From Rhodobacteraceae bacterium HLUCCA09 (GTDB lineage Bacteria > Pseudomonadota > Alphaproteobacteria > Rhodobacterales > Rhodobacteraceae): a stretch of DNA of 64,000 nucleotides. Positions 1 to 64,000 of this stretch are shown one piece after another. The stretch covers positions 2,472 to 66,471 of the forward strand of contig LJNT01000118.1 of the NCBI GenBank assembly GCA_001314685.1, in the 5' to 3' direction. A program made the position numbers and the translations under genes. The number at the start of each line of letters is the position of its first letter. Position 1 is the first letter of the stretch. The notes beneath the pieces are model-generated. The model was not told the DNA's origin. It was given only the letters and a program-made list of their open reading frames with translations, and did no database searches.

Positions 1-369
1 GACCAGACCGTGCGCCTCGATTTCGGCGACACGGCAATCTCGCGGCAGGGCCATGCCTCGATCGTGTTCGACGACGAGACGGGGCGCTTCTACCTCGGTG
101 CCGGCTCGCGCACCAATCTCGTGCGCCGCAACGGCCGGCCGGTCCTGGCGACCGAGGAAGTGGCGGGCGGTGACGAGATCCGCCTTGGCGAGACGACGCT
201 GCGCCTCGTGGCGCTCTGCGGCGACGGGTTCTCCTGGAGCGAGGGCGTGGCAGACAGCGGCGTGGCGGGCGGCGGCGTGACGGGCGGCAGCGTGACGGGC
301 GGCAGCGTGACGGGCGGCGGCGTGGCGGGCGGCGGCGTGGCGGGCGGCGGCGTGACGGGCGGGGCATGA
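1..369 (+). CDS. FHA domain protein, 5' end outside window, Gly-rich pentapeptide-repeat C-terminus
   Basis: Reading frame open from base 1. FHA core ISRQGHASIVFDDETGRFYLGAGSRTNLVRRNGRPV...GDEIRLGETTLRLV. TGA 367-369 overlaps the next ATG (ATGA). Confidence 0.8.
   Translation, partial: DQTVRLDFGDTAISRQGHASIVFDDETGRFYLGAGSRTNLVRRNGRPVLATEEVAGGDEIRLGETTLRLVALCGDGFSWSEGVADSGVAGGGVTGGSVTGGSVTGGGVAGGGVAGGGVTGGA
256..360 (+). repeat. Seven in-frame 15-bp tandem repeats (consensus GGCRGCGTGRCGGGC)
   Basis: Read directly from 256-360. Encodes SGVAG-GGVTG-GSVTG-GSVTG-GGVAG-GGVAG-GGVTG. Confidence 0.95.
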
Positions 370-1274
370 CCGAGGCGCCCGCCATCCGCCTCGACGCGGC
401 CACCGCGCTCTCTCGGGGAGGACGTGCGCTGCAGGAAGATGCCGTGCTGGGCGCCGCCGTGGGCGCGACCGGCGCCATCGCGCTGGCCGACGGCTGCGGC
501 GGCCATGCCCGCGGCGACCTCGCGAGCAACATCGCGGCCGACGTGGCGCTGCGCGCCCTGGCCCGGGCCGAGGGCAGCCCGGCCGAGCGGCTGCGCGAGG
601 CGGCCGAGGCGGCCAACCTCGCCGTCTACGCCCGTGCACAGGGCGATCCCGAGCTCGAGGGGATGAGCACGACGCTGCTCGTCGTGTCTGTCGAGGCGGG
701 CGGGCTGCACTGGGTGTCGGTCGGCGACAGCCCGCTGTGGTTGATGCGCGAGGGGCGGCTGGAGCGGCTGAACGCCACGCATTCGCTCGCGCGCCAGCTC
801 GACCTCCTGGTGCAGATGGGCGAGATGAGCGCCGCCGAGGCGGCGGGTCATCCCGCGCGGGCGTGCCTGACCTCGGCCCTCGGCGGCGAGACCATCGAAG
901 AGATGGACTGCCCCGACGCCCCGGTGCGGCTCTGGCCGGACGACGTGATCCTCGCGGCTTCCGACGGGCTGCTGACGCTCGACGAGGCGGCGATCACGCG
1001 CCTGCTGAGCGGTGCCGGGGGCGAGGTGCCGGCCAACGCCCTCGCCGAGCGCCTGCTCGCCGCCGTCGAGGCGGAGGGCGTCGCGGGGCAGGACAACGCG
1101 TCGGTCGCGGTGCTGCGGGTCGAGAAGGCGCCGGCGGAATCGGCCCGGACGAGGCGCCTCGGTACCGCTGGCAAGGGTGCCCTCGTCGCCGGGTTGCGCC
1201 GCCGCGCCATCGCCGCGCTCGCCGCCGCCATCGGTGGCGGAGCCTCGGGGGACGGGTCGCGCGCCGCGCGCTGA
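366..1274 (+). CDS. PP2C-family (PPM) Ser/Thr protein phosphatase
   Basis: 302-aa ORF with PPM-type blocks RALQEDAV, ALADGCGGHARGDLAS, MSTTLLVV, VGDSPLWLMREG, ILAASDGL, DNASVAVLRV. Start overlaps the FHA stop. Confidence 0.85.
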   Translation: MTEAPAIRLDAATALSRGGRALQEDAVLGAAVGATGAIALADGCGGHARGDLASNIAADVALRALARAEGSPAERLREAAEAANLAVYARAQGDPELEGMSTTLLVVSVEAGGLHWVSVGDSPLWLMREGRLERLNATHSLARQLDLLVQMGEMSAAEAAGHPARACLTSALGGETIEEMDCPDAPVRLWPDDVILAASDGLLTLDEAAITRLLSGAGGEVPANALAERLLAAVEAEGVAGQDNASVAVLRVEKAPAESARTRRLGTAGKGALVAGLRRRAIAALAAAIGGGASGDGSRAAR

Positions 1275-1454
1275 TCCGGCTGAGTGCGGAAACGGGGGAC
1301 GCCGGGACGGGAAACGCCGGGACGGGGGGCGACGCTCGTGCCTTCGGCACATCGCCCCGCCCGCCGTCCCTGGACGTACCGCGCCGGGCCGGACGGGGCA
1401 CAAGAGAGGGGCGGCGCAGATGCGCCGCCCCTTCGTCACTGGGGCTGTGGCTTG

Positions 1455-3869
1455 TCAGCTCACGGCCTTGAGGTGCGGTGCGTCGGCGGGCACGGGCTGG
1501 GGGGCGATCTCTTCCCAGTCGAGGCCGCCGGCATAGCGCCACGCCATCTGCCCCGCCTCGTCGAGGGCGAAGAGGTGGAGCCAGCGATTGTCGAACAGCG
1601 CCCGCACCCCCTCGTGACGGCAGAGGATGTCGGTCATCGCCTCGCGCGGCGCCTCGATGCAGACCGACAGGCGCAACGGCTCGTGCGCGTAGCTCTCGCC
1701 GTCATGCACCGACTGCCAGGGCAGGCCGGCGCGCAGCAGCCCGCCGTTGCCCTCGATCACGCCGATCCCGCCGGTGACGTTGTGCAACAGCTTGTTGCCG
1801 CCGCCGAAGACGGCAGGAGAGACGGTCGAGCCATAATATTGCAGGCTGATCCAGCTCGCCACGACCACCGGCGCCGTCATGATCAGCTCGAGCACGCTGG
1901 AGCCCTCGTCGGCCCGCCAGTCGTAGTCGTGCAGAAAGGCGCGGCCCTCGAGGCTGCGGCCCGCGGTGCGCGACCGGGGCGCGGCGATGAACGCCTTGCA
2001 GCCGGCGAGCGCCCATTCGGGGCGCACCTCGGCCCAGTCGCGCGCGCGGCTCTCGATGTCGCCGGCGCCCTCGGCCCGGGGCAGGCGCAGCGCGCGCTCT
2101 GCCCGCGTGACCTTGCCCGCCGCGGCGAGCCAGGAGCGAAGCTGCTTGAGGTCGGCCGCGTGGCCCGCGGTGTCGACATCGGCCTCGTAGAGCTTGACCG
2201 CGTCGGTCGTCGTGTCGTGCAGGCCGGCGAGGAAGAGCGTGTCATCGGGCACGTCGATGCCCTTCTCCGGCAATGCGGCGCGCACTGCCGGGTCGTTGAG
2301 CAGGAGCGCCAGCAACCGCGCGTTCACCTCGCCCGAATAGCCGCCGCAGGCCCCGCAATGCAGTGCCGAGGCATGCGGGTTGTTGGTGACGTTGGCGCCG
2401 TGTCCGGCGAGCAGGACGATGCGCGCGAAGTTCTCGGTCAGCGACATGGCGCGCAGCACCGTCTCGGCGGCGCCGATGCGCGCGTCGAGCGGCAGCGCCG
2501 GGTCGAGCCGGGGGGGCGGGCCGGCGGGCAGGTCGGCCGTGTCGAGGCCGAGCGAGTCGCGGACCAGCTTGCCGGCATAGACCGGCCCCATCGCCTCGAC
2601 GAAGGCGAAGGACGACACGGCGGCCAGCTTGAACCGGCCCCAGGCGCGCTTGGCACGGGCGGCGAAGCGGGCGTCCTGGTCCTCCTCCGCCGTGTCGGGG
2701 CCGCCCGAGCAGGTGCTGATGGACGGGTTCAGCAGCACCGGCAGGCGCAGCTCGTCGACATCGGAAGCGAAGCCGCGGTGCTTCGTCGCCACGCCGAAGA
2801 AGCCGGCAAAGCCCAGCGTCTCGATGCCGGGATCGACGGCTTCCAGCGCGCGGCGAAACACCTCCGACCGAACGTCGATGCAGAAGGCGGCCTGCACCGC
2901 GGGCCGTTCGCCGCGGGGCTCGGGCGCCTCGGCGGCGAAGAGCGCGGCGAGGTCCCGCTGGGCGGCGCGCTCGGCGGCCTCCTGCAGGATCTCGTCGACC
3001 ACGAGGGCATGGGTGGCCGCCACCGGTTCGGCATGGGCGGCGCGGGTGCGGGCCCATTCGTCGGCGATCTCGTCTTCATACTGGCGGTAGAGCGCCTCTT
3101 CCCACGTCAGGCGGATCGCCAGCATCTCGGCCATGATCGGGTCGGCGCCGCCGCCGAGCTCGACCTGCCAGAGCCGGTAGCGGGCGAACTGCGCCCAGCC
3201 GCCCATGCTCATGAGAAGCTGGTGGAAGTAGGTCTCGAGCATCGGCCGGGAGAGGCCGAGCGTCAGCGCCGCGCGGGCGATGGCGCCCTCGGCCGTCTCG
3301 GGCGCGTCGAAGACATGGGCGGCGAAGCCGGTGAGGCCCTGGATCTCGGGCGTCAGGTCGTGGGTGGCGACGGCGCGCCATTCCGTCCACGGGCCCCGCC
3401 GCTTGGGCGCGGCCCACAGCGCCTGGCCCGCGTCGAAATAGGCGCCCGACCAGGCGCCGATCCGCTCGGCAATCAGCCCCGGCCAGTCGAGGCGCGAGGC
3501 ATCGGCAGCGAGGTCGGCCACCGTCGGCAGCGCCTTCGGCGTGCGGGCCGGGCTCTGAGCGGCGGCCTTCAGCGCGGCGATGTCGGCGGGCCGCCCTTCG
3601 TGCGGGGCGGCGGCCAGCGCCGCGGCGAGATCGTCGTCGGTGATCCGGCCGTCGTGGATGCGCTCGGCATACCAGTCGCGCGGCATGGCGACGGGGATGC
3701 CCGCGACCCGCGCGAGGCGAGCGCCGGTCACGGCGAGGCGCTCGCCGGTCTGACCGAGATAGGGGTTAACCGCGACCGAGGTGGCCAGCGGCCAGACCGG
3801 GGGGATCGCCCGTCCGGCGCCGTCGGCGGCCTCCATCAGGGCGGCGGGGGAGAGGATTTCATTGGTCAT
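1455..3869 (-). CDS. dabA: DabA (DUF2309) subunit of DAB inorganic-carbon accumulation complex
   Basis: 804-aa ORF. N-terminal VAVNPYLG block. Beta-carbonic-anhydrase-like metal-site motifs FCIDVRSE and [20 protein letters not shown]. Lies 19 nt downstream of the NuoL-like gene. Confidence 0.85.
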
Positions 3870-3888
3870 GTCTCGGGTCTCCCTTGTC

Positions 3889-5433
3889 TCAGAGGGTCCG
3901 CCGGACGGCCCAGCCGCCGAGCACGCGGTCGAACACGGCGTTCGCGTAGAGGCCGTTGGAGAGGTGCACGCGCAGCCCCGCCGCGGCCGGATGGTAGGCC
4001 CAGAGCGGGAACATGGCCTGCGCGATGGCCACCGCGCCGAAGCTGACCACGGCGAGCACGATCAGCGCCCATTCGAGCGGGCCCGGCGCGGGCGTCGCGG
4101 GCAGGGTGCCGGCCATCAGCCATTCCGAGCCGCGCTGGAGGGCGAAGTAGGCCACCGAGGCGGCGACCGACATCAGCGCCGTCCGCCGGGTCAGCGCCGC
4201 GGGGGCGGTGTCGGCGAGGCCCTGCGCGAGCAGGTAGGCCACGCCGAAGATCAGGATCGCGCCGAGGGCGATGGCCTGGGGAGACTTGTTCTCGAAGCCG
4301 AAGCCGAAGCCCACCGCGGCGTAGATCGCCAGCGCCGCGACGAAGGCCTTGAGCACCGCGGCCCCGTTGGGGATGGCCACCGGGCCGGGCCGGCGGATCG
4401 CGGCAACCCCGTCGACCGCCATGCCGGCGGCGAGGAAGGCGTGCGCCTTGTAGAGCGAGTGCGCCACGATGTGCAGGAGCGCCAGCGGGAACAGCGCCAG
4501 CCCGCACTGGAGGATCATGAAGCCCATCTGCGCCACGGTCGACCATGCGAGCGAGGTCTTGACCGCCGGTTGCGTGAGCATGACGAGCCCCCCGAACAGC
4601 GCGGTGAACCCGCCGACCATGACCAGCACCGCCAGCACGCCGGGCGAGAGCAGGAGCACGTCGGCGAAGCGGATCAGCAGGAAGCCGCCGGCGTTGACGA
4701 CGCCCGCATGCAGCAGCGCCGAGACGGGGGTCGGCGTCTCCATCACCTCGGTCAGCCAGCCGTGCATCGGGAACTGCGCCGACTTGAGCAGCGCGGCGAC
4801 GGCGAGGAAGGCCGCGGCCCAGATCGCGCCGTCGGGGGCCGTGCCCTCGCGGGCGGCAGCCAGGATCGCGCCGATGTCGCCGGTGCCGTAGCCCATCTGC
4901 AGCAGCACCGCCGCGGCGATCAGGGCGAGGTCGCCGAGCCGAGACGTGACCCACTTCTTGCGGGCGGCGCGGCGCGCGGGCACCCGGCCGGGGTAGAACA
5001 GCAGCAGCCGCTGGAGAAAGACGCTGGTGGCGATCCATGCCACGACGAAGAGCCACAGCTCGCCCGCCGTCACCAGCAGCATCACCGCGGCGAGGGTCGC
5101 GCAAAGCCAGCCGGTAAAGGCGCCCTGACGGTCCTCGCCATCCATGTAGGTGGACGCGTAGCGCAGCACGACCCAGCCCACGAACGACACCAGCGTGAGC
5201 ATGACGGCGCTCACGGCGTCGAGCCTGACGGTCAGGCTGAAGAGGCTGGCCGAGGCGGGCCCGGCGAAGATCAGCGTGAGGCCGGCGACGAGCGCGGCGG
5301 CGAACGCGGCGAGGCCCGCGGCCTCGGCCGCGCGGGGCGCGGCACCGGGCCGGCGGCCGGGCGTGGTGAAGGCGAAGGCCATGGCGGCGACCATGATGGC
5401 CGGCGCCAGAAGCGGGATCGGGAATGACTCCAT
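3889..5433 (-). CDS. dabB: DabB, NuoL/ND5-like proton-conducting membrane subunit
   Basis: 514-aa polytopic ORF with complex-I antiporter-like blocks [44 protein letters not shown]. Directly upstream of dabA. Confidence 0.85.
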
Positions 5434-5854
5434 CGTGCGCGTCTCCCATGATTGCGGCGAGATGTCGCCGCGAGGTAGCAGCGCCCGAGAGAAGTGAAAA
5501 ATTCAATCTTTCGCCGTTTTCGTTCTCTTTTATAAATTGGTCTTCCGGTTGCCAAGGCTTCGGGCGAGGGCGCCCGCCGCCGGCGTTCATCGGCCCGGCT
5601 GCGCATTGCACGCGTCCCTTCCCGCGGGTGAAAGCCGGCCCAGGTGCGGGGCACCGCCCGTGCCGTCCCGTGCGATGGGTGTGGTGTCCGGCCAAGGCGA
5701 GGGAAGCGCCATTCCGAAGGTGCAGCCTTGCCCCGGCGACGTCCGGGCGGAGATGCCGTCGCGCCAGCGCGGGAACGAGGTCATCTCGTGAACGCACGGC
5801 CGGGTCCACGGGGCGCCCGGCCTGCGCCGCCGCCTGTCAAGCCAGGTGCGGTGG

Positions 5855-6499
5855 TCAGGCGTCGGAGCCGTAGCGCGCCAGAAAGGTCTCGACCGCCCCG
5901 TCGGCGACGCGGTTGCGCTCGGCGGCGGTGAACTCGGTCGACAGGCCGAAGATCAGCCGGGCAAAGAGGTCGGCCTTGCACAGCTCGGAAAACTGGTCGG
6001 CCGCGAGCCGCAGGTCGTCGATGCGCAACTCGCCGCGGGCGCAGGCCTCGCGGAAATAGTCGACGAGGATGCCCTTGCCCCGCTCCGGCCCGCACAGCCA
6101 GAACTCGCGCCCGATCTCGGGAAAGCGCCCCGTCTCGGCGACCACGATGCGGAACACGCCCAGACCGAAGGGCGACAGGACGAACTCCATCATCCGGTCG
6201 GCGGCAAAGCGCAGCACTTCGCGCGGCGGGCGCGACATGTCCACCCGCTCGAGCGCCGTGTCGGTCTGGCGGCGGCATTCGAGCGTCGCCACCTCCATGA
6301 ACAGGAGCCGCTTGTCGGGGAAGTAGCTGTAGAGCGTGGCCTTCGAGACGCCGGCCGACCGGGCGATCTCGTCGACGCCGGCGCCTTCGTAGCCCTTGGC
6401 GAGAAACACCTCGCGCGCGCCGGCCAGCACCTGCTCGTACTTGCGACCGCGCTTGATGTCGGCAGCGGTGGCGCGCTGCGGGCTGGCCTGGACGTTCAT
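5855..6499 (-). CDS. TetR/AcrR family transcriptional regulator
   Basis: HTH block GYEGAGVDEIARSAGVSKATLYSYFPDKRLLF. Start taken at the internal MNVQ (ATG 6499) rather than the ORF-track start 6559. Confidence 0.85.
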   Translation of the reverse strand: MNVQASPQRATAADIKRGRKYEQVLAGAREVFLAKGYEGAGVDEIARSAGVSKATLYSYFPDKRLLFMEVATLECRRQTDTALERVDMSRPPREVLRFAADRMMEFVLSPFGLGVFRIVVAETGRFPEIGREFWLCGPERGKGILVDYFREACARGELRIDDLRLAADQFSELCKADLFARLIFGLSTEFTAAERNRVADGAVETFLARYGSDA

Positions 6500-6520
6500 G
6501 CGATCCTCCCCGATGCAACA

Positions 6521-6536
6521 TAAACCGTCCGGTTCA
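6521..6536. promoter_or_regulatory. Imperfect palindrome TAAACCG-TC-CGGTTCA, candidate TetR operator
   Basis: Read in the 96-bp divergent region between the TetR gene (start 6499) and the AEC transporter gene (start 6596). Confidence 0.4.
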
Positions 6537-6595
6537 GTTACCGCAAGTTCGTGCGGCATTCCCTCTCCCTTCCCGCGGGGTTAGGGCAAGGGCCG

Positions 6596-7525
6596 ATGCT
6601 GGCGATCTTTCTCGAAACGCTGCCCTTCTTCGGGGTGATCGGTCTGGGGTGGTGGGCCGGGCGCACGGGCTTCTTCACGCCCGAGGCGACAGCTTACCTG
6701 ACCAAGTTCGTCTTCTATTTCGCGCTGTCGGCGATGCTCTTCCGCTTCTCGGCCGACCTGTCGCTGGGCGAGATCCTCGACTGGAATTTCGTCGCCGCCT
6801 ATCTCTGGGCGTCGATGACGGTCTACCTGATCGCGACCGCCATCGGCTTTCTCCGGCGCCGCCCGATGGAGGAGATCGCGGTCGAGGCGCAATGCGCGGT
6901 GATCGGCAACACCGGCTTTCTCGGCATCCCGATGTTCGCGCTGCTGCTTGGGCCACAGGCGGTGGGCCCGCTGATGCTGGTCCTGGCGGTCGACCTGATC
7001 GTGTTCTCGTCGCTGATCGTCATCATCGTCACGGGCAGCCGCGACGGGCGGGTCAGCCCCGCGGTGCTGCGCACGGTCGGCCTTGGCCTGCTCAAGAACC
7101 CGATGATCGTGGCGATCACGGCGGGGCTGGCGTGGTCGGCGCTCGATCTTCCGTTCCCCGGGCCGATGGAGAGCTTTCTGGCGCTGCTCGGTGGCGCGGC
7201 CACGCCGGGCGCGCTCTTCGCCATCGGCGCGTCGCTCGCGGGCAAGAGCGCCGAGCGGCTGTCGGTGGCGGGATATCTGTCGACCTTCAAGCTGGTGGTG
7301 CATCCCGCGGCGGTGGCCTTTGCCGCGCTGGTGCTCTTCCCGGTCGAGCCGTTCCCGGCGATGGTGATGATCGCGGCCGCAGCGCTGCCGGTGGCGGGCA
7401 ACGTCTACATCCTCGCGCAGCATTACGGGGTGGCGCCGGCGCGCGTTTCGGCCTCGATCCTGATCTCGACGGTGGCCTCGATCGTGACGGTGCCGCTGGT
7501 CGTGGCGTGGCTGCAGGGCGGCTGA
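6596..7525 (+). CDS. AEC (auxin efflux carrier) family transporter
   Basis: About 310-aa polytopic membrane ORF starting MLAIFLETLPFFGVIGLGWWAGRTGFF. Two-lobed hydrophobic pattern typical of the family. Confidence 0.8.
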   Translation: MLAIFLETLPFFGVIGLGWWAGRTGFFTPEATAYLTKFVFYFALSAMLFRFSADLSLGEILDWNFVAAYLWASMTVYLIATAIGFLRRRPMEEIAVEAQCAVIGNTGFLGIPMFALLLGPQAVGPLMLVLAVDLIVFSSLIVIIVTGSRDGRVSPAVLRTVGLGLLKNPMIVAITAGLAWSALDLPFPGPMESFLALLGGAATPGALFAIGASLAGKSAERLSVAGYLSTFKLVVHPAAVAFAALVLFPVEPFPAMVMIAAAALPVAGNVYILAQHYGVAPARVSASILISTVASIVTVPLVVAWLQGG

Positions 7526-7575
7526 CGGGCGATCGGGGGGCGCCAGGAACAAGCCTGTGCGCGGGCCGGTTCGCC

Positions 7576-7767
7576 ATGGTCGACACCCCGACCGGCGAGA
7601 GGGCCCTCGTGGACGTGCTGCGCATCATCCTGTCGATCCTGCTGCCGCCGCTGGGCGTGTTCCTGCAGGTCGGGCTCGGGTTTCACTTCTGGCTCAATAT
7701 CCTGCTGACGCTGCTCGGCTACATTCCCGGCATTGTCCACGCGGTCTGGATCATCGCGCGGCGCTGA
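7576..7767 (+). CDS. YqaE/Pmp3 (UPF0057) small stress-induced membrane protein
   Basis: 63 aa, two TM segments. Family block LPPLGVFLQVG...FWLNILLTLLGYIPGIVHAVWII. Confidence 0.8.
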   Translation: MVDTPTGERALVDVLRIILSILLPPLGVFLQVGLGFHFWLNILLTLLGYIPGIVHAVWIIARR

Positions 7768-7787
7768 CGGCCGCCCTGACGAACGAA

Positions 7788-7819
7788 GGCGCCGCGGGAT
7801 CGGCCCCGCGGCGCCTTTT
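7788..7819 (+). terminator. Rho-independent terminator between convergent yqaE-like and csbD genes
   Basis: 11-bp perfect stem GGCGCCGCGGG/CCCGCGGCGCC, 6-nt loop, then TTTT on the plus strand. Confidence 0.7.
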
Positions 7820-7843
7820 CGAGTCCGGTCGCGGCGAGCGCGC

Positions 7844-8041
7844 TCAGTTGCGCGACATCCAGTCGTCGACCTCCTTCTGGGCCTCTTCCTTGGTGCGTCC
7901 ATACCGCTGCTGGATCTTGCCCTCGAGTTGCTCGCGGTTGCCCGCGGCCTCTTCGACGTCGTTCTCGGTCAGCTCGCCCCATTGCTCGCGGGCCTTGCCC
8001 TTCATCTCTTTCCAGCGGCCCTTCACTTCGTCCCAGTTCAT
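7844..8041 (-). CDS. CsbD-family general stress protein
   Basis: 65 aa. KGRWKEMKGKAREQWGELTENDVEE...EQLEGKIQQRYGRTKEEAQKEVDDW matches the CsbD pattern. Confidence 0.9.
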   Translation of the reverse strand: MNWDEVKGRWKEMKGKAREQWGELTENDVEEAAGNREQLEGKIQQRYGRTKEEAQKEVDDWMSRN

Positions 8042-8076
8042 GGCGGTACTCCCTTTTCATGTGAGATCGGTGAGAG

Positions 8077-8101
8077 AACCCGGGCAGGGGGGCACTGTTC
8101 C
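8077..8101 (-). promoter_or_regulatory. Candidate EcfG-type (general stress sigma) promoter GGAAC-N16-GGTT upstream of csbD
   Basis: Minus-strand GGAAC (8101-8097), 16-nt spacer, GGTT (8080-8077), about 35 nt before ATG 8041. Consensus is GGAAC-N16/17-CGTT, so there is one mismatch. Confidence 0.4.
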
Positions 8102-8145
8102 CCCGCATCGTGCGGACGTCGCTCCCGCGGGGGGGGCGGCGCCAA

Positions 8146-8159
8146 TTGATGCATGTCAA
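8146..8159. promoter_or_regulatory. FNR/FnrL-type box TTGAT-GCAT-GTCAA upstream of ccoG
   Basis: 9/10 match to TTGAT-N4-ATCAA. The box contains the ORF-track ATG at 8153. Confidence 0.6.
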
Positions 8160-8224
8160 AGACGCCTTTTGGGTGGCTTCCTAGGAGGGGCGGCATACCG
8201 TCATCGACCGGAGCCCGTCCCCCC

Positions 8225-9799
8225 GTGAGCGACAGCCAGCCAGAGCGCCTCTACGCCGCCCGCGAGCCGATCTTTCCCAAGCAGGTGCACGGCTCGTTCC
8301 GCACGCTGAAATGGGCGATCATGATCGTCACGCTCGGTATCTACTACCTGACGCCGTGGGTCAGGTGGGACCGCGGGCCGAATCTGCCCGACCAGGCGGT
8401 GCTGGTCGATCTCGCCAACCGGCGGTTCTTCTTCTTCTGGATCGAGATCTGGCCGCACGAGTTCTACTTCGTGGCCGGCCTGCTGATCATGGCCGGCCTT
8501 GGGCTGTTCCTGTTCACGTCCGCGCTCGGGCGCGTCTGGTGCGGGTATACCTGCCCGCAGACGGTCTGGACCGACCTCTTCATCGCCGTAGAGCGATGGA
8601 TCGAGGGCGACCGCAACGCGCGTATCCGCCTGCACCGGCAGGAAAAGCTCGACGCGCGCAAGCTGCGGCTACGGGTCACGAAATATGTCGTCTGGCTGCT
8701 GATCGCGGTGGCGACGGGCGGGGCGTGGGTGTTCTACTTCACGGATGCGCCGACGCTGCTGGTCGATCTCGCCACCTTCTCGGCCCACCCCGCTGCCTAC
8801 ACCACCATCGCCATCCTGACCGCGACGACCTTCCTCTTCGGCGGCTTCGCGCGCGAACAGATCTGCATCTACGCCTGCCCCTGGCCGCGCATCCAGGGCG
8901 CGATGATGGACGAGGACACGATCACCGTCGGCTACCGCGAGTGGCGCGGCGAGCCGCGCGGAAAGGGCAACGTGCGCCGCACGCCCAAGGCCGAGGCGGT
9001 GCAGGCGGAAGCCATCGCGCCCTTCGCCGGGCCGGAGAACGGCCCCGGCGGGGCAGTCTACCCCGCAACGCCCTATCCCGGCCGCGACCGGCAGGTGGGC
9101 GGCGACATTCCCGCGGGCGCCGATGTCGGCCCCGGCGACTGCATCGACTGCATGGCCTGCGTCAACGTCTGCCCGATGGGCATCGACATCCGCGACGGCC
9201 AGCAGCTCGAATGCATCACCTGCGCGCTGTGCATCGACGCCTGCGACGAGATCATGGCCAAGATCGGCAAGCCCCGCGGCCTGATCGACTACCTCGCCCT
9301 GTCCGACGAAGGGCGCGAGCGGGCTGGCGGAGAGCCCAGGCCGGTGTGGAAGCACATCCTGCGGCCCCGGACCATCCTCTACACGACGCTGTGGTCGCTG
9401 GTGGGAATCGGCCTCGTCGTGGCGCTGTTCGTGCGGCCCGACATCTCGATGACCGTCGCGCCCGAGCGCAACCCGATCTACGTCACGCTGTCGGACGGCA
9501 CGATCCGCAACACCTACGACATCCGGCTTCGCAACAAGCACGGCGACGACCGGCGTTTCCGCCTGTCGCTTCGCGGGCCGTCGGAGTTGCGCGTGGCGGT
9601 CCAGGGCACGCCTTACGAAAGCTTCGTCGTGCCCGCCGATACGACCGACCTCGTGCGCGTCTACGTGCTCGCCCCGCCCGGCTCGGCGGCGGCCGAGGGC
9701 GAGCGCTCCGAGATCCGGTTCTGGGTCGAGGACCTGCAGAGCGGCGAGCGCGTGCACACGGACAGCACCTTCATTGGAACCGGAGCGGCGGCGGAGTGA
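8225..9799 (+). CDS. ccoG: CcoG/FixG/RdxB cbb3 oxidase accessory protein (4Fe-4S ferredoxin-type)
   Basis: LYAAREPIFPKQVHGSFRTLKWAIM...YYLTPWVRW N-terminus. Cys clusters CIYACPWP and CIDCMACVNVCPMG...CITCALCIDACD. GTG 8225 is preferred to ATG 8153, which lies inside the FNR box. Confidence 0.9.
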   Translation: MSDSQPERLYAAREPIFPKQVHGSFRTLKWAIMIVTLGIYYLTPWVRWDRGPNLPDQAVLVDLANRRFFFFWIEIWPHEFYFVAGLLIMAGLGLFLFTSALGRVWCGYTCPQTVWTDLFIAVERWIEGDRNARIRLHRQEKLDARKLRLRVTKYVVWLLIAVATGGAWVFYFTDAPTLLVDLATFSAHPAAYTTIAILTATTFLFGGFAREQICIYACPWPRIQGAMMDEDTITVGYREWRGEPRGKGNVRRTPKAEAVQAEAIAPFAGPENGPGGAVYPATPYPGRDRQVGGDIPAGADVGPGDCIDCMACVNVCPMGIDIRDGQQLECITCALCIDACDEIMAKIGKPRGLIDYLALSDEGRERAGGEPRPVWKHILRPRTILYTTLWSLVGIGLVVALFVRPDISMTVAPERNPIYVTLSDGTIRNTYDIRLRNKHGDDRRFRLSLRGPSELRVAVQGTPYESFVVPADTTDLVRVYVLAPPGSAAAEGERSEIRFWVEDLQSGERVHTDSTFIGTGAAAE

Positions 9800-9824
9800 C
9801 CCGCCGCCCGACAGGGAGCGAACG

Positions 9825-10301
9825 ATGAGCGACACGGCGCATGACGACGGGAAGGGCAAGCTGACGGGGCGGCACGTGGCCCTGATCTTCGTCGGTTTCT
9901 TCGGCACGATCTTCGCGGTGAACGGCTTCATGGCGTGGATGGCGGTGGGCACCTTCCCCGGGCTGGAGGCCAGGAACGGCTTCGCCGAGAGCCAGACCTT
10001 CGAGGCGCGGCGCGATGCGCAGGAGGCGCTGGGCTGGGACGTGGCAGCAACGCTCGACGATGGCGTGCTCGCCATCGCGTTTACCGACGAGTCCGGCGCG
10101 CCGGTCGACGTGGCCAAGATGGAAGCGGTCGTGGGCAAGGCGACGAGCGTGTCGCACGACGTGACGCCCGAGTTCACCCACCGGGGCGGCACCTTCCATA
10201 CGCCGCTCGATCTCGGCCCCGGCAACTGGAACATTCGCCTGACCGCCCACGCGCCCGACGGCACGCTCTTTGCGCGGCGGGTGGTGCTGCGGGTGAACTG
10301 A
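9825..10301 (+). CDS. ccoH: CcoH/FixH family protein
   Basis: 158 aa with a single N-terminal TM segment GRHVALIFVGFFGTIFAVNGFMAWMAV. Sits between ccoG and ccoI. Confidence 0.85.
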   Translation: MSDTAHDDGKGKLTGRHVALIFVGFFGTIFAVNGFMAWMAVGTFPGLEARNGFAESQTFEARRDAQEALGWDVAATLDDGVLAIAFTDESGAPVDVAKMEAVVGKATSVSHDVTPEFTHRGGTFHTPLDLGPGNWNIRLTAHAPDGTLFARRVVLRVN

Positions 10302-10335
10302 CCCCGGCGGCGCGCCAACTGTCGGCGGCGCGACT

Positions 10336-10358
10336 GCGTATTTGGAACAGAAAGAAGC
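10336..10358 (+). repeat. Dispersed intergenic repeat, copy A (GCGTATTTGGAACAGAAAGAAGC)
   Basis: AT-rich core in the ccoH-ccoI spacer. Related cores at 20061-20086, 35616-35638, 35722-35744 and 55002-55027. Confidence 0.75.
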
Positions 10359-10409
10359 GGGGGGTGCGCGCGGGCGGGTCCCCTCGCCGCCGCGAGAGGC
10401 CCGAGGCCC

Positions 10410-12614
10410 ATGACCGACACGACGACCGACGCCCTTTCAGACGCGCCTTCGGCCTGCCCGGCCTGCGCGGCCACGCCCATGGCGCGGCGGCAGGCGGTGG
10501 CCGCGGCGGCCGAGGCGCAGGCGGGGCGGGTGATGCTGTCGCTGCCCGGGATCCGCTGCGCAGGCTGCATCACCGGTGTCGAGAAGGCGCTGGCGGCGGA
10601 GCCGGGAGTGCGCTCGGCGCGGGTGAACTTCACGCTCAAGCGCGCGACGGTCGAGACCGACCCTGGCGTGCCCCCCGCGCGCCTGATCGCCGCGCTCGAC
10701 CGGGCGGGCCACACCGCGCACGAACTCGACGCCTCGGCCCTGTCGATGACCGAGACCGACCGGGCGGGCCGCGACCTGCTGATGCGCCTCGCCGTGGCGG
10801 GCTTCGCGGCGATGAACGTGATGCTCCTGTCGGTGGCGGTCTGGTCGGGCGCGGCCGACGCCACGCGCGACCTGTTCCACTGGATCTCGGCGGCCATCGC
10901 CATCCCCGCCGTGATCTTCTCGGGCCGGCCCTTCTACGTCTCGGCCTGGGGGGCGCTGCGCAAGGGGCGGCTCAACATGGACGTGCCGATCACTCTGGCC
11001 ATCGTGCTGGCCGTGGGCACCTCGCTGTGGGAGACGTCGCTTTCGGGCAAGCACGCCTATTTCGACGCGGCGATCGCGCTCGTCTTCTTCCTGCTCGGCG
11101 GCCGCTATCTCGACCACCGCACCCGTGCCGTCGCCCGCTCGGCGGCCGAGGAACTGGCCGCGCTGGAAGTGCCCCGCGCCGCGCGCATCGCGGGCGGCCG
11201 CGAAGAGGAGGTGCGCGTGGGCGACCTGGCCGTGGGCGACCTCGTGCGGGTGAAGCCCGGCGGGCGGATGCCTGTCGACGGCGAGATCGTCGCCGGCACG
11301 TCGGAGCTGGACCGCGGCCTGCTGACCGGCGAGACGCGGCCCGTCTTCGCCGGGCCGGGGCAGGCCGTCAGCGCGGGCGAAGTGAACCTGACGGGCCCGC
11401 TCGATGTGCGGGTGACGGCGGCGGGGCGGGAGAGCTCTCTGCACCGCATGGCCGATCTCGTGGCCGTGGCCGAGAGCGCGAAGAACCGCTATACCTCGCT
11501 GGCCGACCGGGCCGCGGGCCTCTACGCCCCCGGCGTGCACATCCTGTCGGCGCTCGCGGGGATCGGCTGGTGGCTCTACACGGGCGATCTGCGCCTCGCG
11601 CTCAACATCGCCGCCGCAGTTCTCATCATCACTTGCCCCTGCGCGCTGGGCCTTGCCGTGCCGGCCGTCACCACCGCCGCCTCGGGGCGGCTGTTCCGGC
11701 AGGGCCTGCTCATCAAGGACGGCACCGCGCTGGAGCGTCTGGCCGAGGTCGACACCGTGCTCTTCGACAAGACGGGCACGCTGACCCTCGGGGCGCCCGA
11801 GGTGACGGGCCTCGACGCCCATGCGCGCGCCGACCTCGCCCTCGCCCGCGCGCTGGCCGAGGGCTCTGCCCACCCGCTGTCGCGCGCGCTGGCCGAGGCG
11901 GTGGCGGCGCGCGGCATCGCGCCCGCGCGGCTCGAGGGCCACCGCGAGGTGCCGGGCTACGGGGCGGAGGCGACGTGGCAGGGCCGCACCGTCCGCCTAG
12001 GACGCGCCGCCTGGGCGGGCGCCGCGCCCGGGGAGACGACAGCCGCGTGGCTCGCCGTCGAGGGGCGCGCGCCCATGGCCTTCACCTTTGCCGACCGGCT
12101 TCGGCCCGGCGCGCGCGAGGTGGTGGCGGGGCTGAAGGCGGCGGGCCTGCATGTCGCCCTCGTCTCGGGCGATGCGGCGCCCGCTGTCGCCCGGTTCGCC
12201 GGGAGCGTCGGGATCGACGACTGGACGGCAGAAGCCCTGCCCGAGGGCAAGGCCGCCCGTGTCGAGGCGCTGCACTCGGGCGGGGCGAAGGTGCTCTTCG
12301 TCGGCGACGGGCTCAACGACACCGCCGCTCTCGCCGCCGCCCATGCCTCGATCTCGCCGGCCACCGCACTCGACGCGGCGCGCACCGCCTCCGACATCGT
12401 GCTGCTGGGGTCCGACATCGCGCCCGTGGCAGGGGCGGTGACCACCGCGCGCTCCGCCGTGCGCCGCATCCGCGAGAACTTCGCCATCGCCACATGGTAC
12501 AACGTGATCGCCGTGCCCATCGCCATCGCCGGGTTCGCCACGCCGCTCGCCGCGGCGCTGGCCATGTCGGCCTCGTCGATCACCGTGTCGGTCAACGCGC
12601 TGAGGCTGCGCTGA
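10410..12614 (+). CDS. ccoI: CcoI/FixI copper-translocating P1B-type ATPase
   Basis: N-terminal HMA motif GIRCAGC, TM CPC motif ITCPCALG, phosphorylation site FDKTGTLT, hinge GDGLND. Confidence 0.92.
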   Translation: MTDTTTDALSDAPSACPACAATPMARRQAVAAAAEAQAGRVMLSLPGIRCAGCITGVEKALAAEPGVRSARVNFTLKRATVETDPGVPPARLIAALDRAGHTAHELDASALSMTETDRAGRDLLMRLAVAGFAAMNVMLLSVAVWSGAADATRDLFHWISAAIAIPAVIFSGRPFYVSAWGALRKGRLNMDVPITLAIVLAVGTSLWETSLSGKHAYFDAAIALVFFLLGGRYLDHRTRAVARSAAEELAALEVPRAARIAGGREEEVRVGDLAVGDLVRVKPGGRMPVDGEIVAGTSELDRGLLTGETRPVFAGPGQAVSAGEVNLTGPLDVRVTAAGRESSLHRMADLVAVAESAKNRYTSLADRAAGLYAPGVHILSALAGIGWWLYTGDLRLALNIAAAVLIITCPCALGLAVPAVTTAASGRLFRQGLLIKDGTALERLAEVDTVLFDKTGTLTLGAPEVTGLDAHARADLALARALAEGSAHPLSRALAEAVAARGIAPARLEGHREVPGYGAEATWQGRTVRLGRAAWAGAAPGETTAAWLAVEGRAPMAFTFADRLRPGAREVVAGLKAAGLHVALVSGDAAPAVARFAGSVGIDDWTAEALPEGKAARVEALHSGGAKVLFVGDGLNDTAALAAAHASISPATALDAARTASDIVLLGSDIAPVAGAVTTARSAVRRIRENFAIATWYNVIAVPIAIAGFATPLAAALAMSASSITVSVNALRLR

Positions 12615-12775
12615 TGGAGGTGCTCGCCATCCTCATCCCCGTGGCGCTGGTTCTCGGCGGGATCGGCCTCGCGGCCTTCTCCTGGGCGGTGCGCTCCGAC
12701 CAGTTCGACGACCCCGAGGGCGACGCCCGCCGCATCCTCGACGACGAATACGACGACAGCCCGCGCGGAGAGTGA
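12614..12775 (+). CDS. ccoS: CcoS/FixS cbb3 oxidase maturation protein
   Basis: 53 aa. MEVLAILIPVALVLGGIGLAAFSWAVRSDQFDDPEGDARRIL. ATG overlaps the ccoI stop (TGATG). Confidence 0.85.
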   Translation: MEVLAILIPVALVLGGIGLAAFSWAVRSDQFDDPEGDARRILDDEYDDSPRGE

Positions 12776-13210
12776 CCGGGCTGCAGGCCGGCCCTGCCCC
12801 GCAGCCGCCAATGACGAGCGCCGACGCCGTCGGCGAGGCACGCATCACCTGGCCCCGCCCGGCGACCTCTGCGGCGCTCTCTCGGAAAGACCCGATGGTG
12901 CGGATCATCCGGTGGGCAGGTGGCCGCCTCCCCGTGTCCACTGCACTGATGCAAGGCGATGCAACTGCGGATGCCGCGGCGTCGGACGACGCCCTACACG
13001 CGGGTGGGCGAGGCGGCCCGCGCCTTCCCCGGCCTGCCGCATGACATGCCACGACAGCACGCCGTCGACGCCGAGCGGCATGGCCGGGGTGCAGCCCTGC
13101 AGCCTGTCGCAACCGAGCCGCAGCACGGATGGGCGCGGGAGAGGGGTGCATCCGCTGGGACGGGCGCGTTCCGGCCCTGGCTGCGCGCCCGCGCGACCGC
13201 CGACCCGGGA

Positions 13211-13999
13211 TCAGGCCGCGTCGCGCGCCGCCGCTTCCGATCGCAGGAAGGCCGGGCGGCCGGGCTCCGACAGGTCGGGGGCATGGGCGTAGCCGCCGGC
13301 ATCGAAATCGCGGATCGCGTCGGGGTCGGTCAGCCGCCGCTCGACGATGAAGCGGGCCATCGCGCCCCGCGCCTTCTTGGCGAAGAAGCTGACGATCTTC
13401 GGCCCGCCCGGCTTGTCCTCGAGGAAGACCGGCGTGACGACGGGGATCTCGAGCGCCGAGGTGTCGACCGCGCCGAAATACTCCTGGCTCGCGCAGTTGA
13501 CGAGGGCGCGTGCGCCCGTCGCCTCGGCCTGCTGCTGGAGAGCGCGCCCCAGCCGGTCGCCCCAATACGCGTAGAGATCCTTCCCCTTCCGCGTCTTCAG
13601 CTTCGAGCCCATCTCGAGCCGGTAGGGCTGAATCGCGTCGAGCGGGCGCAGCACGCCGTAGAGCCCCGACAGGATGCGGAGGTGATCCTGCGCCCAGTCG
13701 AGCGCGTCCGCGTCGAGCGATTTCGCTTCGAGCCCGGCATAGGTGTCGCCGGCGAAGGCGCGGGCGGCGGGGCGGGTGCGCTCGTCCGCAGGCTCGGCCT
13801 CGAAGGCGGCGAAGCGATCCTTGTTGAGCCTGGCGAGGTCGGCCGAAATGTCCATCAGCTTCTGAAGGTCGGCTTTCGAGAGGCGCCCCGCGGCCTTCGC
13901 CAGTTTCACCGCATCGTCCTGGAAGGCGGGAGCGGTGGGCATGACTCCCTCCACCTCCGACCAGTCGAGGCGCTTGGCGGGCGAGATGACGACGAGCAT
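13211..13999 (-). CDS. yaaA: YaaA (UPF0246) peroxide stress protein
   Basis: 262 aa. MLVVISPAKRLDW... N-terminus and overall pattern of the YaaA family. Confidence 0.88.
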   Translation of the reverse strand: MLVVISPAKRLDWSEVEGVMPTAPAFQDDAVKLAKAAGRLSKADLQKLMDISADLARLNKDRFAAFEAEPADERTRPAARAFAGDTYAGLEAKSLDADALDWAQDHLRILSGLYGVLRPLDAIQPYRLEMGSKLKTRKGKDLYAYWGDRLGRALQQQAEATGARALVNCASQEYFGAVDTSALEIPVVTPVFLEDKPGGPKIVSFFAKKARGAMARFIVERRLTDPDAIRDFDAGGYAHAPDLSEPGRPAFLRSEAAARDAA

Positions 14000-14237
14000 G
14001 GGCGGTCCTCCGGTTGTGCGGCGCAGGATAACGTGGTGGCGCGCCGGGTCCAGCCCCGCGCGTGCCTGGCCCCGCGTGGGCCGGCACGCTCTCCCCGCCG
14101 TCGGGGCGGCTTCGCACGGGCGTTACCCATGGGGCCACGCACCGGCCATCCGTGCCGAAACGCCGGCATCGCGACGCGCTCCCCTTCCAGTCGCGGGGCA
14201 GGCCATTCGCCGCGGGCCGGGCGCCGGTGGAGCCGCG

Positions 14238-15131
14238 CTACAGGAGCCGGCGTGGATCGGCGAGGTAGCGGGCATATGCAACGAGGAAGCGCGCGGCGTC
14301 AGCCCCGTTGATGACCCGGTGATCGTAGGAGAGAGCGAGCGGGGACATGGGGCGGGGCCGGAAGCTCTCGCCGTCCCAGACCGGCACCTGCTCTGTCCGG
14401 GTGATGCCGAGGATGGCCACCTCGGGCGGATTGACGATGGGAGTGAAGGCCGTGCCGCCGATGCCGCCGAGGTTCGAGATGGTCATCGAGGCGCCCCCCA
14501 TCTCGTCGGGCCGGACCTTGCGCGCCTGTGCCCGGTCCGCGAGATCGGCGATTTCGCCGGCGATCGCCAGCAGGCCCTTGCGGTCGGCGTCGCGGATCAC
14601 CGGCACCATCAGGCCGTGGGCGGTATCGACCGCGATGCCGACATGCACGTAGTCCTTCAGGATCAGCGTCTCGCCATCGGCCGAGAGCGAGGCGTTGAAC
14701 CGCTCGAAGTCCCGCAGGCAGCGCGCGAGCGCCTTGACGTGGAAGGCGAGCCTGGTCAGCCGCACGCCCTTTGCCCGCGCCTCGTCCTTCACCCGCGCGC
14801 GGAACGCCTCGACCTCGGTCAGGTCGGCGCGGTCGTGGTGAGTGACGGCGGGGATCAGCGCCTGCGCCGCGGCGAGGTTCCGCGCCGCGACGCGGGCGAA
14901 GCGGCTGACCGGCTCCTCGCGGACGGGGCCGAAGGCGGCGTGGTCGACGTCCCAATAGCTCGTGTCGGCGGTGGCGGGCGTGGCCTGCCCGGCAGAGCCG
15001 GTGCCTGTCACGTCTTCCCGGCCGATGGTCTCGCGGCCGAGATCGCGGGCGAGCGCGGTCAGGTCGACGCCGCGCTCGGCGGCGAGCTTGCGCACGGAGG
15101 GGCTGGCGATCACGTCTGCCATGCTCACCAC
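14238..15131 (-). CDS. 2-oxoacid/acetoin dehydrogenase E2 core without lipoyl domain (subunit-binding domain + acyltransferase catalytic domain)
   Basis: 297 aa. PSBD block [16 protein letters not shown]. Catalytic domain with [10 protein letters not shown] and [16 protein letters not shown]. No lipoyl-lysine (xDKA) motif. Confidence 0.85.
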
Positions 15132-16582
15132 TCCGCCGAAATGTACTGGGCTTCCATGAACTCGTGCATCCCCTCGTGGCCGCCCTCGCGCCCCAGCCCC
15201 GACTGCTTGGTGCCGCCGAAGGGCGCGGCCGGGTCTGAGACGAGTCCGCGGTTCAGCCCCACCATGCCGTAGTCGAGCCTTTCCGACACCTGCAGGCCGC
15301 GCCGGAAGTCGCCGGAGAAGACGTAGGCGACAAGGCCGTACTCGGTGTCGTTGGCGCGGCGGACCACGTCGCCCTCGTCGGTGAAGGTCTGGATCGCGGC
15401 GACCGGGCCGAAGATCTCGTCATGCACGCAGTCGGCATTCTCCGGCACGTCGGTCAGCACCGTGGGCGGGTAGTAGAAGCCGCGCCCCCCCGGCAACTCA
15501 CCCCCGATCCGCAGCGTCGCGCCCTTCGCTACCGCGTCCTGCACGAAAGCATGCACCTTGTCGCGCGTGTCGGCGTTGACGAGCGGGCCGACATCGACGC
15601 CCTCCTCCAGCCCGTTGCCCACCTTCAGCGCGCCCATCGCCTCGGTCATCTTCCGCGCGAAGTCTTCCGCCACCGCCTCGTGCACGTAGAAGCGGTTGGC
15701 GGCGGTGCAGGCCTCGCCCAGGTTGCGCATCTTGGCCAGCATCGCGCCCTTCACCGCCGCGTCGATGTCGGCGTCGTCGAAGACGATCAGCGGCGCGTTG
15801 CCGCCAAGTTCCATCGCGGGCTTCAGCACCTGGTCGGCGGCGCCGCGCAGGAGCTTGCGGCCCACGGGCGTCGAGCCGGTGAACGAGATCACGCGCACCC
15901 GCGCATCGTGCATCAGGTGGTCGACCAGCTTGCCCGTCTGCTGCGAGGGCAGAACGTTGACGAGCCCCTTCGGCAGGCCCGCCTCCTCCAGAAGCGGCAT
16001 CAGGGCGAGCATGGTCAGAGGCGTCTCGGAGGCGGGCTTGATGATGCAGGGGCAGCCGGCGGCGAGCGCGGGCGCCAGCTTTCGGGTGCCCATCGCGGCG
16101 GGGTAGTTCCACGGCGTTACCAGCACGGCGATGCCGGCGGGCTTGTGGTGGACGAGGATGCGGGCGCCGGTCGAGGGGCCGCGCGTCAAGAGCCCGTCAG
16201 CGCGCACGGCCTCTTCCGAGAACCAGCGGAAGAACTCGGCGGCATAGGCAGCCTCGCCCATGGCGTCGCCCCGCGCCTTGCCGTTCTCCAGCGTGATGAG
16301 GCGGGCGAAATCCTCCAACCGCTCGGTCATCAGCTCCCACGCTTTCCGCAGCACTTCGGCCCGCTCGCGCGGCTTCCGCCCCGCCCAGTCGGCAAAGGCG
16401 GCCTGCGCGGCGTCGAGCGCGGCGTCGGCATCTTCCAGCGTGGCCGAGGCGACGGAGGCCAGCACGCTCTCGTCGGCGGGGTTGATCACGTCGAAGCGCG
16501 CGCCGTCCGACCCGGTCCGCCAGCCGCCGTCGATGTAGAGGTCCGTCGGCAGCGTCTCGAAGGTTGCGTCGAGCTTGGTCAT
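15125..16582 (-). CDS. NAD(P)-dependent aldehyde dehydrogenase, succinate-semialdehyde dehydrogenase-like
   Basis: 485 aa from internal start [15 protein letters not shown], catalytic Glu in MELGGNAP, catalytic Cys in GEACTAANR. The upstream part of the 811-aa track ORF is read-through. Confidence 0.88.
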
Positions 16583-16596
16583 GGGTGCCTCCCGTA

Positions 16597-17952
16597 TCAG
16601 AGCAGGTGCCGCAGCGGCTCTTGCAGCCGGTCGGCGAGGCCCGAAAGCAGCGCCAGCGCCGCCTCCTCGGGCAGCGTGGCGTCGTGGGCGAGGTGCAGCG
16701 CCAGCGTGTCGCCGCGGCGGGTGATCGTCACCACCGGAACGGGCGCGGCGGCCGGTTTGATCCCTGTGAGCGCGGTGCCCGTCAGGTCGCGCAGGATCAG
16801 CTCGGGTCGGGCATCGCTTTCCGGCAGATCGGCCGAGACCGGCGCACGGTCGGGGTCGTTCCACGCGGTCGTGGTGCCGAGGGTGCCGGCGGCGACGGTG
16901 AGCGGGCCCGCGTGTTCGCGCGCCGCCCTCAGCGCCCCCGCCGCGAACGCGGCAAGGAGGCGCGGCGAAGAGGGCGCGGTGCCCTCTTCCTGCAGCCACG
17001 CGCGGAACGCGTCGAAGGCGGCGGCATCCACCTCTGCCGAGACGACGCCAACTGCGCCGGCGCCGGCCGCGGCTTGCGCCGGCGCGGCCTTGGGCAGGGC
17101 GCGCAGCGTCTCGAGGTCGGCCACGTGGAAGGGCGGCGCGTGGCCCGCCGCGACGAGATCGGCGAGGTCGAGCCCCTCCTCCGCCGCCAGCCTGCGCGCC
17201 CTGGGTGAGGCAAGGACGCGTCCGGCCGGCTTCGGCCCGGCGGCCGGGCGCGGTGTCGGCGGGGCCGTCCTGGCGGGTACGGGCGGCGGTGCCGGCTCGG
17301 CCCTTGCCGCCGGCGCGGCCTTCGGCGCCGGCGCCTCGGCCTGTGGCGCTGCCGCCATCGCCCGCCGGATCGGCGCCTCGGGCGCCTCGGCAGAGATCAC
17401 CGCGATGACCTGCCCCACCGGCACGTCGTCGCCCGCCTCGGCAAGGATCGCGGCGAGATAGCCCGCGCGGTCGGCCTCGACCTCCATCGTGGCCTTGTCG
17501 GTCTCGACCTCGAGCAGCGCGTCTCCCTCGGCCACGGCCTCGCCGGCCTCCTTGTGCCATGCCACCACGACGCCCGAATCCTGTGCCATGCCGAGCGCCG
17601 GCATGATCACCTCGTGCCCCTCGGGCACCGCCCCGGGCCCGCCCTGCGCCGGGCTCCCGGCGGGTGCCGGCCGCTCCGCGCCGGTCTCCACCGGCGCCGC
17701 TCCCGCGCGCTCCGCCGTCTCGGAGATGATCGCCACGATCTGCCCCACCGGCACGCTGTCGCCGGCCCCGGCCCGCACGTCGGCGAGATAGCCGTCATGG
17801 GCGGCCTCGACTTCCATCGTGGCCTTGTCGGTCTCCACCTCCATCAGCGCGTCGCCGGTCTTCACCGGGTCGCCCGGGTTCTTCAGCCACGAGACGATGA
17901 CGCCCGAATCCTGCGCCATGCCGAGGGCCGGCATGATCACCTCATGCGGCAT
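16597..17952 (-). CDS. Double-lipoyl scaffold protein: 2 lipoyl domains + subunit-binding domain + short degenerate E2-like C-terminal domain
   Basis: 451 aa. Two copies of EVIMPALGMAQDSGV...EVETDKATMEVEA. Ala/Pro linkers. PSBD LASPRARRLAAEEGLDL. C-terminal ~150 aa ends LAHDATLPEEAALALLSGL, aligned to DHRxxDG...FL. Confidence 0.8.
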   Translation of the reverse strand: MPHEVIMPALGMAQDSGVIVSWLKNPGDPVKTGDALMEVETDKATMEVEAAHDGYLADVRAGAGDSVPVGQIVAIISETAERAGAAPVETGAERPAPAGSPAQGGPGAVPEGHEVIMPALGMAQDSGVVVAWHKEAGEAVAEGDALLEVETDKATMEVEADRAGYLAAILAEAGDDVPVGQVIAVISAEAPEAPIRRAMAAAPQAEAPAPKAAPAARAEPAPPPVPARTAPPTPRPAAGPKPAGRVLASPRARRLAAEEGLDLADLVAAGHAPPFHVADLETLRALPKAAPAQAAAGAGAVGVVSAEVDAAAFDAFRAWLQEEGTAPSSPRLLAAFAAGALRAAREHAGPLTVAAGTLGTTTAWNDPDRAPVSADLPESDARPELILRDLTGTALTGIKPAAAPVPVVTITRRGDTLALHLAHDATLPEEAALALLSGLADRLQEPLRHLL

Positions 17953-18940
17953 CGGCCACCTCGCCCCTGACCGCGCGGCGCGCGGCCTTTGCCACCGCCT
18001 CGGGTGTCGGCACGGTCAGGTCCTCGAGCGCGGGGCTGAACGGCACGGGCACGTCCATCGCGCCCAGCCGCTGCACCGGGTAGTCGAGATGGTAGAACGC
18101 CTTCTCCGAGATGCGGCTGGCGATCTCGCCGGTGACGCCGAAATTGCGGTGCCCTTCGTCGATCACGATGGCGCGGGAGGTCTTCCTGACGCTCTCCACG
18201 ACGGTCGCTTCGTCGAAGGGCACCAGCGTGCGCGGGTCGATCACCTCGGCCGAGATGCCCTCGGCGGAAAGCGCCTCTGCCGCCTTCGCCGCCACCTGCA
18301 CCATCGACGACGTGGCGACGAGGGTAATGTCGCGCCCCTCGCGCAGGACGTTCGCCGCGCCGAAGGGGATCAGGTACTCCTCCTCCGGCACTGGCGCCTT
18401 GTCCTGGTACATCAGCTTGTCCTCGAAGATGACGACGGGGTTGTCGTCGCGGATCGCCGTCTTCATCAGCCCCTTCGCCTCGTAGGCCGACGACGGCATC
18501 GCCACCTTCAGCCCGGGGATGTGCGCCACCAGCGCGTGCAGCGACTGCGAGTGCTGCGCCGCCGAGCGCCGCGTCGCGCCCAGATTGGTGCGCAGCACCA
18601 TCGGCACGCTCAGCTTGCCTCCCGACATGTAGTGCTGCTTGGCCGCCTGGTTGCACAGCTGATCCATCACCAGATACAGGAAATCGCCGAACATCAGATC
18701 GACGATGGGCCGCGTGCCCGTCATCGCCGCGCCCACCGCCATGCCGACGAAGCCGGGCTCGGAGATCGGCGTGTCGATCACCCGCTCCGGCCCGAACTCG
18801 TCCACCAGACCGCTCAGCACCTTGAACGGCGTGCCCGCCTCGGCCACGTCCTCCCCGATCAGGAAGACCGACGGATCGCGCCGCATCTCCTCGGCGATGG
18901 CCTCGTTCACGGCCTTCGACAGCGTGATCTCGCGGGTCAT
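17942..18940 (-). CDS. acoB: TPP-dependent dehydrogenase E1 beta subunit (AcoB-like)
   Basis: 332 aa from MTREITLSKAVNEAIAEEMRRDPSVFLIGEDV. Transketolase-like pyrimidine-binding and C-terminal domains. 4-nt overlap with the E1 alpha gene. Confidence 0.88.
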   Translation of the reverse strand: MTREITLSKAVNEAIAEEMRRDPSVFLIGEDVAEAGTPFKVLSGLVDEFGPERVIDTPISEPGFVGMAVGAAMTGTRPIVDLMFGDFLYLVMDQLCNQAAKQHYMSGGKLSVPMVLRTNLGATRRSAAQHSQSLHALVAHIPGLKVAMPSSAYEAKGLMKTAIRDDNPVVIFEDKLMYQDKAPVPEEEYLIPFGAANVLREGRDITLVATSSMVQVAAKAAEALSAEGISAEVIDPRTLVPFDEATVVESVRKTSRAIVIDEGHRNFGVTGEIASRISEKAFYHLDYPVQRLGAMDVPVPFSPALEDLTVPTPEAVAKAARRAVRGEVADAA

Positions 18941-20025
18941 GCCCCGGCTCCCTTCGCGTATCCGTCGATGTAGGGCAGGGCGTGGTCGACCCCTGCGAAG
19001 ACGTGCATGTCCACCTCGCCCGCCTCGGGGTAGCTGGCGTTCAGAGCGTAGGCGACGGCCGCCTCGGCCTCCGCCCTGATCTCGTCGCCGATCGCCACGA
19101 GGTCGTCCGCCGACAGGATCCCCTCCGCCTCCAGCCACTTGCCGAAATTCACGATCGGGTCGCGCCGCTCCTTCCACTCCGCTTCCTCGTCCTTCGAGCG
19201 GTAGTAGTCGCGGTTGATGTCGCCCACGTGGTGGCCGTGGTAGCGGTAGGTATCGAGCTCCACGAAGAACGGCCCTTCGCCGTGGCGCGCACGCTCAACC
19301 AGTCGCTGCGCCAGCTCGTTCACCGCCAGCACCTCCTGCCCGTCGACCCTGTGCGCCTCGATCCCGAACGCCTCAGCGCGCGCGGTCAGCGAGCCGGCGG
19401 CGATCTCGTCGGTCCGGGTATACTCGGAATAGCCATTGTTCTCGCAGGCATAGATGACCGGCAGCTTCCACAGAGCGGCCATGTTCATCACCTCGTACCA
19501 CAGCCCCTGCGCCGTCGCCCCGTCGCCGAAGAAGCACACGGTGACGAAATCGCTCCCCTGCAGCTTCGCGCTCAGCGCCGCCCCCGTGGCGATCCCCATC
19601 GACCCGCCCACGATGGCGTTGGCGCCGAGGTTGCCGTGGGCCTGGTCGGCGATGTGCATCGAGCCGCCCTTGCCCCGGCAATAGCCCTCCTCGCGGCCGA
19701 GCAGCTCGCAGAACATCTGCCGGAACTCGGCCCCCTTCGCCACGCAATGCCCGTGGCCGCGATGGGTCGAGGTGATGCGGTCCTCGTCGGTCAGCGCCTC
19801 GCAGATGCCGACGGCCACCGCCTCCTGCCCCGAATACATGTGCGTCAGCCCCGGCATCTTCGCCGAGAGATAGAGCTGGTTCGCCTGGTCCTCGAAGGCG
19901 CGGATCTTCACCATCTGCCGGTACATCCGCAGATAGTCCTCCGTGTTCGCCTTCGCGGCCTTCGCGGCGCCCCCCTCCTTGCCGGAGCGGCTCCCGCCCG
20001 TCTTCTTCGCAGCCTGCGCGGCCAT
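18937..20025 (-). CDS. acoA: TPP-dependent dehydrogenase E1 alpha subunit (AcoA-like)
   Basis: 362 aa from MAAQAAKK. Blocks HMYSGQEAVAVG, STHRGHGHCVAKG, TPP motif GDGATAQG...ENNGY. Confidence 0.88.
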   Translation of the reverse strand: MAAQAAKKTGGSRSGKEGGAAKAAKANTEDYLRMYRQMVKIRAFEDQANQLYLSAKMPGLTHMYSGQEAVAVGICEALTDEDRITSTHRGHGHCVAKGAEFRQMFCELLGREEGYCRGKGGSMHIADQAHGNLGANAIVGGSMGIATGAALSAKLQGSDFVTVCFFGDGATAQGLWYEVMNMAALWKLPVIYACENNGYSEYTRTDEIAAGSLTARAEAFGIEAHRVDGQEVLAVNELAQRLVERARHGEGPFFVELDTYRYHGHHVGDINRDYYRSKDEEAEWKERRDPIVNFGKWLEAEGILSADDLVAIGDEIRAEAEAAVAYALNASYPEAGEVDMHVFAGVDHALPYIDGYAKGAGA

Positions 20026-20060
20026 CGCGCCCTCCCTCGGGAGCGGCGCGCGCCGCCCCC

Positions 20061-20118
20061 GTCTTCTTCTTGCGTCAAATATCCCCGCCGGAGGCATCGC
20101 CCCCGGCACGGGGGCGAT
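20061..20118 (-). repeat. Dispersed repeat copy B (GTCTTCTTCTTGCGTCAAATATCCCC) plus adjacent perfect hairpin ATCGCCCCCG-GCA-CGGGGGCGAT
   Basis: Read in the 92-bp spacer between the M24 gene stop (20118) and the acoA start (20025). Nearly identical core and layout at 55002-55052. Confidence 0.75.
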
Positions 20119-21416
20119 CAGTAGCGGTTGGCGATCGGCAACTCCTCGGCCGGGAACAGCGAGATCACCTCGCAGCCCGTATCCGTCACCACGACCTCCT
20201 CCTCGATCCGGGCGGCCGAATAGCCGTCCTTGGCCGGGCAGTAGGTCTCCAGCGCGAAGACCATGCCGGTCTCGATCTCCATCGGGTTGTCGAGCGACAC
20301 CGCGCGGGAGATGATCGGACGCTCGTGCAGCGCCAGCCCCAGGCCGTGGCCGAACTGAAGGCCGAAGGCCGACAATTCGTCGGGGAAGCCGAGGGATTCG
20401 GCCGTGGGCCACAGCTTGGCCACCTTGTCTGTCGTCACGCCCGGCTTGATCGCCGCGATGGCGTCGTCGAGCCACTCGCGCGCGCGGACGTAGGCATCGT
20501 TCTGCTCCGGCGTCGCGCGGCCGATGTTGAACGTGCGGTAGTAGCACGTCCGGTAGCCCTGGTAGGATTGCAGGATGTCGAAGAACGCCTGGTCGCCGGG
20601 GCGGAAGTAGCGGTCGGTGAAGTTGTGCGGGTGCGGGTTGCAGCGCTCGCCCGAGATGGCGTTGATGGCCTCGACGTCGTCGGACCCCATCTCGTAGAGC
20701 ATCTTGTTCGACAGCGCGACGATGTCGTTTTCGCGGATGCCCGGCTTCAGCTCCTCGTAGATCATGTGGTAGACGCCGTCGACCATGCTGGCCGCCTGCG
20801 TCAGCAGCTGGATCTCGTCGACGTTCTTGATCTCGCGGGCCGACAGCATGATCTGCTGGCCGTCGACCACCTTGATGCCGGCCTCCTGCAGGGCGAAGAA
20901 CATCGCCGTCTCGGCGTAGTCGACGCCCACGGGCATGTCCGCCACGCCCGCCTCGCGCAGCAGCGCCGCGATTTCCTCGGCATAGTGCTTCATCAGCCCG
21001 AAGGAGGGCGGGATCGTGCCGCGCATGCCGACGACGCCGGCGCGGCAATGCTCGGGGTCGAGCCAGTCGGCGTATTTCCTGTGGTGGACGGCGGCCGAGC
21101 CGAAATCCCACACGTAAGGCTCGGCGTCGCCGGCGAGCAGCGCGAAGCGGCACATCTTGTCGCGCTCCCACTCGCCGATCTTGGTGCCGCTGACGTAGCG
21201 GATGTTGTTGACGTCGAAGAGCAGGAGCGCGCCGCACTCCGAGCCCTTGAGCGCCTGCTTGGCGCGGCTGAGGCGGTAGCGGCGCAGGCGGTCGTGGTCC
21301 ACCCGGCGCTCGAAATCGACCGACGTGTGGCCCCAGGCGGGCAGCCGCCCTTCCCAGCGCCAGTTGGGGTCGAGGTCGGCGGGCTGCAGGATGCGGGGGT
21401 TCAGGGCCTGGTTCAT
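20118..21416 (-). CDS. M24-family metallohydrolase with creatinase-type N-domain (creatinase/DddP/DoeA-like); substrate unknown
   Basis: 432 aa from MNQALNPRIL. Pita-bread metal-ligand pattern (FFDILQ...D, HGLGLALHE, ALETY, RIEEEVVVT). Overall architecture as in DddP/creatinase. Confidence 0.75.
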   Translation of the reverse strand: MNQALNPRILQPADLDPNWRWEGRLPAWGHTSVDFERRVDHDRLRRYRLSRAKQALKGSECGALLLFDVNNIRYVSGTKIGEWERDKMCRFALLAGDAEPYVWDFGSAAVHHRKYADWLDPEHCRAGVVGMRGTIPPSFGLMKHYAEEIAALLREAGVADMPVGVDYAETAMFFALQEAGIKVVDGQQIMLSAREIKNVDEIQLLTQAASMVDGVYHMIYEELKPGIRENDIVALSNKMLYEMGSDDVEAINAISGERCNPHPHNFTDRYFRPGDQAFFDILQSYQGYRTCYYRTFNIGRATPEQNDAYVRAREWLDDAIAAIKPGVTTDKVAKLWPTAESLGFPDELSAFGLQFGHGLGLALHERPIISRAVSLDNPMEIETGMVFALETYCPAKDGYSAARIEEEVVVTDTGCEVISLFPAEELPIANRY

Positions 21417-21434
21417 GGGGTCGTCCTCCCGTGA

Positions 21435-21517
21435 GGCGTAGGGTGCATGCTCGTCACGCACCTTGGGTTGGTCGGTCGGCGGCGCGGACGGTGCGTGCAG
21501 AGCACGCACCCTACGCC
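21435..21517 (-). other. Structured intergenic element: two near-duplicate hairpins enclosed by a 7-bp outer stem
   Basis: Minus-strand RNA: GGCGUAG-[GGUGCGUGC UCU GCACGCACC]-27 nt-[GGUGCGUG ACGAG CAUGCACC]-CUACGCC. The RBS GGGAGGA and ATG 21416 follow. Confidence 0.6.
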
Positions 21518-21534
21518 CGCTACGCCCGCGGTCG

Positions 21535-22341
21535 TCACTGGATGCACCAGCCGCCGTCGATGTGGATCATCTGGCCCGTCATGTAGTCGCTGTCGGGCGA
21601 GGCGAGGAACGCGGCCGTGCCCTTCACGTCGTCGGGGTAGGAGACGCGCTTGATCTGCAGCGCGTCGCGCACGATGTCCTCGTAGGCCTGCCCCTCGCGC
21701 TCCTTGAAGCCGATGTCGATCAGGTCCTTGTCGAGCTGTTCCCAGAGCGGCGTGACCACGACGCCCGGCGCGTAGCCGTTGACCGTGATGCCGTGCTCGG
21801 ACAGCGCCACGGCGCCGCAATGGGTCAGCGCGAGGCAGCCGTATTTCGAGGTGCAGTAGACCGTCACGTCGACCAGCGGCTTGCGGCTGGCGATGGAACC
21901 GACGTTGATGATCTTGTAGGGATAGTCGCGTTTGCCCTGGGCGATCATCTGGCGTGCGGTCTCCTGCATTCCGAGCCACATCGCCTTTGTGTTGACGTTC
22001 ATGATCATGTCCCAGTTGTCTTCGTCGATATCCATGAAGAACCGGGGCTTGTTCAGGCCGGCGTTGAACAGTCCGACGTTGATCTCGCCGAAGGCGTCGA
22101 CGGTGGCGGCGACGGCGGCGGCGTTGTCCTCTCGCCTGGTGACGTCCATCTTCACGGCGATGGCGCGGCCGTTTCCCTTTGCGTTGATCGTCTCGGCCAC
22201 GGCGTGCGCCTCGGCCTCGTCGATGTCGCCGATGCACACGTTCGCGCCCTGCTCGGCAAAGTGCTCGGCGTTCTTGGCGCCCATGCCCTTGGCGGCGCCG
22301 GTGATCAGGATGTTCTTGCCCTTCAGGCGGTTGGGGTCCAT
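21535..22341 (-). CDS. SDR-family oxidoreductase, acetoin reductase/2,3-butanediol dehydrogenase (BudC)-like
   Basis: 268 aa. ITGAAKGMG, catalytic S...YCTSK, C-terminal FLASPDSDYMTGQMIHIDGG. Confidence 0.85.
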   Translation of the reverse strand: MDPNRLKGKNILITGAAKGMGAKNAEHFAEQGANVCIGDIDEAEAHAVAETINAKGNGRAIAVKMDVTRREDNAAAVAATVDAFGEINVGLFNAGLNKPRFFMDIDEDNWDMIMNVNTKAMWLGMQETARQMIAQGKRDYPYKIINVGSIASRKPLVDVTVYCTSKYGCLALTHCGAVALSEHGITVNGYAPGVVVTPLWEQLDKDLIDIGFKEREGQAYEDIVRDALQIKRVSYPDDVKGTAAFLASPDSDYMTGQMIHIDGGWCIQ

Positions 22342-22367
22342 GTCGCTCCTCCCTTGATGCCGCGTTC

Positions 22368-24122
22368 TCAGAACAGCGCGTCGGCCCGGGACTGGGCCTT
22401 GCGCAGCGTGTCGCGCGGGGAGTGCAGGCCCCGCAGCATGTCGTGGAATTCCTCCCCGCAGATGCGGATGATCTCGGTGATCTGCGGCACCGGCGGCCGC
22501 GGCCAGAATTGCAGCTCGTCGCGCCACGACATCGCCTCGACCGCCTCGAAGATCGGCGAGATGCGGCGCACCTCGGGGTCGGCGCCGACCGAGTAGCGCG
22601 GGTTGGTGCGGCTGCCGTTCTGCACGAAGAGCTTCTGCGCCTCGGGCGAGGTGAAGACGGCGAGCGCCTCTGCCGCCGCCGCGCGCCGCTCGGGCGCGAG
22701 ATTGGCGGGCAGGCCGAGCGCGTAGCCACCGACCGGCGCGACCGGCGTTCCGCCCGGCCCCGGGGGATGCGGCAGGAAGCCGGTCTGCCCGCAGGCGGGT
22801 GAGGCGGGATCGAGCTCGAAATACGGCGCGAGCAGGGTATAGCCGTAGGCCATGGCGACCGAGCCCGCCGCGTAGGGGCGGATACGCTCGTACCACGACA
22901 TCGACAGGATGTCGGGCGGCGAGTAGGCGAGCAGCTCGAGCAGGAACTCGGCCGCGGCGAGGCCGGCGTCGGTGTCGATCGTCGGGCGGTGGTCGCCGCT
23001 CGCCAGGTCGGCGCAGTCGTAGCCGCCGGCGATGGCCGGCAGGTCGAGCACGGGCTGGCCGAAATCGGCGAGCGTCATCAGCACGGTATGGCCCAGCGCG
23101 GTGCCGCGGGCGGCGTTCCACGCGATTCCGTGAACGCCGCGCACCGGGTCGTGCAGGGCGCGGGCGGCGGCGAGCAGCGCGTCGGTTGTGGCGGGCGGCT
23201 CGAGCCCCGCCTGGGCGAACATGTCCTTGCGGTAGAACAGCAGCTCGGGCGTGGTCTGCGCGGGCACGCCGTAGGGGTGCCCGCCCCAGTGGGTGGCCTG
23301 CCAGCCCGCGGTGTGGAAATCGGCCGGGTCGAGGCGGGCGACGTCGATCACCTCGTCGAGCGGCAGGAGCACGCCCTTCTCCACGAACTCGCCCAGCCAC
23401 GGCAGGTCGACCGCGACGATGTCGTAGCGGCTGGCGGTGCGTTCGGCGTTGCGCAGCGCCTCGTCGCGCAGCCGGTCGATGGAAAAGGCGCGCTGGTGGA
23501 TCGACAGGCCGATGGACTGCTCGAACTGGCGCTTGAGGTTGTCCATGACCATGAAGGTCGGGTCGCCATGGGCGAGCACGCGCAGGCCGCCCGCCAGCCG
23601 CAGCGGATCGGGGCGCACCTGCAGCGGCGGCAGCGACTGGGCCGTGCGGTAGGAGCCACCGTAATAGTAGTCTTCGGTGGCGGGGTCGTTCTTGGGGGTG
23701 CCGAGGCGCGTGTCGGTCAGGCGGCGGACACGGTCGGCCAGTTGGGTCCAGGCGTCGAGCAGGTCGGGGCTGGGGTGCAGCGAGAAGGACTTGCCCGAGG
23801 GCGTGCGGGGGCGTTGCTCGATCAGGCCGGCATCGACCATGGCGCGCAGTCGGCGGGTCGCGGTGGCGTAGGGCACGCGGCTGGCGCCGATCAGAGATGT
23901 AGGCGTGACGGTGCGCCCCTCGAAATGGTTGCGCAAAAGGGTGAGGGCCATGCGCAGATGCGCGTCGGTCTGGATCAGGTCGATGGTGCCCTCGACCTCT
24001 TCGCAGAGCTCGTCGAGGAAGCCGATCAGGCGCAGGGCGTCGCCCGGGGCCACAGACGGCGCGATGGGCGACGCGACGGGGGTCGCGGCGGCGCGTGCGT
24101 CTGAAAGGCCCATCTTGTTCAT
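22368..24122 (-). CDS. Fusion regulator: N-terminal winged-helix DNA-binding domain + family-1 extracellular-solute-binding-protein fold, no signal peptide
   Basis: wHTH block VTPTSLIGASRVPYATATRRLRAMVDAGLIEQRP. The remaining ~430 aa has an SBP_bac_1-like pattern (RYDIVAVDLPWLGEF..., YGVPAQTTPELLFYRKDMF). Start uncertain: ATG 24122, 24113 or 24200. Confidence 0.7.
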   Translation of the reverse strand: MNKMGLSDARAAATPVASPIAPSVAPGDALRLIGFLDELCEEVEGTIDLIQTDAHLRMALTLLRNHFEGRTVTPTSLIGASRVPYATATRRLRAMVDAGLIEQRPRTPSGKSFSLHPSPDLLDAWTQLADRVRRLTDTRLGTPKNDPATEDYYYGGSYRTAQSLPPLQVRPDPLRLAGGLRVLAHGDPTFMVMDNLKRQFEQSIGLSIHQRAFSIDRLRDEALRNAERTASRYDIVAVDLPWLGEFVEKGVLLPLDEVIDVARLDPADFHTAGWQATHWGGHPYGVPAQTTPELLFYRKDMFAQAGLEPPATTDALLAAARALHDPVRGVHGIAWNAARGTALGHTVLMTLADFGQPVLDLPAIAGGYDCADLASGDHRPTIDTDAGLAAAEFLLELLAYSPPDILSMSWYERIRPYAAGSVAMAYGYTLLAPYFELDPASPACGQTGFLPHPPGPGGTPVAPVGGYALGLPANLAPERRAAAAEALAVFTSPEAQKLFVQNGSRTNPRYSVGADPEVRRISPIFEAVEAMSWRDELQFWPRPPVPQITEIIRICGEEFHDMLRGLHSPRDTLRKAQSRADALF

Positions 24123-24243
24123 TCCAAAGGTCGTCCTGTGCGGTCGGGTCGCGGAGGCACCCGACGATTCGCTCGTTCTGGATGTTTTCGGTCGGGTCAT
24201 TCGCGGCGCCTCGCAGCATGTTCATTTCGGTCACCGGGTGATA

Positions 24244-24271
24244 TTGGCCGTGTATCCATATTGGATATAAT
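24244..24271 (+). promoter_or_regulatory. Candidate sigma70 promoter (TTGGCC-16 bp-TATAAT) overlapped by palindrome TATCCA-TAT-TGGATA
   Basis: -35 at 24244-24249, -10 at 24266-24271, palindrome at 24253-24267. Lies in the 296-bp divergent control region. Confidence 0.5.
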
Positions 24272-24418
24272 GATCTCCGAAATGAATACTTTTCGGGCAT
24301 CCCTGCTCACGCCTTCAGCGCAAGGTGTGCGCAGGCCGTCGGCTCACGCCGCGGCGAATCCCCTGCCGGGAGGACAGGCGGGGCCAGAATATCCAGAGGA
24401 ACCGGGAGGAGACCCAGA

Positions 24419-25372
24419 ATGAACATCCGCAGCATGCTCGCCGCCACCACCGCCGCCGGCATCGCGCTGGCCGGCGCCGCGACCGCGCAGGAGTACACGA
24501 TCGGCATCACGCAGAACAACGTGGGCGTCGACAGCTATCAGACGACCTACGAAAAGGCGTTCATCGCGGCGGCCGAGGCCAACCCCGACGTGCAGGCCGT
24601 GGTACTCGACGCCGGCGGCGACGTCGCCCGCCAGATCGCGCAGATGGAAGACCTGATCCAGCAAGAGGTCGACGCGATCATCATCTGGCCGACGAACGGC
24701 GAGGCGGTGATCCCCGTGGTGCGGCAGGCCTCGCAGGCAGACATCCCGGTGATCGTGACCAATTCGAACATAGCCGAGCAGGGCTTCGACTTCATCGCGT
24801 CGTTCTCCGGGCCCGACAACATCACGCAGGGCTCCCGCTCGGCCGAGATCATGTGCGACAAGTTCAAGGAGCTTGGCATCGAGGACGAGGCGCAGATCGT
24901 GCAGATCTCGGGCCAGCCGGGCTACACCACCGCCATCGAGCGGGCCCAGGGCTTCGAGGAGCGCCTGCCGGAGGTCTGCCCGAATGTCACGCTGGTCGAG
25001 ACCCAGCCGGGCGACTGGAACCGCGAGAAGTCGCAGCAGGTGATGGAAGCCTTCCTCGTCAAGTACGACGACATCGACGGCGTCTATTCGGGCGACGACA
25101 ACATGGGCGTGGGCGCGTTGAACGCCGCCAAGGCCGCGGGCCGCGACGGCATCATCTTCGTCGGCGCGACCAACTTCGCCGTGGGCTACGAGGCGATGGC
25201 GGCGGGCGATTACTGGGGCTCGATCTACCAGTCGCCGGTCGACGATGCCGAGGCCGCGCTCCAGACCGCGATCGACGTGCTGAACGACGAGGAAGTTCCG
25301 TTCCTCAACTACTTCGACACGCCGAAGATCACTCAGGACAACATGGACGAGTTCGAAAAGCCCGTCTTCTGA
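24419..25372 (+). CDS. Sugar/polyol ABC transporter periplasmic binding protein (RbsB-like, type I PBP)
   Basis: 317 aa. Signal peptide MNIRSMLAATTAAGIALAGAATAQE. Type I PBP pattern (IGITQNN..., DAIIIWPTNG, IPVIVTNS). Confidence 0.88.
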   Translation: MNIRSMLAATTAAGIALAGAATAQEYTIGITQNNVGVDSYQTTYEKAFIAAAEANPDVQAVVLDAGGDVARQIAQMEDLIQQEVDAIIIWPTNGEAVIPVVRQASQADIPVIVTNSNIAEQGFDFIASFSGPDNITQGSRSAEIMCDKFKELGIEDEAQIVQISGQPGYTTAIERAQGFEERLPEVCPNVTLVETQPGDWNREKSQQVMEAFLVKYDDIDGVYSGDDNMGVGALNAAKAAGRDGIIFVGATNFAVGYEAMAAGDYWGSIYQSPVDDAEAALQTAIDVLNDEEVPFLNYFDTPKITQDNMDEFEKPVF

Positions 25373-25386
25373 GCGAACCTCCCCTG

Positions 25387-25421
25387 GCGGCTGCGGGGCG
25401 CGCGCCCCGCAGCCGCTCTTT
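25387..25421 (+). terminator. Perfect 30-nt GC palindrome + TCTTT: intra-operon terminator/attenuator after the binding-protein gene
   Basis: GCGGCTGCGGGGCGCGCGCCCCGCAGCCGC at 25387-25416, followed by TCTTT. Sits 15 nt after stop 25372. Confidence 0.6.
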
Positions 25422-25448
25422 ACCCACAGGGTCCGCAGGGAGGACGGC

Positions 25449-26261
25449 ATGGGACGTGTATCGGGGCGTGTCTGCCTCGTGACCGGCGCGGCGCGCGGCA
25501 TCGGGCGGGCCATCGGCGAGGCGCTGCTCGAAGAGGGTGCGCTGGTCTGTTTCGCCGATCTCGACGGTGCGGGCGTGGCCGAAGTGGCCGAGGCCGCCAA
25601 CCGCCGTCTCAACGGCAACGCGGGCAACGCCATGGCGGCGGCGCTCGACGTGCGCGACCGAGCCTCGGTGCGAACCGCCATCGGGCAGGTCGTGGAGCGG
25701 TTCGGCCGGCTTGACGTTAAGTTCAACAATGCCGGCGTCAACCGGCCGATGAACTTCATGGACGTGACCGAGGACAACTGGAATTTCATCATGGGTGTGA
25801 ATGGTCTGGGCTGCCTGATCGGCATGCAGGAGGCCGCGCGCCAGATGATCGCGCAGGGGCGTGGCGAGGGCGGCGTGGCGGGCAAGATCGTCAACACCGC
25901 GTCGATCGCGTCCCGGCAGGGCTTCGACAACGTGGCGCCTTACTGCGCGTCGAAGTGGGCGGTCGTCTCGCTCACGCAGTCGGGTGCACGCGATCTCGCC
26001 CGCCATGGTATCGTGGTGACGGGGTTCGCCCCCGGCGTGGTGGCCACCGAGATGTGGGAGCAGGTCGACCGCGACCTGATGGAGATCGGCGCCGCCGAGC
26101 GCCCCGGCCAGGCGATGGAGGAGTTCGCCGCGGACATCCTGAAGGGGCGGGTGGCCACGCCAGACGACATCACGGGCACGACAACGTTCCTGGCCAGCAG
26201 GGACAGCGACTACATGACGGGGCAGATCGTGATGATCGACGGGGGCATGACCCTCGTCTGA
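25449..26261 (+). CDS. SDR-family oxidoreductase, BudC/sorbitol dehydrogenase-like (paralog of 21535-22341)
   Basis: 270 aa. VTGAARGIG, S...YCASK, FLASRDSDYMTGQIVMIDGG. Confidence 0.85.
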   Translation: MGRVSGRVCLVTGAARGIGRAIGEALLEEGALVCFADLDGAGVAEVAEAANRRLNGNAGNAMAAALDVRDRASVRTAIGQVVERFGRLDVKFNNAGVNRPMNFMDVTEDNWNFIMGVNGLGCLIGMQEAARQMIAQGRGEGGVAGKIVNTASIASRQGFDNVAPYCASKWAVVSLTQSGARDLARHGIVVTGFAPGVVATEMWEQVDRDLMEIGAAERPGQAMEEFAADILKGRVATPDDITGTTTFLASRDSDYMTGQIVMIDGGMTLV

Positions 26262-26309
26262 CGCGCCTGCCCGCCATTCGCCCAAGACGGGCACGGGAGG
26301 AGTTGAGCC

Positions 26310-27320
26310 ATGAGCGAGGCTGCGCAGGAAAGGTCTGCCCGCAATGCGGGGGGATCAAGCGGTGCGAAGGTGGGCACCTTCCTGGCGAAGCAGGGCATCC
26401 TGATCGCCTTCGTCCTGTTCATGGTCAGCTTCGCGCTGGCCAGCGAGCGGTTTCTCGACCCCGACAACATCCTCGGCGTGATCCGCTCCTCGGCGATCCT
26501 GGGCGTGATGGCGCTGGGCGTCACATTCGTGGTCATCAGCGGCAACCTCGACCTGTCGGTGGGCTCGCTGATGAGCTTTTCGACCATCGTGGTCCTCGAT
26601 CTGCACGATACGCTGGGGCCGGCGCTGGCCATCCTGGCGATGTTCGGCATGACGCTGGCGATCGGGGCGGTGATCGGGTTTCTCGTGGGATACCTGCGGC
26701 TGAACTCGCTGATCGTGACCCTGGGGATGCTCTCGGCCATCCACGGGCTGACGCTGACCTGGTCCGGCGGGCAGAACATGGATATCGCCGACAAGGCGGG
26801 CACATGGTTCGCGGTGTTCGGGCAGGGCAGGGCGCTGGGCATTCCGATGCCCATCCTCATGTTCGCGCTGCTCGCCGCGGTGCTGGGCATCGTGCTGGCC
26901 AAGACGCCTTTCGGGCGCAAGGTCTACGCGGTGGGGGGCAACGGGACGGCCGCCACCTTCTCGGGCATCCGGCGGGCGCGGACGGTGTTCACCTGCTACC
27001 TGATCTCGGCCTTCTGCGTGGCGACCGCCGGGCTGATCCAGGCGAGCCGGTCGATGGGCTCGCAGAACACGGTGGGCCAGGGGATGGAGCTCGAGGTTCT
27101 GGCTGCTGTCATCCTTGGCGGCGCATCGCTTATGGGCGGGTCGGGGACGATCTTCAAGACCGTCATCGGCGTGCTGATCCTCGGCTTCATCCAGAACGGG
27201 CTGCTGCTGATCGGGCTGCAATTCTACGTCCAGTTCGTGGTGACGTGGATCATCATCATCCTGGCGGTCTGGCTGGACATCGCGGCGAAGCGCGGCCGGC
27301 TGCTGTCGCCGATCGCTTGA
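26310..27320 (+). CDS. ABC transporter permease (RbsC/CUT2-type)
   Basis: 336-aa polytopic ORF. ISGNLDLSVGS motif typical of ribose-type permeases. Confidence 0.88.
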   Translation: MSEAAQERSARNAGGSSGAKVGTFLAKQGILIAFVLFMVSFALASERFLDPDNILGVIRSSAILGVMALGVTFVVISGNLDLSVGSLMSFSTIVVLDLHDTLGPALAILAMFGMTLAIGAVIGFLVGYLRLNSLIVTLGMLSAIHGLTLTWSGGQNMDIADKAGTWFAVFGQGRALGIPMPILMFALLAAVLGIVLAKTPFGRKVYAVGGNGTAATFSGIRRARTVFTCYLISAFCVATAGLIQASRSMGSQNTVGQGMELEVLAAVILGGASLMGGSGTIFKTVIGVLILGFIQNGLLLIGLQFYVQFVVTWIIIILAVWLDIAAKRGRLLSPIA

Positions 27321-27332
27321 GGAGGACGGACC

Positions 27333-28337
27333 GTGATGGCACCGGGCACATGGAGCACTTTCCTGCGCAGGGGGGCGATCTGGGCCTTCATCGCGCTCGA
27401 GCTCGCCTTCTTCTCGATCGCCGGAGAGTTCCTGTCGGTCTCCGACAAGGCGTTCATGAACTGGGACAACATGCTGCTTCTGCTGAAGCAGTCCGCGCCC
27501 CTGGGGATCATCGCCATGGGCATGACCCTGATCATGGTGAACGGAAACATCGATCTGTCGGTCGGCGCCATCTTCGCGCTGGCCGCCGTGATCCTGCTCG
27601 ACAGCATGACGTGGCCCTTCATGGCGGCGATGGGCGACTGGTCGTTCCTGCTGGCGTGGGTGTTCGCGCTGCTGGCGGGCGTGGCGCTGGGGGCGCTCAA
27701 CGGCTTCCTCGTTTGGAAGACGGGGGTCGACGCCTTCATCATCACGCTGGGGGCGATGCTGGGCTTTCGCGGCCTTGTCTTCATGTACAACGGCGAGAAC
27801 CCGACGAGCCACCTGAACTGGACGCTGGTCGACTTTGCCGAGGCGCAGTTCCTCGGCCTGCACACCGCGACGTGGTTCCTGCTGGTCGTCACGGCGGGGA
27901 TGTGGTGGCTGATGAACCGCACCGTGCACGGGCGGAACGCCTACGCCATCGGCGACAACCGCGAGGCGGCGGTGAACGCCGGCATCCGGGTGGGGCCGCA
28001 CATGATGATCAACTTCATGATCATCGGCTTCCTCGCCGCGCTCTCGGCGGTGGTGTTCTATTCCGAGAGCGGGTCGGTGAACCCCAATGACGGGATGCTC
28101 TACGAGCTGTGGATCATCACCGCGGTCGTTCTGGGCGGGACCAAGCTGACGGGCGGATCGGGCTCGATCATCTCCACCCTCGGCGGGGTGCTGGCGATCC
28201 AGATTCTGCGCCGCGGGCTCAACCATATCGGGGCCGACACGTCGACGGTGAACCTGGTGATCGGACTCATCCTGATCGCGGTTCTGTTCCTCGACCGCCA
28301 GCTCAACGTGAAGGGCAAGGAGGCCCTGAGGATATGA
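27333..28337 (+). CDS. ABC transporter permease (RbsC/CUT2-type), second copy
   Basis: 334 aa. VNGNIDLSVGA motif. GTG 27333 or ATG 27336 as start. Confidence 0.88.
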   Translation: MMAPGTWSTFLRRGAIWAFIALELAFFSIAGEFLSVSDKAFMNWDNMLLLLKQSAPLGIIAMGMTLIMVNGNIDLSVGAIFALAAVILLDSMTWPFMAAMGDWSFLLAWVFALLAGVALGALNGFLVWKTGVDAFIITLGAMLGFRGLVFMYNGENPTSHLNWTLVDFAEAQFLGLHTATWFLLVVTAGMWWLMNRTVHGRNAYAIGDNREAAVNAGIRVGPHMMINFMIIGFLAALSAVVFYSESGSVNPNDGMLYELWIITAVVLGGTKLTGGSGSIISTLGGVLAIQILRRGLNHIGADTSTVNLVIGLILIAVLFLDRQLNVKGKEALRI

Positions 28338-29848
28338 CCAGGCCGGCGCTGAGACTGGAGAACATCGTCAAGACCTTTCCGGGCGTTCGGGCGCTCGACG
28401 GCGTGTCGTTCGAGGTGCTGCCGGGCGAGGTTCACGCCCTGATGGGCGAGAACGGGGCCGGCAAGAGCACGCTGATGAAGGTGCTCGGCGGCATCCACCA
28501 GCCCAACGAGGGGCGCATCCTCGTGGGCGAGGAGCCGGCGGTGATGGCAAACCCGCTGGAGGCGAAGGCCAAGGGCATCGTGTTCATCCACCAGGAGCTG
28601 AGCCTCGCCGAGGAACTGAGCGTGGCCGAGAACATCTATCTCGGCGAGCTGCCGCGAAAGAGTTTCGGGCGGGTGGACTGGGCGACGCTCTACGCCCGCA
28701 CCGACGAGATCCTGAAGAAGCTGAAGGTGGGCTTCGACGCCCGCACCATGGTGGGCACGCTCTCCATCGCCAACCAGCAGATGGTCGAGATCGCCCGCGC
28801 GCTGACGGTCGACGCCAAGGCGGTGATCTTCGACGAGCCGACCGCCTCGCTGACGGATTCAGAGAAGGTGGTGCTGTTCGAGGTGATCGACGATCTCAAG
28901 AAAGACGGGGTGGGGATCATCTACATCTCGCACCGGATGGAGGAGATCTTCAAGATCACCGACCGGATCAGCGTGCTGCGCGATGGCGAGTACCGGGGCA
29001 CGCTGGTGACGAAGGAGACGACCGAGGACGACGTCACGCAGCTGATGATCGGCCGGTCGCTCGACCTGTCGCGCAATCACGAGCACGCGGAGGTGGGCGA
29101 CGTGGCGCTCGAGGTGCGGGGCCTCTCGTGCGGCGACCTCTATCGCGACATCTCGTTCGAGATCCGGCGCGGCGAGGTGGTGGGCTTCTACGGCCTCGTG
29201 GGCGCCGGGCGCACCGAGATCGCCGAGACGCTGTTCGGCCTGCGGGCGCCGTCGGCCGGGCAGATCCTGCTCGACGGCGAAGAGGTGCACCTGGGCTCGC
29301 CGGTCGACGCCATCGCGCGGGGGATTTCGCTGGTGCCGGAGGATCGCAAGGGGCAGGGCCTCGTGCTCGGCATGAACTGCCGGGACAACATGACCCTGCC
29401 GCAGGTGGGCGACCTGACCGCCGGCCCCTTTGTCTCGGACGGGGCCGAGATCGCGATCTTCGACCAGTACCGCGACAAGCTCGACATCCGCACGCCGGGG
29501 TGGCGGCAGACAGTAGGCAATCTGTCGGGCGGCAACCAGCAGAAGATCGTGATCGGCAAGTGGCTGTCGATGCACCCCACGCTCCTGATCGTGGACGAGC
29601 CGACGCGGGGGATCGACGTCGGCAGCAAGTCGGAGATTCACAAGCTGATCCGGCAACTGGCGAGCCAGGGCTACGCGGTGATGGTCATCTCTTCGGAGAT
29701 GCCCGAGGTGCTGCACGTGTCCGACCGGATCGTGGCGATGTATCACGGCGAACTCATCCGCACGTTCACCTCCGACGAGGTGACCGAGGACAGCCTGATC
29801 CAGGCGATCTCGGGCATCCGCACCGATGGCGGCGACAAGGCCGCGTGA
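28334..29848 (+). CDS. Sugar ABC transporter ATP-binding protein with duplicated NBD (RbsA-like)
   Basis: 504 aa from MTRPALRLENIVKTFPG. Walker A GENGAGKST and GLVGAGRTE. Signatures LSIANQQ and LSGGNQQK. ATGA overlap with the permease gene. Confidence 0.9.
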   Translation: MTRPALRLENIVKTFPGVRALDGVSFEVLPGEVHALMGENGAGKSTLMKVLGGIHQPNEGRILVGEEPAVMANPLEAKAKGIVFIHQELSLAEELSVAENIYLGELPRKSFGRVDWATLYARTDEILKKLKVGFDARTMVGTLSIANQQMVEIARALTVDAKAVIFDEPTASLTDSEKVVLFEVIDDLKKDGVGIIYISHRMEEIFKITDRISVLRDGEYRGTLVTKETTEDDVTQLMIGRSLDLSRNHEHAEVGDVALEVRGLSCGDLYRDISFEIRRGEVVGFYGLVGAGRTEIAETLFGLRAPSAGQILLDGEEVHLGSPVDAIARGISLVPEDRKGQGLVLGMNCRDNMTLPQVGDLTAGPFVSDGAEIAIFDQYRDKLDIRTPGWRQTVGNLSGGNQQKIVIGKWLSMHPTLLIVDEPTRGIDVGSKSEIHKLIRQLASQGYAVMVISSEMPEVLHVSDRIVAMYHGELIRTFTSDEVTEDSLIQAISGIRTDGGDKAA

Positions 29849-29861
29849 GGGGCGCCGATTG

Positions 29862-30731
29862 ATGCGGGTCGCTGTCGTCGGACTGGGGCGCATGGGCGCG
29901 CCCATGGCATGCAACCTCGCGCGGGCAGGGCACGACGTGGTGCTGTGGAATCGCACGCGCACCAAGACCGAAGCGCTGGCGGCAGAGATCGGCGCCCGGG
30001 TGGTCGAGACGCCCCGGGCGGCGGCGGCGGGCGCCAATGCGGTGGTGACGATGCTGGCCGACGATCCGTCGTCGGAGGCGGTGCATCGGGGGCCGGACGG
30101 CCTGTTTGCCGCCGGCGGGCCGCGCGTGCTGCTCGAGATGGGCACGATGAGCCCCGACCACATCCGCGCGCTAGCCGCCGAGGCGCCCGAGGGTGTGACG
30201 GTGATCGACGCGCCCGTGTCAGGGGCGACGCAGGCGGCGGCCGACGCGCAGCTGCTGATCATGGCGGGCTGCACCGATGACGGAGCGGCGCCGGTCCGGC
30301 CGCTCCTCGACGCGATCGGGCGCAAGACGATCTGCCTCGGCGCGGTGGGGGCGGGCGCGATCATGAAGCTCGCCGTCAATTCGCTGATCCACGGGATCAA
30401 TCAGACGCTGGCCGAGGCCGTCACTCTGGCCGAGGCGGCGGGCATCCCGCGGGCGGCGGCATTCGACGTGATCGGGGCCAGCGCGGCGGCGGCGCCGATG
30501 ATCGGCTACCGCAGGCCGCTCTACCTCGACGAGGCGGCGCATGACGTCACCTTCACGGTGGCGCTGGCAAAGAAGGACATGCGCGTCACGGCAGAATTGG
30601 CCGAGGCCCTGGGCACGGCGATGCCGCAGGGGCGCGTGACGCTGGAAATTCTGGAAGAGGCCGAGCGCGCGGGCTTCGGCGCGCGCGACATGGCCTCGAT
30701 CCTGTCGTTCATGGGGGAGAAGGCACGATGA
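29862..30731 (+). CDS. Beta-hydroxyacid dehydrogenase family oxidoreductase (3-hydroxyisobutyrate/tartronate-semialdehyde reductase-like)
   Basis: 289 aa from MRVAVVGLGRMGAPMACNLARAGH. DAPVSGA and GAGAIMKLAVN blocks. Confidence 0.85.
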   Translation: MRVAVVGLGRMGAPMACNLARAGHDVVLWNRTRTKTEALAAEIGARVVETPRAAAAGANAVVTMLADDPSSEAVHRGPDGLFAAGGPRVLLEMGTMSPDHIRALAAEAPEGVTVIDAPVSGATQAAADAQLLIMAGCTDDGAAPVRPLLDAIGRKTICLGAVGAGAIMKLAVNSLIHGINQTLAEAVTLAEAAGIPRAAAFDVIGASAAAAPMIGYRRPLYLDEAAHDVTFTVALAKKDMRVTAELAEALGTAMPQGRVTLEILEEAERAGFGARDMASILSFMGEKAR

Positions 30732-31441
30732 AGGCGGCGTTGTTCGTCGGCGGGTGGGAGGGCCACGCGCCCACCGACTTCGCCGACTGGTGCGGGGGGC
30801 TGCTCGCGGAGAACGGCTTCGAGGTCGACGTGCACGACACACTGGCGCCGCTGGCCGAGCCCGAGGGGATGCGGGACGTCGACCTGATCGTGCCGATCTG
30901 GTCGTCGGCGCGCTCGGCCCACCGCCCCGAATTCGGCACCATGACGAAGGACGAGGAAGACGGGCTGCTCGAGTCGGTGGGCAAGGGCTGCGGGCTGGCC
31001 GGCTGGCACGGGCACATGGGTGACGCCTTCCGCGACCGGCCGACCTACCACTTCCTGATCGGCGGGCAATTCGTGGCGCACCCGCCGGGCTGGCCCGACA
31101 ACCCCGTGCCGTCGGACGATTTCGTCGATTACGACGTGACGATCTGCAAGCCGCACCACCCGCTGGTGGAGGGCATCGGCAGCTTCCGCCTCCATTCCGA
31201 GCAGTATTACATGCTGGTCGATCCTTCGAACGAGGTGCTGGCCACCACGACCTTCTCGGGCGAGCATCTGTGGTGGATCGAGGGCACGGTGATGCCCGTG
31301 GTCTGGACGCGGCGCTGGGATCGCGGCCGCGTCTTCTACTGCTCGATCGGGCACACGCTCGACGACCTCAAGGTGCCGCAGGTGACCGAGATGATCCGGC
31401 GCGGCGCGCTCTGGGCCGCGCACGGCGCCAATCGGGCCTGA
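30728..31441 (+). CDS. ThuA-domain protein
   Basis: 237 aa. MKAALFVGGWEGH...GLAGWHG...FVAHPPG...VFYCSIGH pattern of the ThuA family. ATGA overlap with the previous gene. Confidence 0.75.
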   Translation: MKAALFVGGWEGHAPTDFADWCGGLLAENGFEVDVHDTLAPLAEPEGMRDVDLIVPIWSSARSAHRPEFGTMTKDEEDGLLESVGKGCGLAGWHGHMGDAFRDRPTYHFLIGGQFVAHPPGWPDNPVPSDDFVDYDVTICKPHHPLVEGIGSFRLHSEQYYMLVDPSNEVLATTTFSGEHLWWIEGTVMPVVWTRRWDRGRVFYCSIGHTLDDLKVPQVTEMIRRGALWAAHGANRA

Positions 31442-31692
31442 TCCGCCCGCATGGCGGAACGACGGCTCCCTTGCTTCGTGACGAGGCGCCAAAACGCGCG
31501 GTCGTTCACCGTGGTCACGGGGCCTGCGCGCCCCTCGCCCACGACAGTGCGGGGCGCGCGCACGCGGGCAGGCGCGTTCAAGCGCGCCGGCGACCCGGGG
31601 GGCGCGCATCCGCTCGAGTCGCGCCGTGCCGGCAGGGCCGGCTGACGACACCGGCGCGAGAAAGTGTCGCGCCCATCGGCGCCGCCCGGTCG

Positions 31693-33771
31693 CTAGTCCT
31701 CCGCCTCTGCGATGGCGGCGAGGAAGGCAGCGCCGAAGCGCTCGACCTTCATCTCCCCCATGCCGGGAATCCGGGCGAGGTCCGCCTCCGTCGAGGGGCG
31801 CCGCTCGGCGATCTGGCGCAGCGTCGAGTGGGTGCAGGAGAGATGCTTTCCCGTCCCGTCCTCGCCGCGGGCGAGCCGCAGCTGGATCGCGTGCAGCCGG
31901 TCGAAGAGCGGGCCCGCGTCGGAGCCCGCCAGCCTGCGGCGCGAGGGATGCACCTCGGGCGGGGGGGCGCCCGCGATCACCGCGAGAAAGGCTGCGCCGT
32001 AGCGCTCCAGCTTGGTCGCGCCGACGCCCGAGATGCCGGCCATCGCGTCGAGCGAGGCCGGGCGGCGCTCGGCCATCTCGATCAGCGTCCTGTCGTTGAA
32101 GACGACGTAGGGCGGCACCCCCTGCGCCTCGGCCAGCGCCCGCCGCTTCGCCTTGAGCGCCGAGAGCAGCGGCGCGTCCTCGTCCGACACCAGCGCCTTG
32201 GGCTGCGGCCGCGCCCGCTCGCGCGCCAGCGCGTCGCGGCGCAGCGTGATCGCCTGCTCGCCGCGCAGGATGGGGCGGGCGGCCTCGGTCATCCGCAGGG
32301 CGCCGTGGCGCTCGGGATCGGGACGCACGAGGTCGTGCCCCATCATCTGGCGAAAGATCGCCTGCCACTGGCGCTTGTCCCACTCGCGCCCGACGCCGAA
32401 GGTGGGCAGCCCGTCATGCCCCCGCTGGCGCACCTTGTCGGTGAGGCTGCCGGTCAGGATGTCGATCAGGTGCCCCACGCCGAAGCTCTCGCCGGTGCGC
32501 AGCGCGGCAGACAGCGCCATCCGCACCGGCGTCGTGCCGTCGAACGTGTCGGGCGGGCGGTCGCACAGATCGCAGTTGCCACAGGGCTCTGCCATCGCCT
32601 CGCCAAAATAGGCCAGGAGCTGGCGGCGGCGGCAGCCCATCGCCTCGGCCAGCCCAAGCAGCGCGTTGAGCCGCCCGTGATCGGCCGCCTTGCGCTCGGA
32701 GGGCGCGAGGCCCTCGTCGATCTGCGCGCGGCGCAGGCGGATATCCTCGGGGCCGTAGAGCGTGAGGGTCTCGGCCGGCGCCCCGTCGCGGCCGCCGCGG
32801 CCGATCTCCTGGTAATAGGCCTCGATCGACTTGGGCAGGTCGGCATGGGCGACCCAGCGGATGTCGGGCTTGTCGACGCCCATCCCGAAGGCGACCGTGG
32901 CCACCACGATCAGCCCGTCCTCGCGCTGGAATGCCGCCTCGACATTGCGCCGCGCGTCGGCCTCCATCCCGCCGTGGTAGCTGAGCGCGGCGTGCCCCGC
33001 CTCGCGCAGCCCCTGCGCCAGCGCCTCGGTGCGCGCCCGCGTGCCACAATAGACGATGCCCGAGCGGCCCTTGCGCGCATCGGCGAAGCGCAGGATCTGG
33101 GCGCGAGGGCTGTCCTTGGGCTGGAAGGCGAGGTGGATGTTGGGCCGGTCGAAGCCGCGCAGGAAGATGCGCGGCGCGCGGCCGGCGAAGAGGCGCGCGA
33201 CGATCTCGTCGCGCGTCTCGGCGTCGGCGGTGGCGGTGAAGGCGGCGAGCGGCACGCCGAGCGCCTGCCGGAGCGTGCCGATCCGCAGGTAGTCGGGGCG
33301 GAAGTCATGGCCCCACTGGCTGACGCAATGCGCCTCGTCGACCGCGATCAGCCGCACGCCGGCCCGGGCCAGCACCCTGTCCATCGCGCCCGTGGCGAGG
33401 CGCTCGGGCGCGAGGTAGAGCAGCTTGAGGCGCCCCGCGTCGAGGTCGCGCCACACGGCGTCGGTCTCGTCCTCGGTATTGCCCGAGGTCAGCGCGCCGG
33501 CGGCCACGCCGGCCTCGCGCAGGGCCCGCACCTGGTCGCGCATCAGCGCGATGAGCGGCGAGACGACCAGCGTCACGCCCTCGCGGCAGATCGCAGGCAA
33601 CTGGTAGCAGAGCGACTTTCCGCCACCCGTGGGCATGATGGCGAGCGTGTCTTCCCCGCGCAGCACGGTCTCGACGATCTCCTCCTGGCCGGGGCGGAAG
33701 CTGCCGAAGCCGAAGACCGAGCGCAGAGCCTCGCGCGGGTCGAGCGCCCTCTCTGCCGGCTCGTCGCGCAC
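31693..33771 (-). CDS. recQ: ATP-dependent DNA helicase RecQ with two C-terminal HRDC domains
   Basis: 692 aa. PTGGGKSLCYQLP, DEAH box AVDEAHCVSQWGHDF, zinc motif CGNCDLC. Two HRDC-like repeats ending GVGATKLERYGAAFLAVI and GMGEMKVERFGAAFLAAI. Confidence 0.92.
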   Translation of the reverse strand: MRDEPAERALDPREALRSVFGFGSFRPGQEEIVETVLRGEDTLAIMPTGGGKSLCYQLPAICREGVTLVVSPLIALMRDQVRALREAGVAAGALTSGNTEDETDAVWRDLDAGRLKLLYLAPERLATGAMDRVLARAGVRLIAVDEAHCVSQWGHDFRPDYLRIGTLRQALGVPLAAFTATADAETRDEIVARLFAGRAPRIFLRGFDRPNIHLAFQPKDSPRAQILRFADARKGRSGIVYCGTRARTEALAQGLREAGHAALSYHGGMEADARRNVEAAFQREDGLIVVATVAFGMGVDKPDIRWVAHADLPKSIEAYYQEIGRGGRDGAPAETLTLYGPEDIRLRRAQIDEGLAPSERKAADHGRLNALLGLAEAMGCRRRQLLAYFGEAMAEPCGNCDLCDRPPDTFDGTTPVRMALSAALRTGESFGVGHLIDILTGSLTDKVRQRGHDGLPTFGVGREWDKRQWQAIFRQMMGHDLVRPDPERHGALRMTEAARPILRGEQAITLRRDALARERARPQPKALVSDEDAPLLSALKAKRRALAEAQGVPPYVVFNDRTLIEMAERRPASLDAMAGISGVGATKLERYGAAFLAVIAGAPPPEVHPSRRRLAGSDAGPLFDRLHAIQLRLARGEDGTGKHLSCTHSTLRQIAERRPSTEADLARIPGMGEMKVERFGAAFLAAIAEAED

Positions 33772-33780
33772 GGCTCTGCC

Positions 33781-34071
33781 TCAGCGCAGGCCGAAGGCCG
33801 TCGGCAGGATGATGTCGCGCAGGGCGATCACGATGAGGAAGGCCACGAGCGGCGCGAGGTCGAGCGGCCGCGTATCGGGCAGGATGCCCCGGATCGGCTG
33901 GTAGACCGGCTCGAGCAGGCGATTCAGCCCCGTCCAGATGGAACCGACGAATTCCTGCCGGACATTGAGCACGTTGAAATTGATCAGCCAGCTCATGATG
34001 ATGTGCACGATCATGATGAAGAAGACCGCCCCGAGAACGAGCTGGAGGACCTGGTAGATCGCGATGAGCAT
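33781..34071 (-). CDS. yggT: YggT family membrane protein
   Basis: 96 aa from MLIAIYQVLQL. IMSWL...LNRLLEPVYQPIRGILP...LDLAPLVAFL pattern. Confidence 0.85.
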   Translation of the reverse strand: MLIAIYQVLQLVLGAVFFIMIVHIIMSWLINFNVLNVRQEFVGSIWTGLNRLLEPVYQPIRGILPDTRPLDLAPLVAFLIVIALRDIILPTAFGLR

Positions 34072-34298
34072 TGGGCGGACCTCCTCTTGGCGCGTGCGGC
34101 GCACAGGTAGGCCGGCACGCCCGCGCGCGCAAGCGCTGCCGCCCCACTGCCGGCGTCAGCCGCGGCGACGGATCGCTGTGCCGCCAGCGCGACAGCCCGC
34201 CGATGGGAAAAATCCGCGCCATGCTTCACTTTCCGGAAACCCTGATGCCGGCTATACTCCGGCAAAACGAACAGCGGCAGTGACAGGCAGCCCACCCC

Positions 34299-35570
34299 AT
34301 GATTCGAGCATTCGCCGCGGTCGTCTTCGCCGCGATCACCCTTCTGTATCCCTCGTTCATCGTCGCGGCCCCGGCGGTCGAGGCGTCGCCGCGCCCGCAG
34401 GCCCGGCCGCCGGCCCTGGCTGACATGGAATTCACCGCCGCCCGCGCCGGCCATGCCGGGTTCGATGCCTGGGTTGCAGGCTTCAAGCGGCGCGCCGCGG
34501 CCGAGGGAATCGCTGCGCCCGTACTCCAGGCGGCGTTCTCCGGCGTGGGCTACGACCCCGACGTGATCCGTCTCGACCGCAACCAGGCCGAGTTTTCCCG
34601 CACGCTGTGGGACTATCTGGACAGTGCCGTTTCGGACACGCGGGTGACGAACGGCCGCGCCGCGCTGGACCGGCACCGCACGACGCTCGCGGCGATCGAA
34701 CGGCGCTACGGCGTACCGGCCGAGGTGGTGGTGGCGGTCTGGGGGCTCGAGACATCCTACGGCAGCTTCCGGGGCTCGAACGACGTGATCCGCTCGCTGG
34801 CGACCCTGGCCTTTGACGGACGCCGCGCCGACTTTTTCGAGGCGCAGCTCGTCGCCGCCCTGCGCATCCTGCAGGCGGGCGACATCGACCCGCGGTCGAT
34901 GCGCGGCTCGTGGGCCGGGGCGATGGGGCACACCCAGTTCATGCCGACCTCGTTCCTTGACCACGCGGTGGATTTCACCGGCGACGGGCGGCGCGACATC
35001 TGGGGCGAGGACCCGACCGACGCGCTCGCCTCGACGGCCGCCTACCTCGCCCGCTTCGGGTGGCAGACGGGCCAGCCCTGGGGGGTCGAGGTGGTGCTGC
35101 CCGATGGCTTCGACTACGCGCTGACAGGGCGCGCCGTCACCCGCGATCCGGACGCGTGGGCCCGGATGGGCGTGCGCGACACCGCCGGGCGGGCGGTGCC
35201 CGATCACGGGCCCGCCTCCATCCTGCTGCCGGCGGGCGCGCGCGGCGCGGCCTTCATGGTGTTCGACAATTTCGGCGTGATCGAGCGCTACAACCCCGCC
35301 GACGCCTACGTGATCGGTGTCGGCCACCTGTCCGACCGCATCGCAGGTGGGCCGCCGATCCAGTCGGCGTGGCCGCGCGGAGATCGCGCGCTCAGCTTCG
35401 CCGAGCGCGAGGAACTGCAGGCGCGGCTGACGCGGGCGGGCTTCGATACGCAAGGCGTCGACGGCCGGATCGGCCCCAACACCGAGGCCGCCATCCGCGG
35501 CTACCAGAATTCCGCCGGGCTCATCCCCGACGGCTACGCCTCGCTCGCGCTGCTCGAACGCCTGCGCTGA
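34299..35570 (+). CDS. Lytic murein transglycosylase (MltB-like) with C-terminal peptidoglycan-binding domain
   Basis: 423 aa with signal peptide. GLETSYG, AGAMGHTQFMPTSF. C-terminal GVDGRIGPNTEAAIRGYQ. Confidence 0.88.
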   Translation: MIRAFAAVVFAAITLLYPSFIVAAPAVEASPRPQARPPALADMEFTAARAGHAGFDAWVAGFKRRAAAEGIAAPVLQAAFSGVGYDPDVIRLDRNQAEFSRTLWDYLDSAVSDTRVTNGRAALDRHRTTLAAIERRYGVPAEVVVAVWGLETSYGSFRGSNDVIRSLATLAFDGRRADFFEAQLVAALRILQAGDIDPRSMRGSWAGAMGHTQFMPTSFLDHAVDFTGDGRRDIWGEDPTDALASTAAYLARFGWQTGQPWGVEVVLPDGFDYALTGRAVTRDPDAWARMGVRDTAGRAVPDHGPASILLPAGARGAAFMVFDNFGVIERYNPADAYVIGVGHLSDRIAGGPPIQSAWPRGDRALSFAEREELQARLTRAGFDTQGVDGRIGPNTEAAIRGYQNSAGLIPDGYASLALLERLR

Positions 35571-35615
35571 CTGTCCGGCCTTGCGCCGGCGGCGCGTGCG
35601 GGACGCCTTCGGCGG

Positions 35616-35744
35616 GCGTATTTGCAACAGAAAGAAACAGCGCGCTGCGCCCTTCCCGAGGCGGTCGCGCCCGTGTCGCCGTGTGCCCCGCGCTCTGGAG
35701 TGCCGCTGGCCTTCCCTTTCGGCTTCTTTCTGTCTCAAATACGC
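35616..35744. repeat. MITE-like element: 23-nt terminal inverted repeats of the dispersed repeat core flanking 83 bp
   Basis: Left GCGTATTTGCAACAGAAAGAAAC (35616-35638). Right, reverse-complemented, GCGTATTTGAGACAGAAAGAAGC (35722-35744). 20/23 identical. Confidence 0.7.
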
Positions 35745-35846
35745 ACCTTTGCGACCGGGCAGCCGGGCGTGGCGGCGGGCGGTCCGCCGCGTGGCCCGCG
35801 CGCGGTGGCTTCACAGCGACGGGTCGGGCGCCTATATGGCCGCCCC

Positions 35847-36320
35847 ATGGCCAAGCGCAACGAAAACAAGAACTACAAGGTGATCGCCGAGAACCGGCGC
35901 GCCCGCTACGACTACGCCATTGACGAAGAGATCGAGTGCGGGATCGTGCTGCAGGGCTCGGAGGTGAAGTCGCTCCGGCTCAACACCGCGCAGATTACCG
36001 AGAGCTACGCCGAGGTGAAGGACGGCGAACTGTGGCTCGTCAATAGCTACATCGCCCCCTATGAGCAGGCCATGTTCGGCCACGAGGACAGGCGGCGCCG
36101 CAAGCTCCTCGTCTCGCGGCGGGAGATCGCGCGGATGTGGTCCGACACCCAGCGCAAGGGCATGACGTTGGTGCCGCTTGTGCTCTACTTCAACCACCGC
36201 GGCATCGCGAAGGTGAAGATCGGCATCGCCAGGGGCAAGAAGGCGCCCGACAAGCGCGCCACCGAGGCCAAGCGCGACTGGCAGCGTCAGAAGAGCCGCC
36301 TGCTGAAGGAGCATGGCTGA
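35847..36320 (+). CDS. smpB: SsrA-binding protein SmpB
   Basis: 157 aa. [32 protein letters not shown]...LLVSRREI. Confidence 0.95.
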
Positions 36321-36417
36321 ACGGAAGGCGCCGCGCCGCCGAGGCGCACGGGCGGATGGTCAGCGGCCCGCGTCAGGGCTAGGGACGTCCGGCCGACCGA
36401 GACCGGAGATCTCCCGC

Positions 36418-37032
36418 ATGGCCGACGCCCGCTTCTGGGATCGTGTCGCCGATCGCTACGCGAGACGGCCCATCGACGACCCCGCCGCCTACGAGGCGAC
36501 GCTGGAGCGGGTGCGCGCGCATCTGCGCGCCGAGGACCGTGCGCTCGAGATCGGCTGCGGCACCGGCGCCACCGCCCTCCTGCTCGCGCCGTCGGTCGCC
36601 ACCTACCACGCCACCGACCTCTCGCCCCGCATGATCGGGATCGCGCAAGGGAAACCGGAGGCGCAGGCGCTGCCGCAGCTCTCCTTCGCCGTCGCCGAGG
36701 GGGTGCCGGACGGGGGCGGGCCGTGGGACGCCGTGCTCGCCTTCAACGCGCTGCACCTTCTCGACGACCTGCCGGGCGCCCTGCGCGCCATCCATGCCGG
36801 GCTGCGCCCCGGCGGGCGGCTGATCTCGAAGACGCCGTGCTTCAGCGACCTTGCCCTGTGGATTGGCGTCCTCGTGCCGGTCCTGCGGGTGGTGGGCCTC
36901 GCGCCCCCGGTGAGGTTCTACAGTGCAAGGGGCCTGGAGCGCGCCATCGAGGCAGCCGGCTTCCGCGTCGTCGAGACGGGCGACTACCCCGCACGCCGCG
37001 CCCAGCGCCTGATCGTGGCCGAGAGGGCCTGA
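36418..37032 (+). CDS. Class I SAM-dependent methyltransferase
   Basis: 204 aa from MADARFWDRVADRY. SAM motif I LEIGCGTGATA. Confidence 0.8.
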   Translation: MADARFWDRVADRYARRPIDDPAAYEATLERVRAHLRAEDRALEIGCGTGATALLLAPSVATYHATDLSPRMIGIAQGKPEAQALPQLSFAVAEGVPDGGGPWDAVLAFNALHLLDDLPGALRAIHAGLRPGGRLISKTPCFSDLALWIGVLVPVLRVVGLAPPVRFYSARGLERAIEAAGFRVVETGDYPARRAQRLIVAERA

Positions 37033-37118
37033 CCCGGCGGCGCGGCCCTCGCTTGCCACCCCGCCGCGCGCGATTTAAGCAGTCCCGACGATCCGACGTC
37101 ACGAGGGACGACGCGCCC

Positions 37119-37982
37119 ATGCAGGACGACCCCCGCACGCTGGTCAGCACCGACTGGCTCGCCGCACACCTCTCCGACCCCGATCTGCGGGTTCTCGACG
37201 CCTCGCTCTACCTGCCGGGCACCGACCGCGATGCGCGGGCGGAGTACGAGGAGGCGCACATCCCCGGCGCGCGCTTTTTCGACATCGACAAGGTGTCGGA
37301 TTCGCGATCGGAGCTGCCGCACATGGCGCCGCCGACCGAGAAGTTCATGAGCCGCTGTCGCGCGATGGGCGTGGGCGACGGGCACCAGGTGGTGGTCTAC
37401 GACGGGGCGGGGCTGTTCTCGGCCGCGCGCGTCTGGTGGCTCTTTCGCCTGATGGGCAAGCCCGACATCGCGGTGCTCGACGGCGGCTTTCCCAGGTGGC
37501 AGGCGGAGGGGCGCCCGGTGGAGGACTTGCCGCCGCTCGCCCGCGACCGGCACATGACGGCGCAGCGGCAGGCCCACCTCGTGAAGGATGTCACGCAGGT
37601 CGCGCAGGCGGCCAAGCTGCGCGACTGGCAGATCGTCGATGCCCGGTCGCCGGGGCGGTTCACCGGCGAGGAGCCGGAGCCGCGCGCGGGCCTGAGGTCA
37701 GGCCATATCCCCGGCTCGACGAACCTGCATTACCGCCAGCTCCTGAACGACGACGGCACGATGAAGGCCGAGGCCGGGCTGCGGGCCGCCTTCGACGCGG
37801 CGGGAGTCGATCTGGCCAAGCCCGTCATCACCACCTGCGGCTCGGGCGTGACGGCGGCGATAGTGAATCTCGCCCTCGCCCGCCTCGGCCACCAGAGCAA
37901 CGCGCTCTACGACGGGTCGTGGGCCGAATGGGGCCGCTTCCCCGATCTCGCCGTCGCCACCGGTCGCCCGGAGACGGCATGA
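37119..37982 (+). CDS. sseA: 3-mercaptopyruvate sulfurtransferase (tandem rhodanese)
   Basis: 287 aa. LVSTDWLAAHL, EYEEAHIPGARFFDI, active-site loop TTCGSGVTA. Confidence 0.88.
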   Translation: MQDDPRTLVSTDWLAAHLSDPDLRVLDASLYLPGTDRDARAEYEEAHIPGARFFDIDKVSDSRSELPHMAPPTEKFMSRCRAMGVGDGHQVVVYDGAGLFSAARVWWLFRLMGKPDIAVLDGGFPRWQAEGRPVEDLPPLARDRHMTAQRQAHLVKDVTQVAQAAKLRDWQIVDARSPGRFTGEEPEPRAGLRSGHIPGSTNLHYRQLLNDDGTMKAEAGLRAAFDAAGVDLAKPVITTCGSGVTAAIVNLALARLGHQSNALYDGSWAEWGRFPDLAVATGRPETA

Positions 37983-38545
37983 CCGTCACGCCCGCCGGAA
38001 CCGAACTGCGCTACACCGTCACCTGGCTCGAGATGACGGAGCGGCCCGCCTACCCCTATCCGCCTGCCCCCTCCGGCAAGCCCGCGGCGCTGCTCAAGGC
38101 CGAGAGCCCGCCACCGTGGTTCTTCCTCTGCCTCTACGACGCGGTGGGGCGCGACTACGCCTGGGAGGACATGCACGAGCACGACGAGCAGAGCCTCGCC
38201 GCCTGGCTCTCCGACGAGCGCACCTACCTCTACACGCTGATGCGCGATGGCTGGCCCCACGGCTTCTTCCTGCTCGACGCGCGGCGCGAGGGCGTGTGCG
38301 ACCTGTCGTATTTCGGTCTGGTGCCGCAGGCGGTGGGCACGGGGCTCGGCCGCTTCCTGCTGGAGAGCGCGGTGCATACCGGGTGGGACCTGCCCGGCAC
38401 CCGGAAGATGACCGTCAACACCTGCACGCTCGATCACCCCCGCGCGCTCGGCCTCTACCAGCGGGCCGGGTTCGAGCCGGTGGGGCGCAGCGAGCATACC
38501 CGCGTGCTGACCCGCCCGCTCGATTCCGCTCGCGTGCCCGACTGA
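37979..38545 (+). CDS. GNAT family N-acetyltransferase
   Basis: 188 aa. Acetyl-CoA loop QAVGTGLGRFLL. ATGA overlap with sseA. Confidence 0.75.
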   Translation: MTVTPAGTELRYTVTWLEMTERPAYPYPPAPSGKPAALLKAESPPPWFFLCLYDAVGRDYAWEDMHEHDEQSLAAWLSDERTYLYTLMRDGWPHGFFLLDARREGVCDLSYFGLVPQAVGTGLGRFLLESAVHTGWDLPGTRKMTVNTCTLDHPRALGLYQRAGFEPVGRSEHTRVLTRPLDSARVPD

Positions 38546-38553
38546 GCGGCGCG

Positions 38554-39741
38554 GTGGTGCTCGACAGGGTCACGGCGCCTGAGCCCGATGCCATCCTGCG
38601 GCTGATGCGCGCCTTCGCCGACGACCCACGCCCCGGAAAGATCGACCTCGGCGTGGGGGTCTACCGCACCGAGGCGGGCGAGACGCCCGTCATGCGGGCG
38701 GTCAAGGCGGCCGAGCGGCGCCTGTGGGAGGAGCAGCGGAGCAAGGGCTACGTCGCGCTCGCGGGCGACCCGGCCTTTCTCGAGGCGATGTGCGTGCTCA
38801 CGCTGGGCGACGCTGTGGAGGGCGCGTGCGTCGCCGCCGCTGCCACGCCGGGCGGCACGGCGGCGGTGCGGCAGGCGCTCGACCTGGTGCGGATGACGGC
38901 GCCCGGCGCGACCGTTTGGGTGAGCGCGCCGACATGGCCCAACCACGTCTCGATCCTCACCGCGATCGGCCAGCCCTTCCGCGCCTACCGGTATCTCGAC
39001 GCCGAGACCGGCGCGCTCGACCGCGAAGGCATGCGCGCCGACCTTGCGCAGGCGCGAGAGGGCGACGTGGTGCTGCTGCACGGCTGCTGCCACAACCCCA
39101 CCGGCGTCGACCTCGCCCGCGACGACTGGGCACGGGTGGCGCAGGACTGTGCCGCGCGGGGCCTCCTGCCCATGGTCGATCTCGCCTACCAGGGCCTTGG
39201 CGACGGGGTGGAGGCCGACGTGGCGGGGCTGCGGTCGCTTGCCCGCGCGGTGCCCGAGCTGCTGCTGTGCGTGTCCGGCTCCAAGACCTTCGGCCTCTAT
39301 CGCGACCGGGTGGGGGCGGTGCTGGCGGTGACGGAGGGATCGGCGACGCGGGACCGGGTCGCGGCCCGCCTCGCCGGGCTCAACCGTCAGGCCTATGCCT
39401 TTCCGCCCGACCACGGCGCACGGCTGGTGACGATGATCCTCGCCGACCCCGCGCTCCGGGCGGAGTGGGAGGCGGAACTGGCCGGCATGCGCGCCCGGAT
39501 CGCCGCGATGCGCGGGGCTCTGGCCGACGCGCTGCGGGCCGAGACGGGTTCCGACCGGTTCGGCTTTCTCGCGGATCAGCGGGGGATGTTCTCGCTCATC
39601 GGCGCCACGCCCGCCCAGATGGACGAGTTGCGCAAGGAGCACGCGATCTATGGCGTGCAGGACGGGCGGATCAACGTGGCGGGGCTGACACGGGGCACAG
39701 TGGCGCGCGCCGCGCGGGCCATCGCCGCCGTGCTGGCGTGA
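38554..39741 (+). CDS. Aromatic/aspartate aminotransferase (class I, TyrB/AspC-like)
   Basis: PDAILRLMRAFADDPRPGKIDLGVGVY. HNPTG. PLP-lysine block SGSKTFGLYRDRVG. GTG start at 38554 or 38557. Confidence 0.88.
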   Translation: MVLDRVTAPEPDAILRLMRAFADDPRPGKIDLGVGVYRTEAGETPVMRAVKAAERRLWEEQRSKGYVALAGDPAFLEAMCVLTLGDAVEGACVAAAATPGGTAAVRQALDLVRMTAPGATVWVSAPTWPNHVSILTAIGQPFRAYRYLDAETGALDREGMRADLAQAREGDVVLLHGCCHNPTGVDLARDDWARVAQDCAARGLLPMVDLAYQGLGDGVEADVAGLRSLARAVPELLLCVSGSKTFGLYRDRVGAVLAVTEGSATRDRVAARLAGLNRQAYAFPPDHGARLVTMILADPALRAEWEAELAGMRARIAAMRGALADALRAETGSDRFGFLADQRGMFSLIGATPAQMDELRKEHAIYGVQDGRINVAGLTRGTVARAARAIAAVLA

Positions 39742-39745
39742 GCCG

Positions 39746-40177
39746 TCAGGGCAGCGGGCGCGTCATGTCGCGGTGCGGGATGCGCGCGTCGAGGTATTCC
39801 GGCCCGTGCGCGGCGAAGCCGAGCCGCTCGTAGAAGGGGATCACCGCCACCTGCGCGCCGAGGCGCGCCTCGGTCGCGCCCGCCTCTGCCGCGACGCGCA
39901 GGCCCTCGCGCAGAAGCGCCGCCCCGAGACCCGTGCCGCGATGGGCGCGGGCCACGCAGACGCGCTCGATCTTGGCGGCTTCGCCCGTGAAGCGCAGGCG
40001 CAGGGTGCCGGCCGGGGCGCCGTCGACGGTGGCCAGCAGGTGGCGCGCGCCCTCGTCGAGGCCGTCGATCTCTTCCTCGCGGGTGACGCCCTGCTCGCCG
40101 CAGAACACCGCGATCCGCAGGGCGAGGCAGGCGGCGCGGTCGTCGTCGGTCGCCGCCTCGGCGATGGCCCACGTCAT
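39746..40177 (-). CDS. GNAT family N-acetyltransferase
   Basis: 143 aa. [13 protein letters not shown] acetyl-CoA loop. ATGA overlap with the dapE stop. Confidence 0.8.
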
Positions 40178-41313
40178 GCGAAGTAGTCGGTCAGGATGCG
40201 GCGGTAGATCGCCTCGAGCTGGCGGATCTGCGCCACGTCCACCCGCTCGTCGACCTGGTGCATGGTGCGGCCGACCAGCCCGAACTCCACCACCGGGCAG
40301 TGATTCTTGACGAAGCGCGCGTCCGACGTGCCGCCCGTGGTCGACAGCTCGGGCGTGCGCCCCGTCTCGGCCTCGACCGCGCTCGCCACGAGGCTCGACA
40401 GCGGCCCCGGGGGGGTCAGGAACGCCTCGCCCGAGACCTTCACCTCAACGTCGATCTTGACGCCCGTCTCGCCGGCGACCTGCGCGGCCTCGGCCCGCAG
40501 CCACTCGGTCAGCGTGGCGCCGGTATGGATGTCGTTGAAGCGCACGTTGACGATGGCGCGCGACGTGGCGGGGATGACGTTGGTCGCCGGGTTGCCGGTG
40601 TCGATAGATGTGAGCGCAAGCGTCGTGGGGTCGAAATGCTCTGTCCCGCGGTCGAGCTCGGCCGAGGCGAGCCGGTGGCAGAGCGCGGCGATGGCGGTGA
40701 CCGGGTTCTTCGCGCGGTGGGGATAGGCGGAATGACCCTGCACGCCCCGCGCCTCGATCCACGCCGAGAGTGAGCCGCGGCGGCCGATCTTGATCGTGTC
40801 GCCCATCTCGTCACGGCAGGTGGGCTCGCCCACCAGGCACACGTCCATCCGCTCGCCGTGGCGCTCCATCCAGTCGAGCAGGGCGGCCGTGCCGTCGACG
40901 GCGTCGCCCTCCTCGTCGCCGGTGATGGCGAGGATCACGGCACCGTCCGAAGGCGTGGCGCGCACGAAGCCGCAGGCGGCAGTCACGAAGGCGGCCACAC
41001 CCGACTTCATGTCGGTGGCGCCGCGGCCCCAGATCTGCCCGTCCCGCTGCGTGCCGCCGAAGGGGTCGGCCGTCCAGGCCCGCGCGTCGCCCACCGGCAC
41101 CACGTCGGTATGGCCGTTGAAGCCGAAGGTGCGGGCCGCGCCCCTCTCGCCCCAGCGGGCGAAGAGGTTGCAGACGTGGCCGCGGTCGACGCGGGTGCAG
41201 GAAAAGCCGGCCTCGCTCAGCACCCCCTCGAGCAGGTGCAGCGCGCCCCCTTCGGCGGGCGTGACGGAGGGGCAGCGGATCAGCTCGGCGGTGAGGCGGA
41301 CGGGATCGGTCAT
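40174..41313 (-). CDS. dapE: Succinyl-diaminopimelate desuccinylase
   Basis: 379 aa. [27 protein letters not shown]20 dimerisation domain pattern. Confidence 0.9.
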
Positions 41314-41400
41314 GGAAGCGGCTTAGCCCCGGGCACGTCCGGGGGCAATCGCTGCGCGACCCGCCATCGCGTGTGGCAGGCGCCCCGCGCGGGGCGGGCG

Positions 41401-43743
41401 CTACTTGCGGCGGCGCGTGACCTTGCGCGCGCCCTTCGCCGGCCCCTTGCCGGTGGGCTTGGCGCCGGTGGCCCCCTTGGCGGCCTTGCCCTTTGGCGCG
41501 CGCTTCGGGCCGGTCGGGCCCTTCCCAGGCGGCTTGCCCTTGCCACGCCCCTTGCGCGGGCCGCGGCGGAAGCCGTCGGGCATGGCGCCGCCCTCGACCT
41601 CCTCTCCCGCGATCTCGAGCGGCTCGAGCATCAGCCCGCCGGTCACCGGCACCGCCTCGACCAGCCGCACCCGCACCCGCTGGCCGAGCGAGATGACGCG
41701 GCCCGTATCGGCGCCCATCAGCGTGTTCTCGTCGCGGTCGTGGTGGAAATACTCGTTGCCGAGCGCGCGGATGGGCACGAGGCCGTCGGCGCCGGTCTCG
41801 TCGAGCTTCACGAACAGGCCGAAGCGGGCGATGCCGCTGACGCGACCCCCGAATTCCTGCCCGACCCGCTCCGACAGGTAGGCGGCGAGGTAGCGGTCGG
41901 TCGTGTCGCGCTCGGCCAGCATCGAGCGCCGCTCGGTCTGCGAGATCGCCTGCGCCGTGCTCTCGAGGTGGTCGATATCGGCGTCGGTCAGCCCGTCGTC
42001 GCCCCAGCGATGCGCGCGGATGAGCGCGCGGTGCACCACGAGATCGGCGTAGCGGCGGATGGGCGAGGTGAAATGCGCGTAGGTGCGCAGCGCGAGCCCG
42101 AAATGGCCGTAGTTCTCGGGCGCGTAATACGCCTGCTGCATCGAGCGCAGGGTGGCCATGTTGATGAGTTCCGACAGCTCGGTGCCGGCGGCCTCGTTCA
42201 GCAGGCGGTTGAGGTGGCGGGTCTGCAGCACCTGCCCCTTGGCCAGCGCCAGCCCGCTGGCGCGGGCCGTCTCGCGCAGGGCGTCGAGCTTGTCGGCGTC
42301 GGGTTCCTCGTGGACACGGAAGAGAAGCGGCGACTTCTTCTGCACCAGCGTCTCGCCGGCGCAGACATTGGCGAGGATCATGAATTCCTCGATCAGCCGG
42401 TGCGCCTCGAGCCGGTCGCGGAAGGCGACCGACAGCACGTCGCCCGTGTCAGACAGCACGATCCGCCGCTCGGGCAGGTCGAGGTCGAGCGGCTGGCGCT
42501 TCTCGCGGGCGAAGGCGGCGGCGCGATACGCGGCGTGGAGCGGCTTCAGCACGTCCTCGACCAGCGGGCCGGCCTTGTCGCCGGGCTGCCCGTCGAAGGC
42601 TGCCTGCACCTGCTCGTAGGTCAGCGAGGCGGCCGAGCGCATCAGCCCGCGGTGAAAGGTCGAGCCGATCAGCGCGCCGTCTTCGGCCAGGCGCATCCGC
42701 ACGGCGAGACAGGCGCGCGGCACGCCCTCGTGCAGCGAGCACAGGTCGGCCGACAGCCGCTCGGGCAGCATCGGCACCACCCGGTCGGGGAAATAGGTGG
42801 AGTTGCCGCGGGTCAGCGCCTCGCGGTCGAGTGCGCTGCCGGAGCGGACGTAATGGGCCACGTCGGCGATGGCGACCCAGACGACGTGGCCGCCGGGATT
42901 GTCGTCGGCGTCGTCGGGGTGGGCGTAGACCGCGTCGTCGTGGTCGCGGGCGTCCTCGGGGTCGATGGTGACGAGCGGCAGGTGGCGGAGGTCTTCGCGG
43001 CCCTTCAGCCCCGCGGGCTTCATCCGGTCGGCCTCGGCCAGCGCCGCCTCGGGAAAGACGTCGGGGATGCCATGCTGATGGATCGCGATGAGAGAGACCG
43101 ATTTCGGCGCGGAAGGGTCGCCCAGCCGCTCGACCACGCGCGCCCTCGGCAGGCCCATGCGGGCGCCGGGGCCGGCCTGCTCGGCCTCGACGAGTTCGCC
43201 GTCCTTCGCGCCGCCGGCATTGCCGGGCGGCACCATCCACTCGCGGTCGGCGCCCTTGTCGATGGGCACGATCCGCCCGCCCTCGGCGCCGGTGCGAAAG
43301 ATGCCGAGGATCGTGCGCGGCGCGGTGCCGATCTTTCGGATCAGGCGCCCCTCGTACTGGTGGTCCTCGCCGGTCACCTCGCGCAGGCGCAGCAGCACCC
43401 GGTCGCCCTCGCCCAGCGCGGGCTCGCCCTCGCGCGGGATCATCAGGATGCGCGGTTCGGGCCCCTCGCCGTGCCATTCGAGCGGCCTCGCCGTCAGGTC
43501 GCCATCGTCGTCGGGCGGGCCGATCTGGCAGACGGTGACGGGCGGCAGGCGCTCGGGGTCGCGATACTGGCCCTTGCGCTTGTCGAGGTGGCCTTCGTCC
43601 TCGAGCTCGCGGAGCATCCGCTTGAGATCGATCCGCGCCGCCCCCTTCACGCCGAAGGCGCGGGCGATGTCGCGCTTCGCGGTCTGGCCGGGGTTTTCGG
43701 CGATCCAGTCGAGGATCTGCGCCTTGGTGGGAAGTTCTGCCAT
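41401..43743 (-). CDS. rnr: Ribonuclease R with Lys/Gly/Pro-rich basic C-terminal tail
   Basis: 780 aa. RNB catalytic region (TIDPEDARDHDDAV), S1 domain, basic tail PRKGRGKGKPPGKGPTGPKRAPKGKAAKG. Confidence 0.92.
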   Translation of the reverse strand: MAELPTKAQILDWIAENPGQTAKRDIARAFGVKGAARIDLKRMLRELEDEGHLDKRKGQYRDPERLPPVTVCQIGPPDDDGDLTARPLEWHGEGPEPRILMIPREGEPALGEGDRVLLRLREVTGEDHQYEGRLIRKIGTAPRTILGIFRTGAEGGRIVPIDKGADREWMVPPGNAGGAKDGELVEAEQAGPGARMGLPRARVVERLGDPSAPKSVSLIAIHQHGIPDVFPEAALAEADRMKPAGLKGREDLRHLPLVTIDPEDARDHDDAVYAHPDDADDNPGGHVVWVAIADVAHYVRSGSALDREALTRGNSTYFPDRVVPMLPERLSADLCSLHEGVPRACLAVRMRLAEDGALIGSTFHRGLMRSAASLTYEQVQAAFDGQPGDKAGPLVEDVLKPLHAAYRAAAFAREKRQPLDLDLPERRIVLSDTGDVLSVAFRDRLEAHRLIEEFMILANVCAGETLVQKKSPLLFRVHEEPDADKLDALRETARASGLALAKGQVLQTRHLNRLLNEAAGTELSELINMATLRSMQQAYYAPENYGHFGLALRTYAHFTSPIRRYADLVVHRALIRAHRWGDDGLTDADIDHLESTAQAISQTERRSMLAERDTTDRYLAAYLSERVGQEFGGRVSGIARFGLFVKLDETGADGLVPIRALGNEYFHHDRDENTLMGADTGRVISLGQRVRVRLVEAVPVTGGLMLEPLEIAGEEVEGGAMPDGFRRGPRKGRGKGKPPGKGPTGPKRAPKGKAAKGATGAKPTGKGPAKGARKVTRRRK

Positions 43744-43808
43744 GGGCGGGAGGTAGCACTTCGCCCCTGCCGTTTCGAGGGGCCACGGGAGGGGCCTGCC
43801 CGCGCATG

Positions 43809-43840
43809 AAAAAGGCCCCGGGCGACGCGCGCCCGGGGCC
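43809..43840 (-). terminator. Rho-independent terminator of glnK-amtB
   Basis: Minus strand: GGCCCCGGGCG-CGCGU-CGCCCGGGGCC followed by UUUUU. Sits 27 nt after the amtB stop. Confidence 0.8.
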
Positions 43841-43867
43841 AGGGTCTGGGCTGCCGGAAGGGAGGGG

Positions 43868-45187
43868 TCAGCCCTTGGAGAATTCGGGGTAGGCCTCCAT
43901 GCCGAGTTCGGAGACGTCGAGGCCCGTCACCTCGCTCTCCTCGTCGACGCGGATGCCCATCGTCGCCTTGAGGATGAACCACACGATCAGCGAGGCGGCG
44001 AACGTGAACACGCCGTAGGCGACGATGCCGGTCAGCTGCGTCATCAGGCTGGCGTCGCCGTTGTAGAAGACGACCGCGATCGTGCCCCAGATCCCGGCGA
44101 AGAGGTGGACCGGGATGGCGCCCACAACATCGTCGATCTTCAGCTTGTCCAGCAGCGGAACGGTGAACACCACGATCACGCCGCCGATGGCGCCGATCCA
44201 GAGTGCGCCGAACAGCGTGGGCGCGAGCGGTTCGGCCGTGATCGACACGAGGCCCGCGAGCGCGCCGTTGAGGCACATGGTGAGGTCGGGCTTGCCGTAG
44301 ACGATCTGCGTCAGGACGAGGGCCGTGATCGTGCCGGCCGCGGCCGCCATGTTGGTGTTGGCGAAGATGCGCGAGACGTCGCTCACGTCGCCGACCGTGC
44401 CCATGGCGAGCTGCGAGCCGCCGTTGAAGCCGAACCAGCCGAGCCACAGGATGAACGTGCCGAGCGTGGCCAGCGCGAGGTTGGACCCCGGCATCGGGTT
44501 CACCTGGCCGTCCGGGCCGTACTTTCCCTTGCGCGCGCCGAGCACGATCGCGCCCGCCAGCGCGGCCCAGCCGCCGACCGAGTGCACGACCGTCGAGCCG
44601 GCAAAGTCCGAGAAGCCCATCTCGGACAGCCAGCCGCCGCCCCACTGCCACGAGCCCGAGATCGGGTACATGACGCCGGTGAGGAGCACGACGAAGATCA
44701 GGAACGGCCACAGCTTGATCCGCTCCGCCAGGGCGCCCGACACGATCGAGGCCGTGGCCGCGACGAAGACGAGCTGGAAGAAGAAGTCGGAGCCGATCGA
44801 GGCGTAGTCGAGCGCGGCCTCTTCGGCCGAAACGCCGACCGGATCAAGGACCGTCGGCACGAAGAAGCTTCCGACGTAGCCGTTGAATTCGCCCGGATAC
44901 ATCAGGTTGAAGCCGATCAGCCAGTACATGATGGCCGCGACCGAGTAGAGCGAGATGTTCTTGGTCATCTGCATCGTGACGTTCTTCGAGCGGACGAGGC
45001 CGCCCTCGAGCATCGCGAAGCCGCAGGCCATGAAGAACACCAGGAACCCCGCCATGCAGAACAGCAGGGTCGTCATGATGTATGGGCCGATCTCGTCGAA
45101 GCCCGGCGCCGCGGCCTCGTCCTGGGCGAGACCCATGGTCGGCACGAGAAGGAGCGCCGCCAGCGGCAGGTACTTGGTGAGTTTCAT
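43868..45187 (-). CDS. amtB: Ammonium transporter
   Basis: 439 aa, signal peptide plus 11 TM. FAGSTVVHSVGGWAALAGA and HLFAGIWGT blocks. Confidence 0.93.
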   Translation of the reverse strand: MKLTKYLPLAALLLVPTMGLAQDEAAAPGFDEIGPYIMTTLLFCMAGFLVFFMACGFAMLEGGLVRSKNVTMQMTKNISLYSVAAIMYWLIGFNLMYPGEFNGYVGSFFVPTVLDPVGVSAEEAALDYASIGSDFFFQLVFVAATASIVSGALAERIKLWPFLIFVVLLTGVMYPISGSWQWGGGWLSEMGFSDFAGSTVVHSVGGWAALAGAIVLGARKGKYGPDGQVNPMPGSNLALATLGTFILWLGWFGFNGGSQLAMGTVGDVSDVSRIFANTNMAAAAGTITALVLTQIVYGKPDLTMCLNGALAGLVSITAEPLAPTLFGALWIGAIGGVIVVFTVPLLDKLKIDDVVGAIPVHLFAGIWGTIAVVFYNGDASLMTQLTGIVAYGVFTFAASLIVWFILKATMGIRVDEESEVTGLDVSELGMEAYPEFSKG

Positions 45188-45221
45188 GTGCGAATCTTCC
45201 CCTTTTTCTCTTTGCCGCCGC

Positions 45222-45560
45222 TCAGAGCGCTTCTTCGTCGGTTTCGCCGGTCCGGACGCGCACGGCCTGCTGGATGTCGAGCACGAAGATCTTGCCGTCG
45301 CCGATCTTGTCGGTCTTGGCGGTCTTCTGGATCGTCTCGACCACCTGGTCGGCCATCGACGACGACACCGCGATCTCGAGCTTGACCTTGGGCACGAAGT
45401 TCACGGCGTATTCGGCGCCCCGGTAGATCTCGGTGTGTCCGGACTGCGAGCCGAACCCCTTGATCTCCGTCACCATCATGCCGCGCACGCCGATGGCGGT
45501 GAGCGCCTCGCGCACCTCCTCCAGCTTGAACGGCTTGATTGCTGCAATGATGAGTTTCAC
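45222..45560 (-). CDS. glnK: PII nitrogen regulatory protein GlnK (GTG start)
   Basis: 112 aa. VKLIIAAIKPFKLEEVREAL...GFGSQSGHTEIYRGAEY (T-loop Tyr51). The upstream 42 codons of the track ORF are not PII-like. Confidence 0.93.
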   Translation of the reverse strand: MKLIIAAIKPFKLEEVREALTAIGVRGMMVTEIKGFGSQSGHTEIYRGAEYAVNFVPKVKLEIAVSSSMADQVVETIQKTAKTDKIGDGKIFVLDIQQAVRVRTGETDEEAL

Positions 45561-45679
45561 GTGGATCCCCTTCGGTAGGGCCAGGGCGCACCCGGCCGGT
45601 TCACGGCACCGACAGAGCCGCAAAAGGATTGGGCGCCTCAAGGAATGCGACGGGGCGATGACGGGCTCGTGCAGGGAAG

Positions 45680-45699
45680 TTTGCACAATTTTTGCACAA
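45680..45699. promoter_or_regulatory. Direct repeat TTTGCACAA x2 with 11-bp periodicity upstream of glnK-amtB (candidate NtrC-type site)
   Basis: 45680-45688 and 45691-45699, about 120 bp upstream of the glnK GTG. Contains TGCAC half-site-like sequences. Confidence 0.35.
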
Positions 45700-45870
45700 A
45701 AGGACTGCGACAGCTAAAAAACAGGCAAGTGCGAAAGCGTGCGCAGAGGTCGCAGGCCTCCCCAAGACGCGCCCGAGCGGCTATCAAGCGAAAAAACGGG
45801 GCGAAGCCCGAGTCAGCAGTGCCTGGAGCCGGAATGGGCCGGCCGGGCGGAGGCAGGAAGCGGGGCAGAG

Positions 45871-48108
45871 ATGGCGTCCAACCGGGGAAAGCGGCCGGTC
45901 CTGAAGGCAGACAAGCGCTACCCTTCGACGCGCCGCGGGCGCGGCGGCTCGGGCAGTGGGTCGGGCACGGGACGCCCGGGCGGCAAGGCGGCGGCGAAGG
46001 CACCGCCGAAGCCGCGCCGGCGCGCCCGCAAGGCCGCGCCGCGGCGGCGCCGGGGCCTGATCGGCTGGGTGGCGGCCGCCATCGGCGCGGTGATCCGCGC
46101 ATCGGTGGGGCTGATCTGGCGCGTCGCCCTTGTCGCTGCGGTGCTGGTCGGCGGGGGGGTGCTCTACTTCTACAACCAGCTCCCCCCGGCAGGCGAACTG
46201 ATCGACGTCCGCACCCGCGGCTCCGTCACGCTCCACGACCGGCACGGCGACGTCTTCGCCTGGCGGGGCGAGCAGTTCGACCGCATCGCATCGGTCGATC
46301 AGGTCTCGCGCCACCTGAAGAACGCCGTGATTGCCACCGAGGACAGGCGCTTCTACTGGCATCCGGGCATCGACCCGCAGGGCATCGCCTCGGCCATACG
46401 CATCAACCTGAGCGAGGGACGCGGGCCGCTCTCGGGCCACGGCGGCTCGACGCTCACGCAGCAGGCGGCGAAGCTGATGTGCCTCGGCGTGCCCTACGAC
46501 CCCGACCTGTGGCTCAGCGAGGCCGACTACGAAGCCGATTGCCGCCGCACGACGCTGGGGCGCAAGGGGCGCGAGGCGCTCTACTCGCTCGCGATGGAGG
46601 CGAAGTATACCAAGGACGAGATCCTGACGATCTACCTCAACCGCGCCTACCTGGGTGCCTCGGCGCGCGGCTTCGAGGCGGCGGCGCAGCGGTATTTCGG
46701 CATCCCCGCATCCCGGCTCAGCCCGGCGCAATCGGCGATGCTGGCGGGGCTGCTGGTGGCGCCCTCGCGCTTTGCGCCCACCAACGATCTCGAACGGTCG
46801 CAGCGACGCGCCGCCACGGTGCTGCGGCTGATGCACGAGCAGGGCTACCTGACGGAGGCCGAGTACACCGCCGCGCGGGCCGATCCGGCGACGCTTGCCG
46901 ACAATGCCGAGCAGACGGCCGGCGGCAATTTCGCCGACTGGGTGATGGACACGGGGCCGAGCTTTCTCACCCGCGACACGACCGAGGACGTGCTGCTGCG
47001 CACCACCTTCGATCCCCAGATCCAGGCCGCTGCGGAGGAGGCGGTGCGCCTGATCTTCCAGGAGAAGGTGCGCGACGGTTCCGAGGCCCAGGCAGCGATC
47101 GTGGTGATGTCGGCCGACGGTGCGGTGCGGGCGATGGTCGGCGGCCGCGACACGACCGTCTCGGGCGGCTTCAACCGCGCGGCGCAGGCCAGGCGGCAGA
47201 CCGGCAGTTCGTTCAAGCCGTTCATCTACGCCGCGGCGATGGATCTGGGCTACAGCCCCAACGACACGGTGGTCGACGAGCCCTACTGCATCGACGTGCC
47301 CGGCTCGGGGCAATACTGCCCCAAGAACTACAGCCGCGACTTCGCCGGCCGCGTGACGCTGACCGAGGCGCTCGCGCGGTCGCTCAACATCCCCGCGGTG
47401 AAGATCTCCGAGTTCGTCGGCCGCGACATCGTGCAGAAGGTCGCCGAGGATTTCGGCATCGAGAGCAGCCTCGCCGACGGCCCGGCGCTCGCGCTCGGCG
47501 TCAGCGATTCGACCCTGGTGGAGATGACGGGCGCCTTCGCGGGCTTCCTGAACGGCGGGCGGGCAGTGCTGCCCTACGGGCTGGAGGAGTTGCGCCTTCG
47601 GGCCGAGAGCGAGCCGCTGATGGGCCGCGGCGGCGGCTACGGCAAGCGGGTGATCTCTGAGGAGGCGGCGGGAAAGCTCGTATACATGCTCTCCCGCGTG
47701 GTCGAGGAAGGCACGGGCACGCGCGCCCGGCTCGGCGACCGGCAAGCGGCAGGCAAGACGGGCACCACGCAGGCCGCGCGCGACGCGTGGTTCGTCGGTT
47801 TCACGGCCGATTACGTCATGGGCGTGTGGATGGGCTATGACGACAACACCGCGCTCAGCGGCGTCACCGGGGGCACGCTGCCGGCCGAGATCTGGCGCGA
47901 GGCGATGCTGCGCATCCACCAGGACGACGAGATTCGCCCGTTGCCGATGCAGGAGCCCGAGCCGCCCCGTGCGGTCGTCGAGGCGCAGCCCTCCCCGCAG
48001 ACGTCACAGTCCGGCGTGCGCCAGCCCGCGCCTCAGCCGGTGCCGCAGCCGCAGCCCCAGGAGCGGCGCGGCCTGATCGGCGTGCTCGAGGGCATGTTCG
48101 GGAACTGA
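45871..48108 (+). CDS. Class A penicillin-binding protein (glycosyltransferase + transpeptidase) with Arg/Gly-rich N-terminal tail
   Basis: GT51 motifs ATEDRRFYWHPGIDP and GGSTLTQQ. Transpeptidase motifs GSSFKP and KTGTT. Start taken at MASNRG (45871). Confidence 0.9.
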   Translation: MASNRGKRPVLKADKRYPSTRRGRGGSGSGSGTGRPGGKAAAKAPPKPRRRARKAAPRRRRGLIGWVAAAIGAVIRASVGLIWRVALVAAVLVGGGVLYFYNQLPPAGELIDVRTRGSVTLHDRHGDVFAWRGEQFDRIASVDQVSRHLKNAVIATEDRRFYWHPGIDPQGIASAIRINLSEGRGPLSGHGGSTLTQQAAKLMCLGVPYDPDLWLSEADYEADCRRTTLGRKGREALYSLAMEAKYTKDEILTIYLNRAYLGASARGFEAAAQRYFGIPASRLSPAQSAMLAGLLVAPSRFAPTNDLERSQRRAATVLRLMHEQGYLTEAEYTAARADPATLADNAEQTAGGNFADWVMDTGPSFLTRDTTEDVLLRTTFDPQIQAAAEEAVRLIFQEKVRDGSEAQAAIVVMSADGAVRAMVGGRDTTVSGGFNRAAQARRQTGSSFKPFIYAAAMDLGYSPNDTVVDEPYCIDVPGSGQYCPKNYSRDFAGRVTLTEALARSLNIPAVKISEFVGRDIVQKVAEDFGIESSLADGPALALGVSDSTLVEMTGAFAGFLNGGRAVLPYGLEELRLRAESEPLMGRGGGYGKRVISEEAAGKLVYMLSRVVEEGTGTRARLGDRQAAGKTGTTQAARDAWFVGFTADYVMGVWMGYDDNTALSGVTGGTLPAEIWREAMLRIHQDDEIRPLPMQEPEPPRAVVEAQPSPQTSQSGVRQPAPQPVPQPQPQERRGLIGVLEGMFGN

Positions 48109-48294
48109 CGCACCGCGCCGCTCACCGGAAGCCTGAAGCGTGCGCCGAGAGCCTCGTCCGGCCGGGAGAGCGCGCGCGGCAAGCGCCCGATCCCGACAGC
48201 CCGCACGCCGTGTGGCAACCGGCGGCGGCGCCCTGCGCCCGGCCTCGCCAGAAGTCGGGCTTGGCCCGGCCCTCGCCAGCCGATCAGGAAGCGC

Positions 48295-48693
48295 TCACTC
48301 GGCGGCCAGCGCCGGCGACGGCCGCGGGCGTGGGCGCATCGGTGCCTCGGGGCAGGCCGGGTAGGCGAAGGCGTAGCCGTCCCACACCAGCACAAGCTCG
48401 TCCTCGGCGCCGTGCATCAGCATCGCGCGCTCGCGCCATGCCACCCCCTCGCCCGTGCAGACCATGTCGTAGAGCGTCGCGTCCATGTCGCGCACGTCGA
48501 TCGGGTCGGTCATGCGGCAGACGCTCTCGGCGCCGTAGAGCACGTCGTCCTCGATGCGCAGGATGGCGGGGTCGCCCTCGGGCGCGGCGCAATCGGCGCC
48601 CGGCACGATGCGGTAGCGGCCGTCGTATTCCTCGGCCCCGGCAGGCAGGCCGACGGCGAGGGCGGCGGCGAAGGCGAAAAGGGGCATCGCCAT
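48295..48693 (-). CDS. Hypothetical secreted protein (signal peptide, 4 Cys)
   Basis: 132 aa. MAMPLFAFAAALAVGLPAGA signal-like N-terminus. No family recognised. Confidence 0.5.
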   Translation of the reverse strand: MAMPLFAFAAALAVGLPAGAEEYDGRYRIVPGADCAAPEGDPAILRIEDDVLYGAESVCRMTDPIDVRDMDATLYDMVCTGEGVAWRERAMLMHGAEDELVLVWDGYAFAYPACPEAPMRPRPRPSPALAAE

Positions 48694-48911
48694 GCGTCAG
48701 CCGCCACGGACGGGCGGTAGCGACGCCGGAAGGCAGGAACGACGACGGATCACGGGCACCCACGGGCAGCGCACGCGGATCGGCCCGCGCCCGGGGACGG
48801 TAGCGCCAGGCGAGGGGGGAGACAACCGCGCCTGCCCGTGGCCGGCGCGGCCGCTTCCATCGGCGCGCGAATGCCGTAGGGTGCGCGCGAATCGACAGAA
48901 GGAGGAGCGCC

Positions 48912-49379
48912 ATGCCCGGCCCAATCGAGACCCGCCTTTCCGAGATCGGCGTCACCCTGCCCGACGCGCCAGCCCCTGCGGCCAACTACGTCCCCTTCGT
49001 GCAGGTTGGCGATCTGGTGCACGTGTCGGGCCAGATCAGCATGGGCAAGGATGGCAAGCTCATCACCGGCAAGCTGGGCGAGACCCTGGGGGTCGACGAG
49101 GGGGCGGCTGCCGCGCGCCGCTGCGCCATCGCGCTGCTGGCGCAAGTAAAGGCCGCATGCGGCGGCGACATTGAGCGGCTGGTGCGGGTGGTCAAGCTCA
49201 CCGGCTTCGTCAACTCGACCGTCGAGTTCACCGACCAGCCCAAGGTGATCAACGGCGCGTCCGACTTTCTCGTCGAGGCGCTGGGCGACGCGGGCCGGCA
49301 CGCGCGCTCGGCCGTCTCTGCCGCGTCGCTGCCGCTGGGTGTGGCGGTCGAGATCGAGGGGATCTTTCAGGTTCGATGA
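48912..49379 (+). CDS. RidA/YjgF-family protein
   Basis: 155 aa. VHVSGQ...KLTGFVNS...ARSAV...LPLGVAVEIEGIFQV pattern. Confidence 0.85.
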   Translation: MPGPIETRLSEIGVTLPDAPAPAANYVPFVQVGDLVHVSGQISMGKDGKLITGKLGETLGVDEGAAAARRCAIALLAQVKAACGGDIERLVRVVKLTGFVNSTVEFTDQPKVINGASDFLVEALGDAGRHARSAVSAASLPLGVAVEIEGIFQVR

Positions 49380-50137
49380 CCGCGCCGACGCCGCTACCCC
49401 GGAGCTTTCTCGCCCGTCCCGTCGCACACCGCGCCCTGCACGGCCCCGGCCGGCCGGAGAACTCGCGCGCGGCGGTGCGGGCGGCGATGGCGGGCGGCTG
49501 GGGCATCGAGATCGACCTGCAGCTTTCGGCCGACGATGTGCCGATGGTCTTTCACGACGGCGGGCTCGCGCGCATGACGGCCGAGACCGGCCCGGTGCGG
49601 GAGCGCGGCGCCGAGGCGCTGGGCGCGATCCCGCTGACGGGCGGCGACGAGGGCATCCCGACCTTTGCCGAGGTGCTGGAGATCGTCGGCGGCCGGGTGC
49701 CACTGCTGGTCGAGATCAAGGACCAGTCGGGCACGATGGGGCCGACCGACGGGGCGCTCGAACAGGCGGCGGCCGAGGTCGCCCGCTGCTACGACGGCCC
49801 GCTCGCCTTCATGTCGTTCAACCCGCACGCGGCTGCGGCCCTGGCCGAGGCCGCGCCCGACCGCCCCCGCGGCCTCGTCACCTGCGCCTTCCGACCCGAA
49901 GACTGGCCCGGCGTGCCGCCCGGCCGCTGCGCCGAGCTTGCGGCGATGGGCGACGTGGCGCGCGTCGGTGCGGCCTTTGTCAGTCACGGCCACCGCGACC
50001 TTTCCATGCCCCGCGTGGCGGAGCTGAAGGCGCAGGGCCTGCCCGTTCTGTGCTGGACGATCCGCTCGGCGGCCGAGGCTGCGGCGGCGCTGCGCGTGGC
50101 CGACCAGATCACCTTCGAGGGCTTCGACCCGTCTTGA
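49376..50137 (+). CDS. Glycerophosphodiester phosphodiesterase family protein
   Basis: 253 aa. VAHRALHG...ENS, GWGIEIDLQLSADDVPMVFHD, LLVEIK. ATGA overlap with the RidA gene. Confidence 0.82.
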   Translation: MTAPTPLPRSFLARPVAHRALHGPGRPENSRAAVRAAMAGGWGIEIDLQLSADDVPMVFHDGGLARMTAETGPVRERGAEALGAIPLTGGDEGIPTFAEVLEIVGGRVPLLVEIKDQSGTMGPTDGALEQAAAEVARCYDGPLAFMSFNPHAAAALAEAAPDRPRGLVTCAFRPEDWPGVPPGRCAELAAMGDVARVGAAFVSHGHRDLSMPRVAELKAQGLPVLCWTIRSAAEAAAALRVADQITFEGFDPS

Positions 50138-50201
50138 CCGGCCCGTCTTGACCGGCTTCGCTGCGGGGCCACGTAACAAGTGTCCCCTTGGGAGCGACAG
50201 G

Positions 50202-51400
<1,199 letters not shown>

Positions 51401-51401
<1 letters not shown>

Positions 51402-51688
51402 TGCCCGAGAAACTGACAGACCGGAGCGCGCTAGACCCCCTCAAGGCCACCGGCTGGGCCGAGGTGGAGGGACGCGACGCCATCGCAAAGACCTTCCGGT
51501 TCAAGGATTTCAAGGAAGCGTTCGGCTGGATGACGCAGGTCGCGCTGGTGGCCGAAAAGATGGACCATCACCCCGAGTGGTCGAACGTCTACAAGACCGT
51601 CGAGGTGACGCTGTCGACCCACGACGCGGGCGGGCTGACCGAGCTCGACGTCAAGCTGGCCAGGGCGATGGACAAGGCCGCGGGCTGA
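51401..51688 (+). CDS. phhB: Pterin-4-alpha-carbinolamine dehydratase-like protein
   Basis: 95 aa. [38 protein letters not shown] overlap with the previous gene. Confidence 0.88.
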
Positions 51689-51775
51689 GAGATCGCACGG
51701 GATCGTGCGGTTGACCTTCCACGTGCCGGAAGCTCCACCGCTTCGGCCGATGCGACCCGCACTGGAGACCGACCC

Positions 51776-52258
51776 ATGCCCCAGCCCGTGCTCGCCCGCC
51801 GCTCCTTCCTCGCCGGACTGGCAGCCCTTGCCGCGACGGCGGCGCTGCCGCCTGCCGCCCGCGCGCAGGCCGGCCCGGCCGTCCACGTGCTGAAAGACCC
51901 CAATTGCGGCTGCTGCTCCGCCTGGATGGACATCCTCGAAAGTGCGGGCTTCGCCGTCACGTCGGAGGCATCGCGCGGCACGGCGCTGTTTCGGGCCAAG
52001 GCCGAGGCGGGCGTGCCGCAGGCTATGGCCTCGTGCCACACCGCTTTCGTGGAGGGCTACGTGATCGAGGGCCATGTGCCAGCCGCCGACATAAGCCGCC
52101 TGCTGGCCGAGCGGCCCGACGCGGTGGGCCTCGCCGTGCCCGGCATGCCCTACGGCTCGCCCGGCATGGGGCCGGAGAGCCGCCGCGAGGCCTACGACGT
52201 TCACCTGATCCGGCGCGACGGCACGACCGAGGTGTTCACGAGCTACGAGGCCGCCTGA
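51776..52258 (+). CDS. DUF411 (CopG-like) periplasmic metal-binding protein
   Basis: 160 aa. Tat-like signal RRSFLAGLAALAA. NCGCCSAW Cys motif. MASCHTAFVEGYVIEGHVP. Confidence 0.8.
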   Translation: MPQPVLARRSFLAGLAALAATAALPPAARAQAGPAVHVLKDPNCGCCSAWMDILESAGFAVTSEASRGTALFRAKAEAGVPQAMASCHTAFVEGYVIEGHVPAADISRLLAERPDAVGLAVPGMPYGSPGMGPESRREAYDVHLIRRDGTTEVFTSYEAA

Positions 52259-52276
52259 GGCCGGCCGGCGCGCGGC

Positions 52277-52525
52277 TCAGTGCAGCCGCGCCCGCACGAC
52301 ATAGGCCAGCACCGTCTCTTCGCCCAGCGCGCGCAGCGCCTCGAGCCGGTGATACCCCTCGACCAGCACGTAGCGGTCGCCGTCGGCCCGCAGCCGGATC
52401 GGCGTCGTCTGCCCGTTCTCGAGCATGTCGTTGGCGAGCGCCTCGACCCGTGCCGGGTCGAGCGTCTTCACCCGCTTGACCGGCACATGGATGGCCTCGA
52501 TCGGATAGGGCTTCTTCTCGAGCAT
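52277..52525 (-). CDS. ParB/sulfiredoxin-fold miniprotein (82 aa), Cys-less GYHR variant of the Srx GCHR motif
   Basis: MLEKKPYPIEAIHVPVKRVKTLDPARVEALANDMLENGQTTPIRLRADGDRYVLVEGYHRLEALRALGEETVLAYVV. Start taken at the internal ATG 52525 of the track ORF. Confidence 0.65.
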   Translation of the reverse strand: MLEKKPYPIEAIHVPVKRVKTLDPARVEALANDMLENGQTTPIRLRADGDRYVLVEGYHRLEALRALGEETVLAYVVRARLH

Positions 52526-52613
52526 GGGGCGAGCCTCGCACGGCCCGCCCCCCTTTGTCTCGCCAAACTTCGCCACCGCCACCGCCGCCGCCGGGGCCCG
52601 CGGGGTGGCGCGC

Positions 52614-53102
52614 TCAGGCGTGCTCCAGCATCGCCTCGCCCGCCGAGACTTCGCACACGCCGGGGTTTTCCTCGACGCCCATCGCCTTGACGACGCCATC
52701 CTCGACGATCATCGCGTAGCGCTTCGACCGGTCGATCAGGCCCACCGGCGGGGCCGAGAAATCCATTCCCATCGCCTTGGTGAACGATGCGTCGGCGTCG
52801 CCCAGCATGGTGATGCCGGCCCCGGTGGCACCCGTCTGCTCGCCCCAGGCCTGCATGACGAAGGGGTCGTTGACCGAGACGCAGATGATCTCGTCGACCC
52901 CCTTGCCGGCAAAGTCGTCCTTCGTGCGGATGAAGCTCGGCACGTGGGCGGTGGTGCAGGTGCCGGTGAAGGCGCCCGGCACGGCGAAGAGCACCACCTT
53001 GCGCCCCTTCACCTTGTCGGCGAGCGAAACGGGTTCGGGTCCGCCCTCTCCCATCGCGGTCAGCGTGGCGTCGGGCAGGGTATCTCCAACCTTCACGGTC
53101 AT
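52614..53102 (-). CDS. Prx5-type (atypical 2-Cys/PrxD-like) peroxiredoxin
   Basis: 162 aa. VLFAVPGAFTGTCT peroxidatic Cys block. Overall Prx5/PRXD pattern. Confidence 0.88.
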   Translation of the reverse strand: MTVKVGDTLPDATLTAMGEGGPEPVSLADKVKGRKVVLFAVPGAFTGTCTTAHVPSFIRTKDDFAGKGVDEIICVSVNDPFVMQAWGEQTGATGAGITMLGDADASFTKAMGMDFSAPPVGLIDRSKRYAMIVEDGVVKAMGVEENPGVCEVSAGEAMLEHA

Positions 53103-53185
53103 CTGGGCATCCTTCTCGCGTTGCGTTTCCCGCCCGCCGTTATAGGGTCGTGCGCCGGTCGGGGCCAGAGATGAGGGAGCGGGGC

Positions 53186-54379
53186 ATGCCGGGAATCGTC
53201 GTCGTGGGCGCGGGGCAGGCGGGTGCCGCCCTGGTCGCCCGGTTGCGGGCCAAGGGCGAGAGGCGCCCCGTCACCCTGATCGGGGAGGAACACGTGCCCC
53301 CCTACCAGCGCCCACCCCTGTCGAAGGCGTATCTCAAGGGCGAGATGGCGCTCGAGCGGCTCTACCTGCGGCCCGAGGCGTGGTACCGCGAGAACGGGGT
53401 CGAGCTCAGGCTCGACACCCGCGTCGACGCGATCGACCTTGCCGACCGCACGGTGATCGCCGGCGGCCATGCCTTGCCCTACGACGAGCTGGTGCTGACT
53501 ACCGGCTCCGTCCCGCGCCGCCTGCCGCCGGGGGTCGGCGGCGACCTCGCCGGCGTGCACGTCGTTCGGGGCCTGCGCGACGTCGATCGCTTGGCGCCCG
53601 AAATGGCGGCGGGCAAGCGCGCGCTCGTGATCGGCGGCGGCTATATCGGGCTCGAGGCCGCGGCGGTGGCCGCCTCGCTGGGCCTCGACGTGACCGTGGT
53701 CGAGGCCGCGCCGCGCATCCTGCAACGGGTCGCCGCGCCCGAGACCTCCGACGTCGTCCGCGCGGTGCACGAGGGCCACGGCGTGAGGATCCGCGAGGGC
53801 ACGGGCCTCGCCCGCCTGACCGGCGAGGGCCGCGTGAGCGGCGCGGTGCTGGAGGATGGCACCGAGCTTCCAGCCGACATCGTGATCGTCGGCATCGGGA
53901 TCACGCCGGCCACCGCGCTCGCCGAGGCCGCCGGCATCGAGGTGGAGAACGGGATCAGGGTGGATGCGCGCGGTCGCACCTCCGCCCCCCATGTCTGGGC
54001 CGCGGGCGATTGCGCCGCGCTGCCCTGTCGCGGCCGCCGTATCCGGCTGGAGAGCGTGCAGAACGCCATCGACCAGGCCGAGGCGGTGGCCGACAACATC
54101 GCCGGCGCCGAACGGGACTACGACCCGAGGCCCTGGTTCTGGTCCGACCAATACGACCTCAAGCTGCAGATCGCGGGGCTGAACACCGGCTACGATCGGG
54201 TCGTCGTCCGCCCCGGCACCTCGCACTGGTACTACGCGGGCGACCGGCTGCTTGCCGTCGACGCGATGAACGACCCCCGCGCCTACATGGTGGGCAAGCG
54301 GCTGATCGAGGCGGGCCGGTCGCCCGACCCGGCGGCGGTGGCCGACCCCGAGACCGACCTCAAGACCCTGCTGCGCTGA
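53186..54379 (+). CDS. FAD/NAD(P)H-dependent ferredoxin reductase-type flavoprotein
   Basis: 397 aa from MPGIVVVGAGQAG. Second Rossmann motif ALVIGGGYIGLE. WAAGDCA. C-terminal reductase domain. No lipoamide-dehydrogenase CxxxxC disulfide. Confidence 0.85.
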   Translation: MPGIVVVGAGQAGAALVARLRAKGERRPVTLIGEEHVPPYQRPPLSKAYLKGEMALERLYLRPEAWYRENGVELRLDTRVDAIDLADRTVIAGGHALPYDELVLTTGSVPRRLPPGVGGDLAGVHVVRGLRDVDRLAPEMAAGKRALVIGGGYIGLEAAAVAASLGLDVTVVEAAPRILQRVAAPETSDVVRAVHEGHGVRIREGTGLARLTGEGRVSGAVLEDGTELPADIVIVGIGITPATALAEAAGIEVENGIRVDARGRTSAPHVWAAGDCAALPCRGRRIRLESVQNAIDQAEAVADNIAGAERDYDPRPWFWSDQYDLKLQIAGLNTGYDRVVVRPGTSHWYYAGDRLLAVDAMNDPRAYMVGKRLIEAGRSPDPAAVADPETDLKTLLR

Positions 54380-54954
54380 TGCGGATCGTGGCGGGGCGCA
54401 ACCGGGGCCTGCCGCTCGCCGGGCTCGGGCCGGGTGACCCCTCGGCCCACCTGCGCCCCACCTCCGACCGGGTCCGCGAGAGCCTGTTCAACCTGCTCGC
54501 CGCCCGCGACGATGTCGTGCTCGAGGGCGCCCGGGTGCTCGACCTTTTCGCCGGCACCGGCGCGCTCGGCCTCGAGGCGCTGTCGCGCGGCGCGGCCGAG
54601 GCCGTCTTCGTCGACGATGGCGCGACCGCCCGCGCGCTCCTGCGCGAAAACATCGGGCGGGCGAAGGCGCAGGGCCAGACGAGGGTCTTCCGCCGCGACG
54701 CCACGGCGCTGGGCGAGGTGCGCGGCGCGCCGTTCGGCCTCGTCTTCCTCGACCCGCCCTACGCGCAGGAGCTCGGTGCCCGTGCCCTTGCCTCGGCCGA
54801 GGCGGGCGGCTGGCTCTCCCCCGGCGCCACGATCGTCTGGGAAGAGAGCGCCCCGCAGCCCCCGCCGCCGGGCTTCGCCCTGCTCGACGCCCGCCGCTAC
54901 GGCGACACGCATCTGACGATCCTGCGCGCTCCGGGCGCCCCCGCGCCCGGCTGA
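54379..54954 (+). CDS. rsmD: 16S rRNA (guanine966-N2)-methyltransferase
   Basis: 191 aa. [37 protein letters not shown]. Confidence 0.88.
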
Positions 54955-55001
54955 AGCCGACGCGCCGGCCGGCGCATCCCTTGCCTGCATGCGCGCCGCC
55001 G

Positions 55002-55052
55002 CTCCTTCTTCTTGCTCCAAATATCCCGGGGGAGTCGCCCGGAACGGGCGAC
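55002..55052 (-). repeat. Dispersed repeat copy E (CTCCTTCTTCTTGCTCCAAATATCCC) plus adjacent hairpin GTCGCCCG-GAA-CGGGCGAC
   Basis: Read in the 194-bp rsmD-glpK spacer. 20/23 core identity with copy B and the same core-then-hairpin layout. Confidence 0.75.
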
Positions 55053-55148
55053 GGGGGCAGCGCCCCCGCACCGGCCGGGACTTGCGCCGGCCCTCCCCCT
55101 TTCCCCCCGTCCCGCCAAGTGCTTGTCTGGTCCGAAAGGGAGGAGTTC

Positions 55149-56636
55149 ATGACCCACGTTCTCGCCATCGACCAGGGCACCACCTCGACCCGCGCGATCC
55201 TGTTCGACGGAAACATGAAGATCGCCGCCACCGCGCAGGAAGAGTTTCCGCAGCACTACCCGGCCTCCGGCTGGGTGGAGCACGACCCTGCAGATCTCTG
55301 GGGCACCACCGCCGGCACCTGCCGCGAGGTGATGGAGCGCGCCGGCATCCGCGGCGCCGACATCGCCGGCATCGGCATCACCAACCAGCGCGAGACCGTC
55401 GTCGTCTGGGAAAGGGAGACGGGCCGACCCGTCCACAACGCCATCGTCTGGCAGGACAGGCGCACCGCCGAGATCTGCGACGACCTGCGCGCGGCGGGCC
55501 ACGAGAAGATGGTGACCGAGGTGACAGGCCTGCTGCTCGATCCCTACTTCTCGGGCACCAAGCTGAAATGGATCCTCGATACCGTCGAAGGCGCGCGCGA
55601 GCGCGCCGCGGCCGGCGATCTTCTGTTCGGCACGGTCGACACCTGGCTGATCTGGCGGCTGACGGGGGGCGCGGCCCACGTGACCGACGCGACCAATGCC
55701 TGCCGGACGCTGCTCTACGACATCCACAAGGGGCAGTGGTCGCCCGAGATCTGCAAGCTGCTCGGCATCCCGATGGCGATGCTGCCCGAGGTGCGCGACA
55801 CGGCCGGGCAATTCGGCGAGGCGCGGCCCGACCTCTTCGGCACGGCGATCCCCATTCTCGGCGTGGCGGGCGACCAGCAGGCGGCGACGCTGGGACAGGC
55901 CTGCTTCAAGCCCGGCATGCTCAAGAGCACCTACGGCACCGGCTGCTTCGCGCTGCTCAACACCGGGGCCACGCCGGTCGCCTCGCAGAACCGGCTGCTG
56001 ACGACGGTAGCCTATCAGCTCGACGGTCGGCCCACATACGCGCTCGAGGGCTCGATCTTCATTGCCGGGGCGGTGGTGCAATGGCTGCGCGACGGGTTGC
56101 AGGTGATCCGCTCGGCCCCCGAGACGCAGCCGCTCGCGGAGAAGGCCGACCCCGGGCAAGAGGTGGTGCTGGTGCCCGCCTTCACCGGCCTCGGCGCGCC
56201 CTACTGGCGGCCCGATTGCCGCGGCGCGATCTTCGGGCTGACGCGCAATTCGGGGCCGGCGGAGTTCGCCCGCGCGGCGCTCGAATCGGTCGGATACCAG
56301 ACGCGCGACCTGCTGGAGGCGATGAAGGCGGATTACCACGGCGAGGGCGCGGGCAGCACCCTGCGCGTCGACGGCGGCATGAGCGCCTCCGACTGGGCGA
56401 TGCAGTTTCTCGCCGACATCCTCGGCGCGCCCGTCGACCGGCCCGACGTGCTGGAGACGACGGCGCTCGGCGCGGCCTGGCTCGCGGGCATGCAGGCGGG
56501 CGTCTATCCAGGCCAGGAGGAGTTCGCGCAGACCTGGGCGCTCGAGCGGCAGTTCATCCCCCAGATGGCCGAGGCCGAGCGCGAGCGCCGCTACGAGCGG
56601 TGGACGTCGGCGGTCAACGCCACCATGGAGTTCTGA
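55149..56636 (+). CDS. glpK: Glycerol kinase
   Basis: 495 aa. [40 protein letters not shown]. Confidence 0.95.
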
Positions 56637-56713
56637 GCGTCGGCCGTTTCGGGCCGTGACCCCGGGGCCGGCTGTTGCTAAGGGCAGGGCCGGGGACAAC
56701 GGACGGGCGCGGC

Positions 56714-57271
56714 ATGGACATCATCGAGACCGAGCTTCCGGGGGTGATGGTCGTGATCCCGCGCCGCTTCGGCGACGCGCGGGGCTGGTTCTCGGAAACG
56801 TGGAACGCCCGCGCGCTGGCGCAGCACGGCATCACGACGGCGTTCGTGCAGGACAACCAGTCGTTCTCGGCCGAGGCGGGCACGCTGCGGGGCCTGCATT
56901 ACCAGGCCCCGCCGCACGCCCAGGCCAAGCTGGTGCGCTGCCTTTCAGGCCGAATCCTCGACGTGGCCGTCGACGCGCGGGTGGGCTCGCCCACCTGCGG
57001 GCGATGGACGGCGCGCGAGCTGACGGCGGAGGGCGGCGAGCAGTTGCTGGTGCCAGAGGGCTTCCTGCACGGCTTCCTGACGCTGACGCCCGACACGATG
57101 GTGGCCTACAAGTGCTCCGACTACTACGCCCCCGAGGCCGACGGCGCGGTGCGGTGGGATTCGGTCGGCATCGACTGGGGGCTTTCCGGCTCGCCCACGC
57201 TGTCGCTGAAGGACGCCGAGGCCCCTCCGTTCGACGCATGGGACAGCCCGTTCACATGGGGCGCGGCATGA
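56714..57271 (+). CDS. rfbC: dTDP-4-dehydrorhamnose 3,5-epimerase
   Basis: 185 aa. [34 protein letters not shown]. Confidence 0.92.
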
Positions 57272-58305
57272 AGCTGCTGATCACGGGCGGCGCCGGCTTC
57301 ATCGGCTCGGCTGTCGTGCGGCTCGCGGTGGCACGCGGGCATGGCGTGGTGAACCTCGACGCGCTGACCTATGCCGCCGACCTGCGCAACGTGGCCGAGG
57401 CAGCCGCGAGCCCCCTGTACGCCTTCGAGCACGCCGATATCCGCGACCGGGCGGCGCTCGACCGAATCCTCGACCAGCACCGCCCCGACGCGATCCTGCA
57501 TCTCGCCGCCGAGAGCCATGTCGACCGGTCGATCGACGGCCCCGCCCCGTTCATCGAGACGAACGTGACGGGCACCTGCACCCTGCTCGAGGCGGCGCGG
57601 CGCTACTGGGAGGGGCAGGGCCGGCCCGAGCCGTTCCGCTTTCACCACGTCTCGACCGACGAGGTGTATGGCTCGCTCGGGGCGACCGGCAAGTTCACCG
57701 AAGAGACGCCCTACGCCCCGCGCTCGCCCTACTCGGCGTCGAAGGCGGCCTCCGATCACCTCGTCATGGCCTGGCACGAGACCTACGGGCTGCCGGTGCT
57801 GCTGACCAATTGCTCGAACAACTACGGCCCCTATCACTTTCCCGAAAAGCTGATTCCCGTGGTGATCCTGAACGCGCTCGCCGGGCGCCCGATCCCGGTC
57901 TACGGCAAGGGCGAGAACGTGCGCGACTGGCTCTTCGTCGAGGATCATGCCGACGCGCTGCTGACGGTGCTGCAGCGGGGGCAGGTTGGGCGGAGCTACA
58001 ACATCGGCGGCGAGAACGAGGCGCGCAATATCGACCTCGTGCGCACGATCTGCAGCCTGCTCGATGCCCGCCGCCCCCAGGGCGCCCCACACGACCGGCT
58101 GATCGAATTCGTGACCGACAGGCCGGGCCACGACCTGCGCTACGCGATCGACCCGGCGCGCATCCGCAGCGAGCTGGGCTGGCGGCCCTCGGTCACGCTC
58201 GAGGAGGGGCTGGCGCGCACCGTCGACTGGTTTATCGCGCATGAGGGCTGGTGGCGCCCGCTGATGGCGCGCGACGGTGTGGGCCGGAGGCTCGGCACGG
58301 CATGA
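57268..58305 (+). CDS. rfbB: dTDP-glucose 4,6-dehydratase
   Basis: 345 aa. [28 protein letters not shown]. Confidence 0.93.
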
Positions 58306-59165
58306 AGCTCGCGCTCTTCGGACGAACGGGGCAGGTCGCCACCGAGGTGCGGCGCCGCGCGCCGGACGGCGTGAAGCTCGACGTCTTCGGGCGGGACGAG
58401 GCCGATTTCAACGTTCCCGATGACGTCTTCGAGGCAGCACGCCAGATACGGGCGGATGCCGTGATAAACGCTGTCGCCCATACGGCGGTCGACACGGCCG
58501 AAACCGAACCGAATGTCGCCAACGCGGTGAACGGCCTCTCGGTCAAGGCCCTGGCTGAGGCCTGCGCCGAGACGGGCATTCCGCTTGTCCACATATCGAC
58601 CGACTACGTGTTCGCCGGCGACGGAGCGCGCGCCTGGACGCCCGAAGACCCGACCCACCCCCTTGGCGCGTATGGACGCAGCAAGCTGATCGGGGAGGCC
58701 GGCATAAGGGCCGCCACGACCCGGCATGTGATCCTGCGCACCTCCTGGGTGTTCAGCGCGCACGGCGCCAACTTCGTCAAGACCATGCTGAGGCTCGCCG
58801 CGGAGCGCGACGAGCTGCGGATCGTCGCCGATCAGGTTGGCGGGCCGACGCCCGCATGCGCCATCGCCGATGCCTGCCTGACCCTTGCACGCGCCCTGGC
58901 CGATGGCAGCGCGGGCGGCACCTATCACTTTTCCGGCGCGCCCGATGCGAGCTGGTCGGAGTTTGCGCGCGAGATCTTCCGCCAGACGAACCTGCCCACG
59001 CGGGTGACGGATATTCCGACGTCGGAGTACCCCACACCGGCGCAACGCCCGCTGAATTCCCGTCTCGAGTGCAGCTCGCTTCAGGCGGACTTCGGCATCG
59101 TGCGCCCCGACTGGCGCGCGGCACTCCACGACGTTCTCACCGAATTGAAGGCGACACCCGAATGA
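58302..59165 (+). CDS. rfbD: dTDP-4-dehydrorhamnose reductase
   Basis: 287 aa. [27 protein letters not shown]. Confidence 0.9.
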
Positions 59166-60034
59166 CCAGGCGCAAGGGCATCATTCTCGCAGGGGGCTCG
59201 GGCACGCGGCTCTACCCGGTGACGCTGGCGGTGTCGAAGCAGCTTCTGCCGCTCTACGACAAGCCGATGATCTACTACCCGCTTTCGGTGCTGATGCTGG
59301 CGGGCATCCGCGAGATCGCGGTGATCACCACACCGCACGACCAGGACCAGTTCCGCCGACTGATGGGCGACGGCAGCCAGTGGGGCCTGTCGCTGACGTG
59401 GATCGAGCAGCCCTCGCCCGACGGGTTGGCGCAGGCCTACCTGCTGGCCGAGGAGTTTCTCGCCGGAGCGCCCTCGGCGATGGTGCTGGGCGACAACATC
59501 TTCTTCGGCCACGGCCTGCCCGAGCTGATGGCGCGGGCCGATGCGCGCGACGGGGGCGGCACCGTCTTCGGCTACCGCGTGGCCGACCCCGAGCGCTACG
59601 GCGTGGTCGATTTCGACGGCGCGCAGGTGCGCGCCATCGTCGAAAAGCCAGCCGAGCCGCCGTCGAACTTCGCGGTGACGGGCCTCTACTTCCTCGACGG
59701 CACGGCGCCCGAGCGCGCCGGGCAGGTTCGCCCCTCGCCGCGCGGCGAGCTCGAGATCACGAGCCTGCTCGAGAGCTACCTCGCCGAGGGCGCGCTGACC
59801 GTCGAGCGCATGGGGCGGGGCTATGCCTGGCTCGACACGGGCACCCACGCCTCGCTGCTCGACGCCGGCAACTTCGTGCGCACCCTGGAAGAGCGGCAGG
59901 GGCTTCAGACCGGCTCGCCCGAGGAGATCGCGTGGGGGCAGGGCTGGATCGACCGCGCCACGCTGGCACACGCGGCCGAGCGCTTCGGCAAGACCGCCTA
60001 TGGGCGCTACCTGCAGGGGCTGCTCGAAGCGTGA
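59162..60034 (+). CDS. rfbA: Glucose-1-phosphate thymidylyltransferase
   Basis: 290 aa. GIILAGGSGTRLYPVT, SKQLLPLYDKPMIYYPLS, LGDNIF. Confidence 0.94.
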   Translation: MTRRKGIILAGGSGTRLYPVTLAVSKQLLPLYDKPMIYYPLSVLMLAGIREIAVITTPHDQDQFRRLMGDGSQWGLSLTWIEQPSPDGLAQAYLLAEEFLAGAPSAMVLGDNIFFGHGLPELMARADARDGGGTVFGYRVADPERYGVVDFDGAQVRAIVEKPAEPPSNFAVTGLYFLDGTAPERAGQVRPSPRGELEITSLLESYLAEGALTVERMGRGYAWLDTGTHASLLDAGNFVRTLEERQGLQTGSPEEIAWGQGWIDRATLAHAAERFGKTAYGRYLQGLLEA

Positions 60035-60044
60035 GGGCCGTGGC

Positions 60045-60875
60045 CTAGAGGCCGAGCGCCTCGGCGTGAAAGTCGACATGGTCGCCCATGAAGGTGGCGA
60101 TGAAGAAGTAGGAATGGTCGTAGCCCGCCTGCAGGCGGAACTCGCCCGGCTGGCGGCGGGCCGCAATCGCCTCGGCCAGCGCCTCGGGCTTGAGCGTGTC
60201 GATGAACTGGTCGGACGTGCCCTGGTCGATCAGCACCGGCGCGTCGATGCCGCGGGCGCGCATCTGCAGGGTTGAATCGTGCCGCTCCCACGCCGCCTCG
60301 TCGTCGCCGAGATAGGCCGAGAGCTGCTTGCGCCCCCAGTCCGACGTGGTGGGGTGCGCGATGGGCGCGAAAGCCGAGACCGACAGGAACCGCCCGGGAT
60401 GGGCGGCCGCGATGGTCAGCGCGCCGTGCCCGCCCATCGAGTGCCCGCAGATCGCCTGCCGGCCAAGGTCGACCGGGAACTCGGCGCCGAGGAGCTCGGT
60501 GAGATCCTTCGTGACGTAGCTCCACATCGAATAGTGCGGCGCCCAGGGCGCCTCGGTCGCGTCGACGTAGAAGCCTGCGCCCTTGCCGAGGTTGTACGCC
60601 TCGTCGTCGGCCACGTGATCGCCCCTGGGCGAGGTGTCGGGAAAGACCAGCGCGAGGCCCGCGCGCGCGGCATGGGCCTGCGCGCCGGCCTTCACCATCG
60701 CGTTCTCGTGGGTGCAGGTCAGCCCCGAGAGATACCACAGAAGTGGCACCGGCCCGTCCTCGGCCTGCGGCGGCAGGTAGAGGCCGAAGGTCATCTCGCA
60801 TCCGGTGCTCGCCGCATCGTGGGCGAAGACGCCCTGCACGCCGCCGTAGCACCTGTTCTCGGAAACGGTTCGCAT
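60045..60875 (-). CDS. fghA: S-formylglutathione hydrolase (esterase D family)
   Basis: 276 aa from MRTVSENRCYGG. WYLSGLTCT, nucleophile elbow GHSMGGHGA, GYDHSYFFI. Confidence 0.9.
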   Translation of the reverse strand: MRTVSENRCYGGVQGVFAHDAASTGCEMTFGLYLPPQAEDGPVPLLWYLSGLTCTHENAMVKAGAQAHAARAGLALVFPDTSPRGDHVADDEAYNLGKGAGFYVDATEAPWAPHYSMWSYVTKDLTELLGAEFPVDLGRQAICGHSMGGHGALTIAAAHPGRFLSVSAFAPIAHPTTSDWGRKQLSAYLGDDEAAWERHDSTLQMRARGIDAPVLIDQGTSDQFIDTLKPEALAEAIAARRQPGEFRLQAGYDHSYFFIATFMGDHVDFHAEALGL

Positions 60876-61054
60876 CGCGCCCTCCTCTCGTGCCGCCGGG
60901 CCTCTGCGCCGCCTGCCACGGATCGCCGGCCCGGGCAAGACGGCCCGCCGTTGCGCCGGCGCCTGCGCCCCGTGCCGTTTTCGCCCGACTTTCGGCTACA
61001 GGCCGCCCCGCAGTGCCGCTAGTGTCGCGGGCAGAGGGCAAGCGTGAGGGTGCC

Positions 61055-62338
61055 GTGGAACAGGGTCTGGCCGAGGCGGAGACGGGGGAGAGCGCGGCGC
61101 TCGTGGTGCCGCTCGAGGGGGTGCTATGCCGCACCAGCCTCGCCACCGAGCGGCTGGTGCAGGGCGTCGCGGCCGACCCGCTCGGCGCGCTGGCGGGGCG
61201 GTCGCGCAGGCGGCCGCTGCCGCCCGAGGTGCTGCCGCTCGACGGGGGCGTGCTTGAGCGGGTGCGGGCCGCCCGTGCCGAGGGGCGGCGCACGATCCTC
61301 GTCACGGCGGCCGACGAGGTGCAGGCGCAGGTCGTCGCCGACGGGCTCGGCCTGTTCGACGCCGTCGTGGCCGACGCGCCCGAGGGCGCATCGCGCGTGG
61401 CCCGCCTCGCCGAGGCGGCCGGGCCGGGGGCCGAGGTGCTTTCCGCGCGCGCCGGTGCCGGCCTGTCGCCCGGGGCGGTGGTGCGCGCGATGCGGCCGCA
61501 CCAGTGGTCGAAGAACCTGCTGATCTTCCTGCCGCTTCTGGCCGCCCACGACGTCTCGGGCATCGGCGCGGCCTTCGCGGCCTTCGTCGCCTTCTCGCTC
61601 ACCGCCTCGTCGGTCTACGTGCTGAACGACATCGCCGATCTCGCCGCCGATCGCGCCCACCCGCGCAAGCGGCACCGGCCCTTCGCGGCGGGCGAGGTCT
61701 CCGTGGGCACCGGGCTGGCCATCGCGGCCGCGCTGCTTGCTCTTGCGGCAGCGGTGGCGCTCGCCTTCACGCCGCCCGTCTTCTCCCTCGTGCTCGTGCT
61801 CTACTATGCCGTGACCTTCGCCTATTCCTTCTGGCTGAAGCGCAAGCTCGTCATCGACGTGATCACTCTGGCGGGCCTCTACACGATCCGCATCGTCGCG
61901 GGGGCGGCGGCCTGCGCCATTGCGCTCTCGCCGTGGATGCTCGGCTTTTCGATGTTCCTCTTTCTCGCGCTCGCGGCGGTGAAGCGGCAGGCGGAACTGG
62001 TCGACATGCTGGCCGAGGGGAAGGAGGAGCGCGCGGGCCGGGGCTACGTGCCCGACGACCTGCCGGTAATCCGCGCGATGGCGCTGGCGGCAGGCTATGC
62101 GGCGGTGCTCGTCTTCGCGCTCTACGTCTCGTCGAGGGAGGTGACGGCGCTCTACACGCGGCCCGAGGCGCTCTGGCTCGTCTGCCCGCTGCTGCTCTAC
62201 TGGATCAGCCGGATGGTGATGGTCACGCACCGCGGACGGATGGACGACGACCCGATCGTTTTCGCCGCGACCGACAAGGTGAGCCTCGCCGTGGTGGTCG
62301 TGGGCGCGGCGATCTTCGTGGGCGCCAGCCTGGGCTGA
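61055..62338 (+). CDS. UbiA-family prenyltransferase (decaprenyl-phosphate phosphoribosyltransferase-like) with N-terminal HAD-like domain lacking the DxD nucleophile
   Basis: Membrane half has NDIADLAADRAHPRKRHRP (NDxxDxxxD) and RPHQWSKN. The N-terminal ~160 aa are soluble, with VVPLEGVL where HAD motif I (DxDxT) is expected. GTG 61055 follows a GAGGG RBS; the start is uncertain. Confidence 0.75.
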   Translation: MEQGLAEAETGESAALVVPLEGVLCRTSLATERLVQGVAADPLGALAGRSRRRPLPPEVLPLDGGVLERVRAARAEGRRTILVTAADEVQAQVVADGLGLFDAVVADAPEGASRVARLAEAAGPGAEVLSARAGAGLSPGAVVRAMRPHQWSKNLLIFLPLLAAHDVSGIGAAFAAFVAFSLTASSVYVLNDIADLAADRAHPRKRHRPFAAGEVSVGTGLAIAAALLALAAAVALAFTPPVFSLVLVLYYAVTFAYSFWLKRKLVIDVITLAGLYTIRIVAGAAACAIALSPWMLGFSMFLFLALAAVKRQAELVDMLAEGKEERAGRGYVPDDLPVIRAMALAAGYAAVLVFALYVSSREVTALYTRPEALWLVCPLLLYWISRMVMVTHRGRMDDDPIVFAATDKVSLAVVVVGAAIFVGASLG

Positions 62339-62342
62339 CGCC

Positions 62343-63191
62343 TCAGCGGCCCGGGATGGCGGCGCGCTTGACGCCCGCGGTCTCCCAGGTGCGCATTGCC
62401 TCGAGGGCGTCATCGGCCGTCTCGACGAAGCGGAACAGCGCGAGGTCGTCGGCCGAGATCGTGCCGGCCTCGACCAGCGCGTCGAAGTCGATCACCCGAC
62501 GCCAGAACGCCTCGCCGAAGAGCAGGAACGGCACCTGCTCCATCCGGCCCGTCTGGATGAGGGTGAGCGCCTCGAACGTCTCGTCGAGCGTGCCGAAGCC
62601 GCCGGGAAAGACGGCGATGGCCGCGGCCCGCATCAGGAAGTGCATCTTGCGGATGCCGAAATAGTGGAAGTTGAAGCAGAGCTCGGGCGTAACGTACTCG
62701 TTCGGGGCCTGCTCGTGCGGCAGCACGATCGACAGCCCGATCGAGCGGCCCCCCGCCTCGGCCGCGCCGCGATTGCCGGCCTCCATCACGCCGGGGCCGC
62801 CGCCCGTGCAGATCACCCAGTCGCGCCCGCCGCGCGCCACCGATTCCTTGGTGACGGCGCGGGCGAAGCGGCGCGCCTCGTCGTAGAAGTGGCTCAAGGC
62901 GCCCATGGTGCCCGGCGCCGCGTCGGGCGCGGCCGCATCGGGCCGGGGGATGCGCGCGCCACCGAACAGAACGACGGTCGAGTCGATCCCGGCCTCGGCC
63001 ATCAGCAGTTCCGGCTTGAGCAATTCGAGCTGGAGCCGCACGGGGCGCAACTCGTCGCGGTAGATGAACTCCTCGTCGGCGAAGGCGAGCCTGTAGGCCG
63101 GCGAGCGCGTCTGCTCGGTCTCGGGGACGCCACGGGCGACCTCGCTGTCCTCGTGGGCGTCGCGGAAGCCGCGGTGCCGTTCCTCGCGCAT
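62343..63191 (-). CDS. LOG-family (TIGR00730) nucleotide phosphoribohydrolase-like protein
   Basis: 282 aa. TGGGPGVMEAGNRGA and PGGFGTLDE motifs. Confidence 0.85.
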   Translation of the reverse strand: MREERHRGFRDAHEDSEVARGVPETEQTRSPAYRLAFADEEFIYRDELRPVRLQLELLKPELLMAEAGIDSTVVLFGGARIPRPDAAAPDAAPGTMGALSHFYDEARRFARAVTKESVARGGRDWVICTGGGPGVMEAGNRGAAEAGGRSIGLSIVLPHEQAPNEYVTPELCFNFHYFGIRKMHFLMRAAAIAVFPGGFGTLDETFEALTLIQTGRMEQVPFLLFGEAFWRRVIDFDALVEAGTISADDLALFRFVETADDALEAMRTWETAGVKRAAIPGR

Positions 63192-63263
63192 GGTGCCTCC
63201 GATTGCGCCTTCCCGCCGGGCCGTCTATAGCCCGCCGAAACACCAGACCAGAGGGGGCGTGCG

Positions 63264-64000
63264 ATGTCCAACACCGCCGAGCTGGAAGCCGCGATCGAGG
63301 CCGCCTGGGAAGAGCGCGACCGGATCAGCCCTGCGACCAAGGGCGAGACGCGCAACGCCATCGAGGCAACGCTGGGCGCGCTCGACTCGGGCCGGCTGCG
63401 CGTGGCCGAACGGGGCGAGGACGGGCAGTGGCACGTCAACCAATGGGCCAAGAAGGCGGTGCTGCTGGGCTTCCGGCTCCGCGACATGCACCAGCAGTCG
63501 GGCGGGCCGCAGGGTGGCGCCTGGTGGGACAAGGTCGACAGCAAGTTCGCCGGCTGGGGCGACCCCGAATGGAAGGCGGCCGGTTTTCGCGCGGTGCCCA
63601 ACTGCGTGGTGCGGCGCTCGGCCTTCATCGCGCCGGGCGTGGTGCTGATGCCCTCGTTCGTCAATCTCGGCGCCTATGTCGACGAGGGCACGATGGTCGA
63701 CACCTGGGCGACCGTGGGCTCGTGCGCGCAGATCGGCAAGAACGTGCACCTGTCGGGCGGCGTCGGCATTGGCGGCGTGCTGGAGCCGATGCAGGCCAAT
63801 CCCACGATCATCGAGGACAATTGTTTCATCGGTGCCCGGTCCGAGGTGGTCGAGGGCTGCATCGTGCGCGAGGGCTCGGTGCTGGGGATGGGCGTGTTCA
63901 TCGGCCAGTCGACCAAGATCGTCGACCGCGAGACCGGCGAGGTCTTCATGGGCGAGGTGCCGCCCTATTCGGTGGTGGTGTCGGGGTCGATGCCGTCGAA
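63264..64000 (+). CDS. dapD: 2,3,4,5-tetrahydropyridine-2,6-dicarboxylate N-succinyltransferase, 3' end outside window
   Basis: My own translation from ATG 63264: [19 protein letters not shown]...[18 protein letters not shown]...hexapeptide-repeat region. No stop before base 64000, so it is absent from the ORF track. Confidence 0.9.

Follow-up and report, generated by a model that had tools for sequence, protein, structure and literature searches.

Fifteen tightly packed genes in a 64,000-nucleotide stretch of DNA (the window) from Rhodobacteraceae bacterium HLUCCA09 raise the question of which compound they degrade and by which route. The first-pass annotation described them as an uncharacterised catabolic pathway encoded by two divergent operons. 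Our own reading, to which we give a probability of about 0.5, is that the locus is a catabolic island of two modules, acquired horizontally and under its own regulator, that runs the pathway proposed below.

Gene content and control of the divergent cluster

Because the G+C content of the window is ~70%, its raw list of open reading frames is crowded with shadow ORFs; genes were called from a GC3 frame plot together with inspection of start codons and ribosome-binding sites. The 15 genes and two divergent operons proposed earlier were recovered, occupying exactly 14238-31441 with a 296-bp control region between them. Packing is tight (intra-operon gaps of -23 to +118 bp), with translational overlaps. 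The cluster has 66-68% G+C compared with 72-75% in its flanks, and the insertion site of the island lies between yaaA/fixI and recQ. The features are as follows, with the genes of each strand in their order within the operon.

22368-24122, minus strand, regulator (SBP_bac_1, 2e-27, residues 229-497)
21535-22341, minus strand, SDR1, vicinal-diol/acyloin-type (Pfam; PDB matches)
20118-21416, minus strand, M24 enzyme of two domains, Creatinase_N and pita-bread fold (Pfam)
18937-20025, minus strand, E1 alpha, Aco/PDH-like clade (PF00676, 7e-76; GDG...NN TPP motif)
17942-18940, minus strand, E1 beta, TPP-dependent dehydrogenase (PF02779 and PF02780)
16597-17952, minus strand, lipoyl carrier (Pfam Biotin_lipoyl twice and E3_binding; start codon uncertain, 17952 or 17934)
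15125-16582, minus strand, NAD(P)-dependent aldehyde dehydrogenase (ALDH), GabD/succinate-semialdehyde dehydrogenase type (PF00171, 1e-156)
14238-15122, minus strand, E2 core (PF00198, 4e-76; PF02817)
24123-24418, divergent control region, 296 bp
24419-25372, plus strand, periplasmic CUT2 (ribose-type) SBP with signal peptide (Peripla_BP_4, 4e-52)
25449-26261, plus strand, SDR2, 2,3-butanediol dehydrogenase/acetoin reductase-like (TIGR02415, 247 bits, below the cutoff of 304)
26310-27320, plus strand, ABC permease 1 (BPD_transp_2)
27333-28337, plus strand, ABC permease 2 (BPD_transp_2)
28334-29848, plus strand, tandem-domain CUT2 ABC ATPase (ABC_tran twice)
29826-30731, plus strand, HIBADH-family beta/gamma-hydroxyacid dehydrogenase (NAD_binding_2 and NAD_binding_11)
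30728-31441, plus strand, ThuA-like protein (PF06283, 2e-41)

Each family named in the first-pass annotation was confirmed by Pfam and NCBIfam profile searches, and the description as uncharacterised also stood. None of the 15 proteins reached the cutoff of an NCBIfam equivalog (named-function) model; the sole NCBIfam model above its cutoff was PRK09212, a subfamily model for PDH E1 beta, which E1 beta matched at 388 bits (cutoff 321). A literature search found no orthologous cluster tied to a substrate, no description of the pathway, and no ortholog whose substrate had been assigned by experiment.

The importer and the sensor of the regulator are both predicted to be of the sugar/polyol type. 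The closest PDB entries to the SBP are ribose- and xylitol/threitol-type SBPs (about 1e-29 to 1e-32), with the RbsB model reaching 114 bits against a cutoff of 337, and the ATPase scores ~545 bits with the AraG and RbsA models, below their cutoffs. In the regulator, a winged-helix-like region at about residues 60-108, which gave sub-threshold wHTH matches only (HTH_20, MarR, TrmB; E 0.01-0.1), is fused to a CUT1-type SBP fold, the predicted sensor, which is closest to the sugar/polyol SBP 5iai (1.5e-30).

The proposal of one shared control region and a single regulator was borne out. A promoter scan gave one match in 18 kb, a sigma70-like site directed at the SBP gene (TTGGCC at 24244-24249, N16, TATAAT at 24266-24271), and its -10 box is overlapped by a perfect palindrome, TATCCATATTGGATA at 24253-24267, of the form TATCCA-N3-TGGATA. 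The control region also contains a 10-bp inverted repeat with arms TTCATTTCGG (24221-24230) and CCGAAATGAA (24277-24286). With up to two mismatches, the palindrome was found in 30/40 regulator-upstream regions, compared with 2.75% of random background segments, and it is often doubled with copies 21 bp apart. Most likely, the regulator binds this putative operator over the importer promoter.

Conserved core and interchangeable front ends

The expectation that all genes of the cluster would be conserved together was not supported as it stood: the core was kept and the full order of the window (type A architecture) was found again in 31 other genomes, but the 15 genes do not form one unit, as front ends are swapped. 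Relatives occur in at least 583 species. M24 was directly followed by E1 alpha in 78/78 related loci; the counts for the other members were 73 for E1 beta, 71 for the carrier, 52 for ALDH and 50 for the E2 core, with many loci cut off by contig ends. The conserved unit reads M24, E1 alpha, E1 beta and lipoyl carrier, in some loci followed by ALDH and E2 core, which others lack (type D and some of type B among them). Because the order recurs in 31 genomes and the core in 78/78 loci, the clustering is far beyond chance.

Around this core, importer, regulator and dehydrogenase modules are exchanged (types A to D), so that at least four front ends can stand in for one another, the importer/SDR2/HIBADH/ThuA operon with the regulator being one of them. 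In a Devosia locus (L010), the ThuA-like gene still lies beside the SBP gene, and SDR2 and HIBADH are absent. Other front ends carry a Liv-type ABC system with GST and alpha/beta hydrolase genes, MoCo/Fer2 hydroxylase genes (type B) or a deaminase-like amidohydrolase (type C), and do not look sugar-like. Orthologous clusters are plasmid-borne in Phaeobacter, Tritonibacter and Marinovum; some loci have their own E3 gene, and lpdA is appended to the cluster on P. inhibens pP92_e.

M24, a HIBADH-type dehydrogenase and E1/E2 also co-occur in Actinobacteria and anaerobic Firmicutes, where the M24 and HIBADH genes are adjacent or overlapping. A Streptomyces cluster comprises LacI, HIBADH, M24, ALDH, VOC, an E1 alpha-beta fusion and a lipoyl-less E2, with an NMT1-type SBP and an LLM monooxygenase; Micrococcales have the run RidA-M24-HIBADH-SDR-LpdA, with RidA, amidase and flavin-monooxygenase neighbours directly 3' of the sadABC sulfonamide genes. 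Together with the Liv-type, MoCo/Fer2 and amidohydrolase front ends, the actinobacterial contexts, which carry amidase, RidA and flavin-monooxygenase genes and an ABC system of NMT1 type, hint at N-heterocyclic or sulfonated precursors. In Firmicutes, M24-HIBADH adjoins E1-E2-E3 and sigma54 activators with a MimR_N domain, which we take to be AcoR/MimR-like. One locus (L095), in which the M24 set lies by 4-hydroxybutyrate fermentation genes, encodes co-directionally an Fe-ADH, an HpaB-family protein that may be AbfD-like judging from family membership, a CoA-transferase-like protein of the 4-hydroxybutyrate/butyryl type, a Peripla_BP_4 protein, E1-E2-E3, M24 and HIBADH; this gene run fits a succinate-semialdehyde or 4-hydroxybutyrate product. 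Genes for lactonase-like alpha/beta hydrolases or Amidohydro_2 proteins were found repeatedly in the neighbourhood. Accessory genes are not the same in all phyla and could be part of adjacent pathways.

Predicted chemistry of the two modules

The earlier proposal that a diol is oxidised to an acyloin, cleaved by TPP/lipoyl chemistry and the resulting aldehyde oxidised gains support from the enzyme families, although it still rests on sequence and gene context. SDR1 and SDR2 are paralogues (48% identity); SDR1 best matches a diacetyl reductase/L-2,3-butanediol dehydrogenase (2.6e-45), then sorbitol dehydrogenases, and SDR2 matches 3wye, 3a28 and 1geg (1e-50 to 1e-56). E1 alpha shares ~47% identity with a Thermus protein annotated as acoA and with Acinetobacter and Enterococcus E1 subunits of generic annotation, compared with ~40% for pdhA-annotated proteins; TIGR03182 scored 342 bits, below its cutoff of 394. 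Since E1 orthologues are 75-89% identical among themselves and only ~47% identical to canonical AcoA-type proteins, they form a distinct subfamily. The best NCBIfam models for the E2 core are PDH acetyltransferases (348 bits, below cutoff), and ALDH is closest in sequence, among PDB entries, to E. coli GabD (3jz4, 1.5e-134), with the SSADH model TIGR01780 at 533 bits, below its cutoff of 646. For the HIBADH-type enzyme, the closest PDB entries are 3pef and 3pdu (~1e-36), labelled merely as HIBADH-family proteins, which are presumably Geobacter 4-hydroxybutyrate/succinate-semialdehyde reductases; it also matches tartronate-semialdehyde and sulfolactaldehyde reductases.

E2 is split over two proteins. 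The carrier combines two lipoyl domains, whose DKA lysines are residues 43 and 153, with a peripheral-subunit-binding domain and, at its C-terminus, an E2-like domain; the separate E2 core has an E3/E1-binding domain and a 2-oxoacid_dh acyltransferase domain with the catalytic motif SYDHRVING but without a lipoyl domain. In hhalign, the C-terminal 200 residues of the carrier matched the E2-core family (probability 86%, E 4.8e-6) along the whole core, with a non-conserved HDA-T in place of DHRVING; this domain is degenerate and predicted to be catalytically dead, as is the E2 domain of eukaryotic E3BP.

Conservation is highest in M24, at 86-100% identity across orders. Alignments to prolidase and DddP place its site residues at D280, C291, H357, E390 and E405, and the second metal-binding Asp is therefore replaced by Cys, which is invariant in 82/82 sequences and kept in 26/30 distant representatives. 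The closest solved fold to its AlphaFold model (pLDDT 80.6) in a Foldseek search is the DMSP lyase DddP (RlDddP 4S01, TM 0.77), with DoeA and creatinase also structural neighbours. The NCBIfam DddP model reached 110 bits (cutoff 600), and catalytic Asp377 of DddP aligns with a His in this family. M24 may be either a hydrolase or a DddP-like lyase, and the large number of invariant Arg residues points to an anionic substrate. The first-pass annotation took M24 as a hint at a hydrolysable C-N or ester-type bond in the true substrate. As M24 lies in the invariant core by E1, and accompanies HIBADH-type and E1/E2 genes in three phyla whatever the importer, it probably acts on a central intermediate instead of trimming a peripheral bond.

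In the proposed pathway, the swappable module (CUT2 ABC importer, SDR2, HIBADH-type dehydrogenase and ThuA-like protein) and the invariant core (SDR1, Cys-variant M24, AcoAB-like E1, lipoyl carrier, GabD-like ALDH and E2 core) would be governed together by the winged-helix/SBP-fold regulator. From sequence and gene context, we infer six steps: (i) a sugar- or polyol-like compound would be imported; (ii) oxidation by the BDH-like SDRs would turn a vicinal diol into an alpha-hydroxyketone; (iii) M24 would perform metal-assisted hydrolysis or DddP-like beta-elimination of a central anionic intermediate; (iv) E1 would split the acyloin (or a 2-oxo compound) and charge the lipoyl arms of the carrier with a short acyl group of the acetyl type; (v) the E2 core, probably co-assembled with the dead core domain of the carrier in the manner of eukaryotic E2/E3BP, would transfer the acyl group to CoA, with E3 presumably supplied by the housekeeping Lpd; and (vi) the aldehyde set free, similar to succinate semialdehyde, would be oxidised by ALDH, or the HIBADH-type enzyme would interconvert it with the hydroxyacid. 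This explanation has a weak spot in the roles of M24 and the ThuA-like protein, and the loci that lack ALDH and the E2 core, the front ends that are not sugar-like and the sub-threshold DNA-binding matches of the regulator also count against it. As E1 beta passes the PDH subfamily model, E1 could equally be a 2-oxoacid dehydrogenase, which speaks against the acyloin step.

Alternative substrates

That E1 beta score also favours a rival reading, unlikely but the best placed of the alternatives, in which a hydroxy acid released or dehydrated by M24 would be converted to a 2-oxo acid by HIBADH, ALDH and SDR, and E1/E2 would decarboxylate this oxidatively. One concrete form is the orphan pantothenate/pantoate pathway, reportedly the subject of work by Goodhue & Snell in 1966, Magee & Snell in 1966 and Airas in 1979: M24 would be pantothenase, HIBADH pantoate 4-dehydrogenase, the GabD-like ALDH aldopantoate dehydrogenase, the SDR the enzyme of dimethylmalate oxidation, and E1/E2 2-oxoisovalerate dehydrogenase. 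In another form, a non-phosphorylative route for sugar acids, M24 would serve as a beta-eliminating dehydratase similar to DddP. The M24-HIBADH gene pairs, the recurrent lactonase-like or Amidohydro_2 genes, the invariant Arg residues and a distant Cys-M24 family fused to or adjoining D-2-hydroxyacid dehydrogenases all fit, and the pantothenase protein was still to be identified as of 2023 (PMC10393543). On the other hand, E1 alpha is closer to Aco/PDH than to branched-chain E1 (1.7e-62 against human PDH E1 alpha, 3e-43 against BCKDH), E2 is acetyl-type, the SDRs resemble diol/acyloin enzymes, and importer and sensor appear sugar/polyol-type; genes handling beta-alanine are absent, and an SSF transporter in Firmicutes was rejected as PanF (69 bits, cutoff 328). 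A plain acetoin/2,3-butanediol cluster, with two BDHs, AcoA, AcoB, AcoC in two pieces and an acetaldehyde dehydrogenase, and with M24, HIBADH, ThuA and importer as accessory or unrelated genes, would account for the nearest SDR relatives, the ~47% identity to an acoA-annotated protein, the acetyl-type E2 and the MimR_N/sigma54 regulators of Firmicutes. We nevertheless find it doubtful, as it leaves aside the invariant position and conservation of M24 directly 5' of E1 alpha, the distinct E1 subfamily, the character of ALDH, which is GabD-like and no acetaldehyde dehydrogenase, and the absence of AcoR and AcoX. A freely diffusing C4 diol would also hardly call for a sugar-type ABC importer of high affinity or for a polyol-type sensor, and the literature search found no tie of Rhodobacterales orthologs to acetoin.

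Nitrogen compounds are a quite improbable source: the cluster would then be a lower pathway for an iminosugar, a hydroxylated pyridine/piperidine, a ureide or an ectoine-like cyclic amidine, with M24 opening or trimming a C-N bond and the skeleton yielding acetyl-CoA and succinate semialdehyde. DoeA and creatinase, the small-molecule M24 relatives, cleave amidines/guanidines, and succinate semialdehyde with SSADH stands at the end of the known pathways for pyridine, vitamin B6 and trigonelline. The Micrococcales neighbours, the type B hydroxylase genes and the type C amidohydrolase point the same way, but such accessory genes are not constant across phyla, oxygenase, aminotransferase, deaminase and ammonia/urea-handling genes are absent from the cluster in the window, and the homarine operon, homABCDER, consists of other genes. 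Catabolism of a C3 sulfonate such as 2,3-dihydroxypropanesulfonate (DHPS) is very improbable and would be pure analogy, with the SDRs as HpsO/HpsP-like 2-dehydrogenases, HIBADH and ALDH as sulfolactaldehyde reductase and dehydrogenase, M24 as a DddP-like lyase eliminating sulfite, and E1/E2 converting a C3 keto compound to acetyl-CoA. It could draw on the DddP-like fold, the match of ALDH to sulfolactaldehyde dehydrogenase 8c54 (2e-122), the match of HIBADH to YihU-type models, the NMT1-type SBP and LLM monooxygenase in Streptomyces, and the marine hosts. Against it stand the Asp377-to-His difference, a general survey of recurrent neighbours that brought up neither a sulfite exporter nor a sulfite dehydrogenase, and a recent sulfoquinovose/sulfonate review that mentions neither an E1/lipoyl nor a peptidase-family enzyme in sulfonate catabolism.

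Returning to the two-module island, the hosts of orthologous clusters are marine and alga-associated. Most likely, this mobile 17-kb set of 15 genes allows marine bacteria to import a sugar-like compound and to split it by vitamin-B1/lipoate chemistry together with an unusual peptidase-like enzyme.

Gene content and setting of the divergent cluster

Because the G+C content of the whole window is ~70%, the mechanical list of ORFs was dominated by shadow ORFs. Gene calling drew on a GC3 frame plot, on codon statistics, and on Shine-Dalgarno-like sequences upstream of candidate starts. It resolved 15 genes, with eight in the minus-strand operon (14238-24122) and seven in the plus-strand operon (24419-31441), and recovered exactly the limits of the 15-gene divergent cluster that the first-pass annotation had placed at 14238-31441. 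Neighboring genes within the operons are spaced by -23 to +118 bp, and the two operons are separated by a divergent gap of 296 bp. In other frames, the real genes are overlain at 15125-17560, 21535-24300, and 18937-21237 by shadow ORFs 766-921 aa long, an artifact of the 70% G+C by which a gene caller relying on length would be misled. Pfam and NCBIfam bore out every protein family that had been named for the cluster, as follows.

Features of the cluster and its flanks (window coordinates)
5855-13999, left flank: TetR regulator, Mem_trans permease, FixG/CcoG, FixI/CcoI P-type ATPase, YaaA
14238-15122, minus: lipoyl-less E2 catalytic core
15125-16582, minus: GabD-like ALDH
16597-17952, minus: lipoyl carrier, a two-lipoyl-domain protein with a subunit-binding domain
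17942-18940, minus: E1beta
18937-20025, minus: E1alpha
20118-21416, minus: Creatinase_N/M24 protein
21535-22341, minus: SDR1
22368-24122, minus: regulator, a 584-residue protein of the SBP_bac_1 fold
24123-24418: control region
24419-25372, plus: CUT2 SBP, encoded in the same operon as two permeases and a tandem ATPase
25449-26261, plus: SDR2
29826-30731, plus: HIBADH-family dehydrogenase
30728-31441, plus: ThuA-like protein
31693-37032, right flank: RecQ, YggT, lytic transglycosylase, SmpB, methyltransferase

None of the 15 cluster proteins reaches the curated cutoff of an NCBIfam equivalog (named-function) model, and the sole NCBIfam model above its cutoff is the E1beta subfamily model PRK09212 (388 bits, cutoff 321). 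With housekeeping genes on both sides, the cluster looks like an inserted island, and the drop in G+C from 72-75% in the flanks to 66-68% within the cluster fits horizontal acquisition. The operon ends are not marked by terminator-like sites, whose counts equal the shuffled expectation, and an Rfam scan of the window returned no RNA family. Elsewhere in the window, ARAGORN calls an 89-nt tRNA-Pro(CGG) at 60524-60612 (plus strand), where no Rfam tRNA reaches the gathering score; the site sits within a minus-strand high-GC3 ORF (60045-60938), and the call is probably a false positive.

A conserved M24-dehydrogenase unit with interchangeable front ends

A one-genome-per-species scan placed relatives of the M24 enzyme in at least 583 species. 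The best 80 of these loci (M24 identity 86-100%) were analyzed, from Rhodobacterales, Hyphomicrobiales/Rhizobiales, and several sponge and marine MAGs; genes were called with a locus-trained codon model and their products clustered. For two of the 80 the sequence available for training was too short, and the counts below refer to the other 78. E1alpha directly follows M24 in 78/78 loci. Contig edges cut many of the loci; 73 have E1beta, 71 the lipoyl carrier, 52 the ALDH, and 50 the E2 core.

Architectures among the 78 loci
Type A (31 loci): the window architecture, sometimes with an added KduD-like SDR, glycerate-kinase-like gene, or lpdA
Type B (21 loci; Roseibium/Labrenzia and Paracoccaceae): LacI, OsmC, HIBADH paralogue, Liv-type ABC, zeta-like GST, YdcZ, and alpha/beta hydrolase upstream of M24; often MoCo/Fer2 genes or a CUT1 ABC system downstream
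Type C (4 Mesorhizobium loci): deaminase-like amidohydrolase, another CUT2 system, HIBADH paralogue, and Lpd at the end
Type D (5 loci): SDR, a third CUT2 system, and a regulator of the same family as that of the window
Other (17 loci): 10 outside types A-D and 7 with too little upstream sequence to class

Given these counts and types, the conserved unit is M24-E1-carrier(-ALDH-E2 core), and the importer/regulator/dehydrogenase front end is interchangeable. As a set, the 15 genes are not conserved together, the front end being swapped among types A-D. Orthologous clusters of type A lie on plasmids of Phaeobacter, Tritonibacter, Marinovum, and Pacificitalea; on P. inhibens pP92_e the operon terminates in lpdA. 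The closest genome is that of Rhodovulum sp. 12E13 (locus L001), where the M24 protein matches that of the window at 100% identity and 13 other cluster proteins match at 90-97%; no qualifying match was obtained for the lipoyl carrier. Comparisons across orders consistently show M24 as the best-conserved cluster gene (86-93%).

The M24 protein carries Creatinase_N and has the two-domain fold common to DddP, DoeA/EutD, creatinase, and Xaa-Pro dipeptidases, but in its genomic partners (E1/E2, HIBADH) it resembles no characterized Creatinase_N/M24 member. No family model comes near its cutoff for this protein: the NCBIfam DddP model gives 110 bits (cutoff 600) and the DoeA models 53-60 bits (cutoffs 575-613). 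The AlphaFold model (pLDDT 80.6) has RlDddP as its closest solved fold (TM 0.77), followed by Xaa-Pro dipeptidases, DoeA, and creatinase, the last seen only as a distant structural neighbor. In alignments to prolidases and RlDddP, four of the five canonical M24 metal ligands (Asp, Asp, His, Glu, Glu) are kept (D280, H357, E390, E405), and the second Asp is replaced by C291. This Cys is present in 82/82 homologues (79 alphaproteobacterial and 3 actinobacterial) and, among 30 full-length representatives with identities as low as 34%, 26 have it and four have the canonical Asp; at least 573 clusters (50% identity) match the protein at E <= 1e-30. A canonical dinuclear metallopeptidase was rejected on the incomplete five-ligand set, and an ectoine hydrolase (DoeA/EutD) on the low DoeA scores; a creatinase was likewise set aside. 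A DddP DMSP lyase was also rejected, although the fold is the closest and the alignment spans DddP at full length, since the score is below the cutoff, identity is only 22%, and neither DddP Asp297 (a gap) nor its catalytic base Asp377 (aligned with His364) is kept. Many Arg residues are invariant over three divergent M24 families, which suggests an anionic substrate, on which the enzyme may act either as a hydrolase or as a lyase.

The dehydrogenase complex resembles the Aco/PDH type. E1alpha carries a TPP motif and matches human PDH E1alpha at 1.7e-62 and branched-chain E1 at 3e-43, and it scores 342 bits against TIGR03182 (cutoff 394). By identity comparison only, its best plasmid-borne relatives outside its own orthologue group are ~47% identical, versus ~40% for pdhA-annotated proteins; among the former only the Thermus protein is annotated acoA, those of Acinetobacter and Enterococcus having a generic E1 annotation. 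The E2 core falls below all NCBIfam cutoffs (348 versus 552 bits), with PDH acetyltransferases as best models, and retains the catalytic SYDHRVING. The last 170-200 residues of the lipoyl carrier, ending in EPLRHLL, are conserved family-wide and align along the whole E2 core in a profile-profile comparison (hhalign; probability 86%, E 4.8e-6), with non-conserved residues at the position of the E2 DHR motif. The carrier therefore has the parts of an E3BP-like protein, with lipoyl and subunit-binding domains and a core-like domain from which the catalytic His is absent. We read the pair as an E3BP-like arrangement, in which the carrier would supply lipoyl arms and a dead core domain, the E2 core would supply catalysis, and the two would co-assemble. 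As in eukaryotic PDH E2/E3BP (protein X) and actinobacterial OdhA with its lipoyl-less E2 domain, lipoyl, peripheral-subunit-binding, and inactive core-like domains reside in one protein, and a separate acyltransferase would use lipoyl arms in trans. The window system differs in being bacterial and operon-encoded, in an active E2 without any lipoyl domain, and in a dead domain shortened to ~170 residues, its two-protein assembly being a prediction.

Regulation, import, and accessory enzymes

The regulator has a winged-helix-looking N-terminal region with sub-threshold wHTH matches only, for which a PDB sequence search gave nothing useful, and a sensor resembling the CUT1 sugar/polyol SBP 5iai. 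The sole sigma70-like site in 18 kb sits in the control region and reads toward the importer, and its -10 box is overlapped by a perfect palindrome, TATCCATATTGGATA. When up to two mismatches are allowed, 30 of 40 loci have this palindrome upstream of the regulator gene, versus 2.75% of random 650-bp segments, and it is frequently present as two copies 21 bp apart. Its conservation and promoter overlap support the view, already taken in the first-pass annotation, that one control region and one regulator serve both operons, the palindrome being the candidate operator; the regulator probably represses the importer promoter. Because 31 loci are syntenic and the operator is shared, there is only a small chance that the two operons are mere unrelated neighbors. 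A perfect 10-bp inverted repeat, TTCATTTCGG / CCGAAATGAA (window 24221-24230 and 24277-24286), flanks the promoter-like site and the operator palindrome. A hexamer search found TTTCGG half-site positions in common only with the Rhodovulum sp. 12E13 locus, without the CCGAAA arm, and the repeat may be lineage-specific.

The importer has the CUT2 composition of a Peripla_BP_4 SBP, two BPD_transp_2 permeases, and a duplicated ABC ATPase. In this it resembles RbsABC and the xylitol/threitol systems of M. smegmatis, and its SBP is akin to ribose- and xylitol/threitol-type SBPs (~30% identity to the nearest ligand-defined ones), but it reaches no equivalog cutoff and is replaced in orthologous clusters by Liv-type, CUT1, or other CUT2 systems. 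The two SDRs are 48% identical to each other; both are nearest to crystallized 2,3-butanediol dehydrogenases and acetoin/diacetyl reductases, with sorbitol dehydrogenases next. E. coli GabD is the best PDB sequence match of the ALDH (1.5e-134), which is also near sulfolactaldehyde dehydrogenase and 2,5-dioxopentanoate dehydrogenase and scores 533 bits against TIGR01780 (cutoff 646) and 492 against PRK11241 (cutoff 828). The HIBADH-type enzyme is nearest to PDB entries 3pef and 3pdu, labeled only as HIBADH-family, which we take to be the Geobacter 4-hydroxybutyrate/succinate-semialdehyde reductases; its nearest NCBIfam model is tartronate-semialdehyde reductase. The ThuA-like protein matches PF06283 at 143 bits (cutoff 33.4), and no ThuB-type partner gene is present in the window.

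Related clusters in other phyla and the candidate pathway

On actinobacterial plasmids, M24 homologues of 53-64% identity lie within related clusters, and anaerobic Firmicutes (Ihubacter massiliensis, Anaerovoracaceae, Thermoanaerobacteraceae) have homologues of 48% identity.

Related clusters outside the Alphaproteobacteria
Streptomyces sp. YIM 121038: LacI, HIBADH-type, M24, GabD-like ALDH, VOC, fused E1alpha-beta, lipoyl-less E2; flavin reductase, LLM monooxygenase, NMT1-type ABC system
Paenarthrobacter SD-1: E2, E1alpha-beta, VOC, ACAD-type oxygenase, amidase, Liv-type ABC, RidA, HIBADH-type, M24, flavin reductase
Paenarthrobacter R1 (L087, plasmid NZ_CP127116.1, ~12190-19458): overlapping RidA-M24-HIBADH, then SDR, LpdA
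Metagenomic Firmicutes-like contig (L095, 1-13308), one co-directional run: Fe-ADH, HpaB-family protein, NifU, Peripla_BP_4, butyryl/4-hydroxybutyrate CoA-transferase-like, E1alpha, E1beta, E2, E3, M24, HIBADH, Amidohydro_2; after the run, LplA, sigma54 activator, RpoN

The E2 of the Streptomyces cluster is likewise lipoyl-less, and the Paenarthrobacter SD-1 and Firmicutes clusters have an ordinary full-length E2. In the Firmicutes, M24-HIBADH(-cupin-SSF) operons stand under sigma54 activators with a MimR_N domain, presumably AcoR/MimR-like, beside E1alpha-E1beta-E2(-E3) operons. The Fe-ADH, HpaB-family, and CoA-transferase genes of L095 would be, by family knowledge, AbfH, AbfD, and AbfT, which in strict anaerobes form the classical route from 4-hydroxybutyrate to crotonyl-CoA. 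Together with the GabD-like ALDH of the aerobes, this trio points to succinate semialdehyde/4-hydroxybutyrate, or a close analogue, as the pathway product. In Paenarthrobacter R1, the RidA-M24-HIBADH-SDR-LpdA genes lie directly downstream of the sulfonamide genes sadABC/sulR (ACAD-type monooxygenases and the flavin reductase SulR/SadC). In the sad-cluster papers checked, no mention of the M24, HIBADH, SDR, and LpdA genes beside sadABC was found; the BR1 sulfonamide paper lists only yjgF (RidA-family), as a putative regulator without proven function.

A more distant family of Cys-M24 proteins (38% identity; Actinomycetota; loci L089-L091) adjoins PPDK_N/PEP-utilizer proteins with translational coupling, and its other neighbors are D-2-hydroxyacid dehydrogenases, Amidohydro_2, Gfo/Idh/MocA enzymes, and NitT-type ABC systems; in the protein P0309, the Cys-M24 is fused to a D-2-hydroxyacid dehydrogenase. 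These are oxidized-polyol or hydroxy-acid contexts, not peptide contexts, and the family may be a separate uncharacterized system.

The nearest known system is the acetoin dehydrogenase enzyme system (AcoA/AcoB/AcoC/AcoL), and all parts of the cluster come from known families. Shared with it are a heteromeric TPP-dependent E1alpha/beta, an acetyl-type E2 with lipoyl-dependent acyl transfer, the SDRs akin to 2,3-butanediol dehydrogenases and acetoin reductases, an aldehyde as the expected co-product, and, among the Firmicutes relatives, the adjoining MimR_N sigma54 activators. Plain acetoin or butanediol utilization is nevertheless unlikely: the M24 gene is invariably within the operon, the E1 forms its own tightly conserved subfamily, a GabD-like ALDH lies between the two E2 halves, and the importer is of a high-affinity sugar type accompanied by an SBP-fold regulator. 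AcoC is a single E2 polypeptide with both lipoyl and acyltransferase or hydrolase-fold domains, whereas here one protein bears the lipoyl domains and another the active 2-oxoacid_dh domain. No AcoL, AcoR, or AcoX gene is present in the window; lpdA occurs in some orthologous loci, and sigma54 activators in the Firmicutes relatives only.

The best-supported account, to which we give a probability of about 0.5 as a whole, is an acyloin-cleaving scheme in which (i) a sugar- or polyol-like compound would be imported, (ii) the SDRs would oxidize a vicinal diol to an acyloin, (iii) the M24 enzyme would process an anionic central intermediate, (iv) the Aco-like E1 and split E2 would carry out TPP/lipoyl cleavage to an acetyl-type acyl-CoA and a succinate-semialdehyde-like aldehyde, and (v) the ALDH would oxidize the aldehyde, or the HIBADH-type enzyme would interconvert it with the hydroxy acid. 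The pathway interpretation of the first-pass annotation is thereby partly supported. A 2-oxoacid route, which may include an attractive fit to the orphan pantothenate/pantoate pathway, is doubtful. The pantothenase protein was still unidentified in 2023 (PMC10393543), but the Firmicutes SSF transporter, tried as a pantothenate symporter, was negative in the PanF test. An N-containing sugar-like or heterocyclic substrate seems quite improbable, and a C3-sulfonate route very remote. AI-2/DPD, 6-deoxy sugars, Amadori compounds, mycosporines, vitamin B6, carnitine/gonyol, and purine ureides were set aside as substrates, since each accounts for only some of the genes. The homarine operon homABCDER (PMC13236597) differs in gene content: besides its 'peptidase' and ALDH, it encodes FAD enzymes.

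Beyond the acyloin-cleaving scheme, we tentatively propose, at a little short of even odds, that the Cys-M24, the HIBADH-type enzyme, and the Aco-like E1/E2 constitute an undescribed catabolic route for a common sugar-like metabolite in Alphaproteobacteria, Actinobacteria, and Firmicutes, with a non-peptidase M24 (C-N/C-O hydrolysis or DddP-like beta-elimination) and a complex containing a bacterial E3BP-like split E2. What is new is the combination: the obligatory Cys-variant M24 partner, the split E3BP-like E2, the embedded GabD-like ALDH, the modular front ends, and the cross-phylum linkage with the HIBADH-type enzyme. No published description of an orthologous cluster was found, in an incomplete coverage of the literature that makes an earlier description possible.

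The core operon is carried on roseobacter plasmids and is abundant in marine and sponge metagenome assemblies, with every gene generically annotated. Solving its function would assign a role to a large M24 subfamily now mislabeled 'Xaa-Pro peptidase', would document a bacterial split E2/E3BP-like architecture in a lipoyl-dependent complex, would reveal which carbon source is exchanged in algal, sponge, and gut settings, and may explain the unassigned genes directly downstream of sadABC in Microbacterium and Paenarthrobacter. If the M24/HIBADH/E1-E2 route is real, it may turn out to provide the genes of an orphan pathway (pantothenate/pantoate degradation, for example) or may reveal a new marine exometabolite sink.

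Follow-up and report, generated by a model that had tools for sequence, protein, structure and literature searches.

The operon described here probably (at roughly 0.6) encodes a complex of the PDH/acetoin-dehydrogenase type in which the E2 function is divided between two co-evolved paralogues, LIPX and E2c. As judged from sequence profiles and structure models, the operon holds a pair of E2 paralogues, each lacking a part that the other retains, and not a single E2 divided between two genes: LIPX has a Lip-Lip-PSBD arrangement without PF00198, and E2c combines a PSBD with PF00198. The earlier note had spoken of a "split E2". Pfam and a motif scan indeed place the lipoyl domains and the predicted active acyltransferase domain on separate polypeptides; the idea of a single divided E2 did not hold, the C-terminal domain of LIPX being itself a putative degenerate E2 core.

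The window (the whole 64,000-nucleotide stretch of DNA that was analysed) carries on its minus strand, in close spacing, the genes E1alpha, E1beta, LIPX, ALDH and E2c, preceded by an M24 gene. The host is a marine bacterium, and the E2 pair is encoded in its catabolic operon. All of the elements listed in the earlier note were recovered by Pfam at the positions given there. The features are as follows.

20118..21416, minus strand: M24/creatinase-fold protein, 432 aa from MNQALNPR (PF00557 and PF01321; the ORF runs to 21509)
18937..20025, minus strand: E1alpha (TPP-binding subunit), 362 aa (PF00676, 255.6 bits; start set at MAAQAAKK)
17942..18940, minus strand: E1beta, 332 aa (PF02779 and PF02780; NF006667, 388 bits, above the cutoff of 321)
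16597..17952, minus strand: LIPX, 451 aa, Lip-Lip-PSBD-degenerate core domain, a putative non-catalytic lipoyl-bearing E2 paralogue
17719..17952, minus strand: LIPX lipoyl domain 1, residues 1-78 (PF00364; lipoyl-lysine K43, codon 17824-17826, in ETDKA)
17389..17616, minus strand: LIPX lipoyl domain 2, residues 113-188 (PF00364; lipoyl-lysine K153, codon 17494-17496, in ETDKA)
17101..17223, minus strand: LIPX PSBD, residues 244-284 (PF02817)
16600..17043, minus strand: LIPX C-domain, residues ~304-451, reduced E2 catalytic-core (CAT-like) fold with the tail PLRHLL
15125..16582, minus strand: ALDH, 485 aa, SSADH-like (PF00171, 522 bits, full-length)
14238..15131, minus strand: E2c, lipoyl-free PSBD plus acyltransferase domain (PF02817 and PF00198)
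15003..15113, minus strand: E2c PSBD, residues 7-43 (PF02817, just above the Pfam threshold)
14241..14948, minus strand: E2c catalytic domain, residues 62-297 (His271 codon 14319-14321)

The gene junctions across this block are operon-like. The E1beta start overlaps the E1alpha stop (ATGA), the LIPX start overlaps the E1beta stop by 11 nt, the 14-nt gap between the LIPX stop and the ALDH start contains a GGGAGG ribosome-binding site, and the E2c ATG start follows the ALDH stop after 2 nt. E2c measures 297 aa from a GTG and 294 aa from this ATG, at 15122; the latter is likely to be the true start, matching the orthologues. In a six-frame scan of the window, the lipoyl-lysine motif (ETDKA) occurred just twice, at 17821-17835 and at 17491-17505, and DHRxxNG once, at 14304-14324.

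In E2c, Pfam identified PF02817 (E3_binding) at residues 7-43 (24.5 bits, cutoff 23.7) and PF00198 (2-oxoacid_dh) at residues 70-297 (256 bits); a PF00364 lipoyl domain was looked for by Pfam and not found. Because the PSBD begins at residue 7, an overlooked lipoyl domain would not fit in front of it, and in the AF2 model the PSBD helices (11-20, 24-31 and 38-41, pLDDT ~90) alone precede the catalytic domain, in agreement with the lipoyl-free 297-aa protein of the earlier note. The closest PDB entries to this PSBD, all weak matches, were those of the G. stearothermophilus E2p PSBD (3duf_I/1w4e/1w85_I). Residues 62-297 matched the Azotobacter vinelandii E2p catalytic domain, the closest relative (1eaa; phmmer, E=3.2e-73), with DHRVING kept and the active-site motifs intact; D270, H271, R272, N275 and G276 were invariant in 31 orthologues. 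The top model was the AceF-type TIGR01348 (348 versus 160 bits, positions 283-586/587), and orthologues of 291-303 aa were abundant. E2c thus has an AceF-type catalytic domain and, by its intact motifs, is predicted to be an active acyltransferase.

LIPX contains two PF00364 lipoyl domains (132.7 bits), with mean pairwise identities of 0.75 for the first and 0.69 for the second, whose best PF00364 stretch spans residues 113-186. Its PSBD, with a mean pairwise identity of 0.75, scored 26.5 bits with PF02817 at residues 246-270, just over the Pfam threshold, and was modelled by AF2 with helices at positions 8-17, 22-26 and 37-43 of the model (pLDDT 82-93); its closest PDB match, a weak one (E=0.004), was the human E2p subunit-binding domain. 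The domain HMMs proposed in the earlier note therewith fell on both ORFs as it had anticipated, PF00364 and PF02817 on LIPX and PF02817 and PF00198 on E2c, with a PSBD in each. The top E2 model for LIPX was the mitochondrial/alphaproteobacterial TIGR01349 (175 versus 110 bits); since E2c scored best with TIGR01348, the two proteins appear to derive from different E2 lineages.

The last ~170 aa of LIPX matched no Pfam family, PF00198 included, and its C-domain had no PDB sequence match. The AF2 model of this domain (pLDDT 90) was compared by Foldseek, and the top 48 matches were all E2 cores or E3BP, at a probability of 1.00 (human E3BP 6h60, TMq 0.60). By hhalign, the domain was collinear with the E2c family, at a probability of only 80% (E=1.4e-5); its HMMER profile did not reach canonical E2s. 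This weak hhalign alignment pairs the invariant Arg388-Asp389 with the catalytic Ser-Asn (in TISNLG) and leaves a gap opposite the catalytic His. Relative to a canonical core domain, the N-terminal arm and several helices, including those on the CoA side, are missing. The window's LIPX has a His in "AHD", which is not conserved across the family. The C-domain is thus best described, from profiles and models, as a putative degenerate, miniaturised E2 core domain without the catalytic Ser and His, their loss at residue level being read from the weak hhalign alignment together with the fold match.

The survey of spread suggested in the earlier note revealed the order M24-E1a-E1b-LIPX-ALDH-E2c in ~68 of 83 loci, each from a different species, among Rhodobacterales, Hyphomicrobiales and some Gammaproteobacteria. 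Hoeflea, Stappia and Thioclava, represented by complete genomes, have this gene order, as do most of the 80 other species examined. LIPX homologues matching over the entire length (100% coverage, 430-470 aa) were abundant. E2c was present in the same operon in ~72 of the 76 informative loci. The ALDH gene, correctly placed between the two E2-related genes by the earlier note, occupies this position in ~68 of the 83 loci; it is not essential to the LIPX/E2c pairing, because LIPX directly adjoins E2c in four loci where ALDH is absent, among them Marinobacter clusters from which the M24 gene is missing as well. Six loci (L066 and L075-L079), all with a one-lipoyl form, had LIPX without E2c within the flank, E1ab-LIPX being present with or without ALDH. 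The presence of E2c in the cluster is therefore not required for LIPX to be retained; these loci may use the housekeeping E2 or encode E2c elsewhere in the genome.

In the mechanism that we propose, an E1alpha/beta heterotetramer would reductively acylate both lipoyl domains of LIPX. LIPX would act as the swinging-arm subunit; with Arg in place of the catalytic Ser and a deletion at the catalytic His, its own C-domain is presumably inactive in the transfer step. E2c, which presumably builds a trimer-based core, would take the acyl group, probably acetyl, off the dihydrolipoamide of LIPX and pass it to CoA, and re-oxidation of the lipoyl groups would fall to an E3 whose gene lies at another site in the genome. 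We infer both the physical co-assembly of LIPX with E2c and the trans-acylation between them. Lipoyl domains acting in trans have a precedent in corynebacterial OdhA, whose E2o domain has no lipoyl domains of its own and relies on those of AceF (PMC10415282, PMC7568260). The pair resembles mitochondrial E2/E3BP, and is closer to E2 plus E3BP than to gene fission; E3BP is a non-catalytic lipoyl/PSBD subunit derived from E2 (PMC10156792, PMC7494870). Because the PSBDs of LIPX and E2c differ, the tasks of recruiting E1 and E3 could be shared out between the two proteins, as in the mitochondrial pair, and the weak PDB matches of the two domains hint at their choice of partner. We found no published description in the literature of a two-protein E2 layout in bacteria.

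The alternative that survives best, although we consider it doubtful, is that LIPX is a soluble, free-standing lipoyl carrier, comparable in function to the H protein of glycine cleavage, with its PSBD as the only tether to E1 (or E3) and a C-domain that merely self-trimerises, E2c forming a separate homomeric core in transient contact. The known trans action of lipoyl domains (PMC10415282) is consistent with such a carrier, as are the six loci without E2c. The C-domain, found at the C-terminus in all 338 representatives of its family, is reduced and evolves fast (pairwise identity 0.41), as would suit a simple oligomerisation plug; its tail, however, is its most conserved part (0.71 over the last 12 residues, which include 7 of the 18 positions with ≥90% conservation) and resembles that of E2c (PLRHLL and DPRRLL, respectively). 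It is through the C-terminal tail that the trimers of canonical E2 cores contact one another. Moreover, the tail Arg of LIPX tracks the presence of E2c (65 of 70 loci with E2c versus 0 of 6 without; Fisher p=2e-6, phylogeny ignored), and the linkage of the two genes stays tight across cluster variants. These points speak against a free carrier but are not decisive. The conservation pattern looks assembly-type, and the most likely role of the C-domain is that of an assembly module tethering the arms to the complex.

It is rather unlikely that LIPX docks on or feeds the housekeeping PDH E2, or is its E3-binding accessory, with E2c serving another lipoyl donor or acyl group. The loci with LIPX but no E2c would fit, as would the alphaproteobacterial/mitochondrial type of the LIPX lipoyl/PSBD part, which we take to be that of the host's own PDH E2 as well. 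Against this stand the shared operon in ~72 of 76 loci, the adjacency of LIPX and E2c in Gammaproteobacteria with an otherwise different cluster, and the motif scan: the window's only lipoyl motifs are the two of LIPX, which leaves E2c without another donor in the vicinity. Slightly less probable still is a new catalytic or ligand-binding function of the LIPX C-domain around Arg388-Asp389, such as acyl transfer to a non-CoA acceptor. The invariance of both residues at the catalytic Ser-Asn position favours it, and loci without E2c would remain functional; but the CoA-side helices are deleted, overall sequence conservation of the domain is low, an intact E2c is kept in most clusters, and we know of no precedent. 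That one canonical E2 gene was recently split, or only looks split through a frameshift or an assembly error (the earlier note had allowed for these last two), as the unusual appearance and a few loci with fragmented genes might suggest, is refuted by hundreds of full-length homologues of each protein and by synteny in about 70 species, complete genomes included, as well as by the complete 485-aa ALDH between the genes, the separate PSBD and E2-fold domain in each protein, and their best scores with different E2 lineages. The fragmented genes, in L058, L064 and L083, look like sequencing or MAG errors.

As the earlier note had stated, no E3 gene was found in the window: a motif scan did not detect the E3 redox-disulfide motif, and tblastn with the cluster-linked E3 from locus L005 returned just a partial 32% match at 53444-54040. 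This ORF was ruled out as an E3, being of the ferredoxin-reductase type (Pyr_redox_2 and Reductase_C). E3 was encoded in the cluster, directly after E2c, in only 3 of 83 loci (L005, L016 and L055), and on the best reading it is borrowed from elsewhere in the genome.

The neighbouring genes are as follows.

21535..22341, minus strand: SDR, 268 aa, acetoin-reductase/2,3-butanediol- and sorbitol-dehydrogenase-like (TIGR02415, PRK07067)
22368..24200, minus strand: 610-aa protein, candidate one-component regulator, with a C-terminal SBP_bac_1/SBP_bac_8 domain
24419..29848, plus strand: CUT2-type ABC transporter cluster, divergently transcribed, kept beside the operon in most loci
24419-25372, plus strand: Peripla_BP_4 binding protein of this cluster
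25449-26261, plus strand: SDR of this cluster
26310-27320 and 27333-28337, plus strand: two permeases of the CUT2-type ABC transporter
within 28109-29848, plus strand: ATPase of the CUT2-type ABC transporter

E1alpha scored 342 bits with TIGR03182 (PDH_E1_alph_y), under the cutoff of 394, and matched human PDHA1 (E=1.7e-62). E1alpha/beta are thus near genuine PDH E1, so that plain 2-oxoacid (pyruvate-like) decarboxylation may take the place of acetoin-type cleavage. ALDH was under the cutoff for TIGR01780 SSADH (533 bits, cutoff 646). For the M24 protein, the first gene of the conserved block, with a median identity of 85% across 70 loci, the top curated match was DddP (109 bits against a cutoff of 600; PDB entries 4s01/4rzy/4b28, E~1e-19, full length). 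The SDR at 21535..22341 was below cutoff with both TIGR02415 (213 bits) and PRK07067 (205 bits); its top matches were acetoin reductase and butanediol dehydrogenase, with 3wye, 4e6p and 1geg in the PDB. The N-terminal ~200 aa of the 610-aa protein had no family match; the protein is kept at the operon-head position in 55 loci (median identity 66%), and we infer it to be a candidate one-component regulator. The nearest PDB entries to the CUT2 binding protein were ribose/YtfQ-type sugar-binding proteins (2ioy, 6hb0), along with the CUT2 binding proteins 5hko/4rs3/4rsm (E~1e-28 to 1e-32 overall).

The conserved catabolic cluster thus comprises a CUT2 ABC transporter, two SDRs, an M24-fold enzyme, ALDH and the dehydrogenase complex. 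Acetoin complexes yield acetyl-CoA and acetaldehyde, and butanediol dehydrogenase occurs in aco clusters (PMC10107126); by analogy, acetoin-type logic would fit the SDR matches and the in-operon ALDH. Most plausibly, a polyol or diol would be imported and oxidised by the cluster to an alpha-hydroxyketone; E1 would split this as in acetoin cleavage, leaving an acyl group on lipoyl and releasing an aldehyde for oxidation by the in-operon ALDH. On the best reading, with the substrate deduced from the gene content, the complex would serve an uncharacterised polyol/hydroxyketone pathway.

The genes at 14238-24200 on the minus strand form a single, tightly packed operon, in a window of high GC content (about 0.66-0.75). 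Assignments within the operon were made with Pfam and NCBIfam; the divergent genes on the plus strand are given last.

22368-24200, minus strand: 610-aa protein with a C-terminal solute-binding-protein domain
21535-22341, minus strand: SDR
20118-21416, minus strand: M24/creatinase-fold protein
18937-20025, minus strand: E1alpha
17942-18940, minus strand: E1beta
16597-17952, minus strand: LIPX, 451 aa, with two lipoyl domains and a peripheral-subunit-binding domain (PSBD)
15125-16582, minus strand: aldehyde dehydrogenase (ALDH), SSADH-like
14238-15131, minus strand: E2c, 297 aa, PSBD followed by a 2-oxoacid_dh catalytic domain
24419-31441, plus strand: CUT2-type ABC transporter, second SDR, 3-hydroxyisobutyrate-dehydrogenase-like gene and ThuA-like gene

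The junctions between the operon genes appear operon-like: the E1alpha stop and the E1beta start share an ATGA, the end of E1beta and the beginning of LIPX overlap by 11 nt, the LIPX stop is separated from the ALDH start by 14 nt containing a GGGAGG site, and the ATG used by E2c orthologues, which gives a protein of 294 aa, is located 2 nt from the ALDH stop. LIPX and E2c are predicted to be co-transcribed with the E1alpha/E1beta pair. Downstream of the operon, we also observed genes for a heavy-metal P-type ATPase with HMA, E1-E2_ATPase and Hydrolase domains (10410-12614, plus strand) and for a protein of the YaaA peroxide-stress family (13211-13999, minus strand), both of which are unrelated to the two-protein E2.

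An earlier note on this DNA had described a split E2, with lipoyl domains and catalytic core encoded by different genes, an ALDH gene between them, a PSBD retained in both proteins and no lipoamide dehydrogenase (E3) gene in the window. All of these observations were borne out. In a six-frame scan of the whole window, lipoyl-lysine motifs occurred twice and only in LIPX, and a DHRxxNG motif occurred once, in E2c; the ALDH gene does lie between the two, and PF02817 was found in each protein. No E3 redox-disulfide motif was detected in the window by motif scan, and a tblastn search with a genuine cluster-linked E3 from a related locus (L005) returned a single partial match, with 32% identity. 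The only E3-like sequence of the window (53150-54379, plus strand) proved by Pfam to be a ferredoxin-reductase-type flavoprotein (Pyr_redox_2 and Reductase_C) and was rejected as an E3. The window does not, as a result, encode a complete PDH-type complex in cis, since the cluster has no E3 gene there.

In E2c, the catalytic domain was readily identified (PF00198, 256 bits). Residues 62-297 matched the A. vinelandii cubic-core structure 1eaa (phmmer, E=3.2e-73) with intact TISNLG and DHRVING motifs, whose catalytic residues were invariant across 31 orthologues. The PSBD was just above the Pfam threshold (24.5 bits versus a cutoff of 23.7), with helices modelled by AF2 at a pLDDT of about 90. 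Neither PF00364 nor a lipoyl-lysine motif was found in the open reading frame, and there is no room for a lipoyl domain, because the PSBD starts from residue 7 and the ALDH gene ends 2 nt upstream. The AF2 model, of which the N-terminal region alone was used since the shallow family alignment (72-88% identity) kept its pLDDT at 68, contained PSBD helices only before the catalytic domain and no beta-barrel. A hidden lipoyl domain in E2c, which the earlier note had named as a way for its claim to fail, is therefore ruled out by Pfam, motif scan and AF2.

LIPX contained two PF00364 stretches (132.7 bits), each with an ETDKA motif, and a PSBD (PF02817, 26.5 bits). No Pfam match to the catalytic domain PF00198 was found in this protein, and its last ~150-170 residues had no match in Pfam, NCBIfam or PDB sequences (phmmer). 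This C-terminal domain (C-domain) nevertheless was conserved in length and carried fixed motifs, namely LRDL, in which Arg388 and Asp389 are invariant, and the C-terminal PLRHLL. An AF2 model of the PSBD and C-domain, built from a 27-sequence alignment, reached a mean pLDDT of 90. When this model was compared with the PDB by Foldseek, the best 48 matches were all E2 catalytic-core domains with a probability of 1.00, including those of E. coli and A. vinelandii E2p, E2o, E2b, human E2p and human E3BP (6h60; TMq 0.60). A profile-profile comparison with the E2c family was collinear over the whole PSBD and C-domain (probability 80%, E=1.4e-5), whereas BLASTP of LIPX versus E2c aligned only the PSBDs (62% over 21 aa, E=5e-4). 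It was the combination of structure prediction, Foldseek and profile-profile comparison that identified the C-domain as an E2 core, as sequence searches alone gave no meaningful match.

According to the profile alignment, the C-domain lacks the N-terminal arm and one helix of E2c as well as part of its beta-sheet. LRDLTG aligned with the catalytic-serine motif TISNLGG, the serine being replaced by an invariant arginine, and 'LHLAHD-ATL' aligned with 'LSYDHRVIN', the catalytic histidine falling on a gap; the histidine of the 'AHD' in the window is limited to a Rhodovulum/Rhodosalinus subgroup. LIPX is thus predicted to be an E2 paralogue that, though complete, is catalytically dead, with the residue-level assignment drawn from a weak profile alignment together with the fold match. 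Judged by these motifs, lipoate can be attached to LIPX only, and the acyltransferase residues are present in E2c only. An HMM of the C-domain alone retrieved 338 clusters among 1.84 billion representatives, in which the domain was always C-terminal, in proteins of ~325-360 aa with one lipoyl domain or ~430-470 aa with two; cluster representatives with one lipoyl domain were no rarer than those with two. Canonical E2s or E3BP were never reached by this search. The C-domain of LIPX is a small, distinct and un-annotated core-domain family.

The term split E2 could imply that LIPX and E2c are the two halves of one gene, a reading that calls for revision, although arms and catalysis do reside on different proteins. 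The two proteins scored best on different E2 lineages. On the AceF-type model TIGR01348, the E2c alignment starts at the PSBD and runs to the C-terminus, spanning positions 283-586 of 587, with a score of 348 bits against a cutoff of 552; the PSBD of E2c was most like that of G. stearothermophilus E2p. The lipoyl/PSBD part of LIPX scored 175 bits on the mitochondrial/alphaproteobacterial model TIGR01349 versus 110 bits on TIGR01348, and the best match of its PSBD was the subunit-binding domain of human E2p (E=0.004); the PSBD assignments in both proteins are close to the Pfam threshold and the PDB similarities are weak. By model scores only, LIPX and E2c look like descendants of different E2 lineages that underwent complementary losses, and an origin as two halves of one gene is disfavoured. 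Neither protein reached a curated NCBIfam cutoff, and in the source records they carry only general names ('biotin/lipoyl-containing protein' for LIPX, '2-oxo acid dehydrogenase subunit E2' for E2c). Both PSBDs also weakly matched the N-terminus of PDB 7qjm_A, 'alpha/beta-hydrolase (202)', where a PSBD-like segment precedes an alpha/beta-hydrolase. This layout recalls AcoC-type E2s, where a hydrolase fold takes the place of the CAT-like core.

A scan of one genome per GTDB species gave 582 relatives, of which we analysed the best 80 loci by tblastn with the window proteins; the counts cover all 83 loci (L001-L083), four of which were hand-corrected for an ALDH start overlapping the LIPX end. 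The order LIPX-ALDH-E2c was found in ~68 of the 83 loci. LIPX was directly followed by E2c, without ALDH, in four (two Marinobacter, L080 and L082), E2c was absent from the flank in six (L066, L075-L079), and the remaining loci were cut by a contig end or fragmented. LIPX itself has thousands of homologues, the closest named one being from Rhodovulum sp. 12E13 (86% identity). The best 120 were 420-470 aa long, with 98-100% query coverage, and belonged to Rhodobacterales and Hyphomicrobiales; the best 120 homologues of E2c were all 291-311 aa long (72-90% identity). In called genes of Hoeflea sp. IMCC20628, Thioclava sp. F34-6 and Stappia sp. ES.058, the order SBP-domain protein-SDR-M24-E1alpha-E1beta-LIPX-ALDH-E2c was reproduced, and the divergent transporter was likewise present. 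Gammaproteobacterial carriers included Marinobacter, Granulosicoccus, Salinisphaera, Natronospirillum and a Chromatiales MAG. The system is therefore widespread, in at least ~70 species from two alphaproteobacterial orders and several Gammaproteobacteria, and an assembly or frameshift artefact, the other objection foreseen in the earlier note, is ruled out by this conservation and synteny. Damaged-looking clusters were seen only in L058, L064 and L083, where E1beta, ALDH or LIPX was truncated or returned in 2-3 tblastn pieces; probable causes are frameshifts introduced in MAGs or assemblies, or decay of the copies.

Some loci departed from the common order. In the Marinobacter variant (L020:5503-12226, and L025), the M24 and ALDH genes were missing and LIPX and E2c were still adjacent; a 419-aa ORF before E1alpha (L020:6596-7855) had no Pfam match, and a Cpn60-family gene was observed upstream. 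The six loci without E2c exhibited E1alpha-E1beta and a LIPX with one lipoyl domain, followed by ALDH in four of the six; in Roseobacter insulae (L066), ALDH ended the operon and faced a convergent ABC-2 transporter. An E3 gene directly followed E2c in only 3 of the 83 loci, from Aliiruegeria lutimaris, a Roseovarius MAG and Salinisphaera hydrothermalis, the cluster being E3-less in the others:

L005:13601-15055: dihydrolipoamide dehydrogenase (E3) with the GGVCLNVGCIPSK motif
L016:4171-5589: dihydrolipoamide dehydrogenase (E3) with the GGVCLNVGCIPSK motif
L055:13787-15346: dihydrolipoamide dehydrogenase (E3) with the GGVCLNVGCIPSK motif

The presence of E3 after E2c in these three related loci indicates that the system is lipoamide- and E3-dependent. 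In the proposed division of labour, the lipoyl groups of LIPX would be reductively acylated by E1, the acyl group would be passed to CoA by E2c, and the LIPX arms would then be re-oxidised by an E3 encoded elsewhere in the genome. Use of lipoyl domains in trans is known from Corynebacterium: OdhA has an E2o domain with no lipoyl domain of its own, which is served by the arms of AceF (PMC10415282, PMC7568260).

The dead C-domain of LIPX probably serves as an assembly module, which would contact E2c. LIPX evolves much faster than any other protein of the operon, with a median identity to the window of 48%, versus 70% for E2c, 79-83% for E1 and 85% for the M24 protein. Within LIPX, pairwise identity was 0.69-0.75 in the lipoyl domains and PSBD, 0.32 in the linkers and 0.41, with few gaps, in the C-domain; it rose to 0.71 in the last 12 residues, which hold 7 of the 18 C-domain positions conserved at ≥90%. 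In canonical E2 cores, the inter-trimer contact is made by the C-terminal tail, and the C-terminus of E2c (DPRRLL) is related to the LIPX tail PLRHLL. The arginine of this tail was present in 65 of 70 loci with E2c versus none of the six without it (Fisher p=2e-6, shared ancestry ignored), whose tails read PLHHLL, PLMHLL, PLEHLV, PLKHVL or PLMYLL. The absence of E2c from these six loci also implies that the LIPX-E2c partnership may not be obligatory.

Co-assembly of LIPX and E2c, as well as the allotment of E1 and E3 to the two PSBDs, are put forward here as hypotheses. Taken together, they would amount to an independent bacterial E3BP-like solution, with a hetero-oligomeric core in which the LIPX tail is plugged into an arm-less AceF-type core, all arms are carried by LIPX, and a second, divergent PSBD allows E1 and E3 (or ALDH, or the M24 protein) to be placed on different subunits. 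We give this reading a probability of roughly one in three. If true, this would make the LIPX/E2c system a naturally occurring 2-oxoacid/acetoin dehydrogenase complex with fully modularised parts.

E2 is classically a single chain joining swinging arm, docking site and catalytic core and, to our knowledge, the only well-known departures from this are eukaryotic E3BP and the actinobacterial OdhA/AceF hybrid. Like E3BP (protein X), LIPX appears to be E2-derived, with lipoyl domains, its own PSBD and a C-terminal E2-fold domain predicted to lack the catalytic residues; human E3BP (6h60) was, moreover, among the best structural matches of its C-domain. Several differences were also found. LIPX belongs to a bacterial catabolic operon and not to central metabolism, it has two lipoyl domains (one in many relatives), and its catalytic partner is armless, so that every swinging arm is on the dead protein, whereas the eukaryotic E2 retains its own lipoyl domains. 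No sequence-level relationship to E3BP was detected, either with the C-domain HMM, which retrieved 338 bacterial-type proteins, or in the PDB sequence search. The resemblance is at the level of fold and architecture only, and LIPX may well have originated independently of eukaryotic E3BP. In size, the C-domain (~150-165 aa) is similar to the core-binding domain of N. crassa E3BP (residues 261-426), in a study which also described how two PSBDs let E1 and E3 recruitment be separated (PMC10156792).

With the OdhA/KGD and AceF pair, the present system shares a lipoyl-free E2 domain that would rely on the lipoyl domains of another chain (PMC10415282, PMC7568260); however, the E2o of OdhA is fused to E1o, whereas E2c is a separate, PSBD-bearing protein, and the AceF donor is a fully active E2p, whereas LIPX is predicted to be dead. 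Compared with AceF-type E2p of Azotobacter vinelandii or E. coli, E2c is missing all three N-terminal lipoyl domains and is paired with an alpha/beta-type E1 instead of a homodimeric AceE-type E1. The acetoin system (AcoA/AcoB/AcoC, AcoL) is similar in that a heteromeric, TPP-dependent E1alpha/E1beta pair is found beside a lipoyl-bearing protein, with a butanediol/acetoin-type dehydrogenase in the same cluster, and in acetoin systems the E3 gene is often outside the cluster. The cluster described here differs by the absence of acoX and acoR. AcoC is, in addition, a single polypeptide, and LIPX was not assigned to the AcoC-type E2s, as its score on the AcoC model NF011457 (162 bits) was below the cutoff of 307 and covered the lipoyl part only (profile positions 4-111 of 372).

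In acetoin catabolism, an E1alpha/beta-E2 complex converts acetoin to acetyl-CoA and acetaldehyde, and its gene cluster also encodes a butanediol dehydrogenase (PMC10107126). By analogy, the logic of the operon seems to parallel this pathway. The operon SDR best matched acetoin reductase, 2,3-butanediol dehydrogenase and sorbitol dehydrogenase, the binding protein of the transporter is a distant relative of sugar/CUT2-type binding proteins, an ALDH gene is part of the operon and, since E2c is close to E2p, the acyl group may be a small one, acetyl for example. We favour import of a polyol or diol, its conversion to an alpha-hydroxyketone, an acetoin-type cleavage and oxidation of the aldehyde, a scheme to which we would give about an even chance. 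Plain oxidative decarboxylation of a pyruvate-like 2-oxoacid is a possible rival, given the closeness of this E1 to genuine PDH E1. AI-2/DPD, 1-deoxy-ketoses, erythrulose and acetoin itself were considered as substrates; the last is probably not the substrate, because the cluster also has an M24 enzyme, an SSADH-like ALDH and an ABC transporter of the sugar type. PDB searches recovered only distant relatives: sugar-binding proteins for the binding protein of the transporter, acetoin/sorbitol dehydrogenases for the SDR, and DddP/prolidases for the M24 enzyme.

The M24 protein was the most conserved enzyme of the cluster, its median identity over 70 loci from different orders exceeding that of both E1alpha (79%) and E1beta (83%). 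Among characterised proteins, the closest to it over the whole length were DMSP lyases DddP (NCBIfam, 109 bits versus a cutoff of 600; PDB 4s01/4rzy/4b28). At the head of the operon, where it was kept in 55 loci, the 610-aa protein combines a C-terminal SBP_bac_1/8 domain with a ~200-aa N-terminal region that matched no Pfam family; by eye, this region resembles a winged-helix DNA-binding domain, so that the protein is a candidate one-component regulator that would have an SBP-fold substrate sensor. On the divergent side, the ABC transporter is followed by the 3-hydroxyisobutyrate/tartronate-semialdehyde-reductase-like gene (29826-30731, plus strand) and then by the ThuA-like gene (30728-31441, plus strand). 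Genes of the 3-hydroxyisobutyrate-dehydrogenase-like type were also observed near the cluster in L040, L048, L079 and L080 (~30% identity).

A search of the full-text literature retrieved no bacterial E3BP-like protein or natural lipoyl-free E2, and no description of an M24, E1 and ALDH cluster in Rhodobacterales; descriptions may have escaped detection. The system would be of interest to specialists in 2-oxoacid dehydrogenase complexes. If confirmed, it would indicate that an E2/E3BP-type division of labour can arise outside eukaryotes, and would offer a natural, genetically separable system in which to address arm number per core, arm reach in trans and PSBD specificity. It would also define an un-annotated domain family, the C-domain of LIPX having no Pfam or NCBIfam model, and would flag an uncharacterised, highly conserved catabolic pathway with a DddP-like M24 enzyme in marine bacteria of the Roseobacter group.
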